From Candidatus Bathyarchaeota archaeon (GTDB lineage Archaea; Thermoproteota; Bathyarchaeia; Bathyarchaeales; Bathycorpusculaceae), in NCBI GenBank assembly GCA_963715865.1, contig OY970280.1, positions 2,290,844-2,354,843 of the forward strand: DNA of 64,000 bases, given 5' to 3'. Below are positions 1 to 64,000 of the stretch, piece by piece. The position numbers and the translations under genes were made by a program. Positions within the stretch are counted from its first letter, which is position 1; each line of letters begins with the position of its first letter. The notes under the pieces were generated by a model. The model ran no database searches, had not been told where the DNA came from, and saw nothing but the letters and a program-made list of their open reading frames with translations.

Positions 1-2377
1 GCTCACCGCTTAACGTTTTTTTCCAGCTACGCCGCAGCTCGGCAAGTGAAGCGTCAACTACAATTTTCTGGTTTAGTCCGTGAATGAGGAGTTTCTCGTC
101 TTTAGTTACTTTGCCAATTTTAGAGCAGGTTTTACCTTTCATTAATGCCTCAAATTCTTGCCTATCTTTTTCCGAGACTTCCAAAAGGAAGCGACTGTTT
201 GATTCCGAAAACAACACAAAGTCACTCCGCTCTAAAGCTTTGCCAGGCGCTTTACCTAAATCCAGCTCTAAGCCGTAGCCGCCTGCAAACGCCATCTCCG
301 CCGCCGCCACCGCCAACCCGCCTTCAGAGAGGTCATGGCATGATTTGATTAAGCCCAAATCGATGGCTTTAGTTACAGCTTTGAATGTGCGTTTGGCTTT
401 TGCGCCTTTTACTTTGGGCACGCTTGCGCCTAAGTAGCCTTTGAGCTTGTAGTATTCTGAACCGCCAAGTTCATTGAACGTTTCCCCGACAACATAGAGC
501 AGATTACCGGGCGCTTTCAAATCCATAGACGTGGTAAATTGAATGTTAGGAACAATGCCTATAGCAGTAATTAGCAGTGTCGGTGTGACTGGACCCAGCG
601 GGGACTCGTTGTAGAGGCTATCTTTTCCCGAGATAAACGGCGTTCTAAACGCTTTTGCAAAGTCGTAGCAGGCTTCGCAGGCTCTTACCAGCGAACCCAA
701 GCGCTCTGGCTTTTCAGGATTACCCCAAGTGAAGTTATCCAGAAGTGCAATTCTTCTTCCGCCGACGGCAATGTTGTTTCTCACTGCCTCGTCAATGGCT
801 GAAGCAGCCATCCAGTAAGCATCAATCTTCCCGTAATTTGGGTTCATCCCGCATGAAATAGCTAAGCCTTTCAATGATTCGTCGAGGGGTTTCAGAACAG
901 CGGCGTCGTTCGGTCCAGCGTACTCTCCCTGCAAGGGTTTAAGCGTAGTGTTTCCTTTTACCTCATGGTCATAAGTGCGTATGACGCTTTCTTTGCTGGC
1001 AATGTTTGGCGCAGAAAGAAGCTGCAGCAGGGTTTCGGTTAGGTTTTCTGGTTCAGGAAATTCTGGTTCCGTGAAGCTTAAGGTTTCAATGGTTGCTGTT
1101 TTCATGCTTTTGCAAGGATTAAACAGAAATGCCATATCCATGTCGGCAACTTTCTCGCCATGAAAATTCAGGTGTAGGCGGCGCTCGGTTGTTAGTTTGC
1201 CTATTGCTGTAGCTTGGACGTCTTCTTTCTCAAAAATCGCCATAACTCGCTCCAAGTTTTCCGGTGGCACGGTTAGGAGCATTCTTTCCTGCGATTCTGA
1301 AATGTAAACTTCCCACGGAGCCAAACCCTGATACTTCAACGGTACCTTGCCAAGTTCAATGGTCGCTCCGCAGTCGAATTTTTCGGCTGTTTCGCCGACG
1401 GCTGAGGATAAGCCTCCTCCGCCAAGATCAGTAGTCGACGATGCCAATAGGAGGTCGCGGATTTCTATTAATGCCCGTTTGACTTTCTCTTCTTCAATTG
1501 GGTCGGCGATTTGTACGGCTGGTCTTGAGATTTCTTCTGATTTCTCAGTTAATTCGGCTGAGGCGAAGGTTACGCCATGGATGCCGTCGCGTCCTGTTTT
1601 TCCACCTGCCAGCACAATTGCATGTTCAGGTTTGGCGTTTTTCATGAACTTATTTAATGGCAAAAGTCCTATGCATCCGCAGTATACGGTGACGTTGCCT
1701 GTGTAGCTGTCGTCAAAGTATATTGCTCCGTTTACAGTTGGGATGCCCATGTTATTTCCATAAGCGCTAATGCCAGCGGTAACGCCCATGTACACGTACT
1801 TTGGATGTTTTACGCCTGCAGGAAGCTTGTTGTAATCGTAATCTAGTGGTCCGAAGCCTAAAACGTCTGTGCACGCGATTGGGTCTGCCCAGACACCGAG
1901 GATGTCTCGAATTACGCCGCCGACACCAGTAGCTGCGCCGCCGAAAGGTTCAACTGCTGACGGGTGGTTGTGGGTTTCAACTTTGGCGGCTATTCCATAG
2001 CCCTTGTCAAAACGGACGATGCCAGCGTTATCTTCGAAGACGCTGAAGCACCATGGTGGGTTGATTTCTTTTGTGGCTTTTGCAATGTAAGTTTTGAAGA
2101 GGCTGTCGATTTCTTTGCCGTCCAAGCGGATTTTTCCTTTGAAGGTTTTGTGGTAGCAGTGTTCTGACCATGTTTGGCTGATGGTTTGCAGCTCCACATC
2201 CGTTGGGTTTCTGTCTTCCTTCTTGAAGTAGGCTTGGATACTCTTCATTTCTTGTAGGCTTGAGCCTAATGCTAGCTCGTTGCTTATTTCGGCGAGTTGT
2301 TGGTCGGTGGCTTTGGCTAAGGCTACCTCGTAGAGCGCATAACTGGTTTTACGGTGGATGTAGAGGTTATCGTTCAT
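1..2377 (-). CDS. purL: Phosphoribosylformylglycinamidine synthase subunit PurL (3' end runs off the window)
   Basis: Absent from the ORF track because there is no stop inside the window. Manual translation from ATG 2377 gives MNDNLYIH...QTWSEHCYHKTF...KVETHNHPSAVEPFGGAATGVGGVIRD...DLGGGGL...SESQERM...SCHDLSEGGLAVA. The start overlaps the purS stop (ATGA). Confidence 0.97.
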   Translation of the reverse strand, partial: MNDNLYIHRKTSYALYEVALAKATDQQLAEISNELALGSSLQEMKSIQAYFKKEDRNPTDVELQTISQTWSEHCYHKTFKGKIRLDGKEIDSLFKTYIAKATKEINPPWCFSVFEDNAGIVRFDKGYGIAAKVETHNHPSAVEPFGGAATGVGGVIRDILGVWADPIACTDVLGFGPLDYDYNKLPAGVKHPKYVYMGVTAGISAYGNNMGIPTVNGAIYFDDSYTGNVTVYCGCIGLLPLNKFMKNAKPEHAIVLAGGKTGRDGIHGVTFASAELTEKSEEISRPAVQIADPIEEEKVKRALIEIRDLLLASSTTDLGGGGLSSAVGETAEKFDCGATIELGKVPLKYQGLAPWEVYISESQERMLLTVPPENLERVMAIFEKEDVQATAIGKLTTERRLHLNFHGEKVADMDMAFLFNPCKSMKTATIETLSFTEPEFPEPENLTETLLQLLSAPNIASKESVIRTYDHEVKGNTTLKPLQGEYAGPNDAAVLKPLDESLKGLAISCGMNPNYGKIDAYWMAASAIDEAVRNNIAVGGRRIALLDNFTWGNPEKPERLGSLVRACEACYDFAKAFRTPFISGKDSLYNESPLGPVTPTLLITAIGIVPNIQFTTSMDLKAPGNLLYVVGETFNELGGSEYYKLKGYLGASVPKVKGAKAKRTFKAVTKAIDLGLIKSCHDLSEGGLAVAAAEMAFAGGYGLELDLGKAPGKALERSDFVLFSESNSRFLLEVSEKDRQEFEALMKGKTCSKIGKVTKDEKLLIHGLNQKIVVDASLAELRRSWKKTLSGE

Positions 2378-2625
2378 TTCTGCTCCTCAACGGTTATTGT
2401 GTAGTTGTCTTTGGTTGGGTTTGCCAAAAGGCGTTTACTCATTTCTTCCGCCTTTGCCTTGGCTTCTTTAATTGTTGGTGCATCAAGAATGACAGTGTAA
2501 ACTTTGCTCACGTCTACTGCTTCTACTTTGTAGCCGAGTTCTTTTAATAAACGGGCTGTTGTTTCCCCTTCAGGATTGCTGTGACCTGGTTTGAGGCTGA
2601 CCTCTATTTTAGCGCGGTATTTCAT
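2374..2625 (-). CDS. purS: FGAM synthase subunit PurS
   Basis: 83 aa with V.LKPG..NPEG and LLANP motifs, directly upstream of purL. Confidence 0.95.
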   Translation of the reverse strand: MKYRAKIEVSLKPGHSNPEGETTARLLKELGYKVEAVDVSKVYTVILDAPTIKEAKAKAEEMSKRLLANPTKDNYTITVEEQK

Positions 2626-2683
2626 GAGCCTTTAAATTAAGCTTACAGGATTTAAACGCTTTTGTCATAAAAAAAGCAAAATT

Positions 2684-3763
2684 TTACGTCAATATCATCT
2701 TTTTGTTTTGGTAGTGTATTTCTACAGTTTGTTTTTCTGTTACTTTGCCGATTATTTCAGGTTTTGAGCTGTCTTGCTCTAGCGTGTTCATGGCTTTATC
2801 AATTTCTGTTTTGTCTACGATTATGCCGAAGCCCCAGCCCATGTTGAAGGTTTTGAACATTTCCTCGTCTGTAATAGTATAGCCTAATTCAGCCGCCGTT
2901 TTTTGAATCAATCCGAAAATGGGTTGGGGTTTAAAGTTGGTAAATTCAAAGCCTATGCCTGGCGAGAAACTGACAAGGTTGTTGAATTTCATGTACGCGT
3001 CGCCCGTTATGTGTACTGCTGCTTTGACTTTTACTTCGCCCGCTAGTTTGAGTAGTGGCTTAACGTAAATTTTTGTTGGTTCAAGGGCTTCAAGGGCTAT
3101 TTCCCTGTCCAAGCCTGCTGGGGTGTCGTTTGGCTGGTATTTTCCGCCCCATTGCTTAAAGAGGATTTTTCTTGCCATTGTTATGCCATTGCTGTGCAAT
3201 CCGTTGCTGGCTAAGCCTATTATTGGGTCGCCAGGTTTGATGTTTTCTCCGGTGATGATTTCTTGCCTTTCAACTTGACCTACTGAAGCGACCACCATGT
3301 CGAAGCCTGCGTTTTCTGTTAAGCCTCTTATTATTTCAGCTACGTCGCCTGTTTCTCCGCCTGTAACTGGGCATTCTGCTTCAGCGGCGCCTTGGATGAT
3401 TCCTTTTAGCCATGCTTTTACAAGCTGGGGTTCGCTTGCTTGAGTATGAATGTTATCCACTATGGCGAGCGGTTTAGCTCCTGAACGGATTACGTCGTTG
3501 ACTGCCATGGCTACTGCGTCTATGCCTATGGTATCATATTTCTGTGCTAATTGTGCTATGAGGACTTTGGTGCCTACGCCTTCGATGACAAGGTCCAGAA
3601 AAGTGTTTTCTCCGATTGGAAAAATGTTACCATATGGCAGATGCATTACGCCGCCATAGCGGCTGTGCTTGTAGGTTTCCTGCAGGCTTTTTAGGGCTTT
3701 TTTTGATTCTGCGCGTTGTTTGCGGTTTACGCCTGCATCGCTGTAAGTGTAATTTTTAGGCAA
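2684..3763 (-). CDS. purM: Phosphoribosylformylglycinamidine cyclo-ligase (AIR synthetase)
   Basis: YSDAGVN, EGVGTK, GIDAVAMAVND, GGETG, SNGLHSNG, HITG and TFNMGWG motifs; part of the pur operon. Confidence 0.96.
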   Translation of the reverse strand: MPKNYTYSDAGVNRKQRAESKKALKSLQETYKHSRYGGVMHLPYGNIFPIGENTFLDLVIEGVGTKVLIAQLAQKYDTIGIDAVAMAVNDVIRSGAKPLAIVDNIHTQASEPQLVKAWLKGIIQGAAEAECPVTGGETGDVAEIIRGLTENAGFDMVVASVGQVERQEIITGENIKPGDPIIGLASNGLHSNGITMARKILFKQWGGKYQPNDTPAGLDREIALEALEPTKIYVKPLLKLAGEVKVKAAVHITGDAYMKFNNLVSFSPGIGFEFTNFKPQPIFGLIQKTAAELGYTITDEEMFKTFNMGWGFGIIVDKTEIDKAMNTLEQDSSKPEIIGKVTEKQTVEIHYQNKKMILT

Positions 3764-3858
3764 AGCTGTTTTCTCCTTGGTATTCTTTCTGGTTAGTTAG
3801 AGATAACGATTTTGCTTGCTCGGATACTAAAAGTAAGAAACAACTTATTTTTTAACGG

Positions 3859-4230
3859 TTATAGGTTATTTTTCTTTGTTTTTTCGTCTATTATTGAAAG
3901 AAGTTCTTGGGGTTTCACAGGTTTCAAAAGGTAAGCATCTGCATGTGCGCCCTTCATAGGTGCCATTGTTGGAAAGCCTGTAATTATTATTTTAACCATT
4001 TTGCCGCCATGATCAGCAAGCTTATCTAAAAGCTCCACGCCATTCAAGTCTGGAAGGCAAATGTCAATTAGGGCTACAGCGTAAAATTTGATGTTGGCTT
4101 TTTGTATGGCTTCTTTTCCAGTTTGGGCTGTGTCAGTGTTGTATCCTTTTTTCTGAAGGATGCGTACGAAAGTCTTTATGATGCTTTCGTCATCATCAAT
4201 GATTAGTACTGTTTTGGCGTCTTTGCCCAT
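3859..4230 (-). CDS. Stand-alone response regulator receiver protein
   Basis: Acidic pocket IIDDD, phosphoacceptor LIDICLPD, ITG and KP motifs. Confidence 0.9.
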   Translation of the reverse strand: MGKDAKTVLIIDDDESIIKTFVRILQKKGYNTDTAQTGKEAIQKANIKFYAVALIDICLPDLNGVELLDKLADHGGKMVKIIITGFPTMAPMKGAHADAYLLKPVKPQELLSIIDEKTKKNNL

Positions 4231-4356
4231 TTTTCTTCCTTCAGTGCATTTGCTCGCTAAGTTGTATTCGCTTCTTGGTATCTTTTAGTAATTTTTTGAT
4301 TGCTATAAAGCAGTATTACAGGATTTAGAATATTCCACAATTTGTATAGTTTACGT

Positions 4357-4716
4357 TTAATGGTTAGTCGTTTGTTTTTCTTTTAGCATTTTTTCAATTA
4401 GAAAAAGTAAGTCTTTGGGTTTTACAATTTTGGTTAAGCAGGCATCTGCTCCTTTCAGAATAGTTTCTTCAGGGAAGTCTGTGATTACTATTTTGATTGT
4501 TTTAGTTTTGGCTAGATTTTGGAGTATGCGTGTGTTGTCTGGAATTTCTGCATCTATTATGGCTATAGCATAATGATTGGTGTGGGCTTTTTCAAGGGCT
4601 TCTTTTCCAGTTTGGGCTGTGTCGGCAGTGTACCCACTTTTCTGTAGGATACTTGCGTATGTCGTTGCCAAATCCTTATAGTTGTCAATTACTATTATTT
4701 TACTGGTTTTTTCCAA
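4357..4716 (-). CDS. Stand-alone receiver protein, degenerate tandem paralog
   Basis: Shares KxGY.xDTAQTGKEA with the previous ORF. Keeps the phosphoacceptor (IIDAEIPD) but the acidic pocket reads DNYKD. Confidence 0.8.
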   Translation of the reverse strand: MEKTSKIIVIDNYKDLATTYASILQKSGYTADTAQTGKEALEKAHTNHYAIAIIDAEIPDNTRILQNLAKTKTIKIVITDFPEETILKGADACLTKIVKPKDLLFLIEKMLKEKQTTNH

Positions 4717-4882
4717 ATAATTTCTTCTTCTGGATTCTGGCGCTTTCTTGTCTGCTGAGTTAGCAGCTCCTTTTCCATTTATTTCTATTGATGTATTGTA
4801 ATATATAACATTTATTATGGATGCTAAATATTTGTAGGCGATAGAAACCTAAATATGCAATAAGCAAACAACTTGAGAAAGC

Positions 4883-5035
4883 ATGTTAACGAAAAAGAAA
4901 CAAACCACTGTAACTCTTGATGCTGAAGTGATGGATTTTTTACAAGAACAAATTAAAGTCAAGAGATTTAGCTCCATTAGTCATGGCGTTAATTACGCCG
5001 TTTATAAACTAATGAAAGAAGAAAGCAAAAAATAA
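4883..5035 (+). CDS. Small ribbon-helix-helix (CopG-like) DNA-binding protein, 50 aa
   Basis: Below the ORF-track cutoff. MLTKKKQTTVTLDAEVMDFLQEQIKVKRFSSISHGVNYAVYKLMKEESKK has an alternating beta strand, a helix, then an S.S..V..A helix. Confidence 0.7.
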   Translation: MLTKKKQTTVTLDAEVMDFLQEQIKVKRFSSISHGVNYAVYKLMKEESKK

Positions 5036-5175
5036 CTGATCAAGTATGTAAAATTATTTAAATTAACCATGCTTCTTTCTTTTAAAAGTCATAAAAAATC
5101 CAGCGTTAAGCATATTGCAGAGAAGAACCAATATATCAAACTGAGTAACACAAACAAAACCAACTCAAAAAATAT

Positions 5176-5251
5176 GCGGTCGTAGTCTAGTTTGGTAGGA
5201 CATCAGCTTCCCAAGCTGACGACCCGGGTTCAAATCCCGGTGACCGCACCA
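5176..5251 (+). tRNA. tRNA-Gly (anticodon CCC), CCA encoded
   Basis: Acceptor stem GCGGTCG/TGACCGC, anticodon arm TCAGC-TTCCCAA-GCTGA, T-arm GGTTCAAATCC, ends ACCA. Confidence 0.97.
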
Positions 5252-5756
5252 ATCTCCTCAAAACCGCATTTTGCACATTCAAAAAACCAATTCTCCAATT
5301 ACTCCAATTCGCCCTTTCTACCAAGGGATTATTTGGGCGTCTGCGCAACCGCTGATTAGTTTTGTTATTTTTATTTTTAGGTGTTCGTTGGGTTTTGCGT
5401 TGCTGATGAAGATTGGGAAGCCTTTGATTTTGGCGATGCCTTCCCCGTTTGGACTCATATCCACTATATCTACTTCGTATTCTTCCCCAATTTCAAATGG
5501 GTAATCAATGCCTCTACCGCGTCTGTTTTTTGCATTTCTTGGGGCTCGTTTTTTGGGGCTAAAAAGACATCGTCCTCGCTTTCAACATTAATTAATATTA
5601 AGTAATGTATTTCATAGGCATAAGGGTTTTGTCTTAACCCTGCTTAGAAAAAAAGTTAAAAAAACAGCAGGTATGCACTGGTACAGCAGATACGACAAAA
5701 AACATAGAAATTGAACCAACCATTCGTTAGTTGTGTGTGTGCGCACCAATCTCCTC
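5245..5756 (+). repeat. 15-bp direct repeat CGCACCAATCTCCTC at 5245-5259 and 5742-5756 (att-like)
   Basis: Exact duplication of the last 7 nt of the tRNA plus 8 downstream nt, 497 bp apart. Confidence 0.75.
5318..5570 (-). CDS. Single TRAM-domain protein, interrupted by a +1 frameshift at the third codon
   Basis: Reads YPFEIGEEYEVDIVDMSPNGEGIAKIKGFPIFISNAKPNEHLKIKITK. The nearest ATG (5570) gives ATG TCT TTT TAG, and removing one T joins it in frame (MSFSPKKRAPRNAKNRRGRG...). Confidence 0.8.
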
Positions 5757-5882
5757 CTTCAAATACAAGCAACATTCTTTCTCTACGCCTGCTGAGCTGT
5801 TTTGGTGATTACGGCACAAAAGAGAAAAGAGCAGGTTGCAGCATATTCATTGTGGTGTTGAATTATACTTTCAGCTTTTATT

Positions 5883-6077
5883 ATGGTTCCTGTTCCAGCT
5901 TATTCGCAGTATTTGAAGTGCCCAAATTGTGGGTCACAAGTAGCTTCGTTCTCTAACTACTGCAATTTCTGCGGCGTACCCCTGCGGCAACCAATTTTGC
6001 TAAAAATCTGCCCCCGATGCAAAACCCGAATCTCAGCTACAGCGCATTTTTGCCCTGAATGCGGACAAAAACAATAA
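5883..6077 (+). CDS. Double zinc-ribbon small protein
   Basis: Four CxxC pairs: CPNC, CNFC, CPRC, CPEC. Confidence 0.8.
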   Translation: MVPVPAYSQYLKCPNCGSQVASFSNYCNFCGVPLRQPILLKICPRCKTRISATAHFCPECGQKQ

Positions 6078-6503
6078 TGCCGCAGCAATCGACAGAATTC
6101 TATTCCATGGGCAGGCGGCAAACAAGGCTAGCTTTGTCACGAAGTCCTTCAAGCCAAACTTAATGCAGTGCATTTTGTTCTATTGTTGGTTGGAAAAATT
6201 AAGCAACAATGTTTTTTGCGCGAGATGAATTTGACCGAGAACTTTTTTCTTTTATTTTTCTTTCTTCATTTTTTTTGATTTGCGGATTTGGCTTTCTCTG
6301 TTCAGGAGCCAGGTCCTCTTTATCAGTTAGGTACGTCTGCAACTTTTCAATTTCTTCTCTCACGGCATGGAAAGAAAGGCATCTTGAATGCCCAGCTTTT
6401 GTACAGCGGAGCTAAAGATTGCTCCGAGCACTAGTTCTCAGGCATAGTAACAGAAAGGTTATTACTTTTCGAGATATCACTCGTAGAGCGGAGAGAAAAA
6501 AAG

Positions 6504-7265
6504 GTGCCCCTCGCGTTTATCATTGGAACAGCAGGTTCTGGCAAGTCCCTGTTAACTGCAGCCTTCAGCGAATGGTTAAAAATGTCCAAGCAAGACGTTG
6601 CCGTTGTCAATTTGGATCCTGGTGCATTGAAGCTTCCTTACTCGCCGGATGTTGATGTGCGCAATTATGTTGATGTTGGCGATTTAATGGAAAAATATGG
6701 TTTAGGACCAAACGGCGCATTGATTATGGCTGCTGACTTAATCGCTGACGAGATTGAAAATTTAACTCGCGACATAGAAGAAGCTAACGCTGACATCGTT
6801 TTGGTGGATACTCCTGGGCAGATGGAGTTGTTTGCTTTCAGAGCAAGCGGACCATATATCGTTGACGAATTAACAAAGGAGCCTAAAGCGTTAATTTACC
6901 TCTTCGACGCAGTATTCTCAATCAATCCACTCAATTATGTCTCAAACATGTTTCTCTCAGCCGCAGTTTACAACAGGTTCTACCAGCCACAACTGCACGT
7001 GCTCTCAAAGACTGATTTGATACCAAAAAAAGACGCTCAGGCAATCACCACTTGGTCAGCCAACACTAGAGCACTGGAAGATGCGATTGACCAGAAACTT
7101 GAAGGCACAAAACGACTCTTCAGCCGCAACATGATGCAAGCCATCAATAAGCTTGGCTTGAAATTTTTGTTGATGCCAGTTTCCGCTAAAACAAACGAAG
7201 GCATGATTAACATTAACACGATACTTGAACGAATTTTAAACGAAGGAGAAAAATACACAACCTAA
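6504..7265 (+). CDS. GPN-loop GTPase
   Basis: GTAGSGKS P-loop, NLDPG, LGPNG, DTPGQME and SKTD motifs. Confidence 0.93.
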   Translation: MPLAFIIGTAGSGKSLLTAAFSEWLKMSKQDVAVVNLDPGALKLPYSPDVDVRNYVDVGDLMEKYGLGPNGALIMAADLIADEIENLTRDIEEANADIVLVDTPGQMELFAFRASGPYIVDELTKEPKALIYLFDAVFSINPLNYVSNMFLSAAVYNRFYQPQLHVLSKTDLIPKKDAQAITTWSANTRALEDAIDQKLEGTKRLFSRNMMQAINKLGLKFLLMPVSAKTNEGMININTILERILNEGEKYTT

Positions 7266-7269
7266 AACT

Positions 7270-7896
7270 TTAAGCGCCAATCAGTGACCAGCTTGCTGCA
7301 AAGGCTCCACGCTTAGCCTTCAAAGCTGAATCAGCACCAGCGACAATAATAACATCGTTGTCCTCAGGCGCTAATTGCTTAAGAATTTGGCTTGCTGCCT
7401 TCGGATAATCCTTCTCTATACGATCACTGACTGATTCAATATGCAAGTGACCATTTTTGAAAACGATAACTAAGGCTTTGCGTGCGCCGGCAATGATGGC
7501 TGCATCCCGTTGATCAATTCCCGACCGCACCTTTTGCCCGCTGTTTTTCACTAAAAAAGCAAAATTAAATTCAGACTCGCTCAATTCACTTTTTTGAATT
7601 TCAATCCGTTTAGGAAAAACTTGTTCAAATTGCCGCCAAACCTCTAAGCCTTTATTTGCTAAACTGCAGCCTTCTTTGGAAGTTTCAATTAAACCAGCAT
7701 TTCTAAGTCTGCTTATTATTGTGCGCACTGCACCATCACCAACGTTGAGTTTCTTAGCTAGTTTATTTCTGCCAAGAGGTTTCTGCGACATAATCTCTAA
7801 AGCATAGAAAATATGAAATACAGTGAAAGTGGTTGATGGTCCTGGAGCTTTTTTTCCAGCGATTCCTTGTATAAACTTTTTCAGCGATGCCGACAT
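7270..7896 (-). CDS. Winged-helix / DUF4443-like protein, putative regulator
   Basis: N-terminal HTH (GRNKLAKKLNVGDGAVRTIISRL); C-terminal GIDQRDAAIIAGA...A..GA motif. Confidence 0.7.
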   Translation of the reverse strand: MSASLKKFIQGIAGKKAPGPSTTFTVFHIFYALEIMSQKPLGRNKLAKKLNVGDGAVRTIISRLRNAGLIETSKEGCSLANKGLEVWRQFEQVFPKRIEIQKSELSESEFNFAFLVKNSGQKVRSGIDQRDAAIIAGARKALVIVFKNGHLHIESVSDRIEKDYPKAASQILKQLAPEDNDVIIVAGADSALKAKRGAFAASWSLIGA

Positions 7897-7961
7897 ATTT
7901 TGCCCTGCTCTAACTAAGCGTTGGTTAGGTTTTTATAATTTATCAAAAAGATTGATGCAGA

Positions 7962-8339
7962 TTAGTCCTTGTAAGCAACAACTGAAACCTCAATAAGCGC
8001 ATTAGCCTTCAATTCTATGCCGACTGTGGCGCGAGCAGGAAATTCTCCATCAAAGTACTTGGCATATTCGTGGTTGAACTCGTCAAATAAGGCCATAGAA
8101 GAAAGATACACAGTGGATTGAACAACATCTTTCAGGCTGTAACCTGCAGCTTCCAGTATAGCTTTTATGTTCTCCATAACCTGTCTTGTCTGCAACGTAA
8201 CATCTTTAGCAACTATTTTGCCTTCCTTTGGATCAATTGCCAGTTGCCCTGAGACGAACAGGAATTTGCCTGCTTTTACTGCTTGATTGTATGGACCTAC
8301 TGGTTTTGGCGCTTTTTCGCTAAATACTGGTGTTTTCAT
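7962..8339 (-). CDS. ridA: RidA/YjgF family enamine/imine deaminase
   Basis: APKPVGPYNQA, SGQL, FPARA and IEV motifs. Confidence 0.92.
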   Translation of the reverse strand: MKTPVFSEKAPKPVGPYNQAVKAGKFLFVSGQLAIDPKEGKIVAKDVTLQTRQVMENIKAILEAAGYSLKDVVQSTVYLSSMALFDEFNHEYAKYFDGEFPARATVGIELKANALIEVSVVAYKD

Positions 8340-8499
8340 GTTTTCCCTCTTCTTGTTTATGTTGTTTAGCGATTAAAATTGTTTTTGCGAGCAGGCATCC
8401 CGCTTTGCTTGTTGATTAGTTGCTTGTGTTGTAGAAAGCCTTTTAAGAAAAACGCAAAGTTATTTATGTCCTTATTACAACCAGAATGGAAAGATTCCC

Positions 8500-9678
8500 A
8501 TGAGAATAAACGGAAAATATTTGTTTACTTCTGAGTCAGTTGGAGAAGGTCACCCAGACAAGGTTGCAGACCAAATATCCGACAGCGTTTTAGACGCAAT
8601 ATTCTGCAATGACCCCCAAGCAAGAGTTGACTGCGAAACGCTCGTAATGCAGGGAACCGTAATGATTACGGGTCAAATAACCACTTGCACCTACGTTGAT
8701 ATCCCAAAAATTGTCCGCCAGACCTTGAAAGAAATTGGGTTCGACAATGCTAAGGACGGCTTAGACTGGGAAACATGCGGCATCTTGGTTTCACTAACTG
8801 CGCAGTCTCCAGACATCGCTATGGGCGTAAACGAATCCAAGGGTCATGAGCAGGGCGCTGGTGACCAAGGAATGGTTTTCGGCTATGCAACCAACGAGAC
8901 AAAGGAGCTTATGCCTTTGCCGATTATGCTGGCGCATAAACTTGTTAAACGCTTAGCTGAATGCAGAAAAACGAAACTTATGCCTTATCTGCGTCCTGAC
9001 TGCAAATCTCAGGTTACAGTGGAATATGAGAGTGGCAAGCCTAAATGTGTGAAGACTGTGGTTATTGCTGCTCAAAACAACGGAACCGTTGACGACGCAA
9101 TTTTGAAAAAAGACATTATTGAAAAGGTCATTAAGTACGTTATTCCAGCGAACATGTTAAGCGAAGACATAAAATACGTTATCAACGGAACCGGAAGATT
9201 CGTCATTGGCGGAACATTGGCGGATTCAGGGTTAACTGGCAGAAAAATCATCGTTGACACTTACGGCGGCGTTGGAAGTCACGGCGGCGGATGCTTCAGC
9301 GGCAAAGACCCATCGAAAGTTGACAGGTCAGGATGTTACATGGCAAGATATATCGCCAAGAACATTGTTGCTGCGGGGTTGGCTGATCAATGCGAAATCC
9401 AAATTTCCTACGCTATCGGTGTAGCTCAACCAATCTCTGTTTTGGTGAATACTTACGAAACAGGGAAACTGCCAGACGAGCAACTTCTCGAGTTAGTGAA
9501 GAAATATTTCGACATGAGGCCTAAAGCAATCATTGACCAACTAAACCTGCTAAGACCAATATACAAAAAAACCGCAGTGTTCGGCCACTTCGGAAGAGAA
9601 GAACCAGAATTCACCTGGGAAAAAACCGACAAGGCAGAATTACTCAGAAAAGAACTAGAAAACGCCAAAAAATCCTAA
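8500..9678 (+). CDS. metK: S-adenosylmethionine synthetase, bacterial/eukaryotic type
   Basis: [36 protein letters not shown] and [16 protein letters not shown] motifs. Confidence 0.97.
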
Positions 9679-9784
9679 ACTTTCATTTTAAATTTAATTT
9701 TTTTCTCGCTTTCTAGTCAAGTACTCTGTTGCTCGAAAAAGTCTTTAGCCTGTCTATATGAAGCAACAAATGAGGGAGGAGGCC

Positions 9785-10603
9785 TTACTGTTCAACGATG
9801 GCTTTTCCACCATTCGCCTCAACCAAAATGGCAAGCTGCCTCACGGCTTTTAGAAGCTTTTCCGCAGGCTTTTCTTTATTTTTGGCTGTAACAGTTAAGT
9901 GAATCTCGATATGAGGCTTATTTTCTACACCCAAAGGATGAGACTTTATGTAAACACCCGCATTACCACTCATGACTTTGTCGATTAATGGAGCTAAATG
10001 CGATTCCATCATGTTATCCACAAACATGCTTCTTTCACAAAAAACCCTGTCGCCAACGGCTTGTTTAAGCAACGACGCTATAGTTTCCGTAAAAATCGCT
10101 TCCATTTCTGAAGGTACACCTGGCAAAGCAAACAACACCGTTCCTTCCACATCGACGCGTACTCCGGGTGCAGTTCCAATTGGGTTGTTGATTGGTTCTG
10201 TTTTTTCCGGTAAGGTTGCCATTTTGACTCTGGCTGGTGTTAATTCAATTGATGTTGGGAGTTGCCTTTTTCTGGCATATTCCACGTATTTTCCCTTAAC
10301 CATTGCTAACGCTTTCTGGTTGATTTCCAATTTGCGGTTTAGTGCTTTTGCTATGCCCTCTAACGTTTTATCGTCAAAAGTCGGCCCTAACCCGCCAGTT
10401 GTAATTATGAACTGCGGCTTTCGCTCTATGGCTTCGCGAATAATATTAGCTATTTCGTCAACAAGATCTTGTACTACTGTTATTCGCTTAACGTTTACTC
10501 CAAGATTTGTTGCCTGTTTAGACAGCCAATGAGCGTTTGTATTAAGTGTCTTGCCTATTAGTAACTCGTTGCCTACACAGATTATTTCCATGGCTGTGGC
10601 CAT
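9785..10603 (-). CDS. CinA-like (MoeA-domain) competence/damage-inducible protein; probable start 10603 or 10591 rather than 10669
   Basis: EIICVGNELLIG...NTN, TTGGLGPTFDDKT, NPIGTAPG and LPGVPSEM motifs; no PncC domain. Confidence 0.88.
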   Translation of the reverse strand: MATAMEIICVGNELLIGKTLNTNAHWLSKQATNLGVNVKRITVVQDLVDEIANIIREAIERKPQFIITTGGLGPTFDDKTLEGIAKALNRKLEINQKALAMVKGKYVEYARKRQLPTSIELTPARVKMATLPEKTEPINNPIGTAPGVRVDVEGTVLFALPGVPSEMEAIFTETIASLLKQAVGDRVFCERSMFVDNMMESHLAPLIDKVMSGNAGVYIKSHPLGVENKPHIEIHLTVTAKNKEKPAEKLLKAVRQLAILVEANGGKAIVEQ

Positions 10604-10697
10604 AGCATTCACATCGCGGGTCAAGTAACCGAAAATTATTCTTTTGTTGTTTATAGTGTTTGCTAACAAAACGTGTATAATACTTGGCTGAGCGGTT

Positions 10698-10901
10698 TTA
10701 TTTCTTGCTAAGCCACCATTTGAGGTATTCTTTTCTGCGGTTTTCTTTCTCTTCTTCCTCTGTTTCTTCGCTTGGCCTATTCTTTTCGCGTAGTTCCATG
10801 AGTTCTTGCTGTGTCACTGATAAGCCGCAGCTTTTGCAAACATAGTGTTTGGTGGACATAACGTACTGCATTTCTCCGCCGCATTCAGGACAATATATCA
10901 T
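10698..10901 (-). CDS. Small zinc-finger protein
   Basis: CPECGG...CKSCG followed by a charged helix. Confidence 0.75.
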   Translation of the reverse strand: MIYCPECGGEMQYVMSTKHYVCKSCGLSVTQQELMELREKNRPSEETEEEEKENRRKEYLKWWLSKK

Positions 10902-10999
10902 TCTATAGTCTCTCAGGGAAGTTTTATAGTAAATCGCTTTTGCAAAGATATTAGTCTTCGCATAGGTTTGAGTAATTTTAGCCTAAAAACTAGTGGCTC

Positions 11000-12043
11000 T
11001 TAGACGTGAGTGTACACTCTGTCACTCGTGTATTTTCCCGTATCCATTTCCTGCTCGATTTCACGCAAAAGCAAAATGCGCTTAAACGTCGGCGGGTGGG
11101 TAGAAAACAAACTGTTCATTTGGTGCCATGTGCTTTTGGATTCTTTCTCCATCGCTAATTCCAACTCACGCTCGTCCAAAACCCCATCGTGGTCTAAGTC
11201 GTACTCGTCTTTATGCTCCATGATGTGCTGGATTTCCTGTTTTGCTGCTGCTGGGTCTTCAATGTAGAATGCTCTGGCTCCTTCCGGCGCTTTGGGTGAG
11301 AGGGATAAGCCATAAGTGATTTTTGCCAAGGCACTTTCCAGTTCTCTAGGTGAACCTGTCACGTAAGCGGAGTAGGCATCAGCATAGTGTTCGCGAAGTC
11401 GGCTAAGTCTCATGACAATCAGGAATGTTAAAATGTAAATTATAAAGGCGATTACGCCGATTACAATTAATGCCGCACCTGAATTATCTTTACTGTTTCT
11501 TCGTCCACCGCTAAATGCACCTGCATATAGCGTTGCCTGTGCGATGAAGTATGCGATTAATGGCAAGGCTGAGAGCACAGTCATAACGATGTAATCTTTA
11601 TGTTTAACGTGGCCTAACTCGTGAGCTATTACACCTTTAACTTCGTTTTCATTTAACTGCTTGAGGAGCCCTTCATGCACGGCTAAGGTGGCGCTGCTTG
11701 TGCTTCTGCCAAAAGTAAACGCGTTAGGGGTATTATTTGGAACTGTGGCTAACTTGGGCATGGGTAACCCGCTTTTGTCGGCTATTTCTTTAACTGTTTT
11801 TTCAAGCCATGGGTTCTCGCCAGGTTTAAGGTAATGCAGATGTGTTGTGGCTGCAACAATGGCTGGACCTACTGCATACTGGAATAGTATGAAGAGTGCT
11901 GAACCGCCCAAAGCAACAGCTAAACCAATAAAAACATCCAGTTGCAAGAAGAAAACAATTGCAAAAACGAGAAGACCAAATATGAAGGCTGATAAGAAAA
12001 TCGAAAGCGCCATTGCAAACTTTAATTGTGACAGACTAGCCAA
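11000..12043 (-). CDS. htpX: HtpX/M48 membrane zinc metalloprotease with an EF-hand-like loop
   Basis: PNAF, AHELGH (HExxH), SRLREHYAD and STHPP motifs, TM segments; contains the insertion DLDHDGVLDERE. Confidence 0.93.
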   Translation of the reverse strand: MASLSQLKFAMALSIFLSAFIFGLLVFAIVFFLQLDVFIGLAVALGGSALFILFQYAVGPAIVAATTHLHYLKPGENPWLEKTVKEIADKSGLPMPKLATVPNNTPNAFTFGRSTSSATLAVHEGLLKQLNENEVKGVIAHELGHVKHKDYIVMTVLSALPLIAYFIAQATLYAGAFSGGRRNSKDNSGAALIVIGVIAFIIYILTFLIVMRLSRLREHYADAYSAYVTGSPRELESALAKITYGLSLSPKAPEGARAFYIEDPAAAKQEIQHIMEHKDEYDLDHDGVLDERELELAMEKESKSTWHQMNSLFSTHPPTFKRILLLREIEQEMDTGKYTSDRVYTHV

Positions 12044-12153
12044 CTTTATGCCCTCCCGTAGTTTTCACAAGTACTAAAATAAAGAATTAAGTCTTTCTCA
12101 AAAAATTCACAAGAAACTGCATGAATTTTCAAACAAAAGAATAAAAAGAAAAT

Positions 12154-13164
12154 TTAGATTGGGTAAGCTCCGCAAATCTTGCAGAACTGAATCTTTGTTT
12201 TCACATAGCTTTTGCATTTTGGGCACTGTATTCCGCCGTTGTCTGGAAAGACGTCTTTTGGTTTGCCAAACTTCTTGCGGAAATGCTCGTAGTATAGTAG
12301 TTGTTCTTTGTCTTGGATTTCCACGTCATCTTTTTCTTTTATTGCCTTCTTTTTCTCTGCAAAATCCTTGTCAGAAATCATGTCGTTGAAGTATGTTCTG
12401 AGCGTTTCTGTTCCTGTACCCTGTTCAAGTGGCGCTTTTGATCTCCAAATAATATCTTTAGGTATCACGTCCTCGTATGCCTTGCGAAGAATCCATTTGC
12501 TGTATTTTACGCCGTTGTACATGTTTATCTTAAATTTGATGGGGAGTTTCTTTGCCCAATCCATAAACAAGGGATCCATGTAAGGTGCCTTGATAGTCAC
12601 TCCAAGAGACTCTGCCATGGGTAATGAAGAGAAACCCATCTCTGCCCACATTTCCTGCTGCTTCTGTGCAAATTCTTTTTCGGTCAGGTGAAATTGCCAT
12701 GGGTAACCGAAAAGCTCGTCTAAAGCGTCGCCTGTGAATACGCTTTTTATTCCTTTATCTTTAAAGATGGTTAAACCAATGTACACTGGTAAGCTGTTTC
12801 TGATTTCCATAGGGTCGAATTTTTTGAGTGCTTCAACAACTTTTGGGTAATATTTGAGTACTTCTTCGCGGTCAAACTGGTGGGTTTCATGTTTAAGCTT
12901 TAAGAGAGCAACCATTTTCTTCACGTATTCGGTGTCTTTGGGGGTTCCATGCTTGAAAGCTAAAGTGAGGCATGGAATGTCAGGTTTGTACTTTACTGCT
13001 TCATAAGCAATTATTTGGGTGTCTGTTCCAGCTGAAAACAAGAAGCCGTCAGCCATGTTTTTTTTGACAACTTTGTTTACTAAGGTTTTTACTTCTGGTA
13101 AGAGGTTGGTGTATTCTGATGGGTTTAGGGTCATTTTTTTCCCTCGCAATACATTGTTTGTCAT
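12154..13164 (-). CDS. Asparagine-synthase C-terminal-domain-only protein with a C-terminal zinc ribbon
   Basis: Divergent PP-loop LFSAGTDT, TGDALDELFGY, KWILRKAY and WRSKAPLEQGTG; ends CPKC...CKICGAYP; no Ntn glutaminase domain. Confidence 0.85.
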   Translation of the reverse strand: MTNNVLRGKKMTLNPSEYTNLLPEVKTLVNKVVKKNMADGFLFSAGTDTQIIAYEAVKYKPDIPCLTLAFKHGTPKDTEYVKKMVALLKLKHETHQFDREEVLKYYPKVVEALKKFDPMEIRNSLPVYIGLTIFKDKGIKSVFTGDALDELFGYPWQFHLTEKEFAQKQQEMWAEMGFSSLPMAESLGVTIKAPYMDPLFMDWAKKLPIKFKINMYNGVKYSKWILRKAYEDVIPKDIIWRSKAPLEQGTGTETLRTYFNDMISDKDFAEKKKAIKEKDDVEIQDKEQLLYYEHFRKKFGKPKDVFPDNGGIQCPKCKSYVKTKIQFCKICGAYPI

Positions 13165-13366
13165 CCATCCACTATTTAAAGGTTATCCGTATGCATACAA
13201 AAGCTAAAAAATAATAAACATCTGTGTTGAAAGTGAGCAAAATACTGAACAGACGAGGTCTCATAACGAAAAAATATCCATTAGCCTCAAAACAGCACAT
13301 TTAAAAGTTCAAAACTGAAAGTCATAAACACAACCGCTCAAACACATTCAAAAGAGGATTCACCCC

Positions 13367-14119
13367 TTGAAAACAAGCCTACTCCACATGAAAGTACGCA
13401 ATTCCTTAGAAAACAATCTAAAGGCAGCCGAAGCAGCAATCCGCAAAGCCGCCAAGCAAAAACCAGCATTGATCGCTCTCCCAGAATACTTCGCTGTTCC
13501 AGGATGCATGGAAGACTTTATCTCAGCACAAAGTGTATCAAAAGAAACTTGCGTAGAAACCCTGAATTTTCTGGAGGAAATTTCTAAGCAGATACCTGAT
13601 ATTTATCTTCTCGGCGGTACAGTGCTTGAAGAAGACAGCGGAAAATATTACAATACGAGCACTTTATGGAAAAATGGTTCCCTTTTAGCCAAATACAAAA
13701 AGATAAACCCTATCAAAGCTGAAATTAAAGCTGGCGTTGCCAAAGGCGCCCAACCCGTTGTCGTCAATACAGAAATTGGCAAAATCGGCCTTTTGGTTTG
13801 TGCTGACATGTTTGACGCTGACCTTGTAAAACAAACTGCCGATTTAGGGGCTGAAATAATTTCCCTTCCAGTCGCAGCGATGGGTACTCATCCAAGTGTT
13901 AAGGGTCACCCGTTAACTGAGAAGGTTGCTTTGGATAATGGCTTGTTTGTGCTTAAAGTTGGGAACGTGTGCTCAAGCATGAGGGGTGGAAGAAGCGCAA
14001 TCATTGCTCCATGGGGCATACTTGGCGAAGTGTCCGATGCGCCTGAAGATTCGATACTAACCGCAGACCTTGACATGCAACGGCTCAGAGAATACAGGAG
14101 AAAACTCAGTAAATCTTAG
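13367..14119 (+). CDS. Carbon-nitrogen hydrolase (nitrilase superfamily)
   Basis: Catalytic triad context LPEY / YKKIN / VCADM; GRSAIIAPWG. Confidence 0.92.
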   Translation: MKTSLLHMKVRNSLENNLKAAEAAIRKAAKQKPALIALPEYFAVPGCMEDFISAQSVSKETCVETLNFLEEISKQIPDIYLLGGTVLEEDSGKYYNTSTLWKNGSLLAKYKKINPIKAEIKAGVAKGAQPVVVNTEIGKIGLLVCADMFDADLVKQTADLGAEIISLPVAAMGTHPSVKGHPLTEKVALDNGLFVLKVGNVCSSMRGGRSAIIAPWGILGEVSDAPEDSILTADLDMQRLREYRRKLSKS

Positions 14120-14990
14120 CCCAATTATCAACGATTCGGCTCATTTCCTCAAACTTGTACTTTTCAAGCCAGCTCCGAAAATCAGTGTTTTGGACAGCAA
14201 ACCTGCAGATTTGTTTAGCGTTCTCTGAGTCGTGCACTAAAAGAAGCACTGCATCCAGCTTGTGCCTGGAAACGTAAGCTAACGTTTTCAATAGCGCATC
14301 CATTTTCTCGTCGGTTGGCATTTCAGCGCTTAATTCTAAAACAACAGGCTTCTTTAATGATGCTGCAAAGTCTCTTGCTAGCATGTCCACCCAGTACATA
14401 GTCAAATAATCTCTCGACGAAAGTGGCACATGGAAATAATCAACAAACTCCGCTATCGCATTTAAGTCTAAGCCGAATCTTTCTTTAGCAAGCACTGGGT
14501 CAGGGTAAATTTCAACCGCAAAAGTCTGCTTTACCCGCGCTCTGGCTTCTTGGACGAATTTTGTTATTGTTTGGGCTCTCCACTGTGTCCAGTTAAAGCC
14601 GCTTTGTTTCCATAGTTCTACGCATCTGGGGCAAACGCAGAATTCTTGGTCCGGAAAGTGGTAGAGGTTCAAGGTTACGCCCATAATATTTTGTTTGCTT
14701 AGGCTTTCGATGTAGTCTAAAACTTTGGTTCTGTATTGAGTGTTCGTTGGGCAAACAAAATCAAAAGCCAAATTAGCTCTCCTATTTCTCCGCAACGCTG
14801 AACCAGTGTTTGAGACAGCGACTATGCTCGGATCTTCCCTGATGGCTTTAGCATCGCAAAACACGGTAACATCGTTCTGCATGCCTTTTGCGGCTGGAAA
14901 AACTTGTCCGTCTACCCATTTTGAGTAGTAAACGTGAAGGTCGAAGCCTTCGACTTTTTCTGGGGTGTATGTGACTAAGCCTACTTTCAT
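14106..14990 (-). CDS. Uncharacterised glycoside-hydrolase-like (GHL10-like) TIM-barrel protein with a CxCxxC motif
   Basis: FVCPTN, FCVCPRC, W..WR..IT.FV and PDP...RFG.D...VDYF motifs; paralog of 16703-17602. Confidence 0.6.
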   Translation of the reverse strand: MKVGLVTYTPEKVEGFDLHVYYSKWVDGQVFPAAKGMQNDVTVFCDAKAIREDPSIVAVSNTGSALRRNRRANLAFDFVCPTNTQYRTKVLDYIESLSKQNIMGVTLNLYHFPDQEFCVCPRCVELWKQSGFNWTQWRAQTITKFVQEARARVKQTFAVEIYPDPVLAKERFGLDLNAIAEFVDYFHVPLSSRDYLTMYWVDMLARDFAASLKKPVVLELSAEMPTDEKMDALLKTLAYVSRHKLDAVLLLVHDSENAKQICRFAVQNTDFRSWLEKYKFEEMSRIVDNWAKIY

Positions 14991-15039
14991 GTTCTCTTAC
15001 CAGATGCGCGCAACAAATATATTCTTGGCGCTTATTTAA

Positions 15040-15267
15040 TTGTTGATTCGCATGGACAAGCAGCATAAATCATTTATCGTCATTGACACCGCTAAATGTG
15101 CCCCCTGCCCAGGGCTTATCTGTGTTGGCGTTTGCCCGCAGGGTGTTTTAGAGGAGGGTAAAAACAAAAAACCCCAAGCCATTGATGGCGTACCATGCAC
15201 TCGATGCGGCGTCTGCGTAAACCTGTGTCCAGCGAAAGCTATTACTATAAATTCAGGCAAGCCCTAA
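15040..15267 (+). CDS. 2x[4Fe-4S] ferredoxin
   Basis: CAPCPGLICVGVCP and CTRCGVCVNLCP. Confidence 0.9.
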   Translation: MLIRMDKQHKSFIVIDTAKCAPCPGLICVGVCPQGVLEEGKNKKPQAIDGVPCTRCGVCVNLCPAKAITINSGKP

Positions 15268-15287
15268 AAAGAAAATAGCTCGGGGGA

Positions 15288-16334
15288 TTGGCTGGCATGG
15301 AACAATTTAACCTTGCGGATAGCGTTAAACTAGTCATAAAAGATAATGTGCTAGCCGTATTATCTGATAAAGGCTTAATGACGGTTGGTTCAGCAATTTT
15401 TAACGGTGGCTTCAGTCAGGTTAAGGCTGTTCTTAACGTGGGCGTGCCAGAAGGATATAATGACCGCTCCCTGCACCTTGACCCGCTAGCTCTCATTACC
15501 TCGTCTGCGGCGAAGCTTGGGTTAACTAAGGATTATCTTGCTATGGTCACGGCTGCGAAGGTTAAAAATTACAGTTTAGTTACAAAGAAAGCTGGCGATT
15601 TTTCAGTCAGCGTTGCCGCTACCGCAGGCTGCTCGCACGGCGAATCCTCAGGCGAAGAGATGGATGTTCAAGAAATCATAGGCACCATAAACATCATCGT
15701 CTTAATTGACGGGAACCCAACGGAAAGCTGCATGGTGGCTTCACTAATCACAGCCACTGAAGCGAAGTCGGCAGCGCTGAGAGATTTTGATGTTCGAAGC
15801 AGGTACACTGGTGACTCAGCTACTGGCTCAATAACCGACAGTGTCACTGTGGCATCAACCAGCCATGGCAAAACAATTGGCTATGGCGGTCCAGCGTCAA
15901 AACTGGGCAAATTGGTCGGGTATTGCACAAGGAAAGCTGTTACTGAAGCTTTAATCAAGCAGGAGCCAATTTGGGCTTGCCGAACAGTATTAGATAGGCT
16001 CAAAGAAAGGCATCTTCCGCTTGAGAAAATAGCCGCAGAATTATCAAAAGTCGATGGTTTAGCCGTTGATGAGAAGGCTTTAGCTGAGATTTTGAAGAAC
16101 AAACCGCTTGCTAGCGCTTATTTGCTCGCGGCGGCAAAGCTGGATGACGATTTTAAAAAGAACCTGTTGCCCGCCGAGTTGGGGAAAGTGGATGAGTTAA
16201 GTAAATGCTTTGGCAACCTTGCCCGCTGTCAGCTGGATTGCTCTAAAGTGGCAGGTTACGATTCGGTTGATTTGCCTCCGTTCCTGAAACATGCTTTAAT
16301 CAATATCGTGAAGGAAGCTCTTTCCAAGAGTTAA
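15288..16334 (+). CDS. cbiZ: Adenosylcobinamide amidohydrolase CbiZ with a C-terminal extension
   Basis: SAIFNGG, MVTAA, GTINIIV and ATEAKSAAL...ATGSITDSV motifs. Confidence 0.85.
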   Translation: MAGMEQFNLADSVKLVIKDNVLAVLSDKGLMTVGSAIFNGGFSQVKAVLNVGVPEGYNDRSLHLDPLALITSSAAKLGLTKDYLAMVTAAKVKNYSLVTKKAGDFSVSVAATAGCSHGESSGEEMDVQEIIGTINIIVLIDGNPTESCMVASLITATEAKSAALRDFDVRSRYTGDSATGSITDSVTVASTSHGKTIGYGGPASKLGKLVGYCTRKAVTEALIKQEPIWACRTVLDRLKERHLPLEKIAAELSKVDGLAVDEKALAEILKNKPLASAYLLAAAKLDDDFKKNLLPAELGKVDELSKCFGNLARCQLDCSKVAGYDSVDLPPFLKHALINIVKEALSKS

Positions 16335-16496
16335 CTATGTTAATTTTCTAACATTACACGTTAGGGCAAGCGTGACGGTTTGTCTTGTGGTATTAAGTGC
16401 ATTGGGGAATAGAGATTCAAAGGCTAGATATGTTCGATGGCCTAAAAGTTTTGTTCAAACAATCCAGCCAGTTAAAAGAAAGTTTGCGCCCGAAAA

Positions 16497-16554
16497 GACT
16501 ATAGTAGTATAGTCAAAGTGAGTCCTAGCACCAAAGTTATAACTATTGGGCTAG
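16497..16554. promoter_or_regulatory. Two adjacent palindromes upstream of 16703
   Basis: GACTATA-gtag-TATAGTC (16497-16514) and CTAGC-accaa-AGTTATAACT-attgg-GCTAG (16525-16554). Confidence 0.4.
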
Positions 16555-16702
16555 TTCAAAATGTTTTGTGCATAAAGGAGAAGTATCTAGCTGACTTTCA
16601 AAAGTGCAAAATTGAAAAGTTGGCTTGACAAACTGAAAAGACTTAAATAACCTGCAATTTTATTCGGTTATAAAAACGAGAGTTAAAATGGGGAATTAAA
16701 CT

Positions 16703-17602
16703 TTGAAATTCGGCGTATTTCTCTATCAACCTGAGCCTGTTGAAGGCGTCGATTATAACTTCTACCGCATAAAACCAGAATCAGGAACCGTGGGGAAACC
16801 AAACCCTAAAATGTACACTAACATCGCATGCTTCGGCGACAACGCCCTAGCAGCAAAACGTCCCGAATTGATATCAATCTCTAAGGATGGTCCTGCTCTC
16901 CGCACGAACAAGAAGTACACTTTGCGCTGGGACGTTCTATGCATGACAAACCCTGAAGTAAGAGAGTACAACCTTAAACTAATAGCCGAATGCGCCAAAA
17001 CAACACCGGGCATAAGCATCAGCAGCCAACACTTTGCTGAACGCGACTTCTGCGTTTGCCCACGCTGCGTTGAACAGTGGCGCCAGAGCGGTTTGAACTG
17101 GGTTGATTGGAGAGCAAAAACCGTAACGGAATTCCTCAAAGAAGTCCGAGACGTAGTTAAAAATAAGCCTTTATTCGTAAACTGCCTGCCTGACCCGTTG
17201 CTTGGCAAAGTACGATTCGGCTACGACTTCGAAGCCATGGCACAGTACGCTGACTACTTCGTCATCCCAATGTTCAGCAAGTCTTACCCGACCCCGTGGT
17301 ACTGGGAAACCATCGCAAGAGGCTACAAAAGCTTCCTCAAAAAACCAGTATTCGTAAACTTCTACGTCCGAGGTCCAAACGAAACATGGGAAACAGTCGC
17401 ACCCCACAGGCAAATAATGACGGTTGCCACAAGAGCAGCAAGAACAGGCATCGACGGAGTCATATTCCTAGCAGAAAAAGCCCAATGGATACAGGAGTTC
17501 CAAAAGAAAGTCGTCGCCGACAAAGAATGGCGAAAAGAACTCGAAGGCTACGGCGGCGATGAAGTATTGGAACTCTTCAACAGATGGGAAAAACTCTTCT
17601 AA
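16703..17602 (+). CDS. Uncharacterised glycoside-hydrolase-like TIM-barrel protein with a CxCxxC motif (paralog of 14106-14990)
   Basis: VLCMTNPEVR, FCVCPRC, WVDWRAKTVTEF and PDP...RFGYD...ADYFVIPM motifs. Confidence 0.6.
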   Translation: MKFGVFLYQPEPVEGVDYNFYRIKPESGTVGKPNPKMYTNIACFGDNALAAKRPELISISKDGPALRTNKKYTLRWDVLCMTNPEVREYNLKLIAECAKTTPGISISSQHFAERDFCVCPRCVEQWRQSGLNWVDWRAKTVTEFLKEVRDVVKNKPLFVNCLPDPLLGKVRFGYDFEAMAQYADYFVIPMFSKSYPTPWYWETIARGYKSFLKKPVFVNFYVRGPNETWETVAPHRQIMTVATRAARTGIDGVIFLAEKAQWIQEFQKKVVADKEWRKELEGYGGDEVLELFNRWEKLF

Positions 17603-18087
17603 AAACTTCCCAACCAATATTTTTTGCTTTGTAATTTTAACTATTTGTTTTTCTTCTAATCCATATGTTGCCTGGTCCTTGAGAGTCATCTTTATGGTGC
17701 TTTCGGTCGAACTCTTTATTTTAGAACGCTTCACTAAATAAAAGCATAAATCACCATCCTAACAGGTTACGCTTCAACTTTTGGCAGTAAAACAAGCTAA
17801 TAATTGATGCTTCTGCATGGAATTACCACTTTTTGCTCCTAGAAAACAACCAAACAGTGCCCTATGGCAGAGCATTGCGTTGCCAGGGTGAAACCTTCAA
17901 AATGCTGACAACAGCAGAGAGGGATAGGGATACCCTAATATTTGTTGACAGAAATCAACAACAAAAATGCAATGCAGAAGTGCAATCCTTCCTCATTATG
18001 CTGCTTTAGTATTGGGTTATTTTATTTAGAAACCTATATAATGCATCTTAACGTCTAACCACTCACTACAAAAGGGCGAATACACCA

Positions 18088-19473
18088 GTGAAAATTACTC
18101 TCATCAACCCCCCATACCCGCCAAACGTACATTCGCATCCACCCTTCATTCCACTAGGCATAGCTTACCTTGGCGCAGTAGCTGAAAAAGAGGGGCATGA
18201 AGTAAACGTTATCGATTGCCAAGCGGAAAGGCTCACTTATGATACTTTCCGACAGAGAATTAGCCAGCTCAACCCCGACATCATCGGAGCAACAGCCACA
18301 ACACTCCTCTACAAATCAGCCATGAAGCTAATCAACATAGCTAAAGAAACACACCCACAAGCAATAACAATGCTCGGCGGAAGTCACGGAACCTTCTGGG
18401 ATGAAAACGCACTCAAAGAATACCCCAACCTAGACATCGTCGTACGAAGAGAAGGCGAAATCACCTTCATAGAGCTACTCAGCCAACTCCAAACCAACAG
18501 CAGCCTCAAAGACGTTTTAGGCATAACCTTCCGCCAAAAAGACGACACAATAGTACGCACACAAGACAGACCATTCACCCAAGACTTAGACGCACTGCCC
18601 TTCCCAGCACACCACCTTCTCCCACTCGACTCGCTAAAACGAATGGGCAAAATCCTCTTCCCACTAATCACCAGCCGCGGATGCGTCTACTGGTGCGACT
18701 TCTGCAGCACTGTGCGCATGTTCGGCAGAGGATACCGCATGCGAAGCCCCAAAAACGTCGTCGACGAAATGCAACTCATCCACGACAAATATAACGTCAA
18801 CCAAGTAACATTTTACGATGACGCCTTCACAGTCAACCGCGACCGCGTCCTAAAAATCTGCGAAGAACTCCACGCTCGGAAGCTCGACATGATTTGGGAT
18901 TGTGGAACACGCGTAGATATGGTTGACCGTGAGCTACTCAAAACCATGCGCGACGCAGGATGCATAGCAGTTTGGCTAGGAGTAGAATCAGGCTCAGAAG
19001 CCATTTTAGGCGCAATGAACAAAAAAATAAAGCTTGACCAAACACGCCTAGCCTACAAAACAGCGCACAACGTAGGGTTAATGACGATTGCTAACGTAGT
19101 CTTGGGCTTTCCAGGTGAGACAGAACAAACAGCGCGGGAAACTATCCGCTTCGTCAAAGAATTAAACCCAGACGATGTCGGATTCTACGTCGCCACACCA
19201 TACCCTGGAACACCCATGTACGAGCAAGTTAAGAAAAACGGTTGGCTACGCGTCACCGACTTCGACAAATACGACACAGCAGGACCAACATTCGAAACCC
19301 CATGGCTAAGCATGGAAAAACTTGCACAAATCCGCTACAAAGCCTACCAACAATTCTACCTGCGACCAGGATACGTGTTTAAGATGATGCGCAAAGGCGG
19401 AACATACGGCATCTCAGCAGTAAAAACTTCAGGTGCTTACTTGCTCAGGGCTTTGCACGTGAAGCTCTCTTAA
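18088..19473 (+). CDS. Cobalamin-binding radical SAM enzyme (1 of 7)
   Basis: N-terminal B12 domain (LINPP, PLGIAYL, GGSH); SRGCVYWCDFC; GVESGS. Confidence 0.93.
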   Translation: MKITLINPPYPPNVHSHPPFIPLGIAYLGAVAEKEGHEVNVIDCQAERLTYDTFRQRISQLNPDIIGATATTLLYKSAMKLINIAKETHPQAITMLGGSHGTFWDENALKEYPNLDIVVRREGEITFIELLSQLQTNSSLKDVLGITFRQKDDTIVRTQDRPFTQDLDALPFPAHHLLPLDSLKRMGKILFPLITSRGCVYWCDFCSTVRMFGRGYRMRSPKNVVDEMQLIHDKYNVNQVTFYDDAFTVNRDRVLKICEELHARKLDMIWDCGTRVDMVDRELLKTMRDAGCIAVWLGVESGSEAILGAMNKKIKLDQTRLAYKTAHNVGLMTIANVVLGFPGETEQTARETIRFVKELNPDDVGFYVATPYPGTPMYEQVKKNGWLRVTDFDKYDTAGPTFETPWLSMEKLAQIRYKAYQQFYLRPGYVFKMMRKGGTYGISAVKTSGAYLLRALHVKLS

Positions 19474-19737
19474 TTTTCTTATAAATACGACTACTGCAAA
19501 GACTAACACAAGTACGCTAAGAGAAATTGTTATTGAAGTGAAGTTCATCCCGATAGGTGAGAGACCTAAGAATAAGCCTACAAGCCCATCTAAGCCAAAA
19601 CTTAATGCAACAGACAACACTATTTCTTCTACAAAATCAAGCTTGTTTCTATTCATAAACAAAATGTTAACTAAACAGTAACCTGGCAAAAATGCGACAA
19701 AAACAAAACCGAAAACATAACGAAAAACAACAAGCAA
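19429..19737 (-). CDS. DUF1616-like small membrane protein (frame stays open about 28 codons upstream, possible CTG start near 19821)
   Basis: FLPGYCL...LF...EEIVLSVALS...GLFL...PIG hydrophobic pattern. Confidence 0.65.
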   Translation of the reverse strand: MLVVFRYVFGFVFVAFLPGYCLVNILFMNRNKLDFVEEIVLSVALSFGLDGLVGLFLGLSPIGMNFTSITISLSVLVLVFAVVVFIRKLRELHVQSPEQVST

Positions 19738-19871
19738 CGAGTCGCTTGGAATAAGATAAGTTACAAGTAACGTTAAAGCGGTGAAACCAGCAATAATTTC
19801 AAACCATCTAAGCGGTTTCAGTTTATAGACACTTCAAAAAATTAAAACAATAAAAAATAAAGGAAGGAGTT

Positions 19872-20783
19872 TTACATGAAAGCTCTGAAGATCGGATGAG
19901 TTTCTTCTAGTGGTCTTGTTTCGAGATCAGCTGCGGCAGATGCAATGTATATGTCAACTACTGCAACGGCTGGGAATACCCATTCTGCTTGTTCTGCTGG
20001 TCCAATCATTAGCCAGTTTGCGCCGACTGTTTGCATTATCGCGTTAGTAGCGGTTACGCATCCTTTTCGGAATTCTTTGGCAATGTTCGCTTTAACCCAA
20101 CCCATGGTTGTGACAACGTTTCCGCTGCCTAAGCCTACTGGGTGACCATACTTCTCTTTCATTATAGGTATGGTTCTTACTGCAGTGCCCATGTCAGGAG
20201 CAAAAGCGGGAATAGCAGTGTCAATAAGAGGCTTTGTGATTCCACCTTTCTCTGCCAATGCTAAAGCTTCTTGTATAACAGTCATCTTTCCTTCGAGGCT
20301 GTTGTCTTTGGGATTGTCAGCGAGCACTATGGACATTTTGATGCCACTATCTTTTAGAACTGCCAATTCAACATCAGTTACGCCTTTGTAAACTGAGTTA
20401 TAGAAGCATCTGTCTGATAAGCCCATTTTCTTAGCCATGATTGCAGCTGACATGCGTGTCTTAGGACTCATTGCATCTAACATGATTGGAGCATCACTAT
20501 ATTTAGCAACAAAGTCAATGTATTTCCCGAAGGCTTCTTCTGTTGTTCCGACCACATCGAAACCAAATGGAACGCCTGTAATGTCGCTTTGAGTTTGCAT
20601 CGTATTGATTATTTTTTCTGCTTCTTTTGCATCAAAAATGCCTTTGTTTGCATCTTGAACCATTTTCTGGCCTAGCCAAAAGATAGAACCAATCAGAAAA
20701 GTAGGTAGTTCACCTGGCTGACCGCCTACTTTTACTTTGCCTACTGTGTATATGTTTTGTTTCGTATTGAATTTGAAGGACAT
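19872..20783 (-). CDS. mtrH: MtrH-family pterin:corrinoid methyltransferase (stand-alone)
   Basis: FKF...KVGGQPGELPTFLIGSIF...KGIFD N-terminus; PLIDTA; no mtrA-G in the window. Confidence 0.88.
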   Translation of the reverse strand: MSFKFNTKQNIYTVGKVKVGGQPGELPTFLIGSIFWLGQKMVQDANKGIFDAKEAEKIINTMQTQSDITGVPFGFDVVGTTEEAFGKYIDFVAKYSDAPIMLDAMSPKTRMSAAIMAKKMGLSDRCFYNSVYKGVTDVELAVLKDSGIKMSIVLADNPKDNSLEGKMTVIQEALALAEKGGITKPLIDTAIPAFAPDMGTAVRTIPIMKEKYGHPVGLGSGNVVTTMGWVKANIAKEFRKGCVTATNAIMQTVGANWLMIGPAEQAEWVFPAVAVVDIYIASAAADLETRPLEETHPIFRAFM

Positions 20784-20802
20784 TTTTCCTCATCTGATGG
20801 AT

Positions 20803-21231
20803 TTATTTTTTGCCCATTGCCTTCTTTGCTAACTCAGGAGCTTCTTCCTTGTTCTTGCCATAAAGTGCACCGATTGCATCAGCATCTTCCTTTTTAACCG
20901 CAGCGCCGCCCATGATTATTCCGATTTTGCCCTTTAACCCGGCTGCTTTCAATGCTTCGTCTAGTTTTGGAAGATTGTTTTTTGCAGGTACTGTGTTTAC
21001 TGAAATTGCGATTATGTTTGCATTGTTTTCTTTTGCTTTATCAACGAAAACTTGTGGGGCAACGCTTTTGCCAACGTCGATTGTTTTGAATCCGGCGCGT
21101 TTGAGTGACCTTCGAACTGCTTCTTTTGCTGTGTCATGCATGTCTGGTTCAATGTTGCCTATTACAATTACGCCAATTGGATTCTCTGGTTCTGGAGGCT
21201 CTTTTTCCATCATAGATTTAAGCCATGACAT
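20803..21231 (-). CDS. Small cobalamin-binding (corrinoid) protein without a cap domain
   Basis: DMHDTAK (DxHxxG variant), GFKTIDVG and MGGAAV motifs. Confidence 0.88.
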   Translation of the reverse strand: MSWLKSMMEKEPPEPENPIGVIVIGNIEPDMHDTAKEAVRRSLKRAGFKTIDVGKSVAPQVFVDKAKENNANIIAISVNTVPAKNNLPKLDEALKAAGLKGKIGIIMGGAAVKKEDADAIGALYGKNKEEAPELAKKAMGKK

Positions 21232-21353
21232 TTAAACACCTTTTTTCCTTTTTTTTGTTACTCTGGGCTTTTTATACTCGAATTTCATATTTAAGCTTTG
21301 ACTAATAATTCCATCAATGCGAAAGCATAAAACTACGGAAAGGTGGGGAGCAA

Positions 21354-23657
21354 ATGTTCAAAGCAACCAGAAAACATGTCTTGCTATTGTTGATTTTCAC
21401 TTTCGCATTCATTTACCGTATGCTTCTAATGCTTTGGCAAACGTTTCCGCCAGGCGCTGACATCGGCTTACATAACAGCGTCATTAACTCAATTACACAA
21501 TCAGGTAACACAAATTTCCTATGGGATTACTACCAGATGGGCGGAGGATTATCCTTGACTTTTCCAGGATACCACATTTTCGCTTCAGGAATAATAATGG
21601 TGACTGGAATGCCTGATTATCTGGTGCAGTCTGTTATTGTAGCTTTGTTCTCGTCGCTTATTGTTTTCTGCGCGTTCTTGATAACTCGAACTGTATGGAC
21701 TGAATCAGCCGCTTTCATTGTCGCATTTTTAGTGGCAATCTCACGCTTTGATATAGAAATGCTCCTGTGGGGAGGCTACCCCAACGTAATAACCCTGCTT
21801 CTGATTCCTTTAACTTTCTACCTGTACCTTCAAAGAGACAGGTTTTCGCTAACGCCTTTTCTAGCATCAACCTCTATTTTAGTGGGCTCAATATTTTTAA
21901 CTCACTCTTTAAGCGCCGCCGTTTTCGTTAGCATAACAGTGGGCACCGTGCTCTGTGTAATGGTTTCACCTAAAACGTTTGGTACATCAAGGAAACATGT
22001 CCTTTATTGGTTGCTGCCAATATTTGGCGGAGCAGTCCTTGTTTCGCCTTTTCTAGCAAGTGCGGTGCCCGCATATTTCGATGCTAACTCTACATTTACA
22101 GGCGTCACTGATATTCAGCAGGCATTGCTCTCAACGAGAGTGCTTCCACTTGATATAGTATTAGCACTTTTTGCTTGTCTTTTGCCGTTCTTTTTGTTAT
22201 CGAAAAAATATAAAGGACGATTTTTTTCGCTTCCAGCGTTTCTCCTTATCATGTGGCTTTTAGTTCCCTTATTGTTAACACAGGGCTACATGTTTGGGCT
22301 TTATGTAGATTACAATCGGTTTCTATACTTCCTAATTTTACCAGTAATGATACTTTTAGCTATGATGATTGATCACGGCTCAGGATACTTTGCACAAGTA
22401 ATAGACACCTACCATGTTCTAACTAGCCAAATGCAGAAAACAAAGAAGACCGCAAACAAGTTAGTATCGCGAATCTCAACTCGCATAACCCGCAAAACTA
22501 TTTATTCTATCTTTTTATTGTGCTTCTTGCTTACCTGTCTCTTTGCCTTGCCAATCTTTCTCACTCCTTGGCAAGGCGTCACAATTCAAAGTTTCTACCA
22601 AGTTATGAACAATCCTGGATACCAAGCAATAGAGTGGGCGAAGCAAAACACGCCAGTTGGCTCAGTGTTTGTTTCTGATGCTCTTTACGGATGGTGGCTT
22701 GGCGGTTTCGCTCAGCGGCCAACTTTGAGTGCGGTTGACCCACAATATTTAACGGTTGCCCGAGAGTTGGCACCAGCTAAGGCTGCTAAAAATCTTCTTG
22801 ATACTGACTACATGATTGACAACGGTTACATTCAGGTTAGGGAAGATGGCGGATACACTGGTAGACATAATCCTATGTTTCTGGCTGATCTTAACTGGAC
22901 GTATTTTCCCTACTCCTTCTTTCAGTTTAATAATAGCGAGATTATGTTGCTTTCGCGGAATGGCGAATCTGTGCAATCTACCGACATAACTCAAATACCT
23001 GTAACTAATATGCAACTCGTCGGCGCGCAAACTGATAATCCATCTATTATTGTTAACAAAGGAAACAGCGAGTTCAATTACTCAGAAATTTTAACTGTCT
23101 CAAAAGGGGTTACATTCGCAAATATGACTATAGTAATCCAGAGCGACGCTCAAAATGTTTCCTTAGATTGGATTAATTTCATTTTAAACTCGCAGGGTAA
23201 ATTTCAACAACCAAATGGAAATACTATTGCAATGTTGGATGTAGGTATGAAGGAGTGCGGTCAACTGATTTTTGTAGAAAATCAGCCACAAGTTCTTTCT
23301 CTCAATTCAGAGAATCCGTGTGTTACAGAATTATCTTATAATTTACAAGGCCAATCTACAGCGGAAATTCAAATCTTAGTTGGAATCTACCAAGTTTCCG
23401 AAACTGACATAGAAAACCAAGCAAGCCTCAACAAAACGTTAACAGGTAATGTTCAAAATGCGCAAACACCAACTATCAGCTTGCCTATGGACACGTTCGA
23501 TTACCAAACAGCTATGCAACAATATTCGGTTTCATACATTGCAAATCGCGATTTTGAATTAAACCCAAAATTTGCTGATGACCCCGCATTTAACCTTGTA
23601 TTTATTAATAATGAAGTTGCCATCTTTAAGGTGAAATCCAACCTAGTTGGGAGTTAG
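21354..23657 (+). CDS. GT-C-like multi-pass membrane glycosyltransferase with a large extracellular domain
   Basis: PPGADIGLH loop after TM1, FPGYH, about 13 TM helices, SDALYGWW (AglB WWD-like position), sequon-rich C-terminal domain. Confidence 0.65.
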   Translation: MFKATRKHVLLLLIFTFAFIYRMLLMLWQTFPPGADIGLHNSVINSITQSGNTNFLWDYYQMGGGLSLTFPGYHIFASGIIMVTGMPDYLVQSVIVALFSSLIVFCAFLITRTVWTESAAFIVAFLVAISRFDIEMLLWGGYPNVITLLLIPLTFYLYLQRDRFSLTPFLASTSILVGSIFLTHSLSAAVFVSITVGTVLCVMVSPKTFGTSRKHVLYWLLPIFGGAVLVSPFLASAVPAYFDANSTFTGVTDIQQALLSTRVLPLDIVLALFACLLPFFLLSKKYKGRFFSLPAFLLIMWLLVPLLLTQGYMFGLYVDYNRFLYFLILPVMILLAMMIDHGSGYFAQVIDTYHVLTSQMQKTKKTANKLVSRISTRITRKTIYSIFLLCFLLTCLFALPIFLTPWQGVTIQSFYQVMNNPGYQAIEWAKQNTPVGSVFVSDALYGWWLGGFAQRPTLSAVDPQYLTVARELAPAKAAKNLLDTDYMIDNGYIQVREDGGYTGRHNPMFLADLNWTYFPYSFFQFNNSEIMLLSRNGESVQSTDITQIPVTNMQLVGAQTDNPSIIVNKGNSEFNYSEILTVSKGVTFANMTIVIQSDAQNVSLDWINFILNSQGKFQQPNGNTIAMLDVGMKECGQLIFVENQPQVLSLNSENPCVTELSYNLQGQSTAEIQILVGIYQVSETDIENQASLNKTLTGNVQNAQTPTISLPMDTFDYQTAMQQYSVSYIANRDFELNPKFADDPAFNLVFINNEVAIFKVKSNLVGS

Positions 23658-23665
23658 CTATCGCC

Positions 23666-25985
23666 TTGATGGGTAAATTGACAAAAGAGCGACAAATTGA
23701 AATCACTTTTATCACCGTTTTCTCAGTGTTAATTTTCGCCATCTTCTACACTCTCATATCAATGAACGGCGTAGTCTTAGGAAACGACTCCTGCTGTCCA
23801 CTTGGAAAAAGCCCAAATCTTTCTGCAAACAGGAAAAATACCTTTAAGTAACTTAGGCTGGACCCCTCCACTTTACGAGATTGTGCTTGCAATGTTCATT
23901 TCTTTTAGCGGCGCAACTGACATTGGGCAACTAATTTTTTTAGTTAAAGCTTTAGCTGTAATAGTTGATTGGCTTCTATTCCTCTCTGTTTATTTGATTG
24001 GTAGCAAATTTTTTAACAAAAAAGTCGGCGCTGTAGCGGCTGTTTTGTTGTTGATGTGTTTTCCTATGTACGAGGTTAACGCGTTTGGCGGCTATACCAC
24101 CGTTCTTGCTATAGCGTTTATGCTCTTGGTGTTTCTTTATCTGCCTTTGGCAGTAGAGAAATTCGGATACCTTCTGGTCACTTTTTTTGTATCTTTTGCA
24201 CTTGTTTTATCTCATCAGCTTGCTGCATTTCTTGCCGTCATAATATTGCCTCCAATCCTGCTTTATATGCTAATAAAATCCAGAGGGGCCTACCTTAAAG
24301 TGGTAATCGCATTAATATTAGGCGGAGGAATAGCCTTCTTCCTCTATTATTTTCAAGCTATGGTTCCTTACCTTGGCCTTGTCATCGAGTACGTGTTTTT
24401 TGCGCAAAAAAGTTATGCTTATCAGATTCCAGCAGCAAGTTTTAATTCTTTCATGGTTAATTTCGGTTTCATATTTTTCTTTGCTTTAAGCGGCATTTTT
24501 ATTTCATATTATCTTTTAAAAATACAAAAGAAGCTGATTTTTTATGTTATTTTGATGCTTAGTTTCTTTGTTCCTCTTTTTTTCGCTGAATCTTACATTT
24601 TTGGTTTGTATATGCCTTTTCAATGGTTTATTTACTATTTGACGGCTCCAATGGCAATTTTCGCGGCTGTTTCCCTTACCTTTATAGAAGAAAAGTTCGC
24701 AGTTTACTATGCCAAAAACAAAAAAAGTTTGCGTAAAAATTGGTTAAAGATAGCTACTGTTTCTATAATTGTATTAATGTCTTTAATGCTCGTTTTTCGT
24801 TCAAATGTAGTGTATGGAAAAATCATGGAAGCCAGCGTTTACTATTCGACAACCGACATAAAAGCGTATGATGCCGGCGTTTGGCTTAAACAAAACTATC
24901 CAAATGACGCAACAGTGGTTGTTACTGAAATCCCCGGATTTTGGTTTTCAGCTTTTTCTGATAAAAATGTGATTGCTCAAACTGACCCGACCGTCCAAAG
25001 AAATGAAATTGCAGAGTCCGTTTTGAGTTTATCGTACGAAATTCAGGATCCGCAAAACTTGCTGAGGGCTTACGAGGCAAAGGGCGATATTACCGACGAA
25101 AATTACGTCTCCATAGATCAAGTCTGGTATCGAGTATCATATTCTTCGGCCTCTGGAGATTTTATCTCATTCACCCAAAATGGGACGAATTACAAATTTG
25201 CTCTCTCTGACTTAAGCAGGGACATATCTTTTGATGAACAAAGTTACCCCGCACAGGTTGGGTTCCTATACTCCAATGACTATGTAGAATTAACGCAGAC
25301 AATGCTTGTTCAAAATGACAGTTACCCAATCAACGTTTCATGGGCTGTGACTCCGCTGCAGAGCGACATTTCCAACGTGACACTATATTTGACGGCTTCT
25401 TTTGATCTTCAATTTGACTTTGACAAGGCTCAGATACCTCAACTAATGGATTGGGTTAACCCATGGGACGTGTCTTCAAAAACTACTGGTGGTCCCGGTG
25501 GAGCAGCTTGGGCGGTTGCTACATTTACAAACTCTAACTTAACGGATAATTACGTAGGACTGTATGACGACAAAAATCAGCTCGCATACGCCTTTAACTT
25601 CACCGATTTACCCGACTGGGGCAACATTGGCGCCTTGGCAAGTAGACAAATAGATGCTGTGAGATTCCAATATCAATTCAACGAAGTCAACGTCAACCAG
25701 ACAGTTACACGGCAGTATCAAGTTCTTAGCTTTTCAAAAAATAGTTTTCCAGCATTGCAGCCAAACGAACTGCAAAGCCTCTTCGATTTCAAACCTGGCG
25801 AATTTACGGTATCAACAAGAGACTATAAGGACTACATTGCGGAAAATAACATTGAATTCATCGTTTATGACAAAAACCAACTTGATACTAAGATGGTCCG
25901 TTGCAAATTCTTAGAACTAATCTACTCAAACGACAGGTATGACATCTTCAAAATCCTGAGTAGTTACAATCAAACGCAAGTCTGA
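23666..25985 (+). CDS. Second GT-C-like membrane glycosyltransferase, split by a +1 frameshift near 23789
   Basis: ORFs 23666-23851 and 23802-25985 join as ...VLGND-PAVHLEKAQIF...WTPPLYE if one base is removed from GAC-T-CCT. Parallels the first GT-C. Confidence 0.7.
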
Positions 25986-26060
25986 AAATAAAAAAGTATG
26001 TTTTTCCTCAAGCCTAGAATAGGATAGCATCGGAATAAAAAAAAAGAAGAACTGGTGCGT

Positions 26061-27140
26061 TTATTGCTTTTTGAATAATTCAGGGTTTTCCTGCATGACT
26101 TTGGGGATGTAGTTGCAGGCTGGGTCGCTTTCGAATAGGTCGCCTGTGTAGTATTCGGCGCGTGTTCTGCATCCGCCGCAGATTTCTCGGTACTCGCAAA
26201 CTCCACATTTACCCTTAAGGTTGCTCTTGTCACGAAGCTTTAGGTGCAGTTCGCTGTGCTGCAGGTCATCCCAGACTTTGGTTAGCTTCTTGTCTTTGAC
26301 GTTGCCTAGGCGGTAGCCTTCGTGGAATCCGCAGCTGCGGTAGTCGCCGTTTTCAGTTATGCTTACATAGTTGCCGCCGATGGTGCATCTGCCCAAGTAG
26401 CCTTCGTGGTACCAGTCCCAGAAGTCGACAGGATTTTTCTGGCGTACGATTCGGGCGTAAAAAGGCGAGTAAACGTTGACTTTAACTTTGCCCATCAATT
26501 TGCGTTGGATGTCATAGATTTCGTTGAAGGCTTCCTCGTATTGTTCAGGTGTCGGCGCCAAGTCAGGCATGTTGCTTCCTGCTCTGCCGACGGGAACGAG
26601 GTTGTGGTAGACGATCATGCGAGCTTTGTATTCCTCTGCAAGTGCTGCAGGGTGTGCCATGTGCTTGATGTTGTACTTGGTCATGGTGGTGACTAAGCAG
26701 TCTAAAATATCGTTTTCGCTGAGTTTTTTCATGGCGAAAAGAGCTTTGTCGTAGCTGCCTTTACGTCGGATAATGTCGTTTGATTCCCTGTTGCCGTCGA
26801 TGCTGACAGCAGTGTGCACATTATACTTCACAAGGTTATCAAGGCGTTTTTGATCAAACGCAAATCCGCTTGTGATGAGGCTTACTTCCATGCCATACTC
26901 TTTTTCAGCATAAGCAATAACTTCAAAAATGTCCTCTCGAATCAAGGGTTCTCCGCCGCTAATGCCGAACCATGGGGAACCGAAATTGTGAATTTCATCA
27001 ACCATTTTTTTGGCACCTTTGGTGTCCAGTTCGCTGTCTTTGGCGTATTCTTTGGTATAACTGCAATATATGCAGCTACCAACACAGTTTCTTGTACATC
27101 GCCAAGTCACCATGTATACTGGTGCCTTATTTGGAGCCAT
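26061..27140 (-). CDS. Radical SAM/SPASM enzyme (AhbC/AhbD/NirJ-like clan)
   Basis: CVGSCIYC, SGGEPL; SPASM C..G...C...CGVCEYREICGGCR...DPAC. Confidence 0.92.
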   Translation of the reverse strand: MAPNKAPVYMVTWRCTRNCVGSCIYCSYTKEYAKDSELDTKGAKKMVDEIHNFGSPWFGISGGEPLIREDIFEVIAYAEKEYGMEVSLITSGFAFDQKRLDNLVKYNVHTAVSIDGNRESNDIIRRKGSYDKALFAMKKLSENDILDCLVTTMTKYNIKHMAHPAALAEEYKARMIVYHNLVPVGRAGSNMPDLAPTPEQYEEAFNEIYDIQRKLMGKVKVNVYSPFYARIVRQKNPVDFWDWYHEGYLGRCTIGGNYVSITENGDYRSCGFHEGYRLGNVKDKKLTKVWDDLQHSELHLKLRDKSNLKGKCGVCEYREICGGCRTRAEYYTGDLFESDPACNYIPKVMQENPELFKKQ

Positions 27141-27192
27141 TCAATATCACGGTTGAAAATAGATTCGACAATGCGATATAAAACTTACTCCT

Positions 27193-27207
27193 AGAAAGCG
27201 GCTTTCT
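27193..27207. promoter_or_regulatory. Perfect inverted repeat AGAAAGC-G-GCTTTCT just upstream of a TATA-like box of the SPASM gene
   Basis: On the minus strand it precedes TTTATAT (27183-27177); the gene starts at 27140. Confidence 0.35.
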
Positions 27208-27309
27208 GTTTCTTTACAAAAGGTTGCAGTACGCAATCAAGCCGTAGCATTATCTCGGTTTTAACAAGGATTATTTACTCTGAATTTCTCCTGAATCTTT
27301 AGCCAATCT

Positions 27310-27765
27310 CTATTCAGTTTTATTGCCACGCGTCCGCTTGTTTTGAAGTAACCCTTCAACGGTGAAAACGCTCAGTGCCAATCCAGTTATAAGCATTAAT
27401 AACAGGAAGAAAATTTTGAATTCGTAAGTTTCATGTGGAAAATGTATGATTAAAACGTAGAGTTCAACGATTAAAATAGCTAGGAAAAGAAGGGAGTAAC
27501 GCCACATTGTCGGTATCAAGCGGCGACCAACCCAGACGTATCCACTCACGTGCGCTTTGTTTTTTGCAATGTACTCGCCATACTCGTTTTTTTGTAGATA
27601 GCTAAGGTCTTCAAGTTTCTGCAAGTGCCTGTAAGCCACGCTGGGGCTGCTTAGGTTCACAGCTTTCATGACATCTCTGGGGCCGACTGGTTTGCCTTTT
27701 TTTACAACGTACAAGTATACGTTTAATGTGATTCCTTCCAGTTCCTCGCTATTGGCCCTCGTCAC
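27310..27765 (-). CDS. Winged-HTH regulator with two C-terminal TM helices
   Basis: VYLYVVKKGKPVGPRDVM...LSSPSVAYRHLQKL followed by two hydrophobic segments. Confidence 0.8.
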   Translation of the reverse strand: MTRANSEELEGITLNVYLYVVKKGKPVGPRDVMKAVNLSSPSVAYRHLQKLEDLSYLQKNEYGEYIAKNKAHVSGYVWVGRRLIPTMWRYSLLFLAILIVELYVLIIHFPHETYEFKIFFLLLMLITGLALSVFTVEGLLQNKRTRGNKTE

Positions 27766-28101
27766 GTTTAAGCCTCACACGTAAAATGATGTTTAGCAAT
27801 TTAGCGTATTAGCTTTGCTCAAAGGATTCTGTTTTTTTCACGCTTCTTGAAAAAGATTTTCTAAACGCTTTGTATAGCGAGGTGCTATAAACTTTTAAGA
27901 CTGCCAAAAAACTCACTTGGCACCATCACAAATGAGAAATCAATCAAGTGAGACAATTTTGCTCTTCAAAAGAAAACCCCCGTTGGCTTTTACTTTCCCA
28001 TTTTTCTTTCTTAAATATAGAACATGCATTAGATTTTGGGAAAGTCTTATAAAACCAACCAGCGCTAAATTGAAAGTAGAAATCAAGGAGATTATGAAAG
28101 A

Positions 28102-29463
28102 ATGTCTAAACCAAAAGAATATTCATGGATGACTAAAAACAAACTAATGACTTACACCTTCTTCTCACTCGTCATACTTACCGTCATCACAGCGGCTCTC
28201 TGGTCCACTGAGACAACCCCATCAGGCTGGAACCTTGGGCTTACATTAGGCATCAATGCCGTAATCGCTGTCGGTATCGCCGTAGGACTTGACGCTTTTC
28301 TGCACAAAATCGCAGCTGACAGTCCACTTAACCTCATGTCCGCCGCCGTTTTCGGCTTAATCGTCACGGGCTGCTATACGCTCGGCGTGCCCACCATGCG
28401 CACAGTGGAGCTGTTTCCTCTGGAGGCACCTCAGTGTTTCGTCTATGTTGCGCTGATGTCTATCATAGGTTTGGTCATTTTCAAAAAGATCGTCGGCCTT
28501 TCAGGCAGAAAATATGTGAATCCTGCGGCAGCTGCAAAAGTCGTCGTCATGATACCATTCATCAACACGTTGCTAATAGCAATAGATCATCTAAAAAGCT
28601 CTGCGCTTGGCGTACCTTTATTGTCAGGTCCAATTGGCTTATCCAGCCCTGTAAACGGCAACGGCCTATCCGGATTCGGTGCCTATGTAATCAGTTGCTT
28701 CTCTAACGCCAACCTCGCGGTTCCGGCAGCAACAACCAACAACTTACTTCAAGTCATGTTTCTAGACAAGTTCCACGCCTGGCCTGGAGGCGCCTCAACT
28801 ATCGCTGTCATCGTCGTCGGAATTGCTTTCTTCGCCGTAGCACGCAGATACGTGAAATGGAGAATAACTGTAAGCTATCTTGTGACCGCCGCTATAATGG
28901 CCTTGCTCTTGTCTTTTGCTTACGGTGACGCAGACTTAACTGTGAGACTTCTGTTTACACTGTTCATCGGAAGCTCGATATTCTTGGCGTTCTTTATGGC
29001 GACAGATCCTGCAACCACCCCGCTAACCTACACAGGACAAGCAATTTTCGGAGTAGGCGTCGCAATATTGACAGTGCTCATGGAGACCTACATGCAGTTC
29101 TTCGGTGCCTCCTTTGTAGCGTTAATCATCATGAACTTAACTGTGCCAGCACTTGACAGAATCGGCAAGCTCAAACCCACAACCGAAACCAAAGAACCCA
29201 AGCTGCCGAGAGCCAAAGCATTCGCCCCTGAAAAAGTCAAAGAGTACCAATGCATGAGATGCGGCGTTTGTGTGCGTGTATGTTGCCATAAACTCAGCCC
29301 GATAATGATTAAGCAAGCGTTTGACAAATTAGATGTTGAAGCCATGAGCAAGCTCAATGCGGATTATTGCACTGGCTGTGGACACTGCAGTTACGTTTGC
29401 CCCTCAAGAATCGACTTGAAAGGTGCCGTGCTGCGATCAAAAGCTATGTTGCGGCAGCAATAA
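28102..29463 (+). CDS. RnfD/NqrB-family membrane protein fused to a 2x[4Fe-4S] domain
   Basis: NPAAAA, RRYVKWRI and FFMATDPATTP motifs; C-terminal CMRCGVCVRVCC and CTGCGHCSYVCPSRIDL. Confidence 0.85.
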   Translation: MSKPKEYSWMTKNKLMTYTFFSLVILTVITAALWSTETTPSGWNLGLTLGINAVIAVGIAVGLDAFLHKIAADSPLNLMSAAVFGLIVTGCYTLGVPTMRTVELFPLEAPQCFVYVALMSIIGLVIFKKIVGLSGRKYVNPAAAAKVVVMIPFINTLLIAIDHLKSSALGVPLLSGPIGLSSPVNGNGLSGFGAYVISCFSNANLAVPAATTNNLLQVMFLDKFHAWPGGASTIAVIVVGIAFFAVARRYVKWRITVSYLVTAAIMALLLSFAYGDADLTVRLLFTLFIGSSIFLAFFMATDPATTPLTYTGQAIFGVGVAILTVLMETYMQFFGASFVALIIMNLTVPALDRIGKLKPTTETKEPKLPRAKAFAPEKVKEYQCMRCGVCVRVCCHKLSPIMIKQAFDKLDVEAMSKLNADYCTGCGHCSYVCPSRIDLKGAVLRSKAMLRQQ

Positions 29464-29619
29464 AAAACTTTTATTTCCTTAACCCTTTTCTTTTATTTTA
29501 TCTCATTTAACAAAAAACTTCTTTAAATCAGCATTTTTCAAAGCTACACTTTGCATACCAAGCTTGCAAGCATTAAGCTTATTAACATGCCACCGCGTAA
29601 ATAATTCAAGGGATAAAAA

Positions 29620-30283
29620 TTGGAAACTGAAAAATTTAAACTGGCTGACATATTCTACGGTATTGTCATACCAATCATTCTAGTGCTACTGATCTTCTTT
29701 CTTAGCAATCTATGTCAACGTCAGTGGAACCTACCACATACTCGGAGCTACTAATACAATTGCTGTCATTCTAACCTCTGGCTTTGCTCAAATGATCGTT
29801 CTCGGCATCCCACTAGTGCTAGGCTTAGTCTGGAATAAATGGGCTGGCGGTGCAGCAGGCTTTATCATGGGTGGCCTCTATTACGTAGCCAGCGCAGGGC
29901 TTTACACAGGATACTATGCAGGTTCGACCCCGGCGTACAACTTTTACGGCGACATGAGCATGCTAGGATACCTCGTTAACGCTGTTATCATAGGCTACAT
30001 GGCTGGAGCATTGAACAACAAATCAACGAATTTCAAACGAATGCTAGGAGCAGGCATGACAGCTGCGGTGATAACTGCAGTAATCCAAGCTTACCTCAAC
30101 AATACTGTCTCACTTGCGCCGGCGCGGGCCATGAACCATGGACTTTGGGCAGACACATCGATACTGGCACCTGGAGTGTATGGCTTTATCTTAGCCTTCG
30201 TTCCGAGCATTGCTTTAGGCATAATAGTACCTATTATTGCTAAAGTAATGACGTGGTATGGGCTTCAGCCGATGAGGCATTAA
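29620..30283 (+). CDS. Multi-pass membrane protein (S-component-like), +1 frameshift near 29700
   Basis: TTG start METEKFKLADIFYGIVIPIILVLLIFF joins LAIYVNVSGTYH...MIVLGIPLVLG (ORF 29792) if one base is removed. Confidence 0.65.
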
Positions 30284-30792
30284 AATTCCCTTTCTCTTTT
30301 CTTTTTTAATTTTCTTAAAAGTATGTACTTTGCTCCTTTTGGCGTCGTCTTGTGTGTACAGCTTTCCTCTTTGTTTTATGTTGATTTGAGCATTTTTGTT
30401 GATGAATTCCGTTAACAAATAGTAGGGTACCCCTATAGGTAGCGTTTGTGTGTGTACAGCCTACCCCTCCGGTCTACTATATGCTTCTAATATGCTCCAA
30501 CTATGATTCAACATAGAAGTGCATTGTCTTAATGCCTGCACTTTTCAACATGAATTGGTTTGTTTTTATGTTGATACAAACTGGTTTTATTGTTATTCTA
30601 ACATGCAGTGGCATTTTTAACGGCAGCATTCCATCCTAGAGCAAGTTTTTTTATAACGCTGTCCTTTACAGAAGACAAGGCGTCAGACTGAAGGATATGC
30701 TCCTAATAGGCTTCCAACTTCATTAAAAAAATACGTTCTTTTTTTGATTTTGTAGAAAGATTTTTGTTAGAAAACGTTTTGTGAAAAAAATT

Positions 30793-32094
30793 TTAGGTTT
30801 GGTTAGGTGCGAATTCCCAAGCGATATTGCCTTTCCAAATCTCACCTAACTTAGTTATTCTTATCTCTTTGTCGTCAATTTCAATTAATCCCTTGTCTTT
30901 TAGCTTTTGAAGTTGCTTTGGAAAGACCTTCTCTGGTGTGGTGCCGAATTTTTGCATAAATTCCGTTTTGCTAACTGGTAGCCGTAGGTATAATCGTGTC
31001 ATTGTTCGCCTCATCATATCTTCAGTCGTTGACTCTGAAAGCTTACTGATGGGTAGTTTCCCTGCTTTTACAGTTGCCATGTAGTCGTTTATGTTTTCAA
31101 GGTTAGAATAAGAAAACCGTTGGAGGTACCCCATGAAGCAGCCAGCGCCCGTTGTCAGTATTCCTCCCCATGGCCAACCGTTGAGACAGTTCTCTCGCAT
31201 GTGCCATTCTACTCTACTAAAGCGGTCATGACCTACTGCCTTGTAGCCTGCTTCAGTCAGCATTTTGTAGGCGGTAAGGTACATTTGCTTCTCATATTCT
31301 GCATCTCCAAGCGGCGGAGAAACTCCTGTCCTGATCATTTTTTCAAGTACGGTGCCTGGATCCACATGCAACGAGTAAGTGTCAACCTCCACGTCAAGTT
31401 CAATCGTCTTCTTTAGCGTACTAATCCAACTTTCCATTGTCTGCCCTGGAAGATTGTACATGATGTCTACGCATACGCACAAGTTCAGTTTTCGTGCATG
31501 TCGAATAGCTTTTTCAACATCAGCTGCACTATCGGGCAAGCAAAGCATTTTTCGTAGTTTGTCGTCAAATGTCTGTGCCCCCATGTCCACTTGGTACACG
31601 CCGTATTCGGCGAGTTTGCCAATTTTTTTGAGCGCCAGTGTCTTTGAGGAACCAGTTACTTTAATAAAATATTCCTTGTTAATGTTGAACCTTGCCTTGC
31701 AGAAGTCTATGAGGTCAATCATCTGCTCAGCAGCCAAGACACTGGGTGTTCCACCCCCTAAAACTATTTCATCAAATACGCTTGTTTTCACATATTTGGT
31801 TTTGGCGTACATTTCGAGCTCTTTTTTGAGCAGTTCTAGATACGGCTCTATCTTAACCTTGCTTGTGGCTGTGGTTGGAAAATAGCAGAAGGCGCATCTT
31901 GAGTCGCAAACGGAAATCCACGGTTGAAGCTCCATCAATCTGCCTGACGTATTCTCTGTAGTCAGGAACTCAATGAAGGCTTCATACGTTTCAGGTTTAA
32001 TGTCTGGGTAATCCCTGTACGTGTATGGCGGCCAATTTTCACGCGAGCCGTAAACTTCTGACTTGTTTTTTTCAAGCTCAGAGGCTTTTGTCAT
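30793..32094 (-). CDS. HemN/HemW-like radical SAM enzyme
   Basis: CDSRCAFC, GGGTPS, DIMYNLPGQT and a HemN C-terminal domain; the canonical YxHIPFC is replaced by QPWISVC. Confidence 0.88.
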   Translation of the reverse strand: MTKASELEKNKSEVYGSRENWPPYTYRDYPDIKPETYEAFIEFLTTENTSGRLMELQPWISVCDSRCAFCYFPTTATSKVKIEPYLELLKKELEMYAKTKYVKTSVFDEIVLGGGTPSVLAAEQMIDLIDFCKARFNINKEYFIKVTGSSKTLALKKIGKLAEYGVYQVDMGAQTFDDKLRKMLCLPDSAADVEKAIRHARKLNLCVCVDIMYNLPGQTMESWISTLKKTIELDVEVDTYSLHVDPGTVLEKMIRTGVSPPLGDAEYEKQMYLTAYKMLTEAGYKAVGHDRFSRVEWHMRENCLNGWPWGGILTTGAGCFMGYLQRFSYSNLENINDYMATVKAGKLPISKLSESTTEDMMRRTMTRLYLRLPVSKTEFMQKFGTTPEKVFPKQLQKLKDKGLIEIDDKEIRITKLGEIWKGNIAWEFAPNQT

Positions 32095-32290
32095 TGATAG
32101 TCCCTCTTGGTCGCAGTTTAAAACGGTTTGATAACATAATAAAGATTACGTTAAAAAGCCAAATTAACTAAAAAAGTGTAGTTCCACAAGTTATATAAAT
32201 AATTGCGGAGACAAACTAAGTCATTGGGCAAGGGGTATATTGTTTATGCTTCTTGTTCAATGCAAAATAAAATTTAGGAGAAAAAGAAAA

Positions 32291-35290
32291 ATGCAAATTG
32301 CTAAAAACAAAACAGCAGCTATTGCTATTGCTATATTCTTAATGCTTTCAATGTCAGCTTCAATGATGCTTGTACCATCTGCTAGTGCACATGGTCCCGG
32401 TTTAACTGCCGCTCAAGGAGGAACAACTCCATGGCAGATTCCAACGTACGCCTACATTGTCGCGGCACCTAGCCCTATAGGTGTCGGTCAGACAGCACAC
32501 GTTTACATGTGGCTTGATGCTGTTTATGGAGCGGCTGGTGGAACAACTGCCGCTGTTGGAACGAATGGTTCCACAGCCAGCGCAGCATTGCTATCAAACA
32601 ACTATAGGTTCCACAACTACAATCTTACTATTACAGCGCCTGACGGTACAACAACAACACAGATTTTTGCAGTTATCTCTGACACAACATCGTCACAATA
32701 CGTCACATTCACTCCTTCTCATGTTGGCAACTACACTTTCGTCTTTAATTTCCCAGGACAAGCCTACGGGGCGAATGGCAACGGTTACGAACTATCATCA
32801 CTAATTAACGACACTTATCTGGCCAGCTCTGCAACTACAACGCTTAATGTGCAGCAAGAGCCAATTCCTGCGGCTATAACTAGCTATCCGCTTCCAGAAG
32901 CTTATTGGTCACGCCCAATTTACGGTGAGAACACTGACTGGTGGAAGATCTCGTCAAACTGGCTAGGTTCAGGTTCAGCGCCTCCAGGAGGCGTTAGTAG
33001 TAGCGGTTCAATGTCTACATTGTACCATAACGATGCCGTAGGGCCTCTAACTTCTCACGTCATGTGGACAAAGCCACTTCAGTTTGGAGGAGTTGTCGGA
33101 GGAAACCAGTTTGTCGCTGGCGGCTCTAATCCTAACGGTGCTGTTCCGGGAGCCACATACTTCGAGGGTTCTTCATATGCGCCAAGATTCTACAATCCGA
33201 TAATAATCAACGGATACCTCTACTACACGGAAGTAGCATCATTTACGGGCTCACCTATTATGGGGGGCAGTGCTACTGGACCAACCGACTGCGTTGACCT
33301 TCGCACAGGAAAAGTCCTTTGGAGTAGCATGACCGTACCTGAGCTATCATTCGGTTACATCTATAATCTTTATGACCCAGACCAGCACGGAGTTTTCCCA
33401 CCAATGCTAATTGCATCTATAGGAGGCGGATTTACGGGTCTCCCAGCGATGTGGGAGTTCTTTGATGCATATACAGGAATCTCGCTGTTTAACGTTACTA
33501 ATGTTCCCTCAGGCACGACAGTAATGGGTCCAAGCGGTGAAATGTTGAGGTATGTCGTCGTAAACACAGCAGCCCCAAATGCGGCTCCAACTTATTATTT
33601 GCAAGAATGGAACTCATCGAAACTATGGCAATACGATGTTAATCCATACAGCGGCGGTGGCAGTCTGTCACCATCCCTTATAAATATGACCAACGGAGCT
33701 CTCGTTTCACAAGTTCCTATTCCGATTACAGGCGAGAGCGCTACTCTGCCACCAACTGGACTGGCTAGTATTTTTGCCCCCTATGGTTCCTCAGTGTTAG
33801 TCAATGCAAACATCCCCATTAACTCCACTACTATTGGCGGCGGTGCTACTGGCGGTACTGCTGGAACTGGCATCACTACTTATGACTGGAACATTTCATT
33901 ACCTTTCGCAAACTCAATGCCCGCGGCACCCATGGTAATGACTCCGTTTGGGCCCGTAGGAGGAACAGCATTCACTGTAGTCGCAGCCAACTATAACGAT
34001 ATAATGCTATGCAGAAACGGCTCCCTACCTACAGGTTTCGAAGCAACCAACACAGGCACCGCACAAGGTCCATACACATACTTCGCCATCAACCTCAACG
34101 CATCAAAAGGTGCAGTCGGTTCAGTACTATGGTGGCAGACATATAACCCGCCAGCAGGCAACATCACTGTTAGCTCACAGCCAGTCGACTTCCAGACCCG
34201 TGTCTTCACATTAAGTTATGGAGAAACTTTGCAATGGGTAGGATACAGTCTGGATACAGGCAACAAGCTGTGGGGTCCAACTACACCTCAAAAATCCTTC
34301 GACTACTATGGCTACCCAGGAACAGTCTCTTTACCCGGTTGTATTGCTTACGGCAACCTCTACTGCAGTTCATTCTCAGGAATATGCTACTGCTATAACG
34401 ATTTAACTGGCAAACTATTGTGGACCTACGGTAATGGCGGGGAAGGCAACAGTACCTACGCCGGCTTGCAGGTCTTCTACGGTGATTATCCAACCCAGAT
34501 ACAAGCTATTGCTAACGGAGTAGTATACCTGGCTACTAATGAGCACACTATGCCCGACCCGTTTTACAAGGGCTGCTTGGCAACCGCTGTTAACGCCACC
34601 ACAGGACAACAAATATGGCAGCTTTCGCTTTACCCCAGCGAGTGGTCCACCCCTGGCAGTGAATGGGCTACCGCAGATGGCTTTACAACATGCATGAACG
34701 GCCTTGACAACAACATTTACAGTATAGGCAGAGGACCCAGCGTTACCACAGTTACAGCACCAAACGTCGGTCTATCATTCGGAACACCAATAGTAATCAA
34801 GGGCACAGTGATGGATATTTCCGCTGGCACAACGCAAACCACGCAGGCGGCTGACTTTCCAAACGGAGTTCCATGCGCTTCTGATGCAAGCATGAAGGAC
34901 TGGATGGGCTACGTTTACCAGCAGAAACCGCTTCCAACCAACTTTACTGGTGTTCCAGTGACAATAAGTGTCTTAGACTCTAACGGCAACTTCAGACCCA
35001 TAGGTACTGCAACAACTGACGCAACCGGCACCTTCAGACTCACATGGACACCAGACATTCCAGGCAACTACACAGTTGTCGCATCTTTCGCTGGCACCAA
35101 CGGTTACTGGCCATCAAACTCAGAAGACGGTTTTAACGTAATGCAAGCACCAGCAGCAACCACTGCTCCTACACCTACACCTGCTTCAATGGCTGATCAA
35201 TACATACTGCCAATAGGTATCGCCATTATCGTCGTAATAATCATAATCGGTGCTGTACTAGCTCTCTTGATAGTAAGAAAACACCCATAG
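32291..35290 (+). CDS. Large membrane-anchored surface protein with PQQ-like propeller repeats (start at ATG 32291 after AGGAG)
   Basis: Signal peptide, WTYGNGG propeller motifs, Ig-like C-terminal domain, PT linker, TM helix and RKHP tail. Confidence 0.85.
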   Translation: MQIAKNKTAAIAIAIFLMLSMSASMMLVPSASAHGPGLTAAQGGTTPWQIPTYAYIVAAPSPIGVGQTAHVYMWLDAVYGAAGGTTAAVGTNGSTASAALLSNNYRFHNYNLTITAPDGTTTTQIFAVISDTTSSQYVTFTPSHVGNYTFVFNFPGQAYGANGNGYELSSLINDTYLASSATTTLNVQQEPIPAAITSYPLPEAYWSRPIYGENTDWWKISSNWLGSGSAPPGGVSSSGSMSTLYHNDAVGPLTSHVMWTKPLQFGGVVGGNQFVAGGSNPNGAVPGATYFEGSSYAPRFYNPIIINGYLYYTEVASFTGSPIMGGSATGPTDCVDLRTGKVLWSSMTVPELSFGYIYNLYDPDQHGVFPPMLIASIGGGFTGLPAMWEFFDAYTGISLFNVTNVPSGTTVMGPSGEMLRYVVVNTAAPNAAPTYYLQEWNSSKLWQYDVNPYSGGGSLSPSLINMTNGALVSQVPIPITGESATLPPTGLASIFAPYGSSVLVNANIPINSTTIGGGATGGTAGTGITTYDWNISLPFANSMPAAPMVMTPFGPVGGTAFTVVAANYNDIMLCRNGSLPTGFEATNTGTAQGPYTYFAINLNASKGAVGSVLWWQTYNPPAGNITVSSQPVDFQTRVFTLSYGETLQWVGYSLDTGNKLWGPTTPQKSFDYYGYPGTVSLPGCIAYGNLYCSSFSGICYCYNDLTGKLLWTYGNGGEGNSTYAGLQVFYGDYPTQIQAIANGVVYLATNEHTMPDPFYKGCLATAVNATTGQQIWQLSLYPSEWSTPGSEWATADGFTTCMNGLDNNIYSIGRGPSVTTVTAPNVGLSFGTPIVIKGTVMDISAGTTQTTQAADFPNGVPCASDASMKDWMGYVYQQKPLPTNFTGVPVTISVLDSNGNFRPIGTATTDATGTFRLTWTPDIPGNYTVVASFAGTNGYWPSNSEDGFNVMQAPAATTAPTPTPASMADQYILPIGIAIIVVIIIIGAVLALLIVRKHP

Positions 35291-35293
35291 ACT

Positions 35294-35330
35294 GTTGAGA
35301 AACAACTCAACAACCATCTTCCTTTTTTTG
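35294..35330 (+). terminator. Putative terminator: hairpin TGTTGAG/CTCAACA plus a T-tract
   Basis: Immediately after the stop codon at 35290. Confidence 0.4.
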
Positions 35331-35421
35331 GTTTACAACTAAGGCAGAAAGCCGTGAATTTTCAAAAATATTACTCTTAAATAGTTGCGCTGGAGGCTAA
35401 GATCTATTCTAAAATCTCAAA

Positions 35422-36837
35422 CTAGACGCTATCTTTGACACGCCAGAGGTTATAGTTTATGGCTGTTCTTGCCATTATCTTGCTGTACAAGTTGCCTTTT
35501 AAATATCCTTTTACAGCTTGGCGAAGAATATATCGTGGACTATAGAATTTATTGTAAAAATTCTTCCTCATTTGAGCTATCTCTTTCGCGGGCAAAAGCG
35601 GATCCTCAAAGATGGGATTCATCGTGTTGTATAGCTTCCAGTCCTCTGACATTTTCCATCCATTACTCTCGACTAAAGCGCGAAGTTCAGTTCCTAGAAA
35701 GGGCGTAGCATGACATAACCACACATCGTCAGGTTCTACTTTACGGACAAAATCAAGACTTTCCTGCAATGTCTCCTTTGTTTCGCCAGGGTACCCTATA
35801 ATGATGGAGACGGTGACAAATATGCCTGCTTCTTTGGCCCATTTAATTGCATTTTCACATTGTTCAGTTGTAATTCTCTTCTTTAGTGAGTCACGGATTC
35901 TTTGGCAACCAGATTCCACTCCAAAGCAAATCTCATCGCATTTCGCCTTACTCATCTTGGCTAAAACTTCTTTTGTAACCACATCAGCTCTGGTTCCGCA
36001 GCCCCATGGTAAATTTATTTTTCTATCTATCATTCCGTCGCAGATTTCAAGCGCTCTTTTCCTATCGAACGTTAACGTATCGTCTTGGAACGCTATCCCT
36101 TCTGCTCCATACTCGTCTCTTAGCCATTCCAGTTCATCAAGGACGTTTTTTGGGCTTCTTGCTCTGAACCTTGCGCCAAACATTTGAGAAGCAACACAGA
36201 AAGAGCATTGGAAAGGGCATCCTCTGCTGGATATTATTGGAAGAAGTTTCATTCCCGTAATTCTGTATTTTTTAACTGGAATATACTTGTACGCTGGCCG
36301 AGGCAACGCATCAAGGTTTTGGATAAAAGGCCTGTCAGGTGACTGAATAATCTGGTTATCCTTTCGGAAAGTTATGCCTTTAATCTCGCTGACCTTCTGC
36401 AGTTCGGACGATTGCTTTGCCAATTCTAAAATTGTTTCTTCTCCTTCACCCCTAACAATAATATCGACTGCTTTTTCATCAGTGAGGATTTGTTTGTCGG
36501 CAAAGGTTGCGTGGGGTCCTCCCATTACAACTTTAGCGTCAGGACAAACTTCTCTTGCAACATGTGCAGATTTGAGCGCTGACTCTATTGTTGGAGTCAT
36601 AGAGCCGATTCCTACTATTGTAGGCTGGAAAGAATCTAATTCAGCTTTAAGCTTTTCATGGTTTATTTCGCATACGGGGCAATCGAAAATTTTTACTTCA
36701 AAATCGTTTTGTTCTAGTACAGCCGCCATGTATGCTAAGCCAAGGGGTGGGAAAAGCGGGTGATGGGCGACTCCTTCGAGGAGCGGTGTATTAACCAGTG
36801 CTATCTTTGTTTTATTTGTCTTCATCACTATACACAT
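35422..36837 (-). CDS. Cobalamin-binding radical SAM enzyme (2 of 7)
   Basis: LVNTP, PPLGLAY, GGPHAT; SRGCPFQCSFC; GVESG. Confidence 0.93.
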   Translation of the reverse strand: MCIVMKTNKTKIALVNTPLLEGVAHHPLFPPLGLAYMAAVLEQNDFEVKIFDCPVCEINHEKLKAELDSFQPTIVGIGSMTPTIESALKSAHVAREVCPDAKVVMGGPHATFADKQILTDEKAVDIIVRGEGEETILELAKQSSELQKVSEIKGITFRKDNQIIQSPDRPFIQNLDALPRPAYKYIPVKKYRITGMKLLPIISSRGCPFQCSFCVASQMFGARFRARSPKNVLDELEWLRDEYGAEGIAFQDDTLTFDRKRALEICDGMIDRKINLPWGCGTRADVVTKEVLAKMSKAKCDEICFGVESGCQRIRDSLKKRITTEQCENAIKWAKEAGIFVTVSIIIGYPGETKETLQESLDFVRKVEPDDVWLCHATPFLGTELRALVESNGWKMSEDWKLYNTMNPIFEDPLLPAKEIAQMRKNFYNKFYSPRYILRQAVKGYLKGNLYSKIMARTAINYNLWRVKDSV

Positions 36838-36995
36838 TAATGCAAGCTATTAGAATGAGTTAATCATTCTGACTTCAATATAGGTCTTAGGCAATGTTGT
36901 TTGAGAATTTTAAGCTTTTGCTAATCAACAAGTTTTAAGAGGAATCGGATACCGCAGGTATTTTAATTGAAAAAGCTGGGTTTCATTCGCAAGCA

Positions 36996-39236
36996 CTATG
37001 GCTTATGCTTCTTTTTATAGAGCACAGTTGCTAGTAGCACAGATGCCACCGTAATTATCGCTAAAATTAACGAAATAAGAACTTTAAATGATAAAGAATA
37101 GATTTGTTTGCTTGATAAAGAACCAAACGCGTAAAACATATGATTGTATGAGCCTACGTAAACTATATTGTTGGCTATGGCAGGCGAAGAAACAACCATT
37201 CCTCCAGTTGCATAACTCCAAATGCAAGCGCCAGTCACGGCGTCAAGAGCATAAACTTTGCCATCATGGGAGCCTACATAAACTATTCCATTTGCTACAG
37301 CAGGCGAAGAAGCCACTTCTCCCCCAACTGTGTAGTTCCATACGACCTTGCCGTTGGATGCATCTAGAGCATAAACCTTGTTATCCCCTGAACCTACATA
37401 GACAATGCCGTTTGCTATGGCAGGTGACGAGGCCACATCACCGCCTGTGGTATAATTCCAGACGAGAAGTCCTGTTATAGCGTTTAAAGCGTAAATTTTA
37501 TGGTCGTACGAACCTACATAGACTATGCCATTTGCAACCGCAGGAGAAGAAACTACATAGCCATTTGTAGTGTAGTTCCAGATGAGCGCTCCGTTAGAAG
37601 CATTTAACGAATAGACGTTATAATCATTTGAGCCGATGTAGACTCTACCATCGGAGACAGCAGGAGAGGACACCAATATCATGTCGCCGGTAGTGTACTC
37701 CCATACGAAAGCGCCGGTAGAAGCATTTAAAGCGTAAACATTGTGGTTCTCTGAGCCTACGTATACCATGCCATTATTCACTGTAGGAGAAGAAACCACT
37801 GGGCCACCAGTTTTGTAACTCCATATGTAAGAGCCTGTTGTAGCGTTTAAAGCGTAAACGTTATCGTCATATGAGCCTACGTAAAGTACGCCGTCAGCAA
37901 CCGCTGGTGAAGAAAACATAATCATGTCCCCAGTAGTGTAGCTCCATACAACATTGTTATGAAGTTCCAAATTGAAACCGACCATGCCCGTGGAAGCATT
38001 CAAAGCGTACACTTTGCCGTCATGGGAACCTACATATACTAAACCAGCCGCTATGGTGGGGGACGAATCGATCTCCCCGCCAGTTGCATGGCTCCAAATA
38101 TAGCCGCCGTCTTTAGCGTTTAAAGCATAAATCTTGCCATCCCACGAACCTACATAAACCACTCCTTGAGCCACAGCAGGACGAGAAATCACCATATCAC
38201 CTGTCGTGTAGTTCCACAATAGTTCGCCGTTTGAAGCATTCAGTGCATAAACTTTGTTATCCTCCGACCCTACGTAAACTATGCCGCTGGCAACGATTGG
38301 AGAAGACGCCACACTACCATCTGTTGTGTAGTTCCAAACATACCTGCCATTAGACGCATTCAAAGCGTAAACCATGCCATCCAACGACCCGACGTAAACA
38401 TAGCCGTCAGAAACAGTTGGTGAAGAATAGATTGTGCTGCCAGCAGTAAAGTTCCACACCAAAACGCCATTCGCAACGTCGAGGGCATAGACCTTGTCAT
38501 CCAAAGAACCCACGTAAACCAAGCCGCCTGCAACTGAAGGAGAAGAAACAACTCTGTCACCAGTACCAAAGCTCCAAACGAGCTTGCCGTCTGTGGCGTT
38601 TAGCGCGTAAATTTTATGGTCTAATGAACCTATGTACACTATGCCATCGCTTACAGCGGCAGATGACATCATTATTTTGGCGCCCGTCGTATAGTTCCAC
38701 ATGTACTTGCCACTTGTCGCATTCAAAGCGTAAACATTCTTGTCTTCCGAACCAAAGTACACCACTCCATTGGCAACAGCTGGGTCAGAATCAACGTAAT
38801 ATCCCGTTGTGAAGTTCCACAGTTGGGTGCCGTTACTAGCGTTGAGGGCGTAAAGGTTGTGGTCCTCTGAACCAACGTAAACTACGCCATTAACCACAGC
38901 AGGACAAGAAATCACTATGCCGCCAGTAGTCGAATTCCAAATTAGCTCGCCACTAGACGCGTTAAACGCATACACCTTATGATCAAACGAGCCCACATAT
39001 ACCACGCCGCCGCTGACTAAGGGCGAGCCTACTTGACCGCCAGTGTTAAACTTCCAAAGCGTATCGTTCGTTTTTGGCGCTTGCGATGCGGAATAGCCCG
39101 TATGCGCAACATCACCGTGAAACATGGGCCACGAGCCAACGCTAGCCTGCCCAGCCGCGAAAGCAACGCTCACTAAAACGCCCGAGACCAAAAACAGCCC
39201 TATCAAGATAAGCGAAACAATAGCTGTTCTTTTCAT
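36996..39236 (-). CDS. Membrane-anchored protein with 16 PQQ-like/BamB repeats (two 8-bladed propellers)
   Basis: Signal peptide, WPMFHGD, 16 x SSPAVxxGxVYVGSxDxxVYALNAxxG..WxYTTG, C-terminal TM and KKKHKP tail. Confidence 0.93.
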   Translation of the reverse strand: MKRTAIVSLILIGLFLVSGVLVSVAFAAGQASVGSWPMFHGDVAHTGYSASQAPKTNDTLWKFNTGGQVGSPLVSGGVVYVGSFDHKVYAFNASSGELIWNSTTGGIVISCPAVVNGVVYVGSEDHNLYALNASNGTQLWNFTTGYYVDSDPAVANGVVYFGSEDKNVYALNATSGKYMWNYTTGAKIMMSSAAVSDGIVYIGSLDHKIYALNATDGKLVWSFGTGDRVVSSPSVAGGLVYVGSLDDKVYALDVANGVLVWNFTAGSTIYSSPTVSDGYVYVGSLDGMVYALNASNGRYVWNYTTDGSVASSPIVASGIVYVGSEDNKVYALNASNGELLWNYTTGDMVISRPAVAQGVVYVGSWDGKIYALNAKDGGYIWSHATGGEIDSSPTIAAGLVYVGSHDGKVYALNASTGMVGFNLELHNNVVWSYTTGDMIMFSSPAVADGVLYVGSYDDNVYALNATTGSYIWSYKTGGPVVSSPTVNNGMVYVGSENHNVYALNASTGAFVWEYTTGDMILVSSPAVSDGRVYIGSNDYNVYSLNASNGALIWNYTTNGYVVSSPAVANGIVYVGSYDHKIYALNAITGLLVWNYTTGGDVASSPAIANGIVYVGSGDNKVYALDASNGKVVWNYTVGGEVASSPAVANGIVYVGSHDGKVYALDAVTGACIWSYATGGMVVSSPAIANNIVYVGSYNHMFYAFGSLSSKQIYSLSFKVLISLILAIITVASVLLATVLYKKKHKP

Positions 39237-39320
39237 TTTTACTCTAATCTATCTTCGATTCCTACACGCTTATAAGATATTTTCTTTTAAGAACCTGACA
39301 CAAAAAAGAAGACGGGATTG

Positions 39321-40394
39321 CTATTTTTTGCGTAGACTTTCAGGCACATATGCGCATGCTGGGTCAGACTCGTAGATGTCTCCTGTGTAAGCGTACGCTC
39401 TGTTTCTGCAGCCTCCGCAGAGTTCTCGGTATTCGCAGACTCCGCATTTACCCTTCAGAACGCTTCTATGTTGGAAGCTTTTGTAATACTTTGACTGCTG
39501 GATTTCTTTCCATGCGGTGGTTAGGCTTTTTTCTCTTATGTTTCCCAGCATCATTGGCTCTGAAGGCTGAAGGTCGGTGTAAAAGCATGGTATTAAATCG
39601 CCATTTTCAGTCACGCTTAAGTATCCGCCAAAAGCGAAATAGGTACATTTTCCATGAAACTTATGTTCATACCACTCGTCAAAATTCGGCGGATTTCTTT
39701 GTTTCACAACACGCGCATAATGCGGGCAATGGACATGGATTTCAAATTTGCCTTCATACTTTTGGGTTAAGTCCCATATGTGGTTGAGAGTCCACTCGTA
39801 CTGCTCAGGCGTCGGAGTTAACTCCATTGTTTCTTTTGCTCTTCCGCTAGGAACAAGATGATTAAACCAGACAAAGTTAGCATGGTACTTGTCAGCTAAC
39901 TCTGCGACGTGGTCTAAATGCTTATAATTTAAAGTTGTAATTGCGCATGCTAAACCATTAAGGATTTTACCTTTCGATAACTTCTCAATAGCTGCAAGCG
40001 CTTTCCTGTATGATCCTTTTCCTCTTAATTGATCGTTAATTTCTTCTGGCCCGTCTATGCTTACAGATGTCCAAACTTGATTTTTGACCAAGTTATCGTA
40101 AATTTTTCCGTCCACAAAACATCCATTAGTTAATAAGCACACATTGAGACCCAGACTCTTTGCGTAACCTACAATTTCGAAAATGTCTTCACGCATTAAC
40201 GGTTCGCCGCCTTTTATGCCGAACCATCTTACGCCAAAGTTATGAACTTCGTCCACTAAACGTAGTGCCTCTTTTGTGCTCATTTCTCTGGGGGCATGCT
40301 TACCTGTAGCGTCAACATTGCAGTATCTGCAACGGGCATTGCAGGCGCCTGTTGCCCTCCAAGAAGTCATAAGTAAAGGACCTTCACTCGCCAA
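39321..40394 (-). CDS. Radical SAM/SPASM enzyme, paralog of 26061-27140
   Basis: CNARCRYC, KGGEPL; CGVCEYRELCGGCR...DPAC. Confidence 0.92.
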   Translation of the reverse strand: MASEGPLLMTSWRATGACNARCRYCNVDATGKHAPREMSTKEALRLVDEVHNFGVRWFGIKGGEPLMREDIFEIVGYAKSLGLNVCLLTNGCFVDGKIYDNLVKNQVWTSVSIDGPEEINDQLRGKGSYRKALAAIEKLSKGKILNGLACAITTLNYKHLDHVAELADKYHANFVWFNHLVPSGRAKETMELTPTPEQYEWTLNHIWDLTQKYEGKFEIHVHCPHYARVVKQRNPPNFDEWYEHKFHGKCTYFAFGGYLSVTENGDLIPCFYTDLQPSEPMMLGNIREKSLTTAWKEIQQSKYYKSFQHRSVLKGKCGVCEYRELCGGCRNRAYAYTGDIYESDPACAYVPESLRKK

Positions 40395-40654
40395 AGTTAA
40401 AATCCACCCTCAAATTCTCTTCGCTGATTCATCATTTACTTTAACGTTTCTTTTCAACTTAAAAAAGATTGTGCGCTGCTCTCTTGTTTTCATTTTTAGC
40501 GCCATCTTAGCACATTTTTTGTTCCAATGTAACTGAAAATATGAAGGCGCCAAGTTTCCGTAAGGTTTATAGTGAAATAAATCATCATAATTATTGGTGG
40601 TAAGGCATTAACTTCTTAATTAAAAATCTCTCCATCATAAATATTAGGGGGTAA

Positions 40655-43291
40655 ATGGCAATTCTCAAAAAAATTTTAGTCATAGTTATTTTGGCTCTAT
40701 TGCTTGTTTCATCAGTTTTTGCTTCTATTTCAACCTTTCAGGCAAATGCAAGTGCTCAGGTAAACGCTAATGCAACCTCCACTAATAGCAATTTAAATCA
40801 GTATGAGTGGACGGAATTTCAAGGCGATTCTTCTTTTACACGGTTCTCAGCAGGACCAGCCCCTGACACATCAAACATACTTTGGAAAGCTAACATAACG
40901 GGAATACAACCGTATATTACAGCCTTTGATGGAATGATTTTCGTCGGCACGAATACTTCTATCGTTGCAGTTAACCAAACAGGGAAGATAGTTTGGAACA
41001 CAGAAATTCCAATGAATAAAACTTGGCCAGTAGCCTACAAAATCGACGATTCGCATCTTGTTGTTGAAGGCAGCTGTCTTGATACAAAAACTGGAAATAT
41101 ATTATGGACTAGCTCATCGTTCTGCGCTGACACTGGCATTTTTAACGCCAACGTTTACAGTCCAGAAGAAAAAATGTTCTATGTAAAGGTCAATTCCTAT
41201 ATTGAAGCCTGGGACTTTTCTAACCCCTCAACTCCACCAACAATGGCTTGGAAAACCTATATTCCAGGTGGTGGCATAACCGGCATAGGAACAGCATACG
41301 GAGACGGCCTAGTTTTCACAGGTTCTTTTGAAAATCAGCAATTAGCACTCAATGCCACGACAGGCAAAATCGTATGGACTGCGCTCACTAAGGGACCTAT
41401 GATCTTCAATGGTGCCTATTCTGATGGCAGATACTTTATCGGAGGAACAGACGATAATACACTGTATTGTTTCAATGCAACCAACGGCAACATTCTCTGG
41501 ACATACACGCCGGGCACCAACGGATACTTCACCACAGGCTGCGCAGTAGCGTATGGAATGGTTTATGAAATGAACAAAGACGGGTATCTTTACGCCATCG
41601 ACATAGCAACTGGCAATGTGGTATGGAAATACAAAGGGCCAGATGAAACGCTTATCTGGCCGGGAATGCCCACGGTTGCAGATGGCAAAATCTATGTAAC
41701 AACAGGTGAACTAGCCCAATATGTCACAGATTACAAAACATATTCCGAATATGCATGTTTAAACGCTTACACTGGGCAAACCATTTGGACTCTGCCTATA
41801 GAAGCATTACCTCCACGAGAGTCTGCTATTGTTGCGTATGGCAATTTATACATCATTCCGGGCAGCGTGACAACTGCAGTTGATACAACGTCAGGAACAG
41901 AATACTCCACGGACAGCCAACTGTGGGCGATAGGGACCATCTCTACGCCAATACCAACGCCTTCACCTACTCCAACTCCAACAGTTACACCTACTCCAAC
42001 GCCAACACCTACTCCAGTACCTACACCAACGCGGATTCTAACTCCAATTACTGTTAGTAATTGGTCTATGTGGCGGGCTGATCCAACGCACTCCTCTACT
42101 GCTCAAGAAGGCCCTTCAAACCTTACTTTGGCTTGGAAATTCACAACTAACGGATCAGTTATCTCTTCACCAAGTGTTGTAAACGGAATAGTTTATGTTG
42201 GTTCACAGGACAAAAACATCTACGCTATTGGAGCATCGAGCGGTAATCGTATCTGGAACTTTACCACTAACGGTGCAATTATATCTTCACCTGCAGTTGC
42301 AAACGGCAATGTTTACGTAGGAAGCGAGGATGGATACGTTTATTGTCTTAGCGCTCACAACGGTGCCTTCATCTGGCAAACATTCGTCAATAGCGACCTG
42401 CCTTTCACGTTTGGGGACTTAGTGCTTAAATCTTCACCAGTAGTATCCAGAGGCATAGTCTACATAGGGTCCTTAGACGGCTACCTCTACGCCCTTAACG
42501 CAAACAACGGCGACATAGTCTGGAGGACCCAAACAGACGGACCAATTGAATCTTCTCCAGCGGTTGCCGACGGCGCTGTTTACTTCACTTCCCAAGAGCC
42601 AACGGCAGGCGCTCTCTACAAACTAGACGCCAACAATGGGGCGGTAATTTGGAAACTACCCCTTCCCTATCAATATTCATTCGTGGGCGGCACAGAGCTG
42701 CTTGGTTCTCCATCAGTCGCAGCAGGCATGGTCTTTGCATCCTCCAATTGGGGCGCTTATTACGCTGTAAATGTTACGACAGGCGTTGTTGTATGGAAAT
42801 TCATTGATACAGACGCCATTGAGTTCATAGTTTCTTCCCCAATTTATGTTAACGGTGACCTTTTCATCATCGACAAATTCAACATAGCGTGCCTTAACGC
42901 AATGACTGGTCACACCCTTTGGAGTACCTTCACAGGAGACGAGTTATACGTTTCACCCTCTTACGCTGACGGCAAAATCTACGTTGCAACTAGTCAACGT
43001 GACATATTCATTCTTGATACTTTGAATAACGGTACAAAAATCGCAACTGCCACCACGCTTTCCAGCACTTGGTCATCACCAACCATAGCCAACGGACGAT
43101 TATACATAGGATGTAACGACTGGAACGTTTACTGCTTCTCCAATTACGTTACTAACGAAGCATCTTCAACTCCATCAAATAATGGCACATCAGGAACAAT
43201 CTTGCTGGCAGTGATCGCCACTATAGCTGCGGTTGTGATCATTGCAACTGCCGCCCTTGGCTATGTGATCAGGAAACGAGCCAAAAAATAG
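40655..43291 (+). CDS. Membrane-anchored protein with two PQQ-like propellers joined by a Pro/Thr linker
   Basis: Signal peptide, WTEFQGD and WSMWRAD propeller starts, SSP..VYVGS repeats, C-terminal TM and RKRAKK. Confidence 0.9.
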   Translation: MAILKKILVIVILALLLVSSVFASISTFQANASAQVNANATSTNSNLNQYEWTEFQGDSSFTRFSAGPAPDTSNILWKANITGIQPYITAFDGMIFVGTNTSIVAVNQTGKIVWNTEIPMNKTWPVAYKIDDSHLVVEGSCLDTKTGNILWTSSSFCADTGIFNANVYSPEEKMFYVKVNSYIEAWDFSNPSTPPTMAWKTYIPGGGITGIGTAYGDGLVFTGSFENQQLALNATTGKIVWTALTKGPMIFNGAYSDGRYFIGGTDDNTLYCFNATNGNILWTYTPGTNGYFTTGCAVAYGMVYEMNKDGYLYAIDIATGNVVWKYKGPDETLIWPGMPTVADGKIYVTTGELAQYVTDYKTYSEYACLNAYTGQTIWTLPIEALPPRESAIVAYGNLYIIPGSVTTAVDTTSGTEYSTDSQLWAIGTISTPIPTPSPTPTPTVTPTPTPTPTPVPTPTRILTPITVSNWSMWRADPTHSSTAQEGPSNLTLAWKFTTNGSVISSPSVVNGIVYVGSQDKNIYAIGASSGNRIWNFTTNGAIISSPAVANGNVYVGSEDGYVYCLSAHNGAFIWQTFVNSDLPFTFGDLVLKSSPVVSRGIVYIGSLDGYLYALNANNGDIVWRTQTDGPIESSPAVADGAVYFTSQEPTAGALYKLDANNGAVIWKLPLPYQYSFVGGTELLGSPSVAAGMVFASSNWGAYYAVNVTTGVVVWKFIDTDAIEFIVSSPIYVNGDLFIIDKFNIACLNAMTGHTLWSTFTGDELYVSPSYADGKIYVATSQRDIFILDTLNNGTKIATATTLSSTWSSPTIANGRLYIGCNDWNVYCFSNYVTNEASSTPSNNGTSGTILLAVIATIAAVVIIATAALGYVIRKRAKK
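41945..42031 (+). repeat. Coding (Pro-Thr)n low-complexity linker
   Basis: TPIPTPSPTPTPTVTPTPTPTPTPVPTPT. Confidence 0.9.
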
Positions 43292-43394
43292 ATGCATGCT
43301 TTTGCAAGCAATTTGTCAGCTTTCCTTAAGCTGTGAATTTACTCATTAACAGGATAATATAGGTGTTTAAAGTGTTTTAACGTCACTATTGATC

Positions 43395-44864
43395 TTAATC
43401 TTGTTGGTCTTTGCTTGGAGTACTATGTCCACCCGGGCTCTTCTTTGTATGTCTCACTTTACCTAATTGCCTAAAAGCCCATCTTGAAAACCTATACTTC
43501 CAAACAAGATGGTTTAGTGCCATGCGCGCCATGATTTGGCTATGAAAGTCTCCTCTGAGTTTCTTTCTCAGATAGTACGTTGGGGTAAAGAAGCTGTCGT
43601 ACACCGCTTTTTTTGCTTCCTCTAGCTTTTCAAGCGGCAATAGGGTGTTTTTGAAAACTTGCGTTTGCTCATGATACTGGTTCCAGTCCTCGGTCATTTT
43701 TAAGCCTAACTGTTTGACGTAATTGTAGAGTTCGGTGCCAGGGTAAGGAACTGCTTCGCACATGTAAACGTAATCAGGCTTTGTTCTACGAATAAAGTCC
43801 GTTGTCTGTTGCAGCATTTCTGGCGTTTCGCCTGGGTAACCGATAACCAAAGAAATAGCAACCAGAATGTCACATTCTTTTGCTAATTTTATGGCATTAG
43901 CATTTTGCTCTACTGTTGTGCCTTTCCGCATAGTGTTTAGCATCTGTTGGCTGCCTGACTCCACACCGAAGTGAATAAGCTGGCAGTTTGTGCTCCTGAG
44001 TTTAGTTAATAGTTCTTTAGATACTTTGTCGACTCTTGTTCGGCAGTCCCATGGCATGTCAAATTTTCTAGCTTTCATTTCGTCGCAGATTGCTATTGCA
44101 CGATTTAGGTCAAAAGTGAATGTATCATCATAGAAGGCGAAGGCTCCTGCCCCAAAAGTGTCCCTTAGCCACTCAAGCTCATCAACAACTTTGCTGGGGC
44201 TTCTCGCTCTGAAGCCTCTTCCACACATTTTAGATGCCAAGCAGAAGGCACAATTGAAGGGGCATCCTCTGCTGGTTATTATGGGCATGTAGGTTTTGCC
44301 AGAAATTTTGTATCTGGTTACATCAAAGTGCTTGTGAGCTGGACGAGGAAGTGAATCAATATCTTGAATGAAAGGTCTGTCAGGTGTGCGGAAAACTTTA
44401 CCGTTCTTTCCAAAAGTTATGCCTGCAACTTCGCTGAGGCTCTTTAGATTGCCGTCCGATACTAGGCTCGCAAGCTCGAGCATCGTTTGTTCCCCTTCGC
44501 CTCGCACAACGATATCTACATCTGCGCTCTCAGTGAAGGTTCGCTCGTCCAAAACCGTAACGTGTGGACCGCCAATCATGGTTATGCAGTTTGGAAGCGC
44601 AGCTTTTGCAGCTTTCAAAATGTCAAGCGCAGGCAAGTAAGTTACAGTGGCGGATGTCACGCCAATGATATCGGGGTTAAGCCTTCTAAACTTGTCTTCA
44701 AGTTGTTTTTGGGTAGGTCTGGAAACCTGGCAATCAACCACATCCACCTCATACCCCTTTTCCTCAAGCACTGCTACCAAGTAGCTGATACCTAGAGGGA
44801 TAAAGATAGCTTGCGGCACATCTTCTGGGTAAGGTGGATTTGCTAGTACTACGTGAGCTTTCAC
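43395..44864 (-). CDS. Cobalamin-binding radical SAM enzyme (3 of 7)
   Basis: LANPPYP, PLGISYL, GGPHVT; SRGCPFNCAFC. Confidence 0.93.
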   Translation of the reverse strand: MKAHVVLANPPYPEDVPQAIFIPLGISYLVAVLEEKGYEVDVVDCQVSRPTQKQLEDKFRRLNPDIIGVTSATVTYLPALDILKAAKAALPNCITMIGGPHVTVLDERTFTESADVDIVVRGEGEQTMLELASLVSDGNLKSLSEVAGITFGKNGKVFRTPDRPFIQDIDSLPRPAHKHFDVTRYKISGKTYMPIITSRGCPFNCAFCLASKMCGRGFRARSPSKVVDELEWLRDTFGAGAFAFYDDTFTFDLNRAIAICDEMKARKFDMPWDCRTRVDKVSKELLTKLRSTNCQLIHFGVESGSQQMLNTMRKGTTVEQNANAIKLAKECDILVAISLVIGYPGETPEMLQQTTDFIRRTKPDYVYMCEAVPYPGTELYNYVKQLGLKMTEDWNQYHEQTQVFKNTLLPLEKLEEAKKAVYDSFFTPTYYLRKKLRGDFHSQIMARMALNHLVWKYRFSRWAFRQLGKVRHTKKSPGGHSTPSKDQQD

Positions 44865-45037
44865 GTTGTCTCCCCGACTTTTAATAATGGAAAACGGTTA
44901 AGCCAACTATTATGTGTTTTGCAGATAAGCTAAAAATCGCGTCCACTTCAAGGCGTAGGTGCGAGAACACAAGGGTTTTTATGCTTACGTTTAATAGCGT
45001 TTTGTCATTGATGATAACTTCAGGGTAAAGTGGCAAT

Positions 45038-46606
45038 TTGTCAGCAGATTTAGCTCTTATCAATGCAAACGTTAGAACCATGAACCCACGTCAGCCTGTC
45101 GCTCAAGCAGTCGCCATAAGAAAAAACAAAATCGTCAAAGTTGGAACAAACCAAGAGATAAACGAGTTAATTGGAAAAGGCACAAGAATTATTAGCTTAG
45201 ACGGGAAAACAGTGGTTCCCGGTTTGATTGACACACACATACATGTGGCAGACTTTGGTAGATGCTTGTTATGGCTTGACTTAACCAATGCAGAGTCTAT
45301 CAAGGAACTGCAAAGCCTGCTAAGAGAAAAGGCAAAGCGAACGTCTGCTGGAAAATGGATAATTGGTCGCGGATGGAACCATAACCGCTTCAAAGACAAA
45401 CGCCTACCCAACCTCTCTGATCTAAACGAGGCTGCACCAGACAACCCAGTAATTCTATACCATGGATCAGCAATGATATGCGCCGTAAACAGCAAAGCCT
45501 TACTTTCGGCTAGCGTGACAGGGCAAACAGCCGCGCCTTCGGGCGGAACCATTGACAGAAACCCGCAGACGGGCGAGCTTACGGGCATTTTACGGGACAG
45601 CGCCACCAGCCTAGTTTGGCAAGTAGTTCCTGAACCAACAGCCGATGAGCTTTCGGAGGCGACGGCGCTAGCTTGCCAAAAAATTGTGGAAGCAGGAGTC
45701 ACCAGCGTGCACTGGATAGTGCTCTCGGAGAATGAGCTTCCGATAATTCAGAGGCTTCATGCGGAAGGAAAGCTTCTCATCAGGGTTAACGTCATAGTTC
45801 CTGACGCGCTCTTAAAAGAAACCCTTGGTTTCCAGTCAACTGACAGTTTAATGCTTCGTCTTGGCGGCGTTTTTATTGCTACCGACGGGTATTTAGATTC
45901 TAAAACAGCCGCATTGTTGCAGCCCTACAGCGATGACCCAAATAACAACGGCAAAATGCTCCTTACCGAGCAGGAATTGATGGCTTCGGTGGCGCAGGTG
46001 TTAGCTGTGGGTCTTCAGCCAGTTATACATGCCATGGGCGATAAGGCCATTGATATGGCGCTAAATGTAATCGAGCAAACTTCACAGCGAGCATCAGGCA
46101 AAGCTGTTCGCTTTCGTATAGAGCAAGCAGCTGTCCTAAACAAAGAATTAATCAAGCGCCTGAAAATGCAGAATGTGGTCGTTTCGATTCAGCCTAAGGT
46201 TATTGCTACTGAATTCGCAGTTTGGTCAGCTACAGAGCGCCTTGGTATTGAAAGATCGAGGTGGCTGCATCCGCTCAAAACCCTGTTAAAAGAGAGCGTG
46301 AAGGTTGCTGGCGGTTCAGATTGCCCCATGGAACCGCTGGATCCATTGCTTGGAATGCAAGAAGCTGTGCTGAGAGAGCATTTTCCTGAGCAGCGCTTAA
46401 GCGTTGAGGAAGCCTTGGGCATGTACACGTTAGACGCCGCCTACTGTTCAGGCGAGGAAAAAGTTAAGGGCTCAATTGAAACTGGCAAGCTGGCGGATTT
46501 AACAATTTTATCAAACGACCCATTGGCTATTCAAACGAATGAAATTAAAGACATTAGCATGGAAATGACGATCATAGACGGAAACATAGTTTATTCCAAG
46601 CACTGA
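45038..46606 (+). CDS. Amidohydrolase-3 (YtcJ-like) metal-dependent hydrolase
   Basis: PGLIDTHIH, GELTGIL, HAMGD, RIEQA, GSDCP and GSIETGKLAD motifs. Confidence 0.9.
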   Translation: MSADLALINANVRTMNPRQPVAQAVAIRKNKIVKVGTNQEINELIGKGTRIISLDGKTVVPGLIDTHIHVADFGRCLLWLDLTNAESIKELQSLLREKAKRTSAGKWIIGRGWNHNRFKDKRLPNLSDLNEAAPDNPVILYHGSAMICAVNSKALLSASVTGQTAAPSGGTIDRNPQTGELTGILRDSATSLVWQVVPEPTADELSEATALACQKIVEAGVTSVHWIVLSENELPIIQRLHAEGKLLIRVNVIVPDALLKETLGFQSTDSLMLRLGGVFIATDGYLDSKTAALLQPYSDDPNNNGKMLLTEQELMASVAQVLAVGLQPVIHAMGDKAIDMALNVIEQTSQRASGKAVRFRIEQAAVLNKELIKRLKMQNVVVSIQPKVIATEFAVWSATERLGIERSRWLHPLKTLLKESVKVAGGSDCPMEPLDPLLGMQEAVLREHFPEQRLSVEEALGMYTLDAAYCSGEEKVKGSIETGKLADLTILSNDPLAIQTNEIKDISMEMTIIDGNIVYSKH

Positions 46607-46700
46607 GCCAACTTATTTTTGCTGTTCTTTTTGGAGAACACTCTGTTCCTTGGGGAGAGCTAAAAGAATCTTTGCAATAGCATCTAGCAAGGGCTTAAAC

Positions 46701-47399
46701 ATGAATAAAAAAAAGGTTTGGGGACTCCTGTTTGTTTCGCTCTTTTCCGTCTCGCTAGTATTTGGCGCTCATGTTGTTAGTGCAGATTCTACTGGTGGTA
46801 TATTTTTTGATTCAGGTGTATATCTTATCTGCCCGGTTAATCAAACGTACACTTGTAATCATATACCCTTATACTTCACTTTTGACTGTGTCGGGGGCGG
46901 TATCGATTACAACTTAACTTATGACCTCGACGGCCAATACAGTGGTCCTATACCATTAGTGATGAACGGCTCTGCAACACATGCACCTAAGGCCTTTCTA
47001 TCCGAAGCGATTGGGCAGGTAAATTTGCCAGAGCTATCGAACGGTGAACACCGCTTAACAATCTACGTTGTAGCCAATGTCTACCATGCTAATGCGGGTG
47101 GAGCGTTTAAACCAAAAATTAGTTCTGACGGGACAGTTTACTATTCAGCATCCTACGCTGACACAGTCAACTTTTACATAAATGCAACTACTCCTCCAAG
47201 TATATCGATTCTTTCTCCACAAAACCAAACTTACATCGGCAACAGCCAAACAGCGAACTTCTCCATAACCAACCAAACACCAACACCTTACTCTCCAGCA
47301 CAGCCCTCTCAACCCATTACTATTGTCATAGTTATTTTGGTGGTGGTTGATTTAGGCTTAGGAATGCTAGCTTATCTGAAAAAACGTAAGATTGTATAA
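46701..47399 (+). CDS. Secreted membrane-anchored Ig-like protein (probable start ATG 46701)
   Basis: Signal peptide, P.NQTY, LPELSNGEHRLTIY, C-terminal TM and KKRK; paralog of 51001-51840. Confidence 0.75.
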   Translation: MNKKKVWGLLFVSLFSVSLVFGAHVVSADSTGGIFFDSGVYLICPVNQTYTCNHIPLYFTFDCVGGGIDYNLTYDLDGQYSGPIPLVMNGSATHAPKAFLSEAIGQVNLPELSNGEHRLTIYVVANVYHANAGGAFKPKISSDGTVYYSASYADTVNFYINATTPPSISILSPQNQTYIGNSQTANFSITNQTPTPYSPAQPSQPITIVIVILVVVDLGLGMLAYLKKRKIV

Positions 47400-47402
47400 C
47401 AA

Positions 47403-47669
47403 TCAATGTGTTGCTTTGTTTTGTTCTGACTTGATCAGTTCAACGGCTAATCTCCACATGAAGAATCCAAGGGCGCTTGCAATGAAGGACAAGATAGTGA
47501 AAGTGTCAGTTCTTAGCCAGAGAAAAAGATGCGAAACAGGCATTGCCAGCCACATTGGATCAATAAATTGTATCACTACTCCGTCGAGCCATGCGAGCAA
47601 ACCGTATAAGAACAACAGTTCACCAGCAACTTTGATGATAAGAATTTTTCTATCAAAAGCACTCTTCAT
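47403..47669 (-). CDS. Small two-TM membrane protein of unknown function
   Basis: 88 aa with two hydrophobic segments, co-oriented downstream of the 47770 gene. Confidence 0.55.
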   Translation of the reverse strand: MKSAFDRKILIIKVAGELLFLYGLLAWLDGVVIQFIDPMWLAMPVSHLFLWLRTDTFTILSFIASALGFFMWRLAVELIKSEQNKATH

Positions 47670-47769
47670 GCTATATTAAGAAAACAGGACATTATTATAA
47701 AACTTACTAGGCGCAAGATTGCTAATTTTCAGCGGTAACTGCAATAACTTATGGGCGGTTTTTTATGCC

Positions 47770-49218
47770 CTACTTCCTTTTCAGCAGTACCTTAATTGTT
47801 TTTTTCGGGTTCCGAATTGCCCTTAAAATCTTATAACGTGTAAAAGTTGGATTCACCAAATTAGCTCTTGCACACAACTCACGCAAATCGTCCGCTGAAA
47901 ACTCCGGTGTCTCAATTAATGGTTCGGTTGCTGCTAGTGCGTAATCGCAAAAGCCTTCTCTTAGAAAACCGCCTTGTTTTGCCTGTTCGTAGAGCGCTGT
48001 TCCGTAAAGTGGCATGGCAATGCTGAATATGAGGTTGTCAGCGCCTAAACGTTTAAGCTTATATGCAAACTTTATTGTCTCTTCGATGTCTGCTTTGGTT
48101 TCTCCAATCAACCCGATAACGAAGAAACAGCCAACTTTTATGCCGACTTTTTTGCACGTAACAACAGCCTGCTCGACACTCCCCAAATCTAAGTTCTTGC
48201 CGATAACATCGTTTACAACGCGTTGGACTCCAGATTCAGGAGCGACGCGAATTTTTTTGCAGCCAGCCTTCTTCATCTTTCTCAAAAGCGGTTCATCAAG
48301 CGTGTCTGCCCTAACGCCGTTAGGCGTAAACCACTCAATCCGCAAGCCTCGCTCAACAATTAAATCGCAAATATCAGCCACTCGTTTTTTATCCAGCGTC
48401 ATGTTCTCATCATAAAAATCAATCTGCTTAATCCCATAAGTTTTCGCGACATGCTCCAGCTCATCAACCACGTTTTTTGGGCTTCTGGCACGCCATTTTC
48501 TACCCCAAACGATACAGTTTGAACAGAAAACACAGTTATATGGGCAGCCTCTGCTTGTTGTCACGATAGTCCATGGTCTACTTATTTCGCCTCGCAACGG
48601 ATTCTCTTTGACAGCTTCGTAGTAAACTTTCATTGGAAGCAGATGTCTAGCTGGAAACGGCAATGAATCCATATCCTCAATTATAGCACGCTTACCTGTG
48701 AGAACAGGTTTCCCATTCTTCCTAAAGCCTAAACCATCTATCCCATTGAAATCTTGCTTTCCCAACTCAAGCGCATCAATCAGCTCGGAAACCGTATTTT
48801 CTGGTTCGCCGATAACGACAAAATCAACGTTAGGTTCAGAAAGGCAAGCTTCGGGTCTAGCTGAAGGGTGCTGACCAATCAACACAACAGTAATATTCCT
48901 ATCGACACTTTTTATTGCGTCAACGACTTCAAAAGCGGTTTTTGACCAACCGGAAAATGGAATTTCAATAACAACCACATCAGGATTCCATTGCCTAACA
49001 CGTTCAGCAATGGTTTGAGCACTTAAACCAACACGGTACTTGGTTTCATCCATTTCCATGAGGTTCTTCCAGCCTTCCGTTGGAGCATCAATAATGCAGA
49101 CGCTATGCTTTTTTTCCAGAACGGCGGCGACTGATGCTAAGATTATGGGTGGAAAAACGTTCGGTTTTCCCCATGATTTCGGCTGAATCCTCGGCGGATT
49201 AATCAAGCAAACACGCAT
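47770..49218 (-). CDS. Cobalamin-binding radical SAM enzyme (4 of 7)
   Basis: LINPP, GQHPS; SRGCPYNCVFC; APESG. Confidence 0.93.
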   Translation of the reverse strand: MRVCLINPPRIQPKSWGKPNVFPPIILASVAAVLEKKHSVCIIDAPTEGWKNLMEMDETKYRVGLSAQTIAERVRQWNPDVVVIEIPFSGWSKTAFEVVDAIKSVDRNITVVLIGQHPSARPEACLSEPNVDFVVIGEPENTVSELIDALELGKQDFNGIDGLGFRKNGKPVLTGKRAIIEDMDSLPFPARHLLPMKVYYEAVKENPLRGEISRPWTIVTTSRGCPYNCVFCSNCIVWGRKWRARSPKNVVDELEHVAKTYGIKQIDFYDENMTLDKKRVADICDLIVERGLRIEWFTPNGVRADTLDEPLLRKMKKAGCKKIRVAPESGVQRVVNDVIGKNLDLGSVEQAVVTCKKVGIKVGCFFVIGLIGETKADIEETIKFAYKLKRLGADNLIFSIAMPLYGTALYEQAKQGGFLREGFCDYALAATEPLIETPEFSADDLRELCARANLVNPTFTRYKILRAIRNPKKTIKVLLKRK

Positions 49219-49273
49219 GCAACAGGCACTTCTTGGATTAGAAATACCATAAAGCTTCGATTAATACTTTGCA

Positions 49274-50263
49274 CTAAAAGGGCAAAAAGAACAACCGCGT
49301 AACCAAGATGATACCGACACACAAAAGTGCCCACAAAACAATCGTCACATCCCTAATTCGTAAAGCACCCAAAATCTTATCACCAGTCAGCGGTTCCAAA
49401 CTATCCCCAAGAACATACTGCCCAGGCTTTTCCAACTGTACCCGCAATGCACCAGCCACCGCCGCCATTGGCCAACCATGGTTTCGGCTTGGCGTTTTCG
49501 CATGGTCTCTGCGCGCGATTTTCCAAGCGTTTTTTGCGTCTTTGCCTAGGATTGCTGCGGCCAGTATCATGAGCAGTGCGGTGAATCTTGTGGGTATGTA
49601 GTTGACGACTGTGTCTAGGTTTGCGCTGAACCAGCCTGTGTTTATGTGTTCTTTGTCTTTGAAGCCTACCATGCCGTCGAGCGTGTTTATGGCTCGAAAA
49701 GCGATTGCTCCAGTAACTCCAAACAATGCGAAGGATAGCATGGGTGAGAGTTTGAAGTCTATGAGGTTTTCAGCCATGGATTCGATGACTGCGCTGCTGA
49801 TTTGTGAGCCATTTAGGTTTTTGGGGTCTCTTCTTGAGAAGTGGCTGTACTTCTTTGCTTCGTCTAGGTCATTTGCTTGGATTGCTTTGGCTGTGGCTTT
49901 TGCCCAATCAGTCTCCAGTTTAATGCAAATAGTCATCTTAAGCAGGATAATACCAGTGAAAGCGTAGACGAAGATGCTGATGTAAGTGTAGATTGCCCAT
50001 AAACCAAAGTAAACCGGTAGCGTAAACGCACAAATTACCGTCAGCGCCAAGAAAACGCCTAGGAGCTTTTCTATTTTTGGGTCTGGGTTTTTGAAGTAGG
50101 GTTCGATTTTTTTAGTGAATTTGCCCATGAGCACAGTTGGATGCAACTTGAAAGCCCATTTGTCAGGATAATTCGGTGATGGATCACCAAGAACCAAGTC
50201 TAGCAATATAGCTAAAATTAGCACTGCGATGGCGATTAGTATGTTTAAGACGTTTGACACCAA
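49274..50263 (-). CDS. cbiB: Adenosylcobinamide-phosphate synthase CbiB/CobD
   Basis: DLVLGDP...HP, ESMAEN, NTLDGMVG, NYIPTR, PSRNHGWP..A.AGAL.V.L motifs. Confidence 0.93.
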   Translation of the reverse strand: MVSNVLNILIAIAVLILAILLDLVLGDPSPNYPDKWAFKLHPTVLMGKFTKKIEPYFKNPDPKIEKLLGVFLALTVICAFTLPVYFGLWAIYTYISIFVYAFTGIILLKMTICIKLETDWAKATAKAIQANDLDEAKKYSHFSRRDPKNLNGSQISSAVIESMAENLIDFKLSPMLSFALFGVTGAIAFRAINTLDGMVGFKDKEHINTGWFSANLDTVVNYIPTRFTALLMILAAAILGKDAKNAWKIARRDHAKTPSRNHGWPMAAVAGALRVQLEKPGQYVLGDSLEPLTGDKILGALRIRDVTIVLWALLCVGIILVTRLFFLPF

Positions 50264-50473
50264 CCAAGAGTTATGTAAGCGTTGCTTTCGAGATACTTTG
50301 GATAAACAGTTTATATTAATTACGGTTATAAAGCAAACAGCAGGTTTGTTTTATTCAACTCAAACTTCCGCTTAAGTGAATTAAACCTTATTTGTTTGAA
50401 TCTTTTTTTGGTGCAGTTTAGGCTTGGTTTTTTAAGGTAGACCATGCTATGTGGTTGAGGGGTTGGTGTTGGC

Positions 50474-50908
50474 TTGGAGCCTGATGAAGAACTAAACGCG
50501 ACGACATTTCAGACTTACGTTTATCTTGTCAAGGTTGGGAAGCCTGTCGGACCCAGAGACTTGATGCGTGGAGCCAACCTCAGCAGCCCAAGCGTCGCGT
50601 ATAGAAACCTTCAGAAACTCATGGATTTAGGCTTAGTAGTTAAAGATGAATACGGCAATTATGTTGTTAAAGAAAAAATAGGCATGAATGGTTATGTCTG
50701 GATAGGGAAAACTCTTATCCCAAGTTTTGCAATCTTCGGATTTATCTTCATAGGCATTTTGATTGCCGAAATTGCAATATTGATTCCTCATTTGCTTTTT
50801 GGGTCCCCTATTCAGGAGTCGTTCTGGCTTTTAACAGTGATAACGGTTGTTTCTGCAGCGATTTTTCTCTTTGAAGCCTTGCGATTTAGAAAGAAACCAA
50901 AGTATTAA
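50474..50908 (+). CDS. Winged-HTH regulator with two C-terminal TM helices (paralog of 27310-27765)
   Basis: YVYLVKVGKPVGPRDLM...LSSPSVAYRNLQKL...EYGNY plus two TM segments. Confidence 0.8.
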   Translation: MEPDEELNATTFQTYVYLVKVGKPVGPRDLMRGANLSSPSVAYRNLQKLMDLGLVVKDEYGNYVVKEKIGMNGYVWIGKTLIPSFAIFGFIFIGILIAEIAILIPHLLFGSPIQESFWLLTVITVVSAAIFLFEALRFRKKPKY

Positions 50909-51000
50909 CCTATCAGCCAACTAGGTGTTCCAGCTTTGGAACATTCTGTTCCTTGAGTAGAACTAAAAGTCGCATTTTAACTATTGATTGCTTGGTGTGA

Positions 51001-51840
51001 ATGATGCGGAAGGCAATCATTGTGCTAACAATCCTTGTTGTTGGACTGTTCACTTCAATGTTGGTTGAAGTTCAAACAGCAAATGCACAGTACACTCAAA
51101 ATGGGGCAGGCTGCCCTCTTGTCGGCGGCATTGGCATAACATCCCCTTCTAACACCACTTACAGTTCGAATTTGCTAACGCTAAACATTAACATCGAAAG
51201 CATATTTGATGATAGCATATACCGATATGTTCTGGTTTACTGCATCGACGAAAAAAATAACGTCACGATTCCCTCGACTTGCTTATCATTTGATCTTCCA
51301 AATGGTGATACTGGTCCCTTTACCATAGTAAGATGTGTAGGCTGCGTAGGTTTGCCGCAATTAGATGATGGTTCACATAGCTTGACAGTATATGCAAGGT
51401 ATGAACGCATAAATGATGTAAATACTAATTGGCCAGCGCTCATATTAGATAATAACACAGTCTATTTTACAATAAATCGTGGGATTCCTCCAGCGATAAC
51501 AAACCTATCGATTAAAAACGAAACCTATAACCAGAACAACTTGACCCTAAGCTTTACAACCGACAAACCAGCTTCATGGATAGGCTACAGTTTAGACGGA
51601 AAAGCAAATGTTACTATTGCTGGAAACACAACCTTAACCGCGCTTGCCAACGGTGCACATAACCTCACAATCTATGCCAACGACACGTTAGGGAACATGG
51701 CAACGTCTGGAACCATTTATTTTAACGTAGAAGTGCCAAAGCAAGACCCTTCGTCAGCAACACTAGTTGGAGCTTTGGCATCAGTGGCTGTTATGGGCAT
51801 AGGATTGATGGTCTTGTTTAAAAAAAGGAATCGCACGTGA
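51001..51840 (+). CDS. Secreted membrane-anchored Ig-like repeat protein
   Basis: Signal peptide, ITSPSNTTY, LDDGSHSLTVY, YSLDGKAN...GAHNLTIYANDT, TM and KKRN. Confidence 0.8.
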   Translation: MMRKAIIVLTILVVGLFTSMLVEVQTANAQYTQNGAGCPLVGGIGITSPSNTTYSSNLLTLNINIESIFDDSIYRYVLVYCIDEKNNVTIPSTCLSFDLPNGDTGPFTIVRCVGCVGLPQLDDGSHSLTVYARYERINDVNTNWPALILDNNTVYFTINRGIPPAITNLSIKNETYNQNNLTLSFTTDKPASWIGYSLDGKANVTIAGNTTLTALANGAHNLTIYANDTLGNMATSGTIYFNVEVPKQDPSSATLVGALASVAVMGIGLMVLFKKRNRT

Positions 51841-51923
51841 CTGTCTTGAAAGGCAATTTTATTTGTCTTTCTCTTCTTGGCATTGACGCTGAAGCATGCG
51901 GTTTTAGGCTTTGCAGCCTTTTC

Positions 51924-53321
51924 CTATTTTCTTCTAAGCTTTAGCTTAATATCCGCAACGAGATTGGCGGCTACGATCATTGCCGTAGACAGCTTAAACC
52001 TTCTTCTCTTGTCAAAGAAGTATGCCCTGCGCAGATAAAAATGGTGAAACGCACCTTCACGCAGTTTCCCAAGATCTTTCATGCTTAGCTGAGGTGTCTC
52101 AAAAATCGGTTTTGTCGTATCGTACTTGTCAAAGTCCGTTATTCTCAACCATCCTTTCTCCTTAACTGAGTCGTACATTGGTGTTCCAGGAAAAGGTGTG
52201 GCTACATTGTAGAAGCCTACGTCGTCGGGAGATATTTTCTCAACGAACTTGATGGTTTTCCACGCGCTTTCCTTTGTCTCGCTTGGAAAGCCAAGGATAA
52301 CGTTTGGAATAGGCTTCAAACCCAGCTCTCTCACCCAACCGAAAACTTTCGTGGTTAGTTCAGGAGTGATTCCTTTTTTCATAGCGTCTAAAACCTGTTG
52401 CGAGCCAGATTCAACTCCGAACCATACGGAGATACATCCAGCCTCCTTCATCTTCGCAAGCAACTCTTTTGTTAGCATGTCAACGCGTGTTCCACAGTTC
52501 CATTCGATTTTCAATCCGCGCTTTAGGATTTCATTGCAAAGTGCCTCAGTTCTTGGCTGGTCTACCGTAAACGCGTCATCACAAAACGTAAATGTGCTAA
52601 TGCCGTAAGTTTTGTGCAGAAACTCTAATTCATCGACGACGTTCTTTGGGCTTCTCATGCGGTACTTGCGCCCATGCATTCTCACTGTTGTGCAGAATTC
52701 GCACCAGTAAACGCAGCCTCTGCTTGTTGTCAAGTAAAGTATGTTTTCATATTTGCGGAGGCTTTCCATTGGCCAGAGATGGCGGGCTGGAAATGGCAAG
52801 GAATCCAAGTCTTCAATGTATGGTCTATCTGTATTCCTAACGATTTTTCCGTCTTTCCTGCAAGTGGTGCCCATGGCATCATGGTAGCTTTTGCCTGCTT
52901 CAATTCTCTGCACCAGCTCCAAGAGTGTATTTTCTCCTTCTCTCCTGACTACGATGTCTAGTTCTGGGCATTCTTCGAGCGCTTTGTCATCCCAGAAGGT
53001 AACATGGGGACCACCAGCAATCGTTATGCAGTTTGGGCAAGCCTCTTTTGCAATCTTTACCAATTTGAGCGCAGACTGATACGTAAGCGTAGAAGATGTA
53101 ACCCCAATAATGTTTGGTTGACGCTTACTAATCTCGCTCCTAAAATCTTCAAATGAAAGCTTTAGCACTTGGCAATCAATCACGTCAACTTCATACTGGT
53201 TTTTCTCTAAAACTGCAGCCAAATATCCTAAACCTAACAATGCAAAGGGCAGGTGCATTGCAGCGCCAACTGGAGCGGCTGGATTAACTAAAGTTACCCG
53301 AGGCTTCATTTTCTGCTTCAC
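51924..53321 (-). CDS. Cobalamin-binding radical SAM enzyme (5 of 7; closest to 18088-19473)
   Basis: SRGCVYWCEFC.TVRM.GR.YRMRSPKNVVDE shared with the 18088 gene. Confidence 0.93.
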   Translation of the reverse strand: MKQKMKPRVTLVNPAAPVGAAMHLPFALLGLGYLAAVLEKNQYEVDVIDCQVLKLSFEDFRSEISKRQPNIIGVTSSTLTYQSALKLVKIAKEACPNCITIAGGPHVTFWDDKALEECPELDIVVRREGENTLLELVQRIEAGKSYHDAMGTTCRKDGKIVRNTDRPYIEDLDSLPFPARHLWPMESLRKYENILYLTTSRGCVYWCEFCTTVRMHGRKYRMRSPKNVVDELEFLHKTYGISTFTFCDDAFTVDQPRTEALCNEILKRGLKIEWNCGTRVDMLTKELLAKMKEAGCISVWFGVESGSQQVLDAMKKGITPELTTKVFGWVRELGLKPIPNVILGFPSETKESAWKTIKFVEKISPDDVGFYNVATPFPGTPMYDSVKEKGWLRITDFDKYDTTKPIFETPQLSMKDLGKLREGAFHHFYLRRAYFFDKRRRFKLSTAMIVAANLVADIKLKLRRK

Positions 53322-53453
53322 AGCTCACTATTTATCCCTCAAAAAGAGATGTTTGATGCTTAAATGTTTCGCATTTTTGCTTGAAAATGAAAGTGAATGA
53401 AAATTTGATAATAAAAATTAATGTTTTCTTTTTTACTTTGCTACTTTTGTGGT

Positions 53454-54494
53454 TCACACGGTAGGCCAGTACTTTGGTTGCATGGTTTCATTTTCAAGCA
53501 ATGAAGGGAACAAGTTTAGAGGCCATGAAGGAAGCATTGGTGTTAGAATAACTTCTGTCGTTTCTATACCGCTGATTCTTCTAATTTTTTCATTAGCGTC
53601 AAACATTTTATCGAAATCTTCTAGAACAATTGCAGCGTATAAATCATAAGATCCTATAATTCTAATAATAACTATTAAGTTTGGAATTTGAAGCAATTGA
53701 GAATATATATCTGACATTTTGCTTCGGTTTGAAATTTTTATGTAAAGATTTGCAAGAGCCTTGTATCCAAGCTTATTTAGGTCAAGAGTTATTGTGGAAA
53801 GAGTTAACAAGTTTTCTCTAAGTTTTTTGTATCTTTGAATTACCGTTTTAGATGATATGTCCAGTTCCTTAGCAATTTTCTTAAAAGGCGTTCGAGAATT
53901 CTCTGAAAGAATTTTTGCAATTTTTCTATCTATTTCATCAATTTCTAATGGTGTTAGATCGTGATTAGTTAACGCATGTGTGTTATTGTTTTTTCGTTCA
54001 TTTTCACGATTTAGTGGCTTGATAATTAAGTTTTGAGAGTATTCTAAGTTTACTGCCTCTGCCCAGATTAAGGCATCAACATGTTTGATATTGTTGTTCG
54101 ACTCTAACTCTTCAATTATATCATGTAACCTATTGAGGTTTCGTAATGCTACTTTTCCAAAAAAGTTGTATTTACCAAATGGACCGACCACTTCGGATAT
54201 GTACGGTTTGCTTTCAAGAAACTTTGCCACTTCTTTCTCATTTTCTACATCGCTCATGATAAATAAATCTGCTATGTGGCGATACCCCAAGCAATGGGGG
54301 TTCACAAGCATCTTTTCGCCGTTTATTACGCCTACTTTCCATAAGCGTTTATACCGCATTCTAACCGCAGTGACTGTAATTTTACATTCCTTGGCGAGAG
54401 CGGTGAAACTGGTGCGAGATTCTGATAAGAGCATCTTCAAAATCTTCGCGTCAATTTCATCAATTTTTATTTGATCTGCCAAATCAATACACAT
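53454..54494 (-). CDS. Tandem (double) Lrp/AsnC-family transcriptional regulator
   Basis: Two HTH+RAM units: IDEIDAKILKML..SRTSF and IDEIDRKIAKIL..NSRTPF. Confidence 0.9.
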   Translation of the reverse strand: MCIDLADQIKIDEIDAKILKMLLSESRTSFTALAKECKITVTAVRMRYKRLWKVGVINGEKMLVNPHCLGYRHIADLFIMSDVENEKEVAKFLESKPYISEVVGPFGKYNFFGKVALRNLNRLHDIIEELESNNNIKHVDALIWAEAVNLEYSQNLIIKPLNRENERKNNNTHALTNHDLTPLEIDEIDRKIAKILSENSRTPFKKIAKELDISSKTVIQRYKKLRENLLTLSTITLDLNKLGYKALANLYIKISNRSKMSDIYSQLLQIPNLIVIIRIIGSYDLYAAIVLEDFDKMFDANEKIRRISGIETTEVILTPMLPSWPLNLFPSLLENETMQPKYWPTV

Positions 54495-54709
54495 CGAACC
54501 GTGATAATCTCATAAGAGCAATCATTATCTTTTATATAAAATTTATACTTTTTTCTTGAATTTTTTAATTCGAATGAAAATGACATCGCAGGTCTTAATA
54601 CCGATATTTTGCATTTCTAACTTTATGAAACGGAATGAATATTTTTAAAAATTTTAATTTTCATCTTTTTTTAAGCTTAGAAAAGTTTAGTTTCTGTTAA
54701 ATATTGTTG

Positions 54710-54723
54710 TAGGCTTAAGCCTA
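54710..54723. promoter_or_regulatory. Perfect 14-bp palindrome TAGGCTTAAGCCTA in a divergent promoter region
   Basis: Lies between the Lrp gene and the 54849 gene, about 70 bp upstream of TTTATAAA. Confidence 0.45.
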
Positions 54724-54848
54724 TTACAAGTTCAAAAAATTACCTTTTTTTATCGAACCAAGCACTTTTGAGAAGATTTAGCTAGGCATACCTTTATAAA
54801 TAAACTCAGAAATAAATATAATCACCAAATTAAAGGAGAAAAAGAAAA

Positions 54849-57608
54849 ATGCAAATTACAAAAAGTAAAACTGCAGCTATTGCGATCGCAATATTCTTGA
54901 CATTTTCAATGACAGCTTCAATGATGCTAGTGCCAACTGCTAATGCACACACACCTGCATGGCAGATTCCAACGTGGGCCTACATTAACGCTGCACCTAA
55001 CCCAGTAGGCGTCGGTCAAAACGTGCTTGTTATCATGTGGCTAACCAACATATTTTCCCCTGGAACAGGGATAGCAAACGATTACCGGTTCCACAATTAC
55101 AAGCTAACTATTACAGCACCTGACGGGACAACATCGACACAGAGCTGGGGCGAAGTCGTAGACTCTACATCAGCGCAAGACTATACGTTTGCTCCCAGCC
55201 AAGTCGGAACGTATAATTTGACCTTCACTTTCCCAGGACAAGACTTCAACACATACAGCCATGATACTAGTTGGGTCAGCTTGTTTGGTGGTGGGCCTCA
55301 ACCTGAAACGTTGATTAACGACACTTATCTGGCCAGCAGTGCGTCAATAAATCTCACTGTACAGCAAACCCCAATATCCGCATATCCAACTACTCCGCTT
55401 CCAACTGCTTACTGGACACGCCCAATATACGGTTATAACTCTAACTGGTGGACAATTTCGTCAAACTGGCTAGGTTCAGGTTCACCTGTTGAAGCTTCAG
55501 CAGGCTCTTGGGCCATCGGTGCCTATGGTGCAAACGGTGTATTTTCAGGTTCAGCTCTCAATAGGAATCCAGGCGACGCTATAGGTTCTCAAACTAGTCA
55601 CATCATGTGGACTAAGCCGCTTCAAGAAGGAGGAATCGTCGGAGGAAACAACTTTGCTATTCAAGGAGACAGTTACTTCGAAGGTTCTGCGTACATTCAA
55701 CGATACGACAATCCGATAATAATGGATGGAATACTCTACTATCAGGCGCCGCTAGGATACGATTATAATGGAGGTGGATCGGGCGGTGGAACTTTCGCCG
55801 TTAACCTGCAGACAGGACAGCAACTTTGGGAAAGCACTGCTATACCCGCTGGAGGACTATCATTCGGTTACATCTATGACAGCCAGCAACCCAACCAGAA
55901 AGGAGTTATGCAGCCGGTTCTATTCACCAGCAGCTTTGCCCAAGCTTATGACGCATACACAGGACAATATCTGTTCAACGTGACTAACGTTCCAAGCGGT
56001 CTTCCAATAAGCATGGGTCCAAACGGTGAAACCATAAGCTACCCCATTGTAAACGGTTATGTGGCTGAGTGGAACTCGTCCGGCCTATGGAATTGGAACA
56101 TACCAGTCGGCGGAGGCTCACCAGCACCTAACGTAGGTAGCTTTAGCGTTACAGCATTCAATCCCTACATACCGCCCGCCGGTGCAATGGTCACAACTGA
56201 CTATTACAACACTGTCAATGGAGGCGCGCCTCAATGCTATGACTGGAACGTTTCAATAACATCATCAACACCCTTACCAAGTTCCTACTCGGAAATCGCA
56301 GCTTACTGGGGCAATTTGATACTTTGCGAAAGTGGCGGTTTGCCGGGAATAAGCACTGGTATGTTAACCGGCGGTGTCTTTAGCAACACCGCGCCATACA
56401 CATACTTTGCTATCAACGTCAACGCAACTAGAGGTGCAGTGGGTTCAGTACTGTGGACGAAAACAGTTAATCCACCAGCAGGCAACGTAACCGTCTTATT
56501 AGGACCAACCGATCCAACGGCAGGCGTTTTCACTGAAGGGTACGAGCAAACTATGCAATGGGTAGGATACAACCTATACACAGGTGCGCAAATGTGGGGT
56601 CCAACTCCATCCCAAGCAGCTCTTGACTACTACGGTAACCCAATCACGCCCTTTATAGTATCTCAACTTGCTTACGGCAACCTCTACAGCATGGGGTACG
56701 CAGGAATACTCTACTGCTACGATGCGAAAACTGGAAACCTAAAGTGGACCTACGGTAACGGCGGCGCAGGCAACAGTACTTACGCCGGCATGGACTCACC
56801 TTTCGGTGATTATCCAACCTTCATAAACGCCGTCGGTAACGGAGTGATTTACCTAGTTGCTTCCGAGCACACTGTTAACACGCCGATTTACAAGGGTGCA
56901 CTAGAACGTGCAATCAATGCCACTGACGGATCGGAAATCTGGACACTCTCAGGTTACACAGGGGAATTCTCAGCTATGAGTTACGCTATCGCAGACGGCT
57001 ATGCAACATGGTTTAATGGCTATGACAACCAAATCTACGTTGTAGGCAGAGGACCAAGCGCAACTACAGTGACAGCGCCAAACAACGGCCTAGCCCTCGG
57101 ATCACAAGTAGTAATACGCGGTACAGTAACGGACATCTCCGCGGGAACACAGCAGGATCAACAGGCAACTGACTTTCCAAATGGTGTTCCAGTTGCATCT
57201 GATGCTAGCATGAGCGCGTGGATGAGTTACGTTTACCAGCAACAACCATGCCCAACCAACTTTACCGGCGTTCCAGTGACAATAAGTGTCTTAGACTCTA
57301 ACGGCAACTTCAGAAGCATTGGTACTGCAACAACTGACGGAACCGGCATGTTCAGCCTCACATGGACACCTGACATTCCAGGCAACTACACAGTTGTCGC
57401 ATCTTTCGCTGGCACCAACGGTTACTGGCCATCAAACTCAGAAACCTCTTTTGCCGTAGCGCAAGCGCCATCAGCAACTGCTGCACCTACACCAACTCCG
57501 CAATCTGCCGCTGACATGTACTTTGTTCCTGCAATCGCTGGACTATTCGTTCTAATAATCATAGTCCTCGCTGTAGTAATACTACTGATGCTTAGAAAAC
57601 GACCATAA
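54849..57608 (+). CDS. Large membrane-anchored surface protein with PQQ-like repeats, paralog of 32291-35290
   Basis: Same signal peptide, scaffold motifs, PT linker, TM helix and RKRP tail. Confidence 0.85.
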   Translation: MQITKSKTAAIAIAIFLTFSMTASMMLVPTANAHTPAWQIPTWAYINAAPNPVGVGQNVLVIMWLTNIFSPGTGIANDYRFHNYKLTITAPDGTTSTQSWGEVVDSTSAQDYTFAPSQVGTYNLTFTFPGQDFNTYSHDTSWVSLFGGGPQPETLINDTYLASSASINLTVQQTPISAYPTTPLPTAYWTRPIYGYNSNWWTISSNWLGSGSPVEASAGSWAIGAYGANGVFSGSALNRNPGDAIGSQTSHIMWTKPLQEGGIVGGNNFAIQGDSYFEGSAYIQRYDNPIIMDGILYYQAPLGYDYNGGGSGGGTFAVNLQTGQQLWESTAIPAGGLSFGYIYDSQQPNQKGVMQPVLFTSSFAQAYDAYTGQYLFNVTNVPSGLPISMGPNGETISYPIVNGYVAEWNSSGLWNWNIPVGGGSPAPNVGSFSVTAFNPYIPPAGAMVTTDYYNTVNGGAPQCYDWNVSITSSTPLPSSYSEIAAYWGNLILCESGGLPGISTGMLTGGVFSNTAPYTYFAINVNATRGAVGSVLWTKTVNPPAGNVTVLLGPTDPTAGVFTEGYEQTMQWVGYNLYTGAQMWGPTPSQAALDYYGNPITPFIVSQLAYGNLYSMGYAGILYCYDAKTGNLKWTYGNGGAGNSTYAGMDSPFGDYPTFINAVGNGVIYLVASEHTVNTPIYKGALERAINATDGSEIWTLSGYTGEFSAMSYAIADGYATWFNGYDNQIYVVGRGPSATTVTAPNNGLALGSQVVIRGTVTDISAGTQQDQQATDFPNGVPVASDASMSAWMSYVYQQQPCPTNFTGVPVTISVLDSNGNFRSIGTATTDGTGMFSLTWTPDIPGNYTVVASFAGTNGYWPSNSETSFAVAQAPSATAAPTPTPQSAADMYFVPAIAGLFVLIIIVLAVVILLMLRKRP

Positions 57609-57615
57609 ACCCAAG

Positions 57616-57650
57616 CAAGGGAAAAAACCAAATTTCCCCTTTTCTTTTTG
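57616..57650 (+). terminator. Putative terminator: AAGGGAAA...TTTCCCCTT hairpin plus a T-tract
   Basis: Directly after the stop codon at 57608. Confidence 0.4.
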
Positions 57651-57681
57651 TTCAATAATCAACAATTCACTTTAAACATTA

Positions 57682-57717
57682 AAAATTTTCAAACTATATA
57701 AAATTTTCAAACTATAT
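57682..57717 (+). repeat. Perfect 18-bp tandem duplication AAAATTTTCAAACTATAT x2
   Basis: Read directly in the promoter region of the 57761 gene. Confidence 0.85.
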
Positions 57718-57760
57718 ATTTATTCGAAGCCGAACATACTGATAAAGCTAACTCGCGAGA

Positions 57761-58591
57761 ATGAGGAGTAAACAGTTGCAACAAGACCAAACGCTTAAAG
57801 AAAAAATTCACAAAGCAAACGTTTCCGTCCACCGGCATGAAGCGCAATACTATGAACTGCTCCATCCAGAAGTATATACTAAACAAGAGCAAAAAAGAAT
57901 AACCGCAAAACTAGAAATGATGAACAAACTTGTGACAGATAACCAAAAAAACGCTCTTGACGTTGGAGCAGGCACCGGCAACTTAACAGGCAAACTTTTG
58001 CAAATGGGCTATAAAGTTATAGCCGTAGACATATCAGCAGAAATGTGTTCAATCTTGCGAAGAAAATATGATGCCTACCTGAAAAGTAACAAGTTGACCA
58101 TAGTCAACTCGCCAATAGAGAATCTGGCTTTTGATGTGGGCAAATTTGACTTAATAACATGCTACTCTGTGCTTCACCACCTACCTGATTACGTCAATGC
58201 GCTCCGATGCCTTTCCGTTTTTCTAAAGAAAGGCGGCGCAATCTACATTGACCATGAAGCGTCCCCTTTTTACTGGAAAACCGAACCGAGCAGCTTAGCT
58301 ACCCTGATCAAGAGTATCTATTTTCATTTAAACCCTTTATTTAACAGCTTATACTTCCAAATTATCGGGTTAAACGTTCCCTCAATCGATTATTCCCTGT
58401 CGGATTACTGGCATAAAAAAGAACACGCATTAGACCATAAAAGCGTAGAACAAGTATTCAAAGAAGAATGCTATGAATTCTCGAGGCGCACGGACTATTA
58501 TCAAAACAGCACATGGATTCCGAACCCTCTATCTATAATTTATCGTCTTCTTTGCAGGCCTGAAATGAGTTTTTGGATAGCTAAAAAATAA
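57761..58591 (+). CDS. Class I SAM-dependent methyltransferase
   Basis: LDVGAGTG, VDISAEM, FDLI.C.SVLHH and LKKGG motifs. Confidence 0.92.
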   Translation: MRSKQLQQDQTLKEKIHKANVSVHRHEAQYYELLHPEVYTKQEQKRITAKLEMMNKLVTDNQKNALDVGAGTGNLTGKLLQMGYKVIAVDISAEMCSILRRKYDAYLKSNKLTIVNSPIENLAFDVGKFDLITCYSVLHHLPDYVNALRCLSVFLKKGGAIYIDHEASPFYWKTEPSSLATLIKSIYFHLNPLFNSLYFQIIGLNVPSIDYSLSDYWHKKEHALDHKSVEQVFKEECYEFSRRTDYYQNSTWIPNPLSIIYRLLCRPEMSFWIAKK

Positions 58592-59968
58592 TTAAGCGAT
58601 TCCTGCGTTTTTCTGGGCGCTAAGATTCAGTCTTCGTTTTGCAAAGTTTAAAGCGCCTTCACGCCTGATTCTTTTTAGTATTTGTTTGGGTGATCTATGG
58701 AATTCTTTGAAAAATCTTTTTTGAATCGCCATAAGCGAGTCATAGTCAAATTCCTCGGTTTTTACGCTGAGTAAAAACTCGTCAAGGCGAACGTACTTTT
58801 TTGTTTCCAAAAGTTCTTGGTATAATTTGCTGTCTGGGTACGCGATGAAAATGTTGAATTGACACCAATCAGGGTCCAATTTTTTAGCGAATTTTAAGGA
58901 CGCTTCCATTTCCTTTATTGTTTCGTCAGGCAAACCTAGCATGAATGAGCAAGCGATTTGTATTCCGTTTTTGCGGCAAAGCTTAAACGCGCTTTCTATC
59001 TGTTCAAGTGTTGTGTTTCTGCCGATTCGCTGTAAAATTTTCTGTGAACCTGATTCAACTCCGAACCAAATGGTTTTGCATCCAGCTTTGCTCATTGTTT
59101 CTAAAAGGTCTTGGTTGACTAGGTCTACGCGTGTGTCGCAGACCCATTCTAAATCCAGCTTGTTTTTTATCATTAGGTTGCATAGTTCAATAGTTTCTTT
59201 TTTTCTGAGGGTGAAGTTGTCGTTGATGAAGTATAGTCCTTTTGTACCGTATTTGCTCATTAAATCTTGAATTTCGCCGATAACTCTCTGCGGACTGAAC
59301 GCCCGGCACATGTTTCCCCAGAGTTTTTTTGTTTCGCAAAAGCCGCAGTTGAATACGCATCCACGTGAGATGCTCACGACATCGGCGGGTTTAACATTCA
59401 AAAACTCTATTGTCCTATCATACAATTCAAGCGGCAATAGGTGTCTTGCTGGGTAAGGAATTTCGTCGAGGTTTTCGATAAATTTCGGCTGGTTTTTGAT
59501 GTTTTTTCCTTGGCGTCTGCATGCAACGCCTGGAATAGTTGCGGCAATGGGCTCGTTGCCGTTTGCGATGCATGCGGCAAGTTGTGTTATTGCTCTTTCG
59601 CCTTCACCCATAACCACATAATCGATTTCTGGGTTCGCCAGTAAACTATCAGGCATATAGGAAGCATGCCATCCGCCAACAACTATTTTGCAGTTGGGCA
59701 AGGCTTCTTTGATGGCTTTTGCTGTTTCTATGCAGCGTGAATAAGTTGCTGAACCGCATGTAATGCCCACAATTTGCGGGTTAAGGTTTGTGACTAATTG
59801 CTTGATTTCACCGGTTGATTTTTTCATGAGGTAGTTGTCGAGCATTTGCACCTCGAAGCCTGCTTTTTCGAGTGCCGCGGCAACGTACATTAATCCGATT
59901 GGAGGCAACCGTTTGCCAAGGTACCATGCGCCGTTTTCTGGCGGAGCAGTAGTCATTAAGAGAATCAA
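58592..59968 (-). CDS. Cobalamin-binding radical SAM enzyme (6 of 7)
   Basis: PPIGLMY, GGWHAS; SRGCVFNCGFC. Confidence 0.93.
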   Translation of the reverse strand: MILLMTTAPPENGAWYLGKRLPPIGLMYVAAALEKAGFEVQMLDNYLMKKSTGEIKQLVTNLNPQIVGITCGSATYSRCIETAKAIKEALPNCKIVVGGWHASYMPDSLLANPEIDYVVMGEGERAITQLAACIANGNEPIAATIPGVACRRQGKNIKNQPKFIENLDEIPYPARHLLPLELYDRTIEFLNVKPADVVSISRGCVFNCGFCETKKLWGNMCRAFSPQRVIGEIQDLMSKYGTKGLYFINDNFTLRKKETIELCNLMIKNKLDLEWVCDTRVDLVNQDLLETMSKAGCKTIWFGVESGSQKILQRIGRNTTLEQIESAFKLCRKNGIQIACSFMLGLPDETIKEMEASLKFAKKLDPDWCQFNIFIAYPDSKLYQELLETKKYVRLDEFLLSVKTEEFDYDSLMAIQKRFFKEFHRSPKQILKRIRREGALNFAKRRLNLSAQKNAGIA

Positions 59969-60311
59969 ATGAGAATTTCCTCCTGTTTGCAGAATTGTTT
60001 ATTCCGTAGGCGAGCGTGCACGCTTTTGCCTCTCTATCAATGTTTTGCTTAAAACTTTGATTATATGCGAGTTAATAGCTTTAACGGCACAGAATGCTGA
60101 TGCAGTTTCGTTTGTGTTTTTGCTGTTTTTCGAGATTTAAATTCAAGCTTCTGGAAAACTATAAGGACCAAAATTAATCAGCTTCTAATACGTACAGGTT
60201 GAGACTGGACATAATCTACAACAACTCAAGCGTGTTTGAGCAAAGAGTGACGGTTAACGAAAAGGTTTATAGCCCTTCCACATGCCTTTTCCAGAATGAA
60301 GAGGGCTCAAA

Positions 60312-61028
60312 ATGAAAGTTGTCGTCCACTGGAGCGGGGGCAAAGAATGCTGCTTAGCTTACCACAAAGTCATCAAACAGGGGCATCAGGTTGCTTATCT
60401 TCTCACCTTTGAATACATGAAACCATACGTTTTTCACAGTTTCCCAGTGATGGAGCTCCAATCCAAAACTTTGGGGGCTCCCTTGAAGCGGGTTAGAATT
60501 AAGAAGGCATACGAGGACATCCTCAAAACTCTCACAAAGTTACACGACGAAGAGGGCATCGAAGGCATCGTAACCGGCGACATAGTCGGAGCAGGATGCG
60601 CCGTTGTCCACTCTAGCTACTACGAGAGCATGTGCAAACAGTTGGGCATGGCTTTCATGATGCCCTTGGAAAACCCTTCAGGAGACACTTACGATGTGTT
60701 GAAAGAAGTGGTTCAGACCGGCTTAAGACCAGTATTAAACTGTATTAATACCAATTTCTTTGGTGAAGAATGGTTGGGACGCGCAATCGACAGCACATCC
60801 ATCAAAGAACTAAAAGACTTAGCTGACAAAAAAGACATAGACGTTTCCAGCGAAGACGGACAAGGTTACCACACCTCAGTTGTCGACGCACCGCTTTTCA
60901 AAGAATCCATCGGAATTGGCAAATTTAAGAAGAAGACCAAGAAGGAAAAGTCGAAGGCATGGAAAAGAAATTGGCTTTACATGGACATCAAGGAAGCTTA
61001 TTTAAAGCCTAAAGAAACGCCCAAATGA
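60312..61028 (+). CDS. Diphthine-ammonia ligase (Dph6)-like PP-loop ATPase
   Basis: WSGGKEC (SGGKDS variant), GIVTGDI and EDGQGYHTSVVDAPLF (cf. GEGGEYHT..D.PLF). Confidence 0.8.
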   Translation: MKVVVHWSGGKECCLAYHKVIKQGHQVAYLLTFEYMKPYVFHSFPVMELQSKTLGAPLKRVRIKKAYEDILKTLTKLHDEEGIEGIVTGDIVGAGCAVVHSSYYESMCKQLGMAFMMPLENPSGDTYDVLKEVVQTGLRPVLNCINTNFFGEEWLGRAIDSTSIKELKDLADKKDIDVSSEDGQGYHTSVVDAPLFKESIGIGKFKKKTKKEKSKAWKRNWLYMDIKEAYLKPKETPK

Positions 61029-61182
61029 CAAGCACCGAAGATTCCTCTTTACTTAATTCGTAACTTTTTACAGCTATCTCTGGTAATGAGGGTACTTTGC
61101 AAAAAATCTGTAATTTTGCATAAAGTAAATGAACCTGAACGCGCGCTTACAAGGTATAAACTCTATTGTTTCAGGGAAGAAC

Positions 61183-61281
61183 ATGAAAACTCACGTAACC
61201 CTTGTGAATCCACCCTACCCCGTGAATATGAGAACTCGCGTAACGGTACAAGACAAAATAATTGAGCATGGAGAAAGCTGA
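61183..61281 (+). pseudogene. Truncated N-terminus of a further B12 radical SAM gene (32 aa)
   Basis: MKTHVTLVNPPYP matches MKAHVVLANPPYP (43395 gene) and MKITLINPPYP (18088 gene); the similarity then ends. Confidence 0.6.
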
Positions 61282-61284
61282 CCG

Positions 61285-62613
61285 TTGATTTTACTTATGA
61301 CCGCTGCCCCACCTTTGAAATCGCCTTGGGATATGGCGGGGAAGCTTCCTCCACTGGGGTTAGCTTATGTTGCTGCAGCTTTAGAGACGAACGGCTTCCA
61401 CGTAGAAATTCTTGACAATTACCTGCTTGAAAGACCAATTGAAGAGGTTAAATTGGAAGTGAGAAAGCATGCCCCAGAAATAGTGGGCATAACCTGCAGT
61501 TCTCTGACTTATACGCGCTGTATCGAGACAGCTAAAGCAGCCAAAGAAGCATACCCATCCTGCAGGGTAGTAGCGGGAGGACCGCATCCCTCGTACATGC
61601 CACAAACCATGCTGCAACACGAAGAGATAGATTACGTGGTTATTGGCGAGGGAGAGCAGGCAATGGTGAAACTCGCCGCCAGCATCATGAAAGGCGAAGA
61701 AAACGCGGCGATTGCCAAAATTCCAGGTGTAGCATGCAGGATTAACGGCGAAGTAATCAAGAATGCGCCTGAATTCATCAGTGATTTGGATCAAGTTCCC
61801 TTTCCAGCGCGTCATCTGCTGCCAATGCAAATGTACGACCGTGCACTAAGCTATTTGAGTGTTAAACCTGTCGATACCATGAGCATACTGCGTGGTTGCC
61901 CATACAATTGCGCGTACTGCGAAACTAGAGAATTATGGGGAAACACTTGTCGAGCCTTCTCGCCCCAAAGAGTCACAGACGAAATAAAGCACATGGTTGA
62001 AAACTATGGTTCAAGGGGAATCTACTTCGTCGGCGACAACTTCACCATAAACAAAAACCGTACAGCTGAGCTGTGCAGACTAATCAGAAATAACAGAATA
62101 GACGTCAAATGGATATGCGAAACCAGAGCCGACCTTATCTCCAAAGAGTTGCTTGTTGAAATGAAATCTGCTGGCTGCCAAACCATATTCTTCGGAGTGG
62201 AGTCCGGTTCACTTCCAATCCTGCAAAAGCTAGGCAAAAACATCAATTTGCAAGAAGTCGAACATTCTTTCGAGCTTTGCAGGCAATTGGGAATACGAAC
62301 GGCCACTTCTTTTATGCTGGGCATCCCTGGTGAAACAGTTAACGACATGAAAGCCTCATTCAAGTTTGCAAAGCACCTAAACGCGGACTGGTGCCAATTC
62401 AACATTTACGTAGCGTGCCCCGGCAGCAGACTGTACGATGAAGTGATGAGCCAAGGCTTGTACGACCAGATGGATAACTATTTGGCAAGGGTAAAAACCA
62501 AAGAATTCGATTACGAGATGCTCGTCAAGATTCAGCGGGATTTTCAGCGAAACTGCCAGAAGTCGGCGGCGTCTAGGCTGACGCGAGTAATAGCGCGCAT
62601 AAGTGGTCATTAA
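61285..62613 (+). CDS. Cobalamin-binding radical SAM enzyme (7 of 7; closest to 58592-59968)
   Basis: MILLMT.APP, PPLGLAY, GGPHPS; RGCPYNCAYC.ET..LWGN.CRAFSPQRV. Confidence 0.93.
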   Translation: MILLMTAAPPLKSPWDMAGKLPPLGLAYVAAALETNGFHVEILDNYLLERPIEEVKLEVRKHAPEIVGITCSSLTYTRCIETAKAAKEAYPSCRVVAGGPHPSYMPQTMLQHEEIDYVVIGEGEQAMVKLAASIMKGEENAAIAKIPGVACRINGEVIKNAPEFISDLDQVPFPARHLLPMQMYDRALSYLSVKPVDTMSILRGCPYNCAYCETRELWGNTCRAFSPQRVTDEIKHMVENYGSRGIYFVGDNFTINKNRTAELCRLIRNNRIDVKWICETRADLISKELLVEMKSAGCQTIFFGVESGSLPILQKLGKNINLQEVEHSFELCRQLGIRTATSFMLGIPGETVNDMKASFKFAKHLNADWCQFNIYVACPGSRLYDEVMSQGLYDQMDNYLARVKTKEFDYEMLVKIQRDFQRNCQKSAASRLTRVIARISGH

Positions 62614-62622
62614 TTCTTTTTT

Positions 62623-63060
62623 GGCTTGATTTCGCGAATGGGGCTGTTTTCAGCGTTTAGTACGTGAAGGTTGCGATGCTGTTGGCAAGTTCTGGCCTGC
62701 CTATTTTGTGGGCTGTGATTGCCACGGCGTATATGCACGCGAAGCATATGGCTACGTGCATCCGGACTTTGGCTACTCCTCTCCAGCGCAGGTTCTCCAT
62801 CATGAGCTCGAGCTTTCCAGCCTTGAAGTTTCTTTCAACAGCCATCCTCAGCCTATACAAAGCCCACCAGCCTCGGGTCGCCCTCAACCTTGAAGCCTTT
62901 CGTCAACCACAGGCTTATCAGCGGGTCCTTCACGTTAGGCGGGTAAGGAATGATGACTTCAGCCCCCATTTCCCTTATGGCTGCGAAGATGTCGGCTGAG
63001 TAGTACTGCCTGTCGGCTATGACGTGGCTGACGCGCTTTCCGCAACGCTTGATCAGGCGT
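62623..63060 (-). mobile_element. 3' remnant of an IS4/IS5-type DDE transposase with a putative terminal repeat; +1 frameshift
   Basis: VIADRQYYS..IF..IREMG...IIP...G(T)LYRLRMAVERNFK...LRWRG..KV..H. There is no 5' half. Confidence 0.7.
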
Positions 63061-63360
63061 GAAGTTATCTATGAGGGGGAGACTTGTGGAGCATCCGTTT
63101 GGCACGATTAAGAGGGCGTTTAATCAGGGCTATTTGCTGCTCAAGGGTTTACGGAAGGCTGGAGGTGAGGTTGGTTTCTCTATGTTGGCTTATAACATGA
63201 GGCGGGTTTTGAACATTCTTGGACCAGAGATCATGCGGGTTTTTGAGTGATGGTTGGGGAAAAAGGGAAGAAAAAGGAAGAGAAATCTTTCAGTAGTTGC
63301 AAAAGCTGAGAAAATATCCGGTACGCAAAGCAAAATATATTTGCTTTTTCACACGGTCTC
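63059..63360 (+). mobile_element. 3' remnant of an IS1182-family transposase with its right end
   Basis: VEHPFGTIKR...LKGLRK..GE...LAYNMRR; ends TTTTTCACACGGTCTC, which resembles IS1182 right ends. Confidence 0.75.
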
Positions 63361-63716
63361 AACACGCATGCGCGCTGAAAGCTGTTACCGCAAGTTTTAA
63401 ACCATGAAACAGACAATATGCAAATTGAAGTGAGAAAAGAAGCCGCTGGCAGAGGCTCAACTGACCAAGGCTATCAGACTCACGCAAATCGCACGCAAAC
63501 AACAAATCCCTCGCAAACAAGTTGCATGCGACCAAAAAATCGCTATTTCTCTCCCAAATAAAACAGGGCAATCTTAATCAAGTTTAGCCGCCATAAGTGG
63601 CTCAACTTCACTTCCAAAACTAACAACAAAGCAAAAGATGAGACGAGAGGTGAAAAAGATGAACCGGAAAAATAATAAATAAAAACAGCACAGCGCACGC
63701 GCTATATGGTGAAAGA

Positions 63717-64000
63717 ATGAAGCATGGGGCAACAAAGACTTTGAGAGTTGGCTGCAGTACTTTTCGTTATTTATTTCCTGTTCTGTGCTTTCGCATTATT
63801 ACCTCAGCCAGTTGAAGCAGCAAAGACGGTTACGACGACGGTAACCGGTTTAAGCGATCCTTACGGGTGTGGCTGTAACGCCCAACGGCGCATACGCCTA
63901 TGTTACAAATACTGGGCAGCGATTCGGTCTCGGTGATAAGCACGGCTACGAACACGGTGACCGCGACGGTAACCGTTGAAAGTGATCCTTTCGGTGTGGC
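63717..64000 (+). CDS. Secreted YVTN-repeat beta-propeller protein, partial, with +1 frameshifts
   Basis: Signal peptide, then SDPYG-VAVTPNGAYAYVTNTG-SDSVSVISTATNTVTATVTVESDPFGVA after removing one G each at 63865-67 and 63914-16. The start is 63717 or 63748. Confidence 0.75.

What the first reader, a model, noticed from the sequence alone, without database searches (positions are those of the whole stretch)
18088..62613. Radical SAM island: seven B12-dependent radical SAM enzymes co-encoded with surface proteins, GT-C transferases and a cofactor supply chain
Seen: 10 radical SAM genes in about 45 kb (7 with B12 domains, 2 SPASM, 1 HemN-like). They sit with a class I methyltransferase, 4 PQQ-like and 2 Ig-like membrane-anchored proteins, 2 GT-C-like enzymes, DUF1616, cbiB, an MtrH-like/corrinoid pair and an RnfD-[4Fe-4S] fusion. 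cbiZ, a ferredoxin and metK lie just left of it. Established: B12 radical SAM enzymes methylate or cross-link unactivated carbons and need SAM, a cobamide and low-potential electrons; archaeal members such as GrsA/B modify tetraether lipids. Inference: this is a dedicated envelope-tailoring system acting on lipid-linked glycans, membrane lipids or the surface proteins, carrying its own cobamide, methyl and electron supply. I recognise no named pathway with this composition.
Basis: partly seen in the sequence, partly recalled or inferred. Interest (0 to 1): 0.85.

Follow-up and report, generated by a model that had tools for sequence, protein, structure and literature searches.

The report
Radical SAM island in peat Bathyarchaeia
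A peat-dwelling archaeon packs nine vitamin-B12-type radical enzymes and their vitamin-assembly genes next to its membrane-lipid and cell-surface genes; related species keep this layout, and it most likely tailors membrane lipids, though no function has been tested.

Summary
Pfam confirms 7 B12-binding radical SAM (rSAM) genes, 2 SPASM and 1 HemN-like gene in 44.5 kb (0.85 rSAM genes expected). The window ends a circular 2.35 Mb Bathyarchaeia genome with no mcrA. Across the junction lie 2 more B12-rSAMs, a third SPASM enzyme, a CobD-like gene, CobY-like, CobS, GT2/GT4 genes, UbiA and tetraether synthase Tes.

Nine of the genome's 12 B12-rSAMs sit here, in separate orthogroups (two are a recent duplicate pair). 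Five same-genus genomes keep the island, and a sixth keeps part of it. A core (SPASM, orphan RnfD-ferredoxin, S-component-like protein, HemN-like, MtrH-corrinoid, two STT3-like GT-C genes) recurs in 33-55 of 80 Bathyarchaeia loci.

No rSAM gene reaches any curated family cut-off. The closest known kind is the archaeal tetraether-tailoring cluster (Gms SPASM + Gmm/Grs/Ted B12-rSAMs). Papers already note many B12-rSAM copies in Bathyarchaeota and the MtgA-MtgC-glycosyltransferase cluster.

Best reading (about 0.4): a modular lipid/envelope-tailoring neighbourhood with linked cobamide assembly. A dedicated methyl and electron supply is not shown. The modules separate in some relatives, and the surface-protein genes look like independent cassettes.

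The parts
8500..9678 (+). MetK, bacterial/eukaryal-type SAM synthetase. Only copy in the genome. Lies in a housekeeping block left of the island.
   Evidence: Pfam S-AdoMet_synt N/M/C domains; single phmmer hit in the genome
15040..15264 (+). Small ferredoxin-like ORF directly upstream of cbiZ
   Evidence: One full CxxCxxCxxxC motif found by script; a second, variant Cys cluster seen by eye
15288..16334 (+). CbiZ (adenosylcobinamide amidohydrolase), CbiS-like
   Evidence: PF01955 E 4e-47; NF038002 CbiS 122 bits, below its cut-off of 250
18088..19473 (+). B12-rSAM 1. Its orthogroup is adjacent to MtrH in 20 of 80 Bathyarchaeia loci.
19429..19737 (-). DUF1616-type small membrane protein (102 aa), downstream of MtrH
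   Evidence: PF07760 61.7 bits, cut-off 31.6; region conserved in 35 related loci
19872..20783 (-). MtrH-like pterin:corrinoid methyltransferase (published as MtgA in Bathy-6). Only copy in the genome.
   Evidence: PF02007 E 2e-77; TIGR01114 264.9 bits against a cut-off of 271.4; PMC11697101
20803..21231 (-). Cap-less 142-aa corrinoid protein (MtgC-like). 79-99% identical in 16 aligned homologs (median about 91% over 35 loci).
21354..23657 (+). GT-C-like, distant STT3/AglB relative, copy 1 (13 hydrophobic segments plus a C-terminal domain)
23802..25985 (+). GT-C-like, distant STT3/AglB relative, copy 2
26061..27140 (-). rSAM-SPASM 1, AhbD/NirJ/PqqE-like but below all cut-offs. Present in 55 of 80 loci.
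27310..27765 (-). Putative membrane-tethered regulator: weak HTH hits (LexA/IclR, below cut-off) plus 2 hydrophobic segments. One of 6 paralogs in the genome.
28102..29463 (+). Orphan RnfD/NqrB-like membrane protein fused to an RnfC-type 2x[4Fe-4S] domain
29620..30283 (+). Membrane protein with an ECF-S-component-like fold. Homologs are about 221 aa. Here one extra base near 29703 shifts the frame.
30793..32094 (-). HemN-like class C rSAM (ChuW/HutW, HemW and HemN all below cut-off). 70-94% identical across the class.
32240..35290 (+). Anchored surface protein (borderline PQQ_2 and sub-cut-off Big_3_5 hits). Member of a family of about 17 dispersed paralogs.
35422..36837 (-). B12-rSAM 2. Its orthogroup is found in 28-30 class loci.
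36996..39236 (-). PQQ-like beta-propeller protein, anchored at both ends
   Evidence: PF13570 537.7 bits, PF13360 414.7 bits
39321..40394 (-). rSAM-SPASM 2. Sits between the two propeller genes; this adjacency is conserved in 14-16 loci.
40655..43291 (+). PQQ-like beta-propeller protein, anchored at both ends
43395..44864 (-). B12-rSAM 3
45038..46606 (+). Amidohydrolase (Amidohydro_3). Only copy in the genome. Conserved in the genus island.
46650..47399 (+). Membrane-anchored protein of unknown family, weak paralog of 51001-51840
47403..47669 (-). Conserved 88-aa hydrophobic, probably membrane, protein downstream of B12-rSAM 4
47770..49218 (-). B12-rSAM 4
49274..50263 (-). CbiB, a second copy. 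The other CbiB sits beside CobD at 1.413-1.415 Mb.
   Evidence: TIGR00380 238.7 bits against a cut-off of 165.9
50474..50908 (+). Putative membrane-tethered regulator, paralog of 27310-27765 (weak TrmB-type HTH hit, 3 hydrophobic segments)
51001..51840 (+). Small anchored protein with a weak Ig-like hit
51924..53321 (-). B12-rSAM 5 (63% identical to B12-rSAM 8, 54% to B12-rSAM 1)
53454..54494 (-). Tandem Lrp/AsnC regulator. Its paralogs elsewhere also sit beside Surf-family genes.
54849..57608 (+). Anchored surface protein of the Surf family
57761..58591 (+). Class I SAM methyltransferase
58592..59968 (-). B12-rSAM 6. In G001 and G011 it directly adjoins the CobD-like/GT2/GT2/GT4 block.
60312..61028 (+). 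Dph6-like PP-loop ATPase paralog. A second copy flanks B12-rSAM 8/9.
61285..62613 (+). B12-rSAM 7, a recent duplicate of B12-rSAM 9 (91.6% DNA identity)
62614..64000 (.). 1.4 kb with no ORF of 112 aa or more (longest 111 aa, no Pfam hit) and no RNA family match. Runs up to the contig junction. Unexplained.

Best explanation
This is a conserved but modular chromosome neighbourhood of a peat Bathyarchaeon, about 63 kb once the contig is closed. It holds nine cobalamin-type radical SAM enzymes (seven anciently diverged orthogroups plus one recent duplicate pair), three AhbD-like SPASM radical SAM enzymes and a HemN-like enzyme. Encoded with them are late cobamide-assembly and salvage genes (CbiZ, a second CbiB, a CobD-like gene, CobY-like, CobS) and membrane or envelope genes.

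The most likely common job is radical tailoring of membrane-bound isoprenoid lipids (tetraethers and diethers): C-methylation, ring formation, cross-linking or desaturation. This is what the known archaeal enzymes Gms (SPASM), Gmm/Cgm/Pgm, Grs and Ted (all B12-rSAM) do downstream of Tes. Each paralog would handle a different position or substrate.

Shown: gene content, enrichment, orthogroup structure, conserved linkage, duplicated cobamide genes, and an equivalog-level Tes nearby.

Inferred: the lipid substrate; that the orphan RnfD-ferredoxin and its S-component-like partner feed electrons or a flavin at the membrane; that the GT-C/GT2/GT4 genes and surface proteins belong to the same envelope programme rather than being mere neighbours.
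For: 1. Ten rSAM genes lie in 44.5 kb against 0.85 expected. Counting Tes, 14 of the genome's 45 rSAM genes lie within about 63 kb across the junction.
2. Nine of the 12 BchE/HpnJ-like B12-rSAMs lie here. They are 28-63% identical to one another, apart from one recent pair. Paralogs 1-6 and 8 each have their own orthogroup in genus relatives, and paralogs 1-6 also in class loci.
3. The island order is kept in G001, G002, G011, G013 and G014, and in part in G007. Genus genomes carry 5-17 copies; other families of the order carry 0-4.
4. Core linkage holds across 80 Bathyarchaeia loci.
5. Tes (NF045702 465.6 bits, cut-off 450) is translationally coupled to a UbiA prenyltransferase 13-17 kb from the last B12-rSAM. 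A 474-aa AhbD-like SPASM enzyme lies between them. Tes is also 12-16 kb from the island in G011 and G013. The SPASM-DUF362 pair adjoins the island in G001, G013 and G014 and in two class loci.
6. Precedent from papers: gms (SPASM, with AhbD as outgroup), gmm and grs cluster together; Bathyarchaeota carry multiple Gmm2-clade copies; most peat Gms homologs group with Bathyarchaeota (PMC11214058). A Bathyarchaeal B12-rSAM is a tetraether desaturase (10.1101/2025.10.20.683597).
7. The lipid-type models HpnJ and HpnR, and for paralogs 6 and 7 also the ladderane-cluster 'lipid biosynthesis' model, rank among the better sub-threshold NCBIfam hits.
8. Second CbiB plus CobD-like, CobY-like, CobS and CbiZ.
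Against: - No island paralog reaches any curated cut-off. Their best models are BchE and HpnJ, not an archaeal lipid family.
- Homology to Gmm, Grs or Ted could not be tested, because no reference sequence was available.
- The paralogs are 442-489 aa, while Ted homologs were searched at 500 aa or more.
- Tes is not within 10 kb of the core in any class-level locus. It lies 44 kb away in G001 and on another contig in G014.
- The class-wide neighbours of B12-rSAM 1 and 2 are MtrH-corrinoid and HemN-like/propeller genes, not lipid genes.
- Housekeeping genes (MetK, GPN GTPase, M48 protease) share the conserved synteny. Slow rearrangement of this region could therefore explain part of the linkage.
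- Several members (propeller proteins, amidohydrolase, Dph6-like, MtrH) have no role in any known lipid pathway.
Confidence: 0.4

Rival explanations
1. Glycan or surface-protein tailoring. The B12-rSAMs, the class I methyltransferase and the CobD-like PLP enzyme modify sugars of lipid-linked glycans, or residues of the co-encoded secreted proteins. The two STT3-like GT-C enzymes then transfer the products to the anchored surface proteins.
For: - Two STT3/AglB-related GT-C paralogs exist in addition to a canonical AglB elsewhere.
- Two DUF1616 genes are present.
- A GT2-GT2-GT4 block and an aminotransferase-fold gene directly adjoin B12-rSAM 6 and the methyltransferase in G001 and G011.
- rSAM genes and anchored surface proteins are interleaved.
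- The second-best PDB hit is MgmA, a protein C-methylase.
Against: - Across the class, the GT-C pair is linked to MtrH-corrinoid, not to the GT2/GT4 block.
- Only 2 of 8 propeller paralogs and 2 of about 17 Surf paralogs lie in the island. The Surf genes carry their own regulator cassette.
- The WWDYG-like position reads GWWLGG in the alignment consensus, so sequon-type transfer is doubtful.
- The GT-C model was too poor to use (pLDDT 51).
Confidence: 0.2
2. No single pathway. This is a slowly rearranging chromosome region where cobamide-dependent enzymes and cobamide genes have accumulated, perhaps for co-regulation. The rSAM paralogs serve unrelated substrates, and the surface-protein cassettes are insertions.
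For: - The modules separate in relatives: 340 kb apart in G001, and an 11-gene housekeeping block is inserted in G011, G013 and G014.
- Housekeeping genes share the conserved synteny.
- Genes point in many directions, giving many small transcription units.
- The Dph6-like/B12-rSAM 8-9 cassette sits at different island positions in G000, G002 and G011.
- MtrH, the corrinoid protein, MetK and RnfD-Fd are single-copy in the genome.
Against: - The modules stay adjacent even after inversion (L045, L062, L081).
- Nine of 12 paralogs in under 3% of the genome is hard to reach without selection for linkage.
- Second copies of CbiB and a CobD-like gene lie inside the island, not beside the canonical pair.
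Confidence: 0.18
3. Transformation of plant-derived (lignin or humic) compounds. The extracellular PQQ-like proteins and the cytoplasmic B12-rSAMs, together with the MtgA/MtgC methyl-transfer pair, process methoxylated or alkylated aromatics. This was proposed for Bathy-6.
For: - PMC11697101 reports 7-20 COG1032 B12-rSAMs and many secreted PQQ-domain proteins per Bathy-6 MAG and proposes lignin metabolism.
- The closest related MAGs and all listed DNA holders come from peat, wetland or soil metagenomes.
- B12-rSAM 1 lies beside MtrH-corrinoid in 20 loci.
Against: - To my knowledge no B12-rSAM has a catabolic role on aromatics.
- No substrate-specific MT1 (MtgB/MtoB type) gene was seen in the window.
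- The propellers match BamB-like PQQ_2 and ACSF4 models far better than quinoprotein dehydrogenase models.
- No PqqD was found in the genome.
Confidence: 0.12
4. Tetrapyrrole or corrinoid remodelling. BchE-like, AhbD/NirJ-like and ChuW-like enzymes, with CbiZ, CbiB, CobD and an S-component-like importer, salvage and rebuild tetrapyrroles or make an unusual cobamide.
For: - The best sub-threshold models are tetrapyrrole enzymes: BchE, AhbD, NirJ, ChuW/HutW.
- Cobamide loop genes are duplicated here.
- The membrane protein beside RnfD-Fd has an S-component-like fold.
Against: - All scores lie far below cut-off (for example AhbD 199-216 bits against 500).
- The tandem Lrp/AsnC protein scores 37-42 bits against AhbA/AhbB cut-offs of 125-140, and it behaves as the regulator of the Surf genes.
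- The tetrapyrrole theme may simply reflect which family members were characterised first.
Confidence: 0.05
5. A RiPP-type cluster in which the rSAM enzymes modify a small ribosomal peptide.
For: ApyD and RiPP C-methyltransferase models appear among the sub-threshold hits. PqqE is the best PDB hit for SPASM 1.
Against: - No PqqD/RRE domain was found anywhere in the genome.
- The SPASM enzymes have no N-terminal recognition domain; the rSAM domain starts at residue 15.
- The conserved small ORFs are hydrophobic, probably membrane, proteins, not precursor-like peptides.
Confidence: 0.03

Closest known systems
Archaeal tetraether-lipid tailoring clusters: gms-gmm-grs of Thermococcus guaymasensis, and ted-hgs-grs of Ca. 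Bathyarchaeota B1_G15 (PMC11214058; 10.1101/2025.10.20.683597)
   Same: A SPASM-type rSAM related to AhbD is encoded with B12-binding rSAMs in one cluster. The genes occur in archaea that have Tes. Bathyarchaeota are reported to carry several divergent copies. The chemistry acts on unactivated carbons of membrane lipids.
   Different: Here there are nine B12-rSAMs rather than one or two. Membership in the Gmm, Grs or Ted clades is untested. The paralogs are shorter than Ted. Cobamide genes, an orphan RnfD-ferredoxin, MtrH-corrinoid, GT-C genes and surface proteins are interleaved. Tes lies 13-17 kb away, not in the cluster.
Bathy-6 MtgA-MtgC neighbourhood and the B12-rSAM/PQQ-protein expansions (PMC11697101, main text and Fig. 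S4)
   Same: An MtrH homolog, a corrinoid protein, a hypothetical protein and two glycosyltransferase-family genes are conserved. Each MAG holds 7-20 COG1032 B12-rSAMs and many secreted PQQ-domain proteins. CbiZ-based salvage is present.
   Different: In the text and legends read here, that paper treats the rSAMs as an abundant annotation and maps them on the genome. It does not describe an island, the RnfD-ferredoxin core, the duplicated CbiB/CobD-like genes or the nearness to Tes. Its proposed role is lignin metabolism.
Class B (cobalamin-dependent) radical SAM enzymes BchE, HpnJ, HpnR, MgmA and AprD4
   Same: An N-terminal B12-binding domain plus a CX3CX2C rSAM core. These are the best models and the best PDB hits.
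   Different: Scores are 162-258 bits against a cut-off of 481 for BchE, and 165-242 against 578 for HpnJ. Neither bacteriochlorophyll nor hopanoid synthesis is expected in this archaeon (my inference; not searched).
Rnf/Nqr complexes (subunits RnfD/NqrB and RnfC)
   Same: An RnfD-family membrane core and an RnfC-type two-cluster ferredoxin segment.
   Different: The two are fused into one protein. RnfA/E and ApbE were not found, and there is no GAT flavinylation motif. Some homologs carry an extra FrhB domain. The protein is paired with an S-component-like membrane protein.

Membership tests
Cobalamin-dependent (class B) radical SAM | N-terminal B12-binding domain followed by a radical SAM core with CX3CX2C | tested here: met
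   PF02310 and PF04055 exceed their cut-offs in all 7 window genes. The 2 genes at the contig start score 622-636 bits to the paralog HMM, and their rSAM core exceeds the PF04055 cut-off. Motifs are listed.
Cobalamin-dependent (class B) radical SAM | Binds cobalamin and performs methyl transfer or other Cbl-dependent radical chemistry | not testable with these tools
   Needs biochemistry.
BchE (TIGR02026) / HpnJ (TIGR03471) | Score at or above the curated equivalog cut-off (481 / 578 bits) | tested here: not met
   BchE 162-258 bits; HpnJ 165-242 bits.
GDGT-modifying B12-rSAMs (Grs, Gmm/Cgm/Pgm, Ted) | Falls in the Gmm/Grs/Ted clades (papers used BLASTP E <= 1e-65 to Tg-Gmm, or 1e-100 to Ted) | not testable with these tools
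   No reference sequence could be obtained. TIGR04190 (Ta0216 family, which I recall as Grs-like) scores 55-105 bits against a cut-off of 500.
GDGT-modifying B12-rSAMs (Grs, Gmm/Cgm/Pgm, Ted) | Genomic clustering with tes, gms or grs | tested here: inconclusive
   Tes is 13-17 kb from the island in G000 and 12-16 kb in G011 and G013, but 44 kb away or on another contig in G001 and G014. An AhbD-like 474-aa SPASM enzyme adjoins the island.
Tetraether synthase Tes (flank gene L001:15440-16906) | NF045702 equivalog cut-off of 450 bits | tested here: met
   465.6 bits, plus the HMPTM zinc-ribbon domain.
AhbD / NirJ / PqqE (SPASM enzymes) | Curated cut-offs (500 / 515 / 381 bits); PqqE also needs a PqqD partner | tested here: not met
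   AhbD 199-216, NirJ 141-161, PqqE 110-121 bits. No PqqD in the genome.
HemN / HemW / ChuW-HutW | Curated cut-offs (325 / 205 / 400 bits) | tested here: not met
   130, 141 and 180 bits.
Rnf complex | RnfA/E, B, C and G subunits, plus ApbE-dependent flavinylation of an (S/T)GAT threonine in RnfD | tested here: not met
   No PF02508 and no ApbE in a 97.9%-complete genome. RnfB, RnfG and a separate RnfC were not searched. No GAT motif. Single RnfD-family gene.
GT-C / STT3-AglB oligosaccharyltransferase | Polytopic N-terminal domain with an acidic residue in the first external loop, a WWDYG motif, and sequence membership in STT3 | tested here: inconclusive
   12-13 hydrophobic segments. Profile hits STT3B at E 1e-6 and AglB at 3e-3. 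Nearly invariant PPGADIGLH after TM1, and GWWLGG where WWDYG would lie (read by eye). No Pfam STT3 hit; archaeo_STT3 scores 21-29 bits against a cut-off of 450. The AF2 model was unusable (pLDDT 51).
Corrinoid methyltransferase system (MtgABC / MtoABCD type) | MT2 (MtrH-like) + corrinoid protein + substrate-specific MT1 | tested here: inconclusive
   MT2 and a cap-less corrinoid protein are present. No MT1-type gene appears among the window genes scanned. The rest of the genome was not searched for MT1.
RiPP biosynthetic cluster | Precursor peptide gene and an RRE/PqqD recognition domain | tested here: not met
   No PF05402 in the genome. No conserved precursor-like small ORF in the intergenic regions.

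The most novel reading that the evidence does not exclude
The class-wide core works as a membrane-bound service unit for cobalamin radical SAM chemistry that bypasses the usual soluble supplies. In this reading, the orphan RnfD-ferredoxin (fused to an F420-type FrhB domain in some relatives), with its S-component-like partner, delivers low-potential electrons at the membrane. The MtrH/cap-less corrinoid pair recharges B12-rSAM 1 (and perhaps others) with methyl groups from methyl-H4MPT, that is from the C1 pool or from plant methoxy groups, rather than from SAM. Membrane lipid or envelope methylation would then be coupled directly to C1 metabolism, through a methyl route not described for any B12-rSAM.
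Probability: 0.08. Interest if true: 0.9.

Novelty: new variant of a known kind. Interest (0 to 1): 0.6.

Why it matters
Bathyarchaeia are among the most abundant uncultured archaea in peat and sediments. Peat also holds tetraether lipids (methylated, bridged and butanetriol forms) that are used as climate proxies but whose producers and enzymes are only partly known.

This island offers nine conserved, distinct B12-radical SAM orthogroups beside Tes as a short, testable list of candidate tailoring enzymes. The heterologous system for testing them already exists (Tes co-expression in M. acetivorans or T. kodakarensis).

The island also shows that late cobamide-assembly genes are duplicated and placed next to their probable main consumers. 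It defines an orphan RnfD-ferredoxin module, nearly confined to Bathyarchaeia, whose role in electron supply is open.

If the lipid reading fails, the region is still the best-defined locus for the B12-rSAM and PQQ-like protein expansions that others have tied to lignin turnover.

Tried and rejected
- Complex prediction of B12-rSAM 1 with the cap-less corrinoid protein gave no verdict (score 0.00). It counts neither for nor against binding.
- The AlphaFold model of GT-C copy 1 had pLDDT 51 and was not used for fold search.
- Search for RNA runs over 10 kb of the island: no RNA holder was listed.
- Metatranscriptome contigs (85-95% alike) from four peat runs of four studies were laid on 26000-45900. 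They cover parts of most genes from SPASM 1 to B12-rSAM 3. These are assembled contigs of relatives from RNA libraries, so they show neither transcription of this strain, nor expression levels, nor operons.
- Rfam at gathering threshold on the whole window gave only tRNA-Gly. At E <= 1 on 62600-64000 it gave only a chance lncRNA hit.
- Repeats in 62600-64000 were only short two- or three-copy families.
- PNAS supplement look-up: no supplement is held.
- Search of the ISME Commun supplement for six motif words from the island paralogs: no hit (at least one of the files was cut when stored).
- Protein Atlas on B12-rSAM 2: only generic B12-rSAM clusters.
- Earlier scan notes searched by words: none.
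- Reading the two SPASM genes, the HemN-like gene and the tandem AsnC protein as the alternative haem pathway (AhbABCD): rejected on scores and on the regulator's association with Surf genes.
- PQQ biosynthesis: rejected for lack of PqqD and sub-threshold PqqE scores.

Full report
WHAT IS THERE

- Seven genes join a B12-binding domain to a radical SAM (rSAM) core: 18088-19473+, 35422-36837-, 43395-44864-, 47770-49218-, 51924-53321-, 58592-59968-, 61285-62613+.
- Two genes are rSAM-SPASM (26061-27140-, 39321-40394-) and one is HemN-like (30793-32094-). All ten keep CX3CX2C.
- Also confirmed: a class I methyltransferase, CbiB, an MtrH-like gene with a 142-aa cap-less corrinoid protein, an RnfD-2x[4Fe-4S] fusion, two strongly PQQ-like propeller proteins, and two ~900-1000-aa proteins with borderline PQQ_2 and sub-cut-off Big_3_5 hits. 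All four large proteins carry N- and C-terminal hydrophobic anchors.
- Two polytopic proteins have a profile that hits STT3B (E 1e-6) and A. fulgidus AglB.
- A DUF1616 ORF lies at 19429-19737-.
- CbiZ, a small ferredoxin and MetK lie to the left.

The genome holds 45 rSAM matches. Ten in 44.5 kb compares with 0.85 expected (P about 3e-8).

ORGANISM AND TRUE EXTENT

- The window is the last 64 kb of a single 2.35 Mb contig. It is 42.8% GC and 97.9% complete with no mcrA.
- The nearest public relatives are peat and soil Bathyarchaeia MAGs, including 'palsa_986' and the SPRUCE and MFD bins.
- The island does not stop at 62613. Two more B12-rSAM genes open the contig (C1:16-1362 and 1408-2769).
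- In G001 and G011 the genes of the contig start lie directly beside the ortholog of B12-rSAM 6. The contig is therefore circular in effect.
- Nine of the 12 B12-rSAMs of this type in the genome sit in the island.
- Beyond them lie a Dph6-like paralog, a PIN gene, a CobD-like PLP enzyme (TIGR01140 269.5 bits, cut-off 290.6), GT2, GT2, GT4, DUF362 and a 474-aa AhbD-like SPASM enzyme. Then come a CobY-like nucleotidyltransferase, CobS, an epimerase, a UbiA prenyltransferase and Tes (NF045702 465.6 bits, cut-off 450), followed by a second DUF1616, GT2 and GT4.
- The island CbiB is a second copy. The canonical CbiB-CobD pair sits at 1.413-1.415 Mb.

PARALOG STRUCTURE

- The nine enzymes are 28-63% identical to each other. 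The exception is B12-rSAM 7 and 9, a recent segmental duplicate (90% protein identity, 91.6% DNA identity).
- In a tree with 106 homologs from relatives, paralogs 1-6 and 8 each have their own orthogroup in genus genomes; paralogs 7 and 9 are each other's nearest relatives, with no separate orthologs resolved. Paralogs 1-6 also have members in more distant Bathyarchaeia loci.
- These are old, separately maintained enzymes, which points to different substrates or positions.

CONSERVATION

- Genus genomes carry 5-17 copies. Other families of the order, with genomes of 1.1-1.9 Mb, carry 0-4.
- The island order is kept in G001, G011, G013 and G014: B12-6, methyltransferase, Surf, AsnC, B12-5, regulator, CbiB, B12-4, amidohydrolase, B12-3, propeller, SPASM 2, propeller, B12-2, HemN-like, S-component-like, RnfD-Fd, regulator, SPASM 1. 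G002 keeps it rearranged and G007 keeps part of it.
- In 80 Bathyarchaeia loci taken around RnfD-Fd homologs of 51-87% identity, counts are: SPASM 1 in 55, HemN-like in 51, the S-component-like gene in 49, the GT-C pair in 36-38, MtrH-corrinoid in 33-35, and B12-rSAM 2 and SPASM 2 in 30 each. Many loci are cut by contig ends, so these are minimum counts.
- Blocks stay adjacent after inversion (L045, L062, L081).

THE REGION IS MODULAR

- The B12-1/MtrH-corrinoid/GT-C module lies 340 kb from the rest in G001.
- An 11-gene housekeeping block (MetK, GPN GTPase, M48 protease, CbiZ and others) splits the island in G011, G013 and G014.
- The Dph6-like/B12-8/B12-9 cassette sits at different places in G000, G002 and G011.
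- That same housekeeping block is itself syntenic across the class (L021, L051). Part of the linkage may therefore reflect a slowly rearranging region.

INDIVIDUAL COMPONENTS

- No rSAM gene reaches a curated family cut-off. The B12 enzymes score best to BchE (162-258 bits, cut-off 481) and HpnJ. The SPASM enzymes score best to AhbD (199-216, cut-off 500). The HemN-like gene scores best to ChuW/HutW (180, cut-off 400).
- PDB neighbours are remote: AprD4, MgmA (9ccb, identified through PMC11796369), OxsB, TokK, PqqE and HemN.
- RnfD-Fd is an orphan. No RnfA/E or ApbE was found, there is no GAT flavinylation motif, and it is the only RnfD-family gene. Nine of the 120 listed homologs carry an extra FrhB domain, which points to F420H2 or ferredoxin as the electron source.
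- Homologs of its downstream partner are about 221 aa. Here one extra base near 29703 shifts the frame, and RNA-library contigs of relatives lack that base. The intact homolog folds (pLDDT 75) into a bundle of seven predicted helices whose best, weak matches are ECF S components such as ThiT and RibU. The language-model search pointed the same way.
- A canonical AglB exists elsewhere, so the two island GT-C genes are extra, divergent paralogs. The consensus reads GWWLGG where WWDYG would lie.
- The surface proteins belong to dispersed families: 2 of 8 propeller paralogs and 2 of about 17 Surf paralogs lie here.
- Tandem Lrp/AsnC paralogs sit beside Surf genes at four genomic sites. That protein is therefore a Surf regulator, not a sirohaem decarboxylase.
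- No PqqD/RRE was found in the genome. The conserved small ORFs are hydrophobic, probably membrane, proteins. This argues against a RiPP reading.

LITERATURE

- PMC11697101 (Bathy-6 MAGs) reports 7-20 COG1032 B12-rSAMs and many secreted PQQ-domain proteins per MAG, a CbiZ-based salvage route, and a conserved cluster of MtgA (an MtrH homolog), MtgC, a hypothetical protein and two glycosyltransferase genes (Fig. S4). It proposes lignin metabolism.
- PMC11214058 shows that GMGT synthase Gms is a SPASM/Twitch rSAM (AhbD was used as outgroup), and that Gmm is a B12-rSAM encoded beside it and beside grs. It also reports that many Bathyarchaeota carry multiple copies from the 'Gmm2' part of the tree, and that most peat Gms homologs group with Bathyarchaeota.
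- Preprint 10.1101/2025.10.20.683597 adds the GDGT methylases Cgm and Pgm and a tetraether desaturase, Ted, from a Bathyarchaeon.
- These tetraether-tailoring clusters are the closest known kind.

INTERPRETATION

The best-supported reading, at about 0.4, is a modular lipid/envelope-tailoring neighbourhood. The B12-rSAM and SPASM enzymes would modify membrane isoprenoid lipids downstream of Tes, with late cobamide assembly placed beside its main consumers.

The link to lipids rests on precedent and on nearness to Tes, UbiA and a Gms-like SPASM enzyme. It does not rest on shown homology to Gmm, Grs or Ted, which I could not test.

The rivals are glycan or surface-protein tailoring (0.2), a composite region with no single pathway (0.18), plant-polymer transformation (0.12), tetrapyrrole/cobamide remodelling (0.05) and a RiPP cluster (0.03).

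MtrH, the corrinoid protein, MetK and RnfD-Fd are the only copies in the genome and are conserved class-wide whatever the number of rSAM genes.

VERDICT

The inventory was read correctly and the envelope idea is reasonable. However, the system is not one demonstrated unit, and it has published near-precedents. It is a new, much expanded variant of a known kind of cluster, with several unexplained parts: the orphan RnfD-ferredoxin with its S-component-like partner, the STT3-like pair tied to MtrH-corrinoid, and the duplicated CbiB/CobD-like genes.

Noticed in passing
window 29620-30283 (frame break near 29703): The conserved membrane gene after RnfD-Fd is split by one extra base. Homologs such as L007:11580-12245 are 221 aa and intact. 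RNA-library contigs of relatives in three of the four peat runs laid lack one base at 29702-29704. It is either an assembly error or a strain-specific frameshift.
   Followed up: partly
window 62614-64000: 1.4 kb with no ORF longer than 111 aa (that one has no Pfam hit), no rSAM remnant, no Rfam match and only short repeats. It lies between the duplicated B12-rSAM 7 and the contig junction. One distant tblastx match to L009.
   Followed up: partly
window 61249-62579 and L001:1372-2696: Recent segmental duplication: B12-rSAM 7 and 9 share 91.6% DNA identity. The relatives examined (G002, G011) have only the Dph6-like/B12-8/B12-9 arrangement.
   Followed up: yes
proteins P0060, P0078, P0083, P0089, P0091-P0093, P0095, P0096, P0098: Some Bathyarchaeia homologs of RnfD-ferredoxin carry additional FrhB_FdhB N- and C-domains (about 715-732 aa). 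This suggests an F420H2-linked membrane oxidoreductase built on an RnfD core.
   Followed up: no
G000 around 1111k, 1625k, 2013-2014k and window 53454-57608: Tandem (two-module) Lrp/AsnC regulators lie beside Surf-family surface-protein genes at four separate sites. They look like a repeated regulator-plus-surface-protein cassette.
   Followed up: partly
window 27310-27765, 50474-50908; G000 about 199k, 738k, 1981k, 2254k: A family of six small proteins with weak HTH hits and 2-3 hydrophobic segments. Copies sit next to SPASM 1, B12-rSAM 5, the out-of-island B12-rSAM at 1979k, and a propeller gene at 2254k.
   Followed up: no
window 21232-21353 and 23658-23801: These short intergenic stretches beside the corrinoid gene and between the GT-C genes are unusually conserved (90-100% in translated comparison across 23-42 loci). 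They could be regulatory sequence or unannotated N-terminal extensions.
   Followed up: no
window 8500-9678: The only SAM synthetase found is of the bacterial/eukaryal MetK type (S-AdoMet_synt domains), not the archaeal MAT type. The archaeal family was not searched for.
   Followed up: no
window 14106-14990 and 16703-17602: Two paralogous glycoside-hydrolase-like barrel proteins (weak DUF4015/GHL10 hits, 6-7 Cys each) flank the ferredoxin-cbiZ pair and are conserved with it in the genus.
   Followed up: no
L001:13618-16906: The epimerase/dehydratase, UbiA prenyltransferase and Tes genes overlap at their ends (stop/start overlaps). They look like one lipid operon.
   Followed up: partly
window 47403-47669 (-): An 88-aa hydrophobic protein of no known family lies directly downstream of B12-rSAM 4. 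It is conserved in G001 and G011 (52-60% identity).
   Followed up: partly
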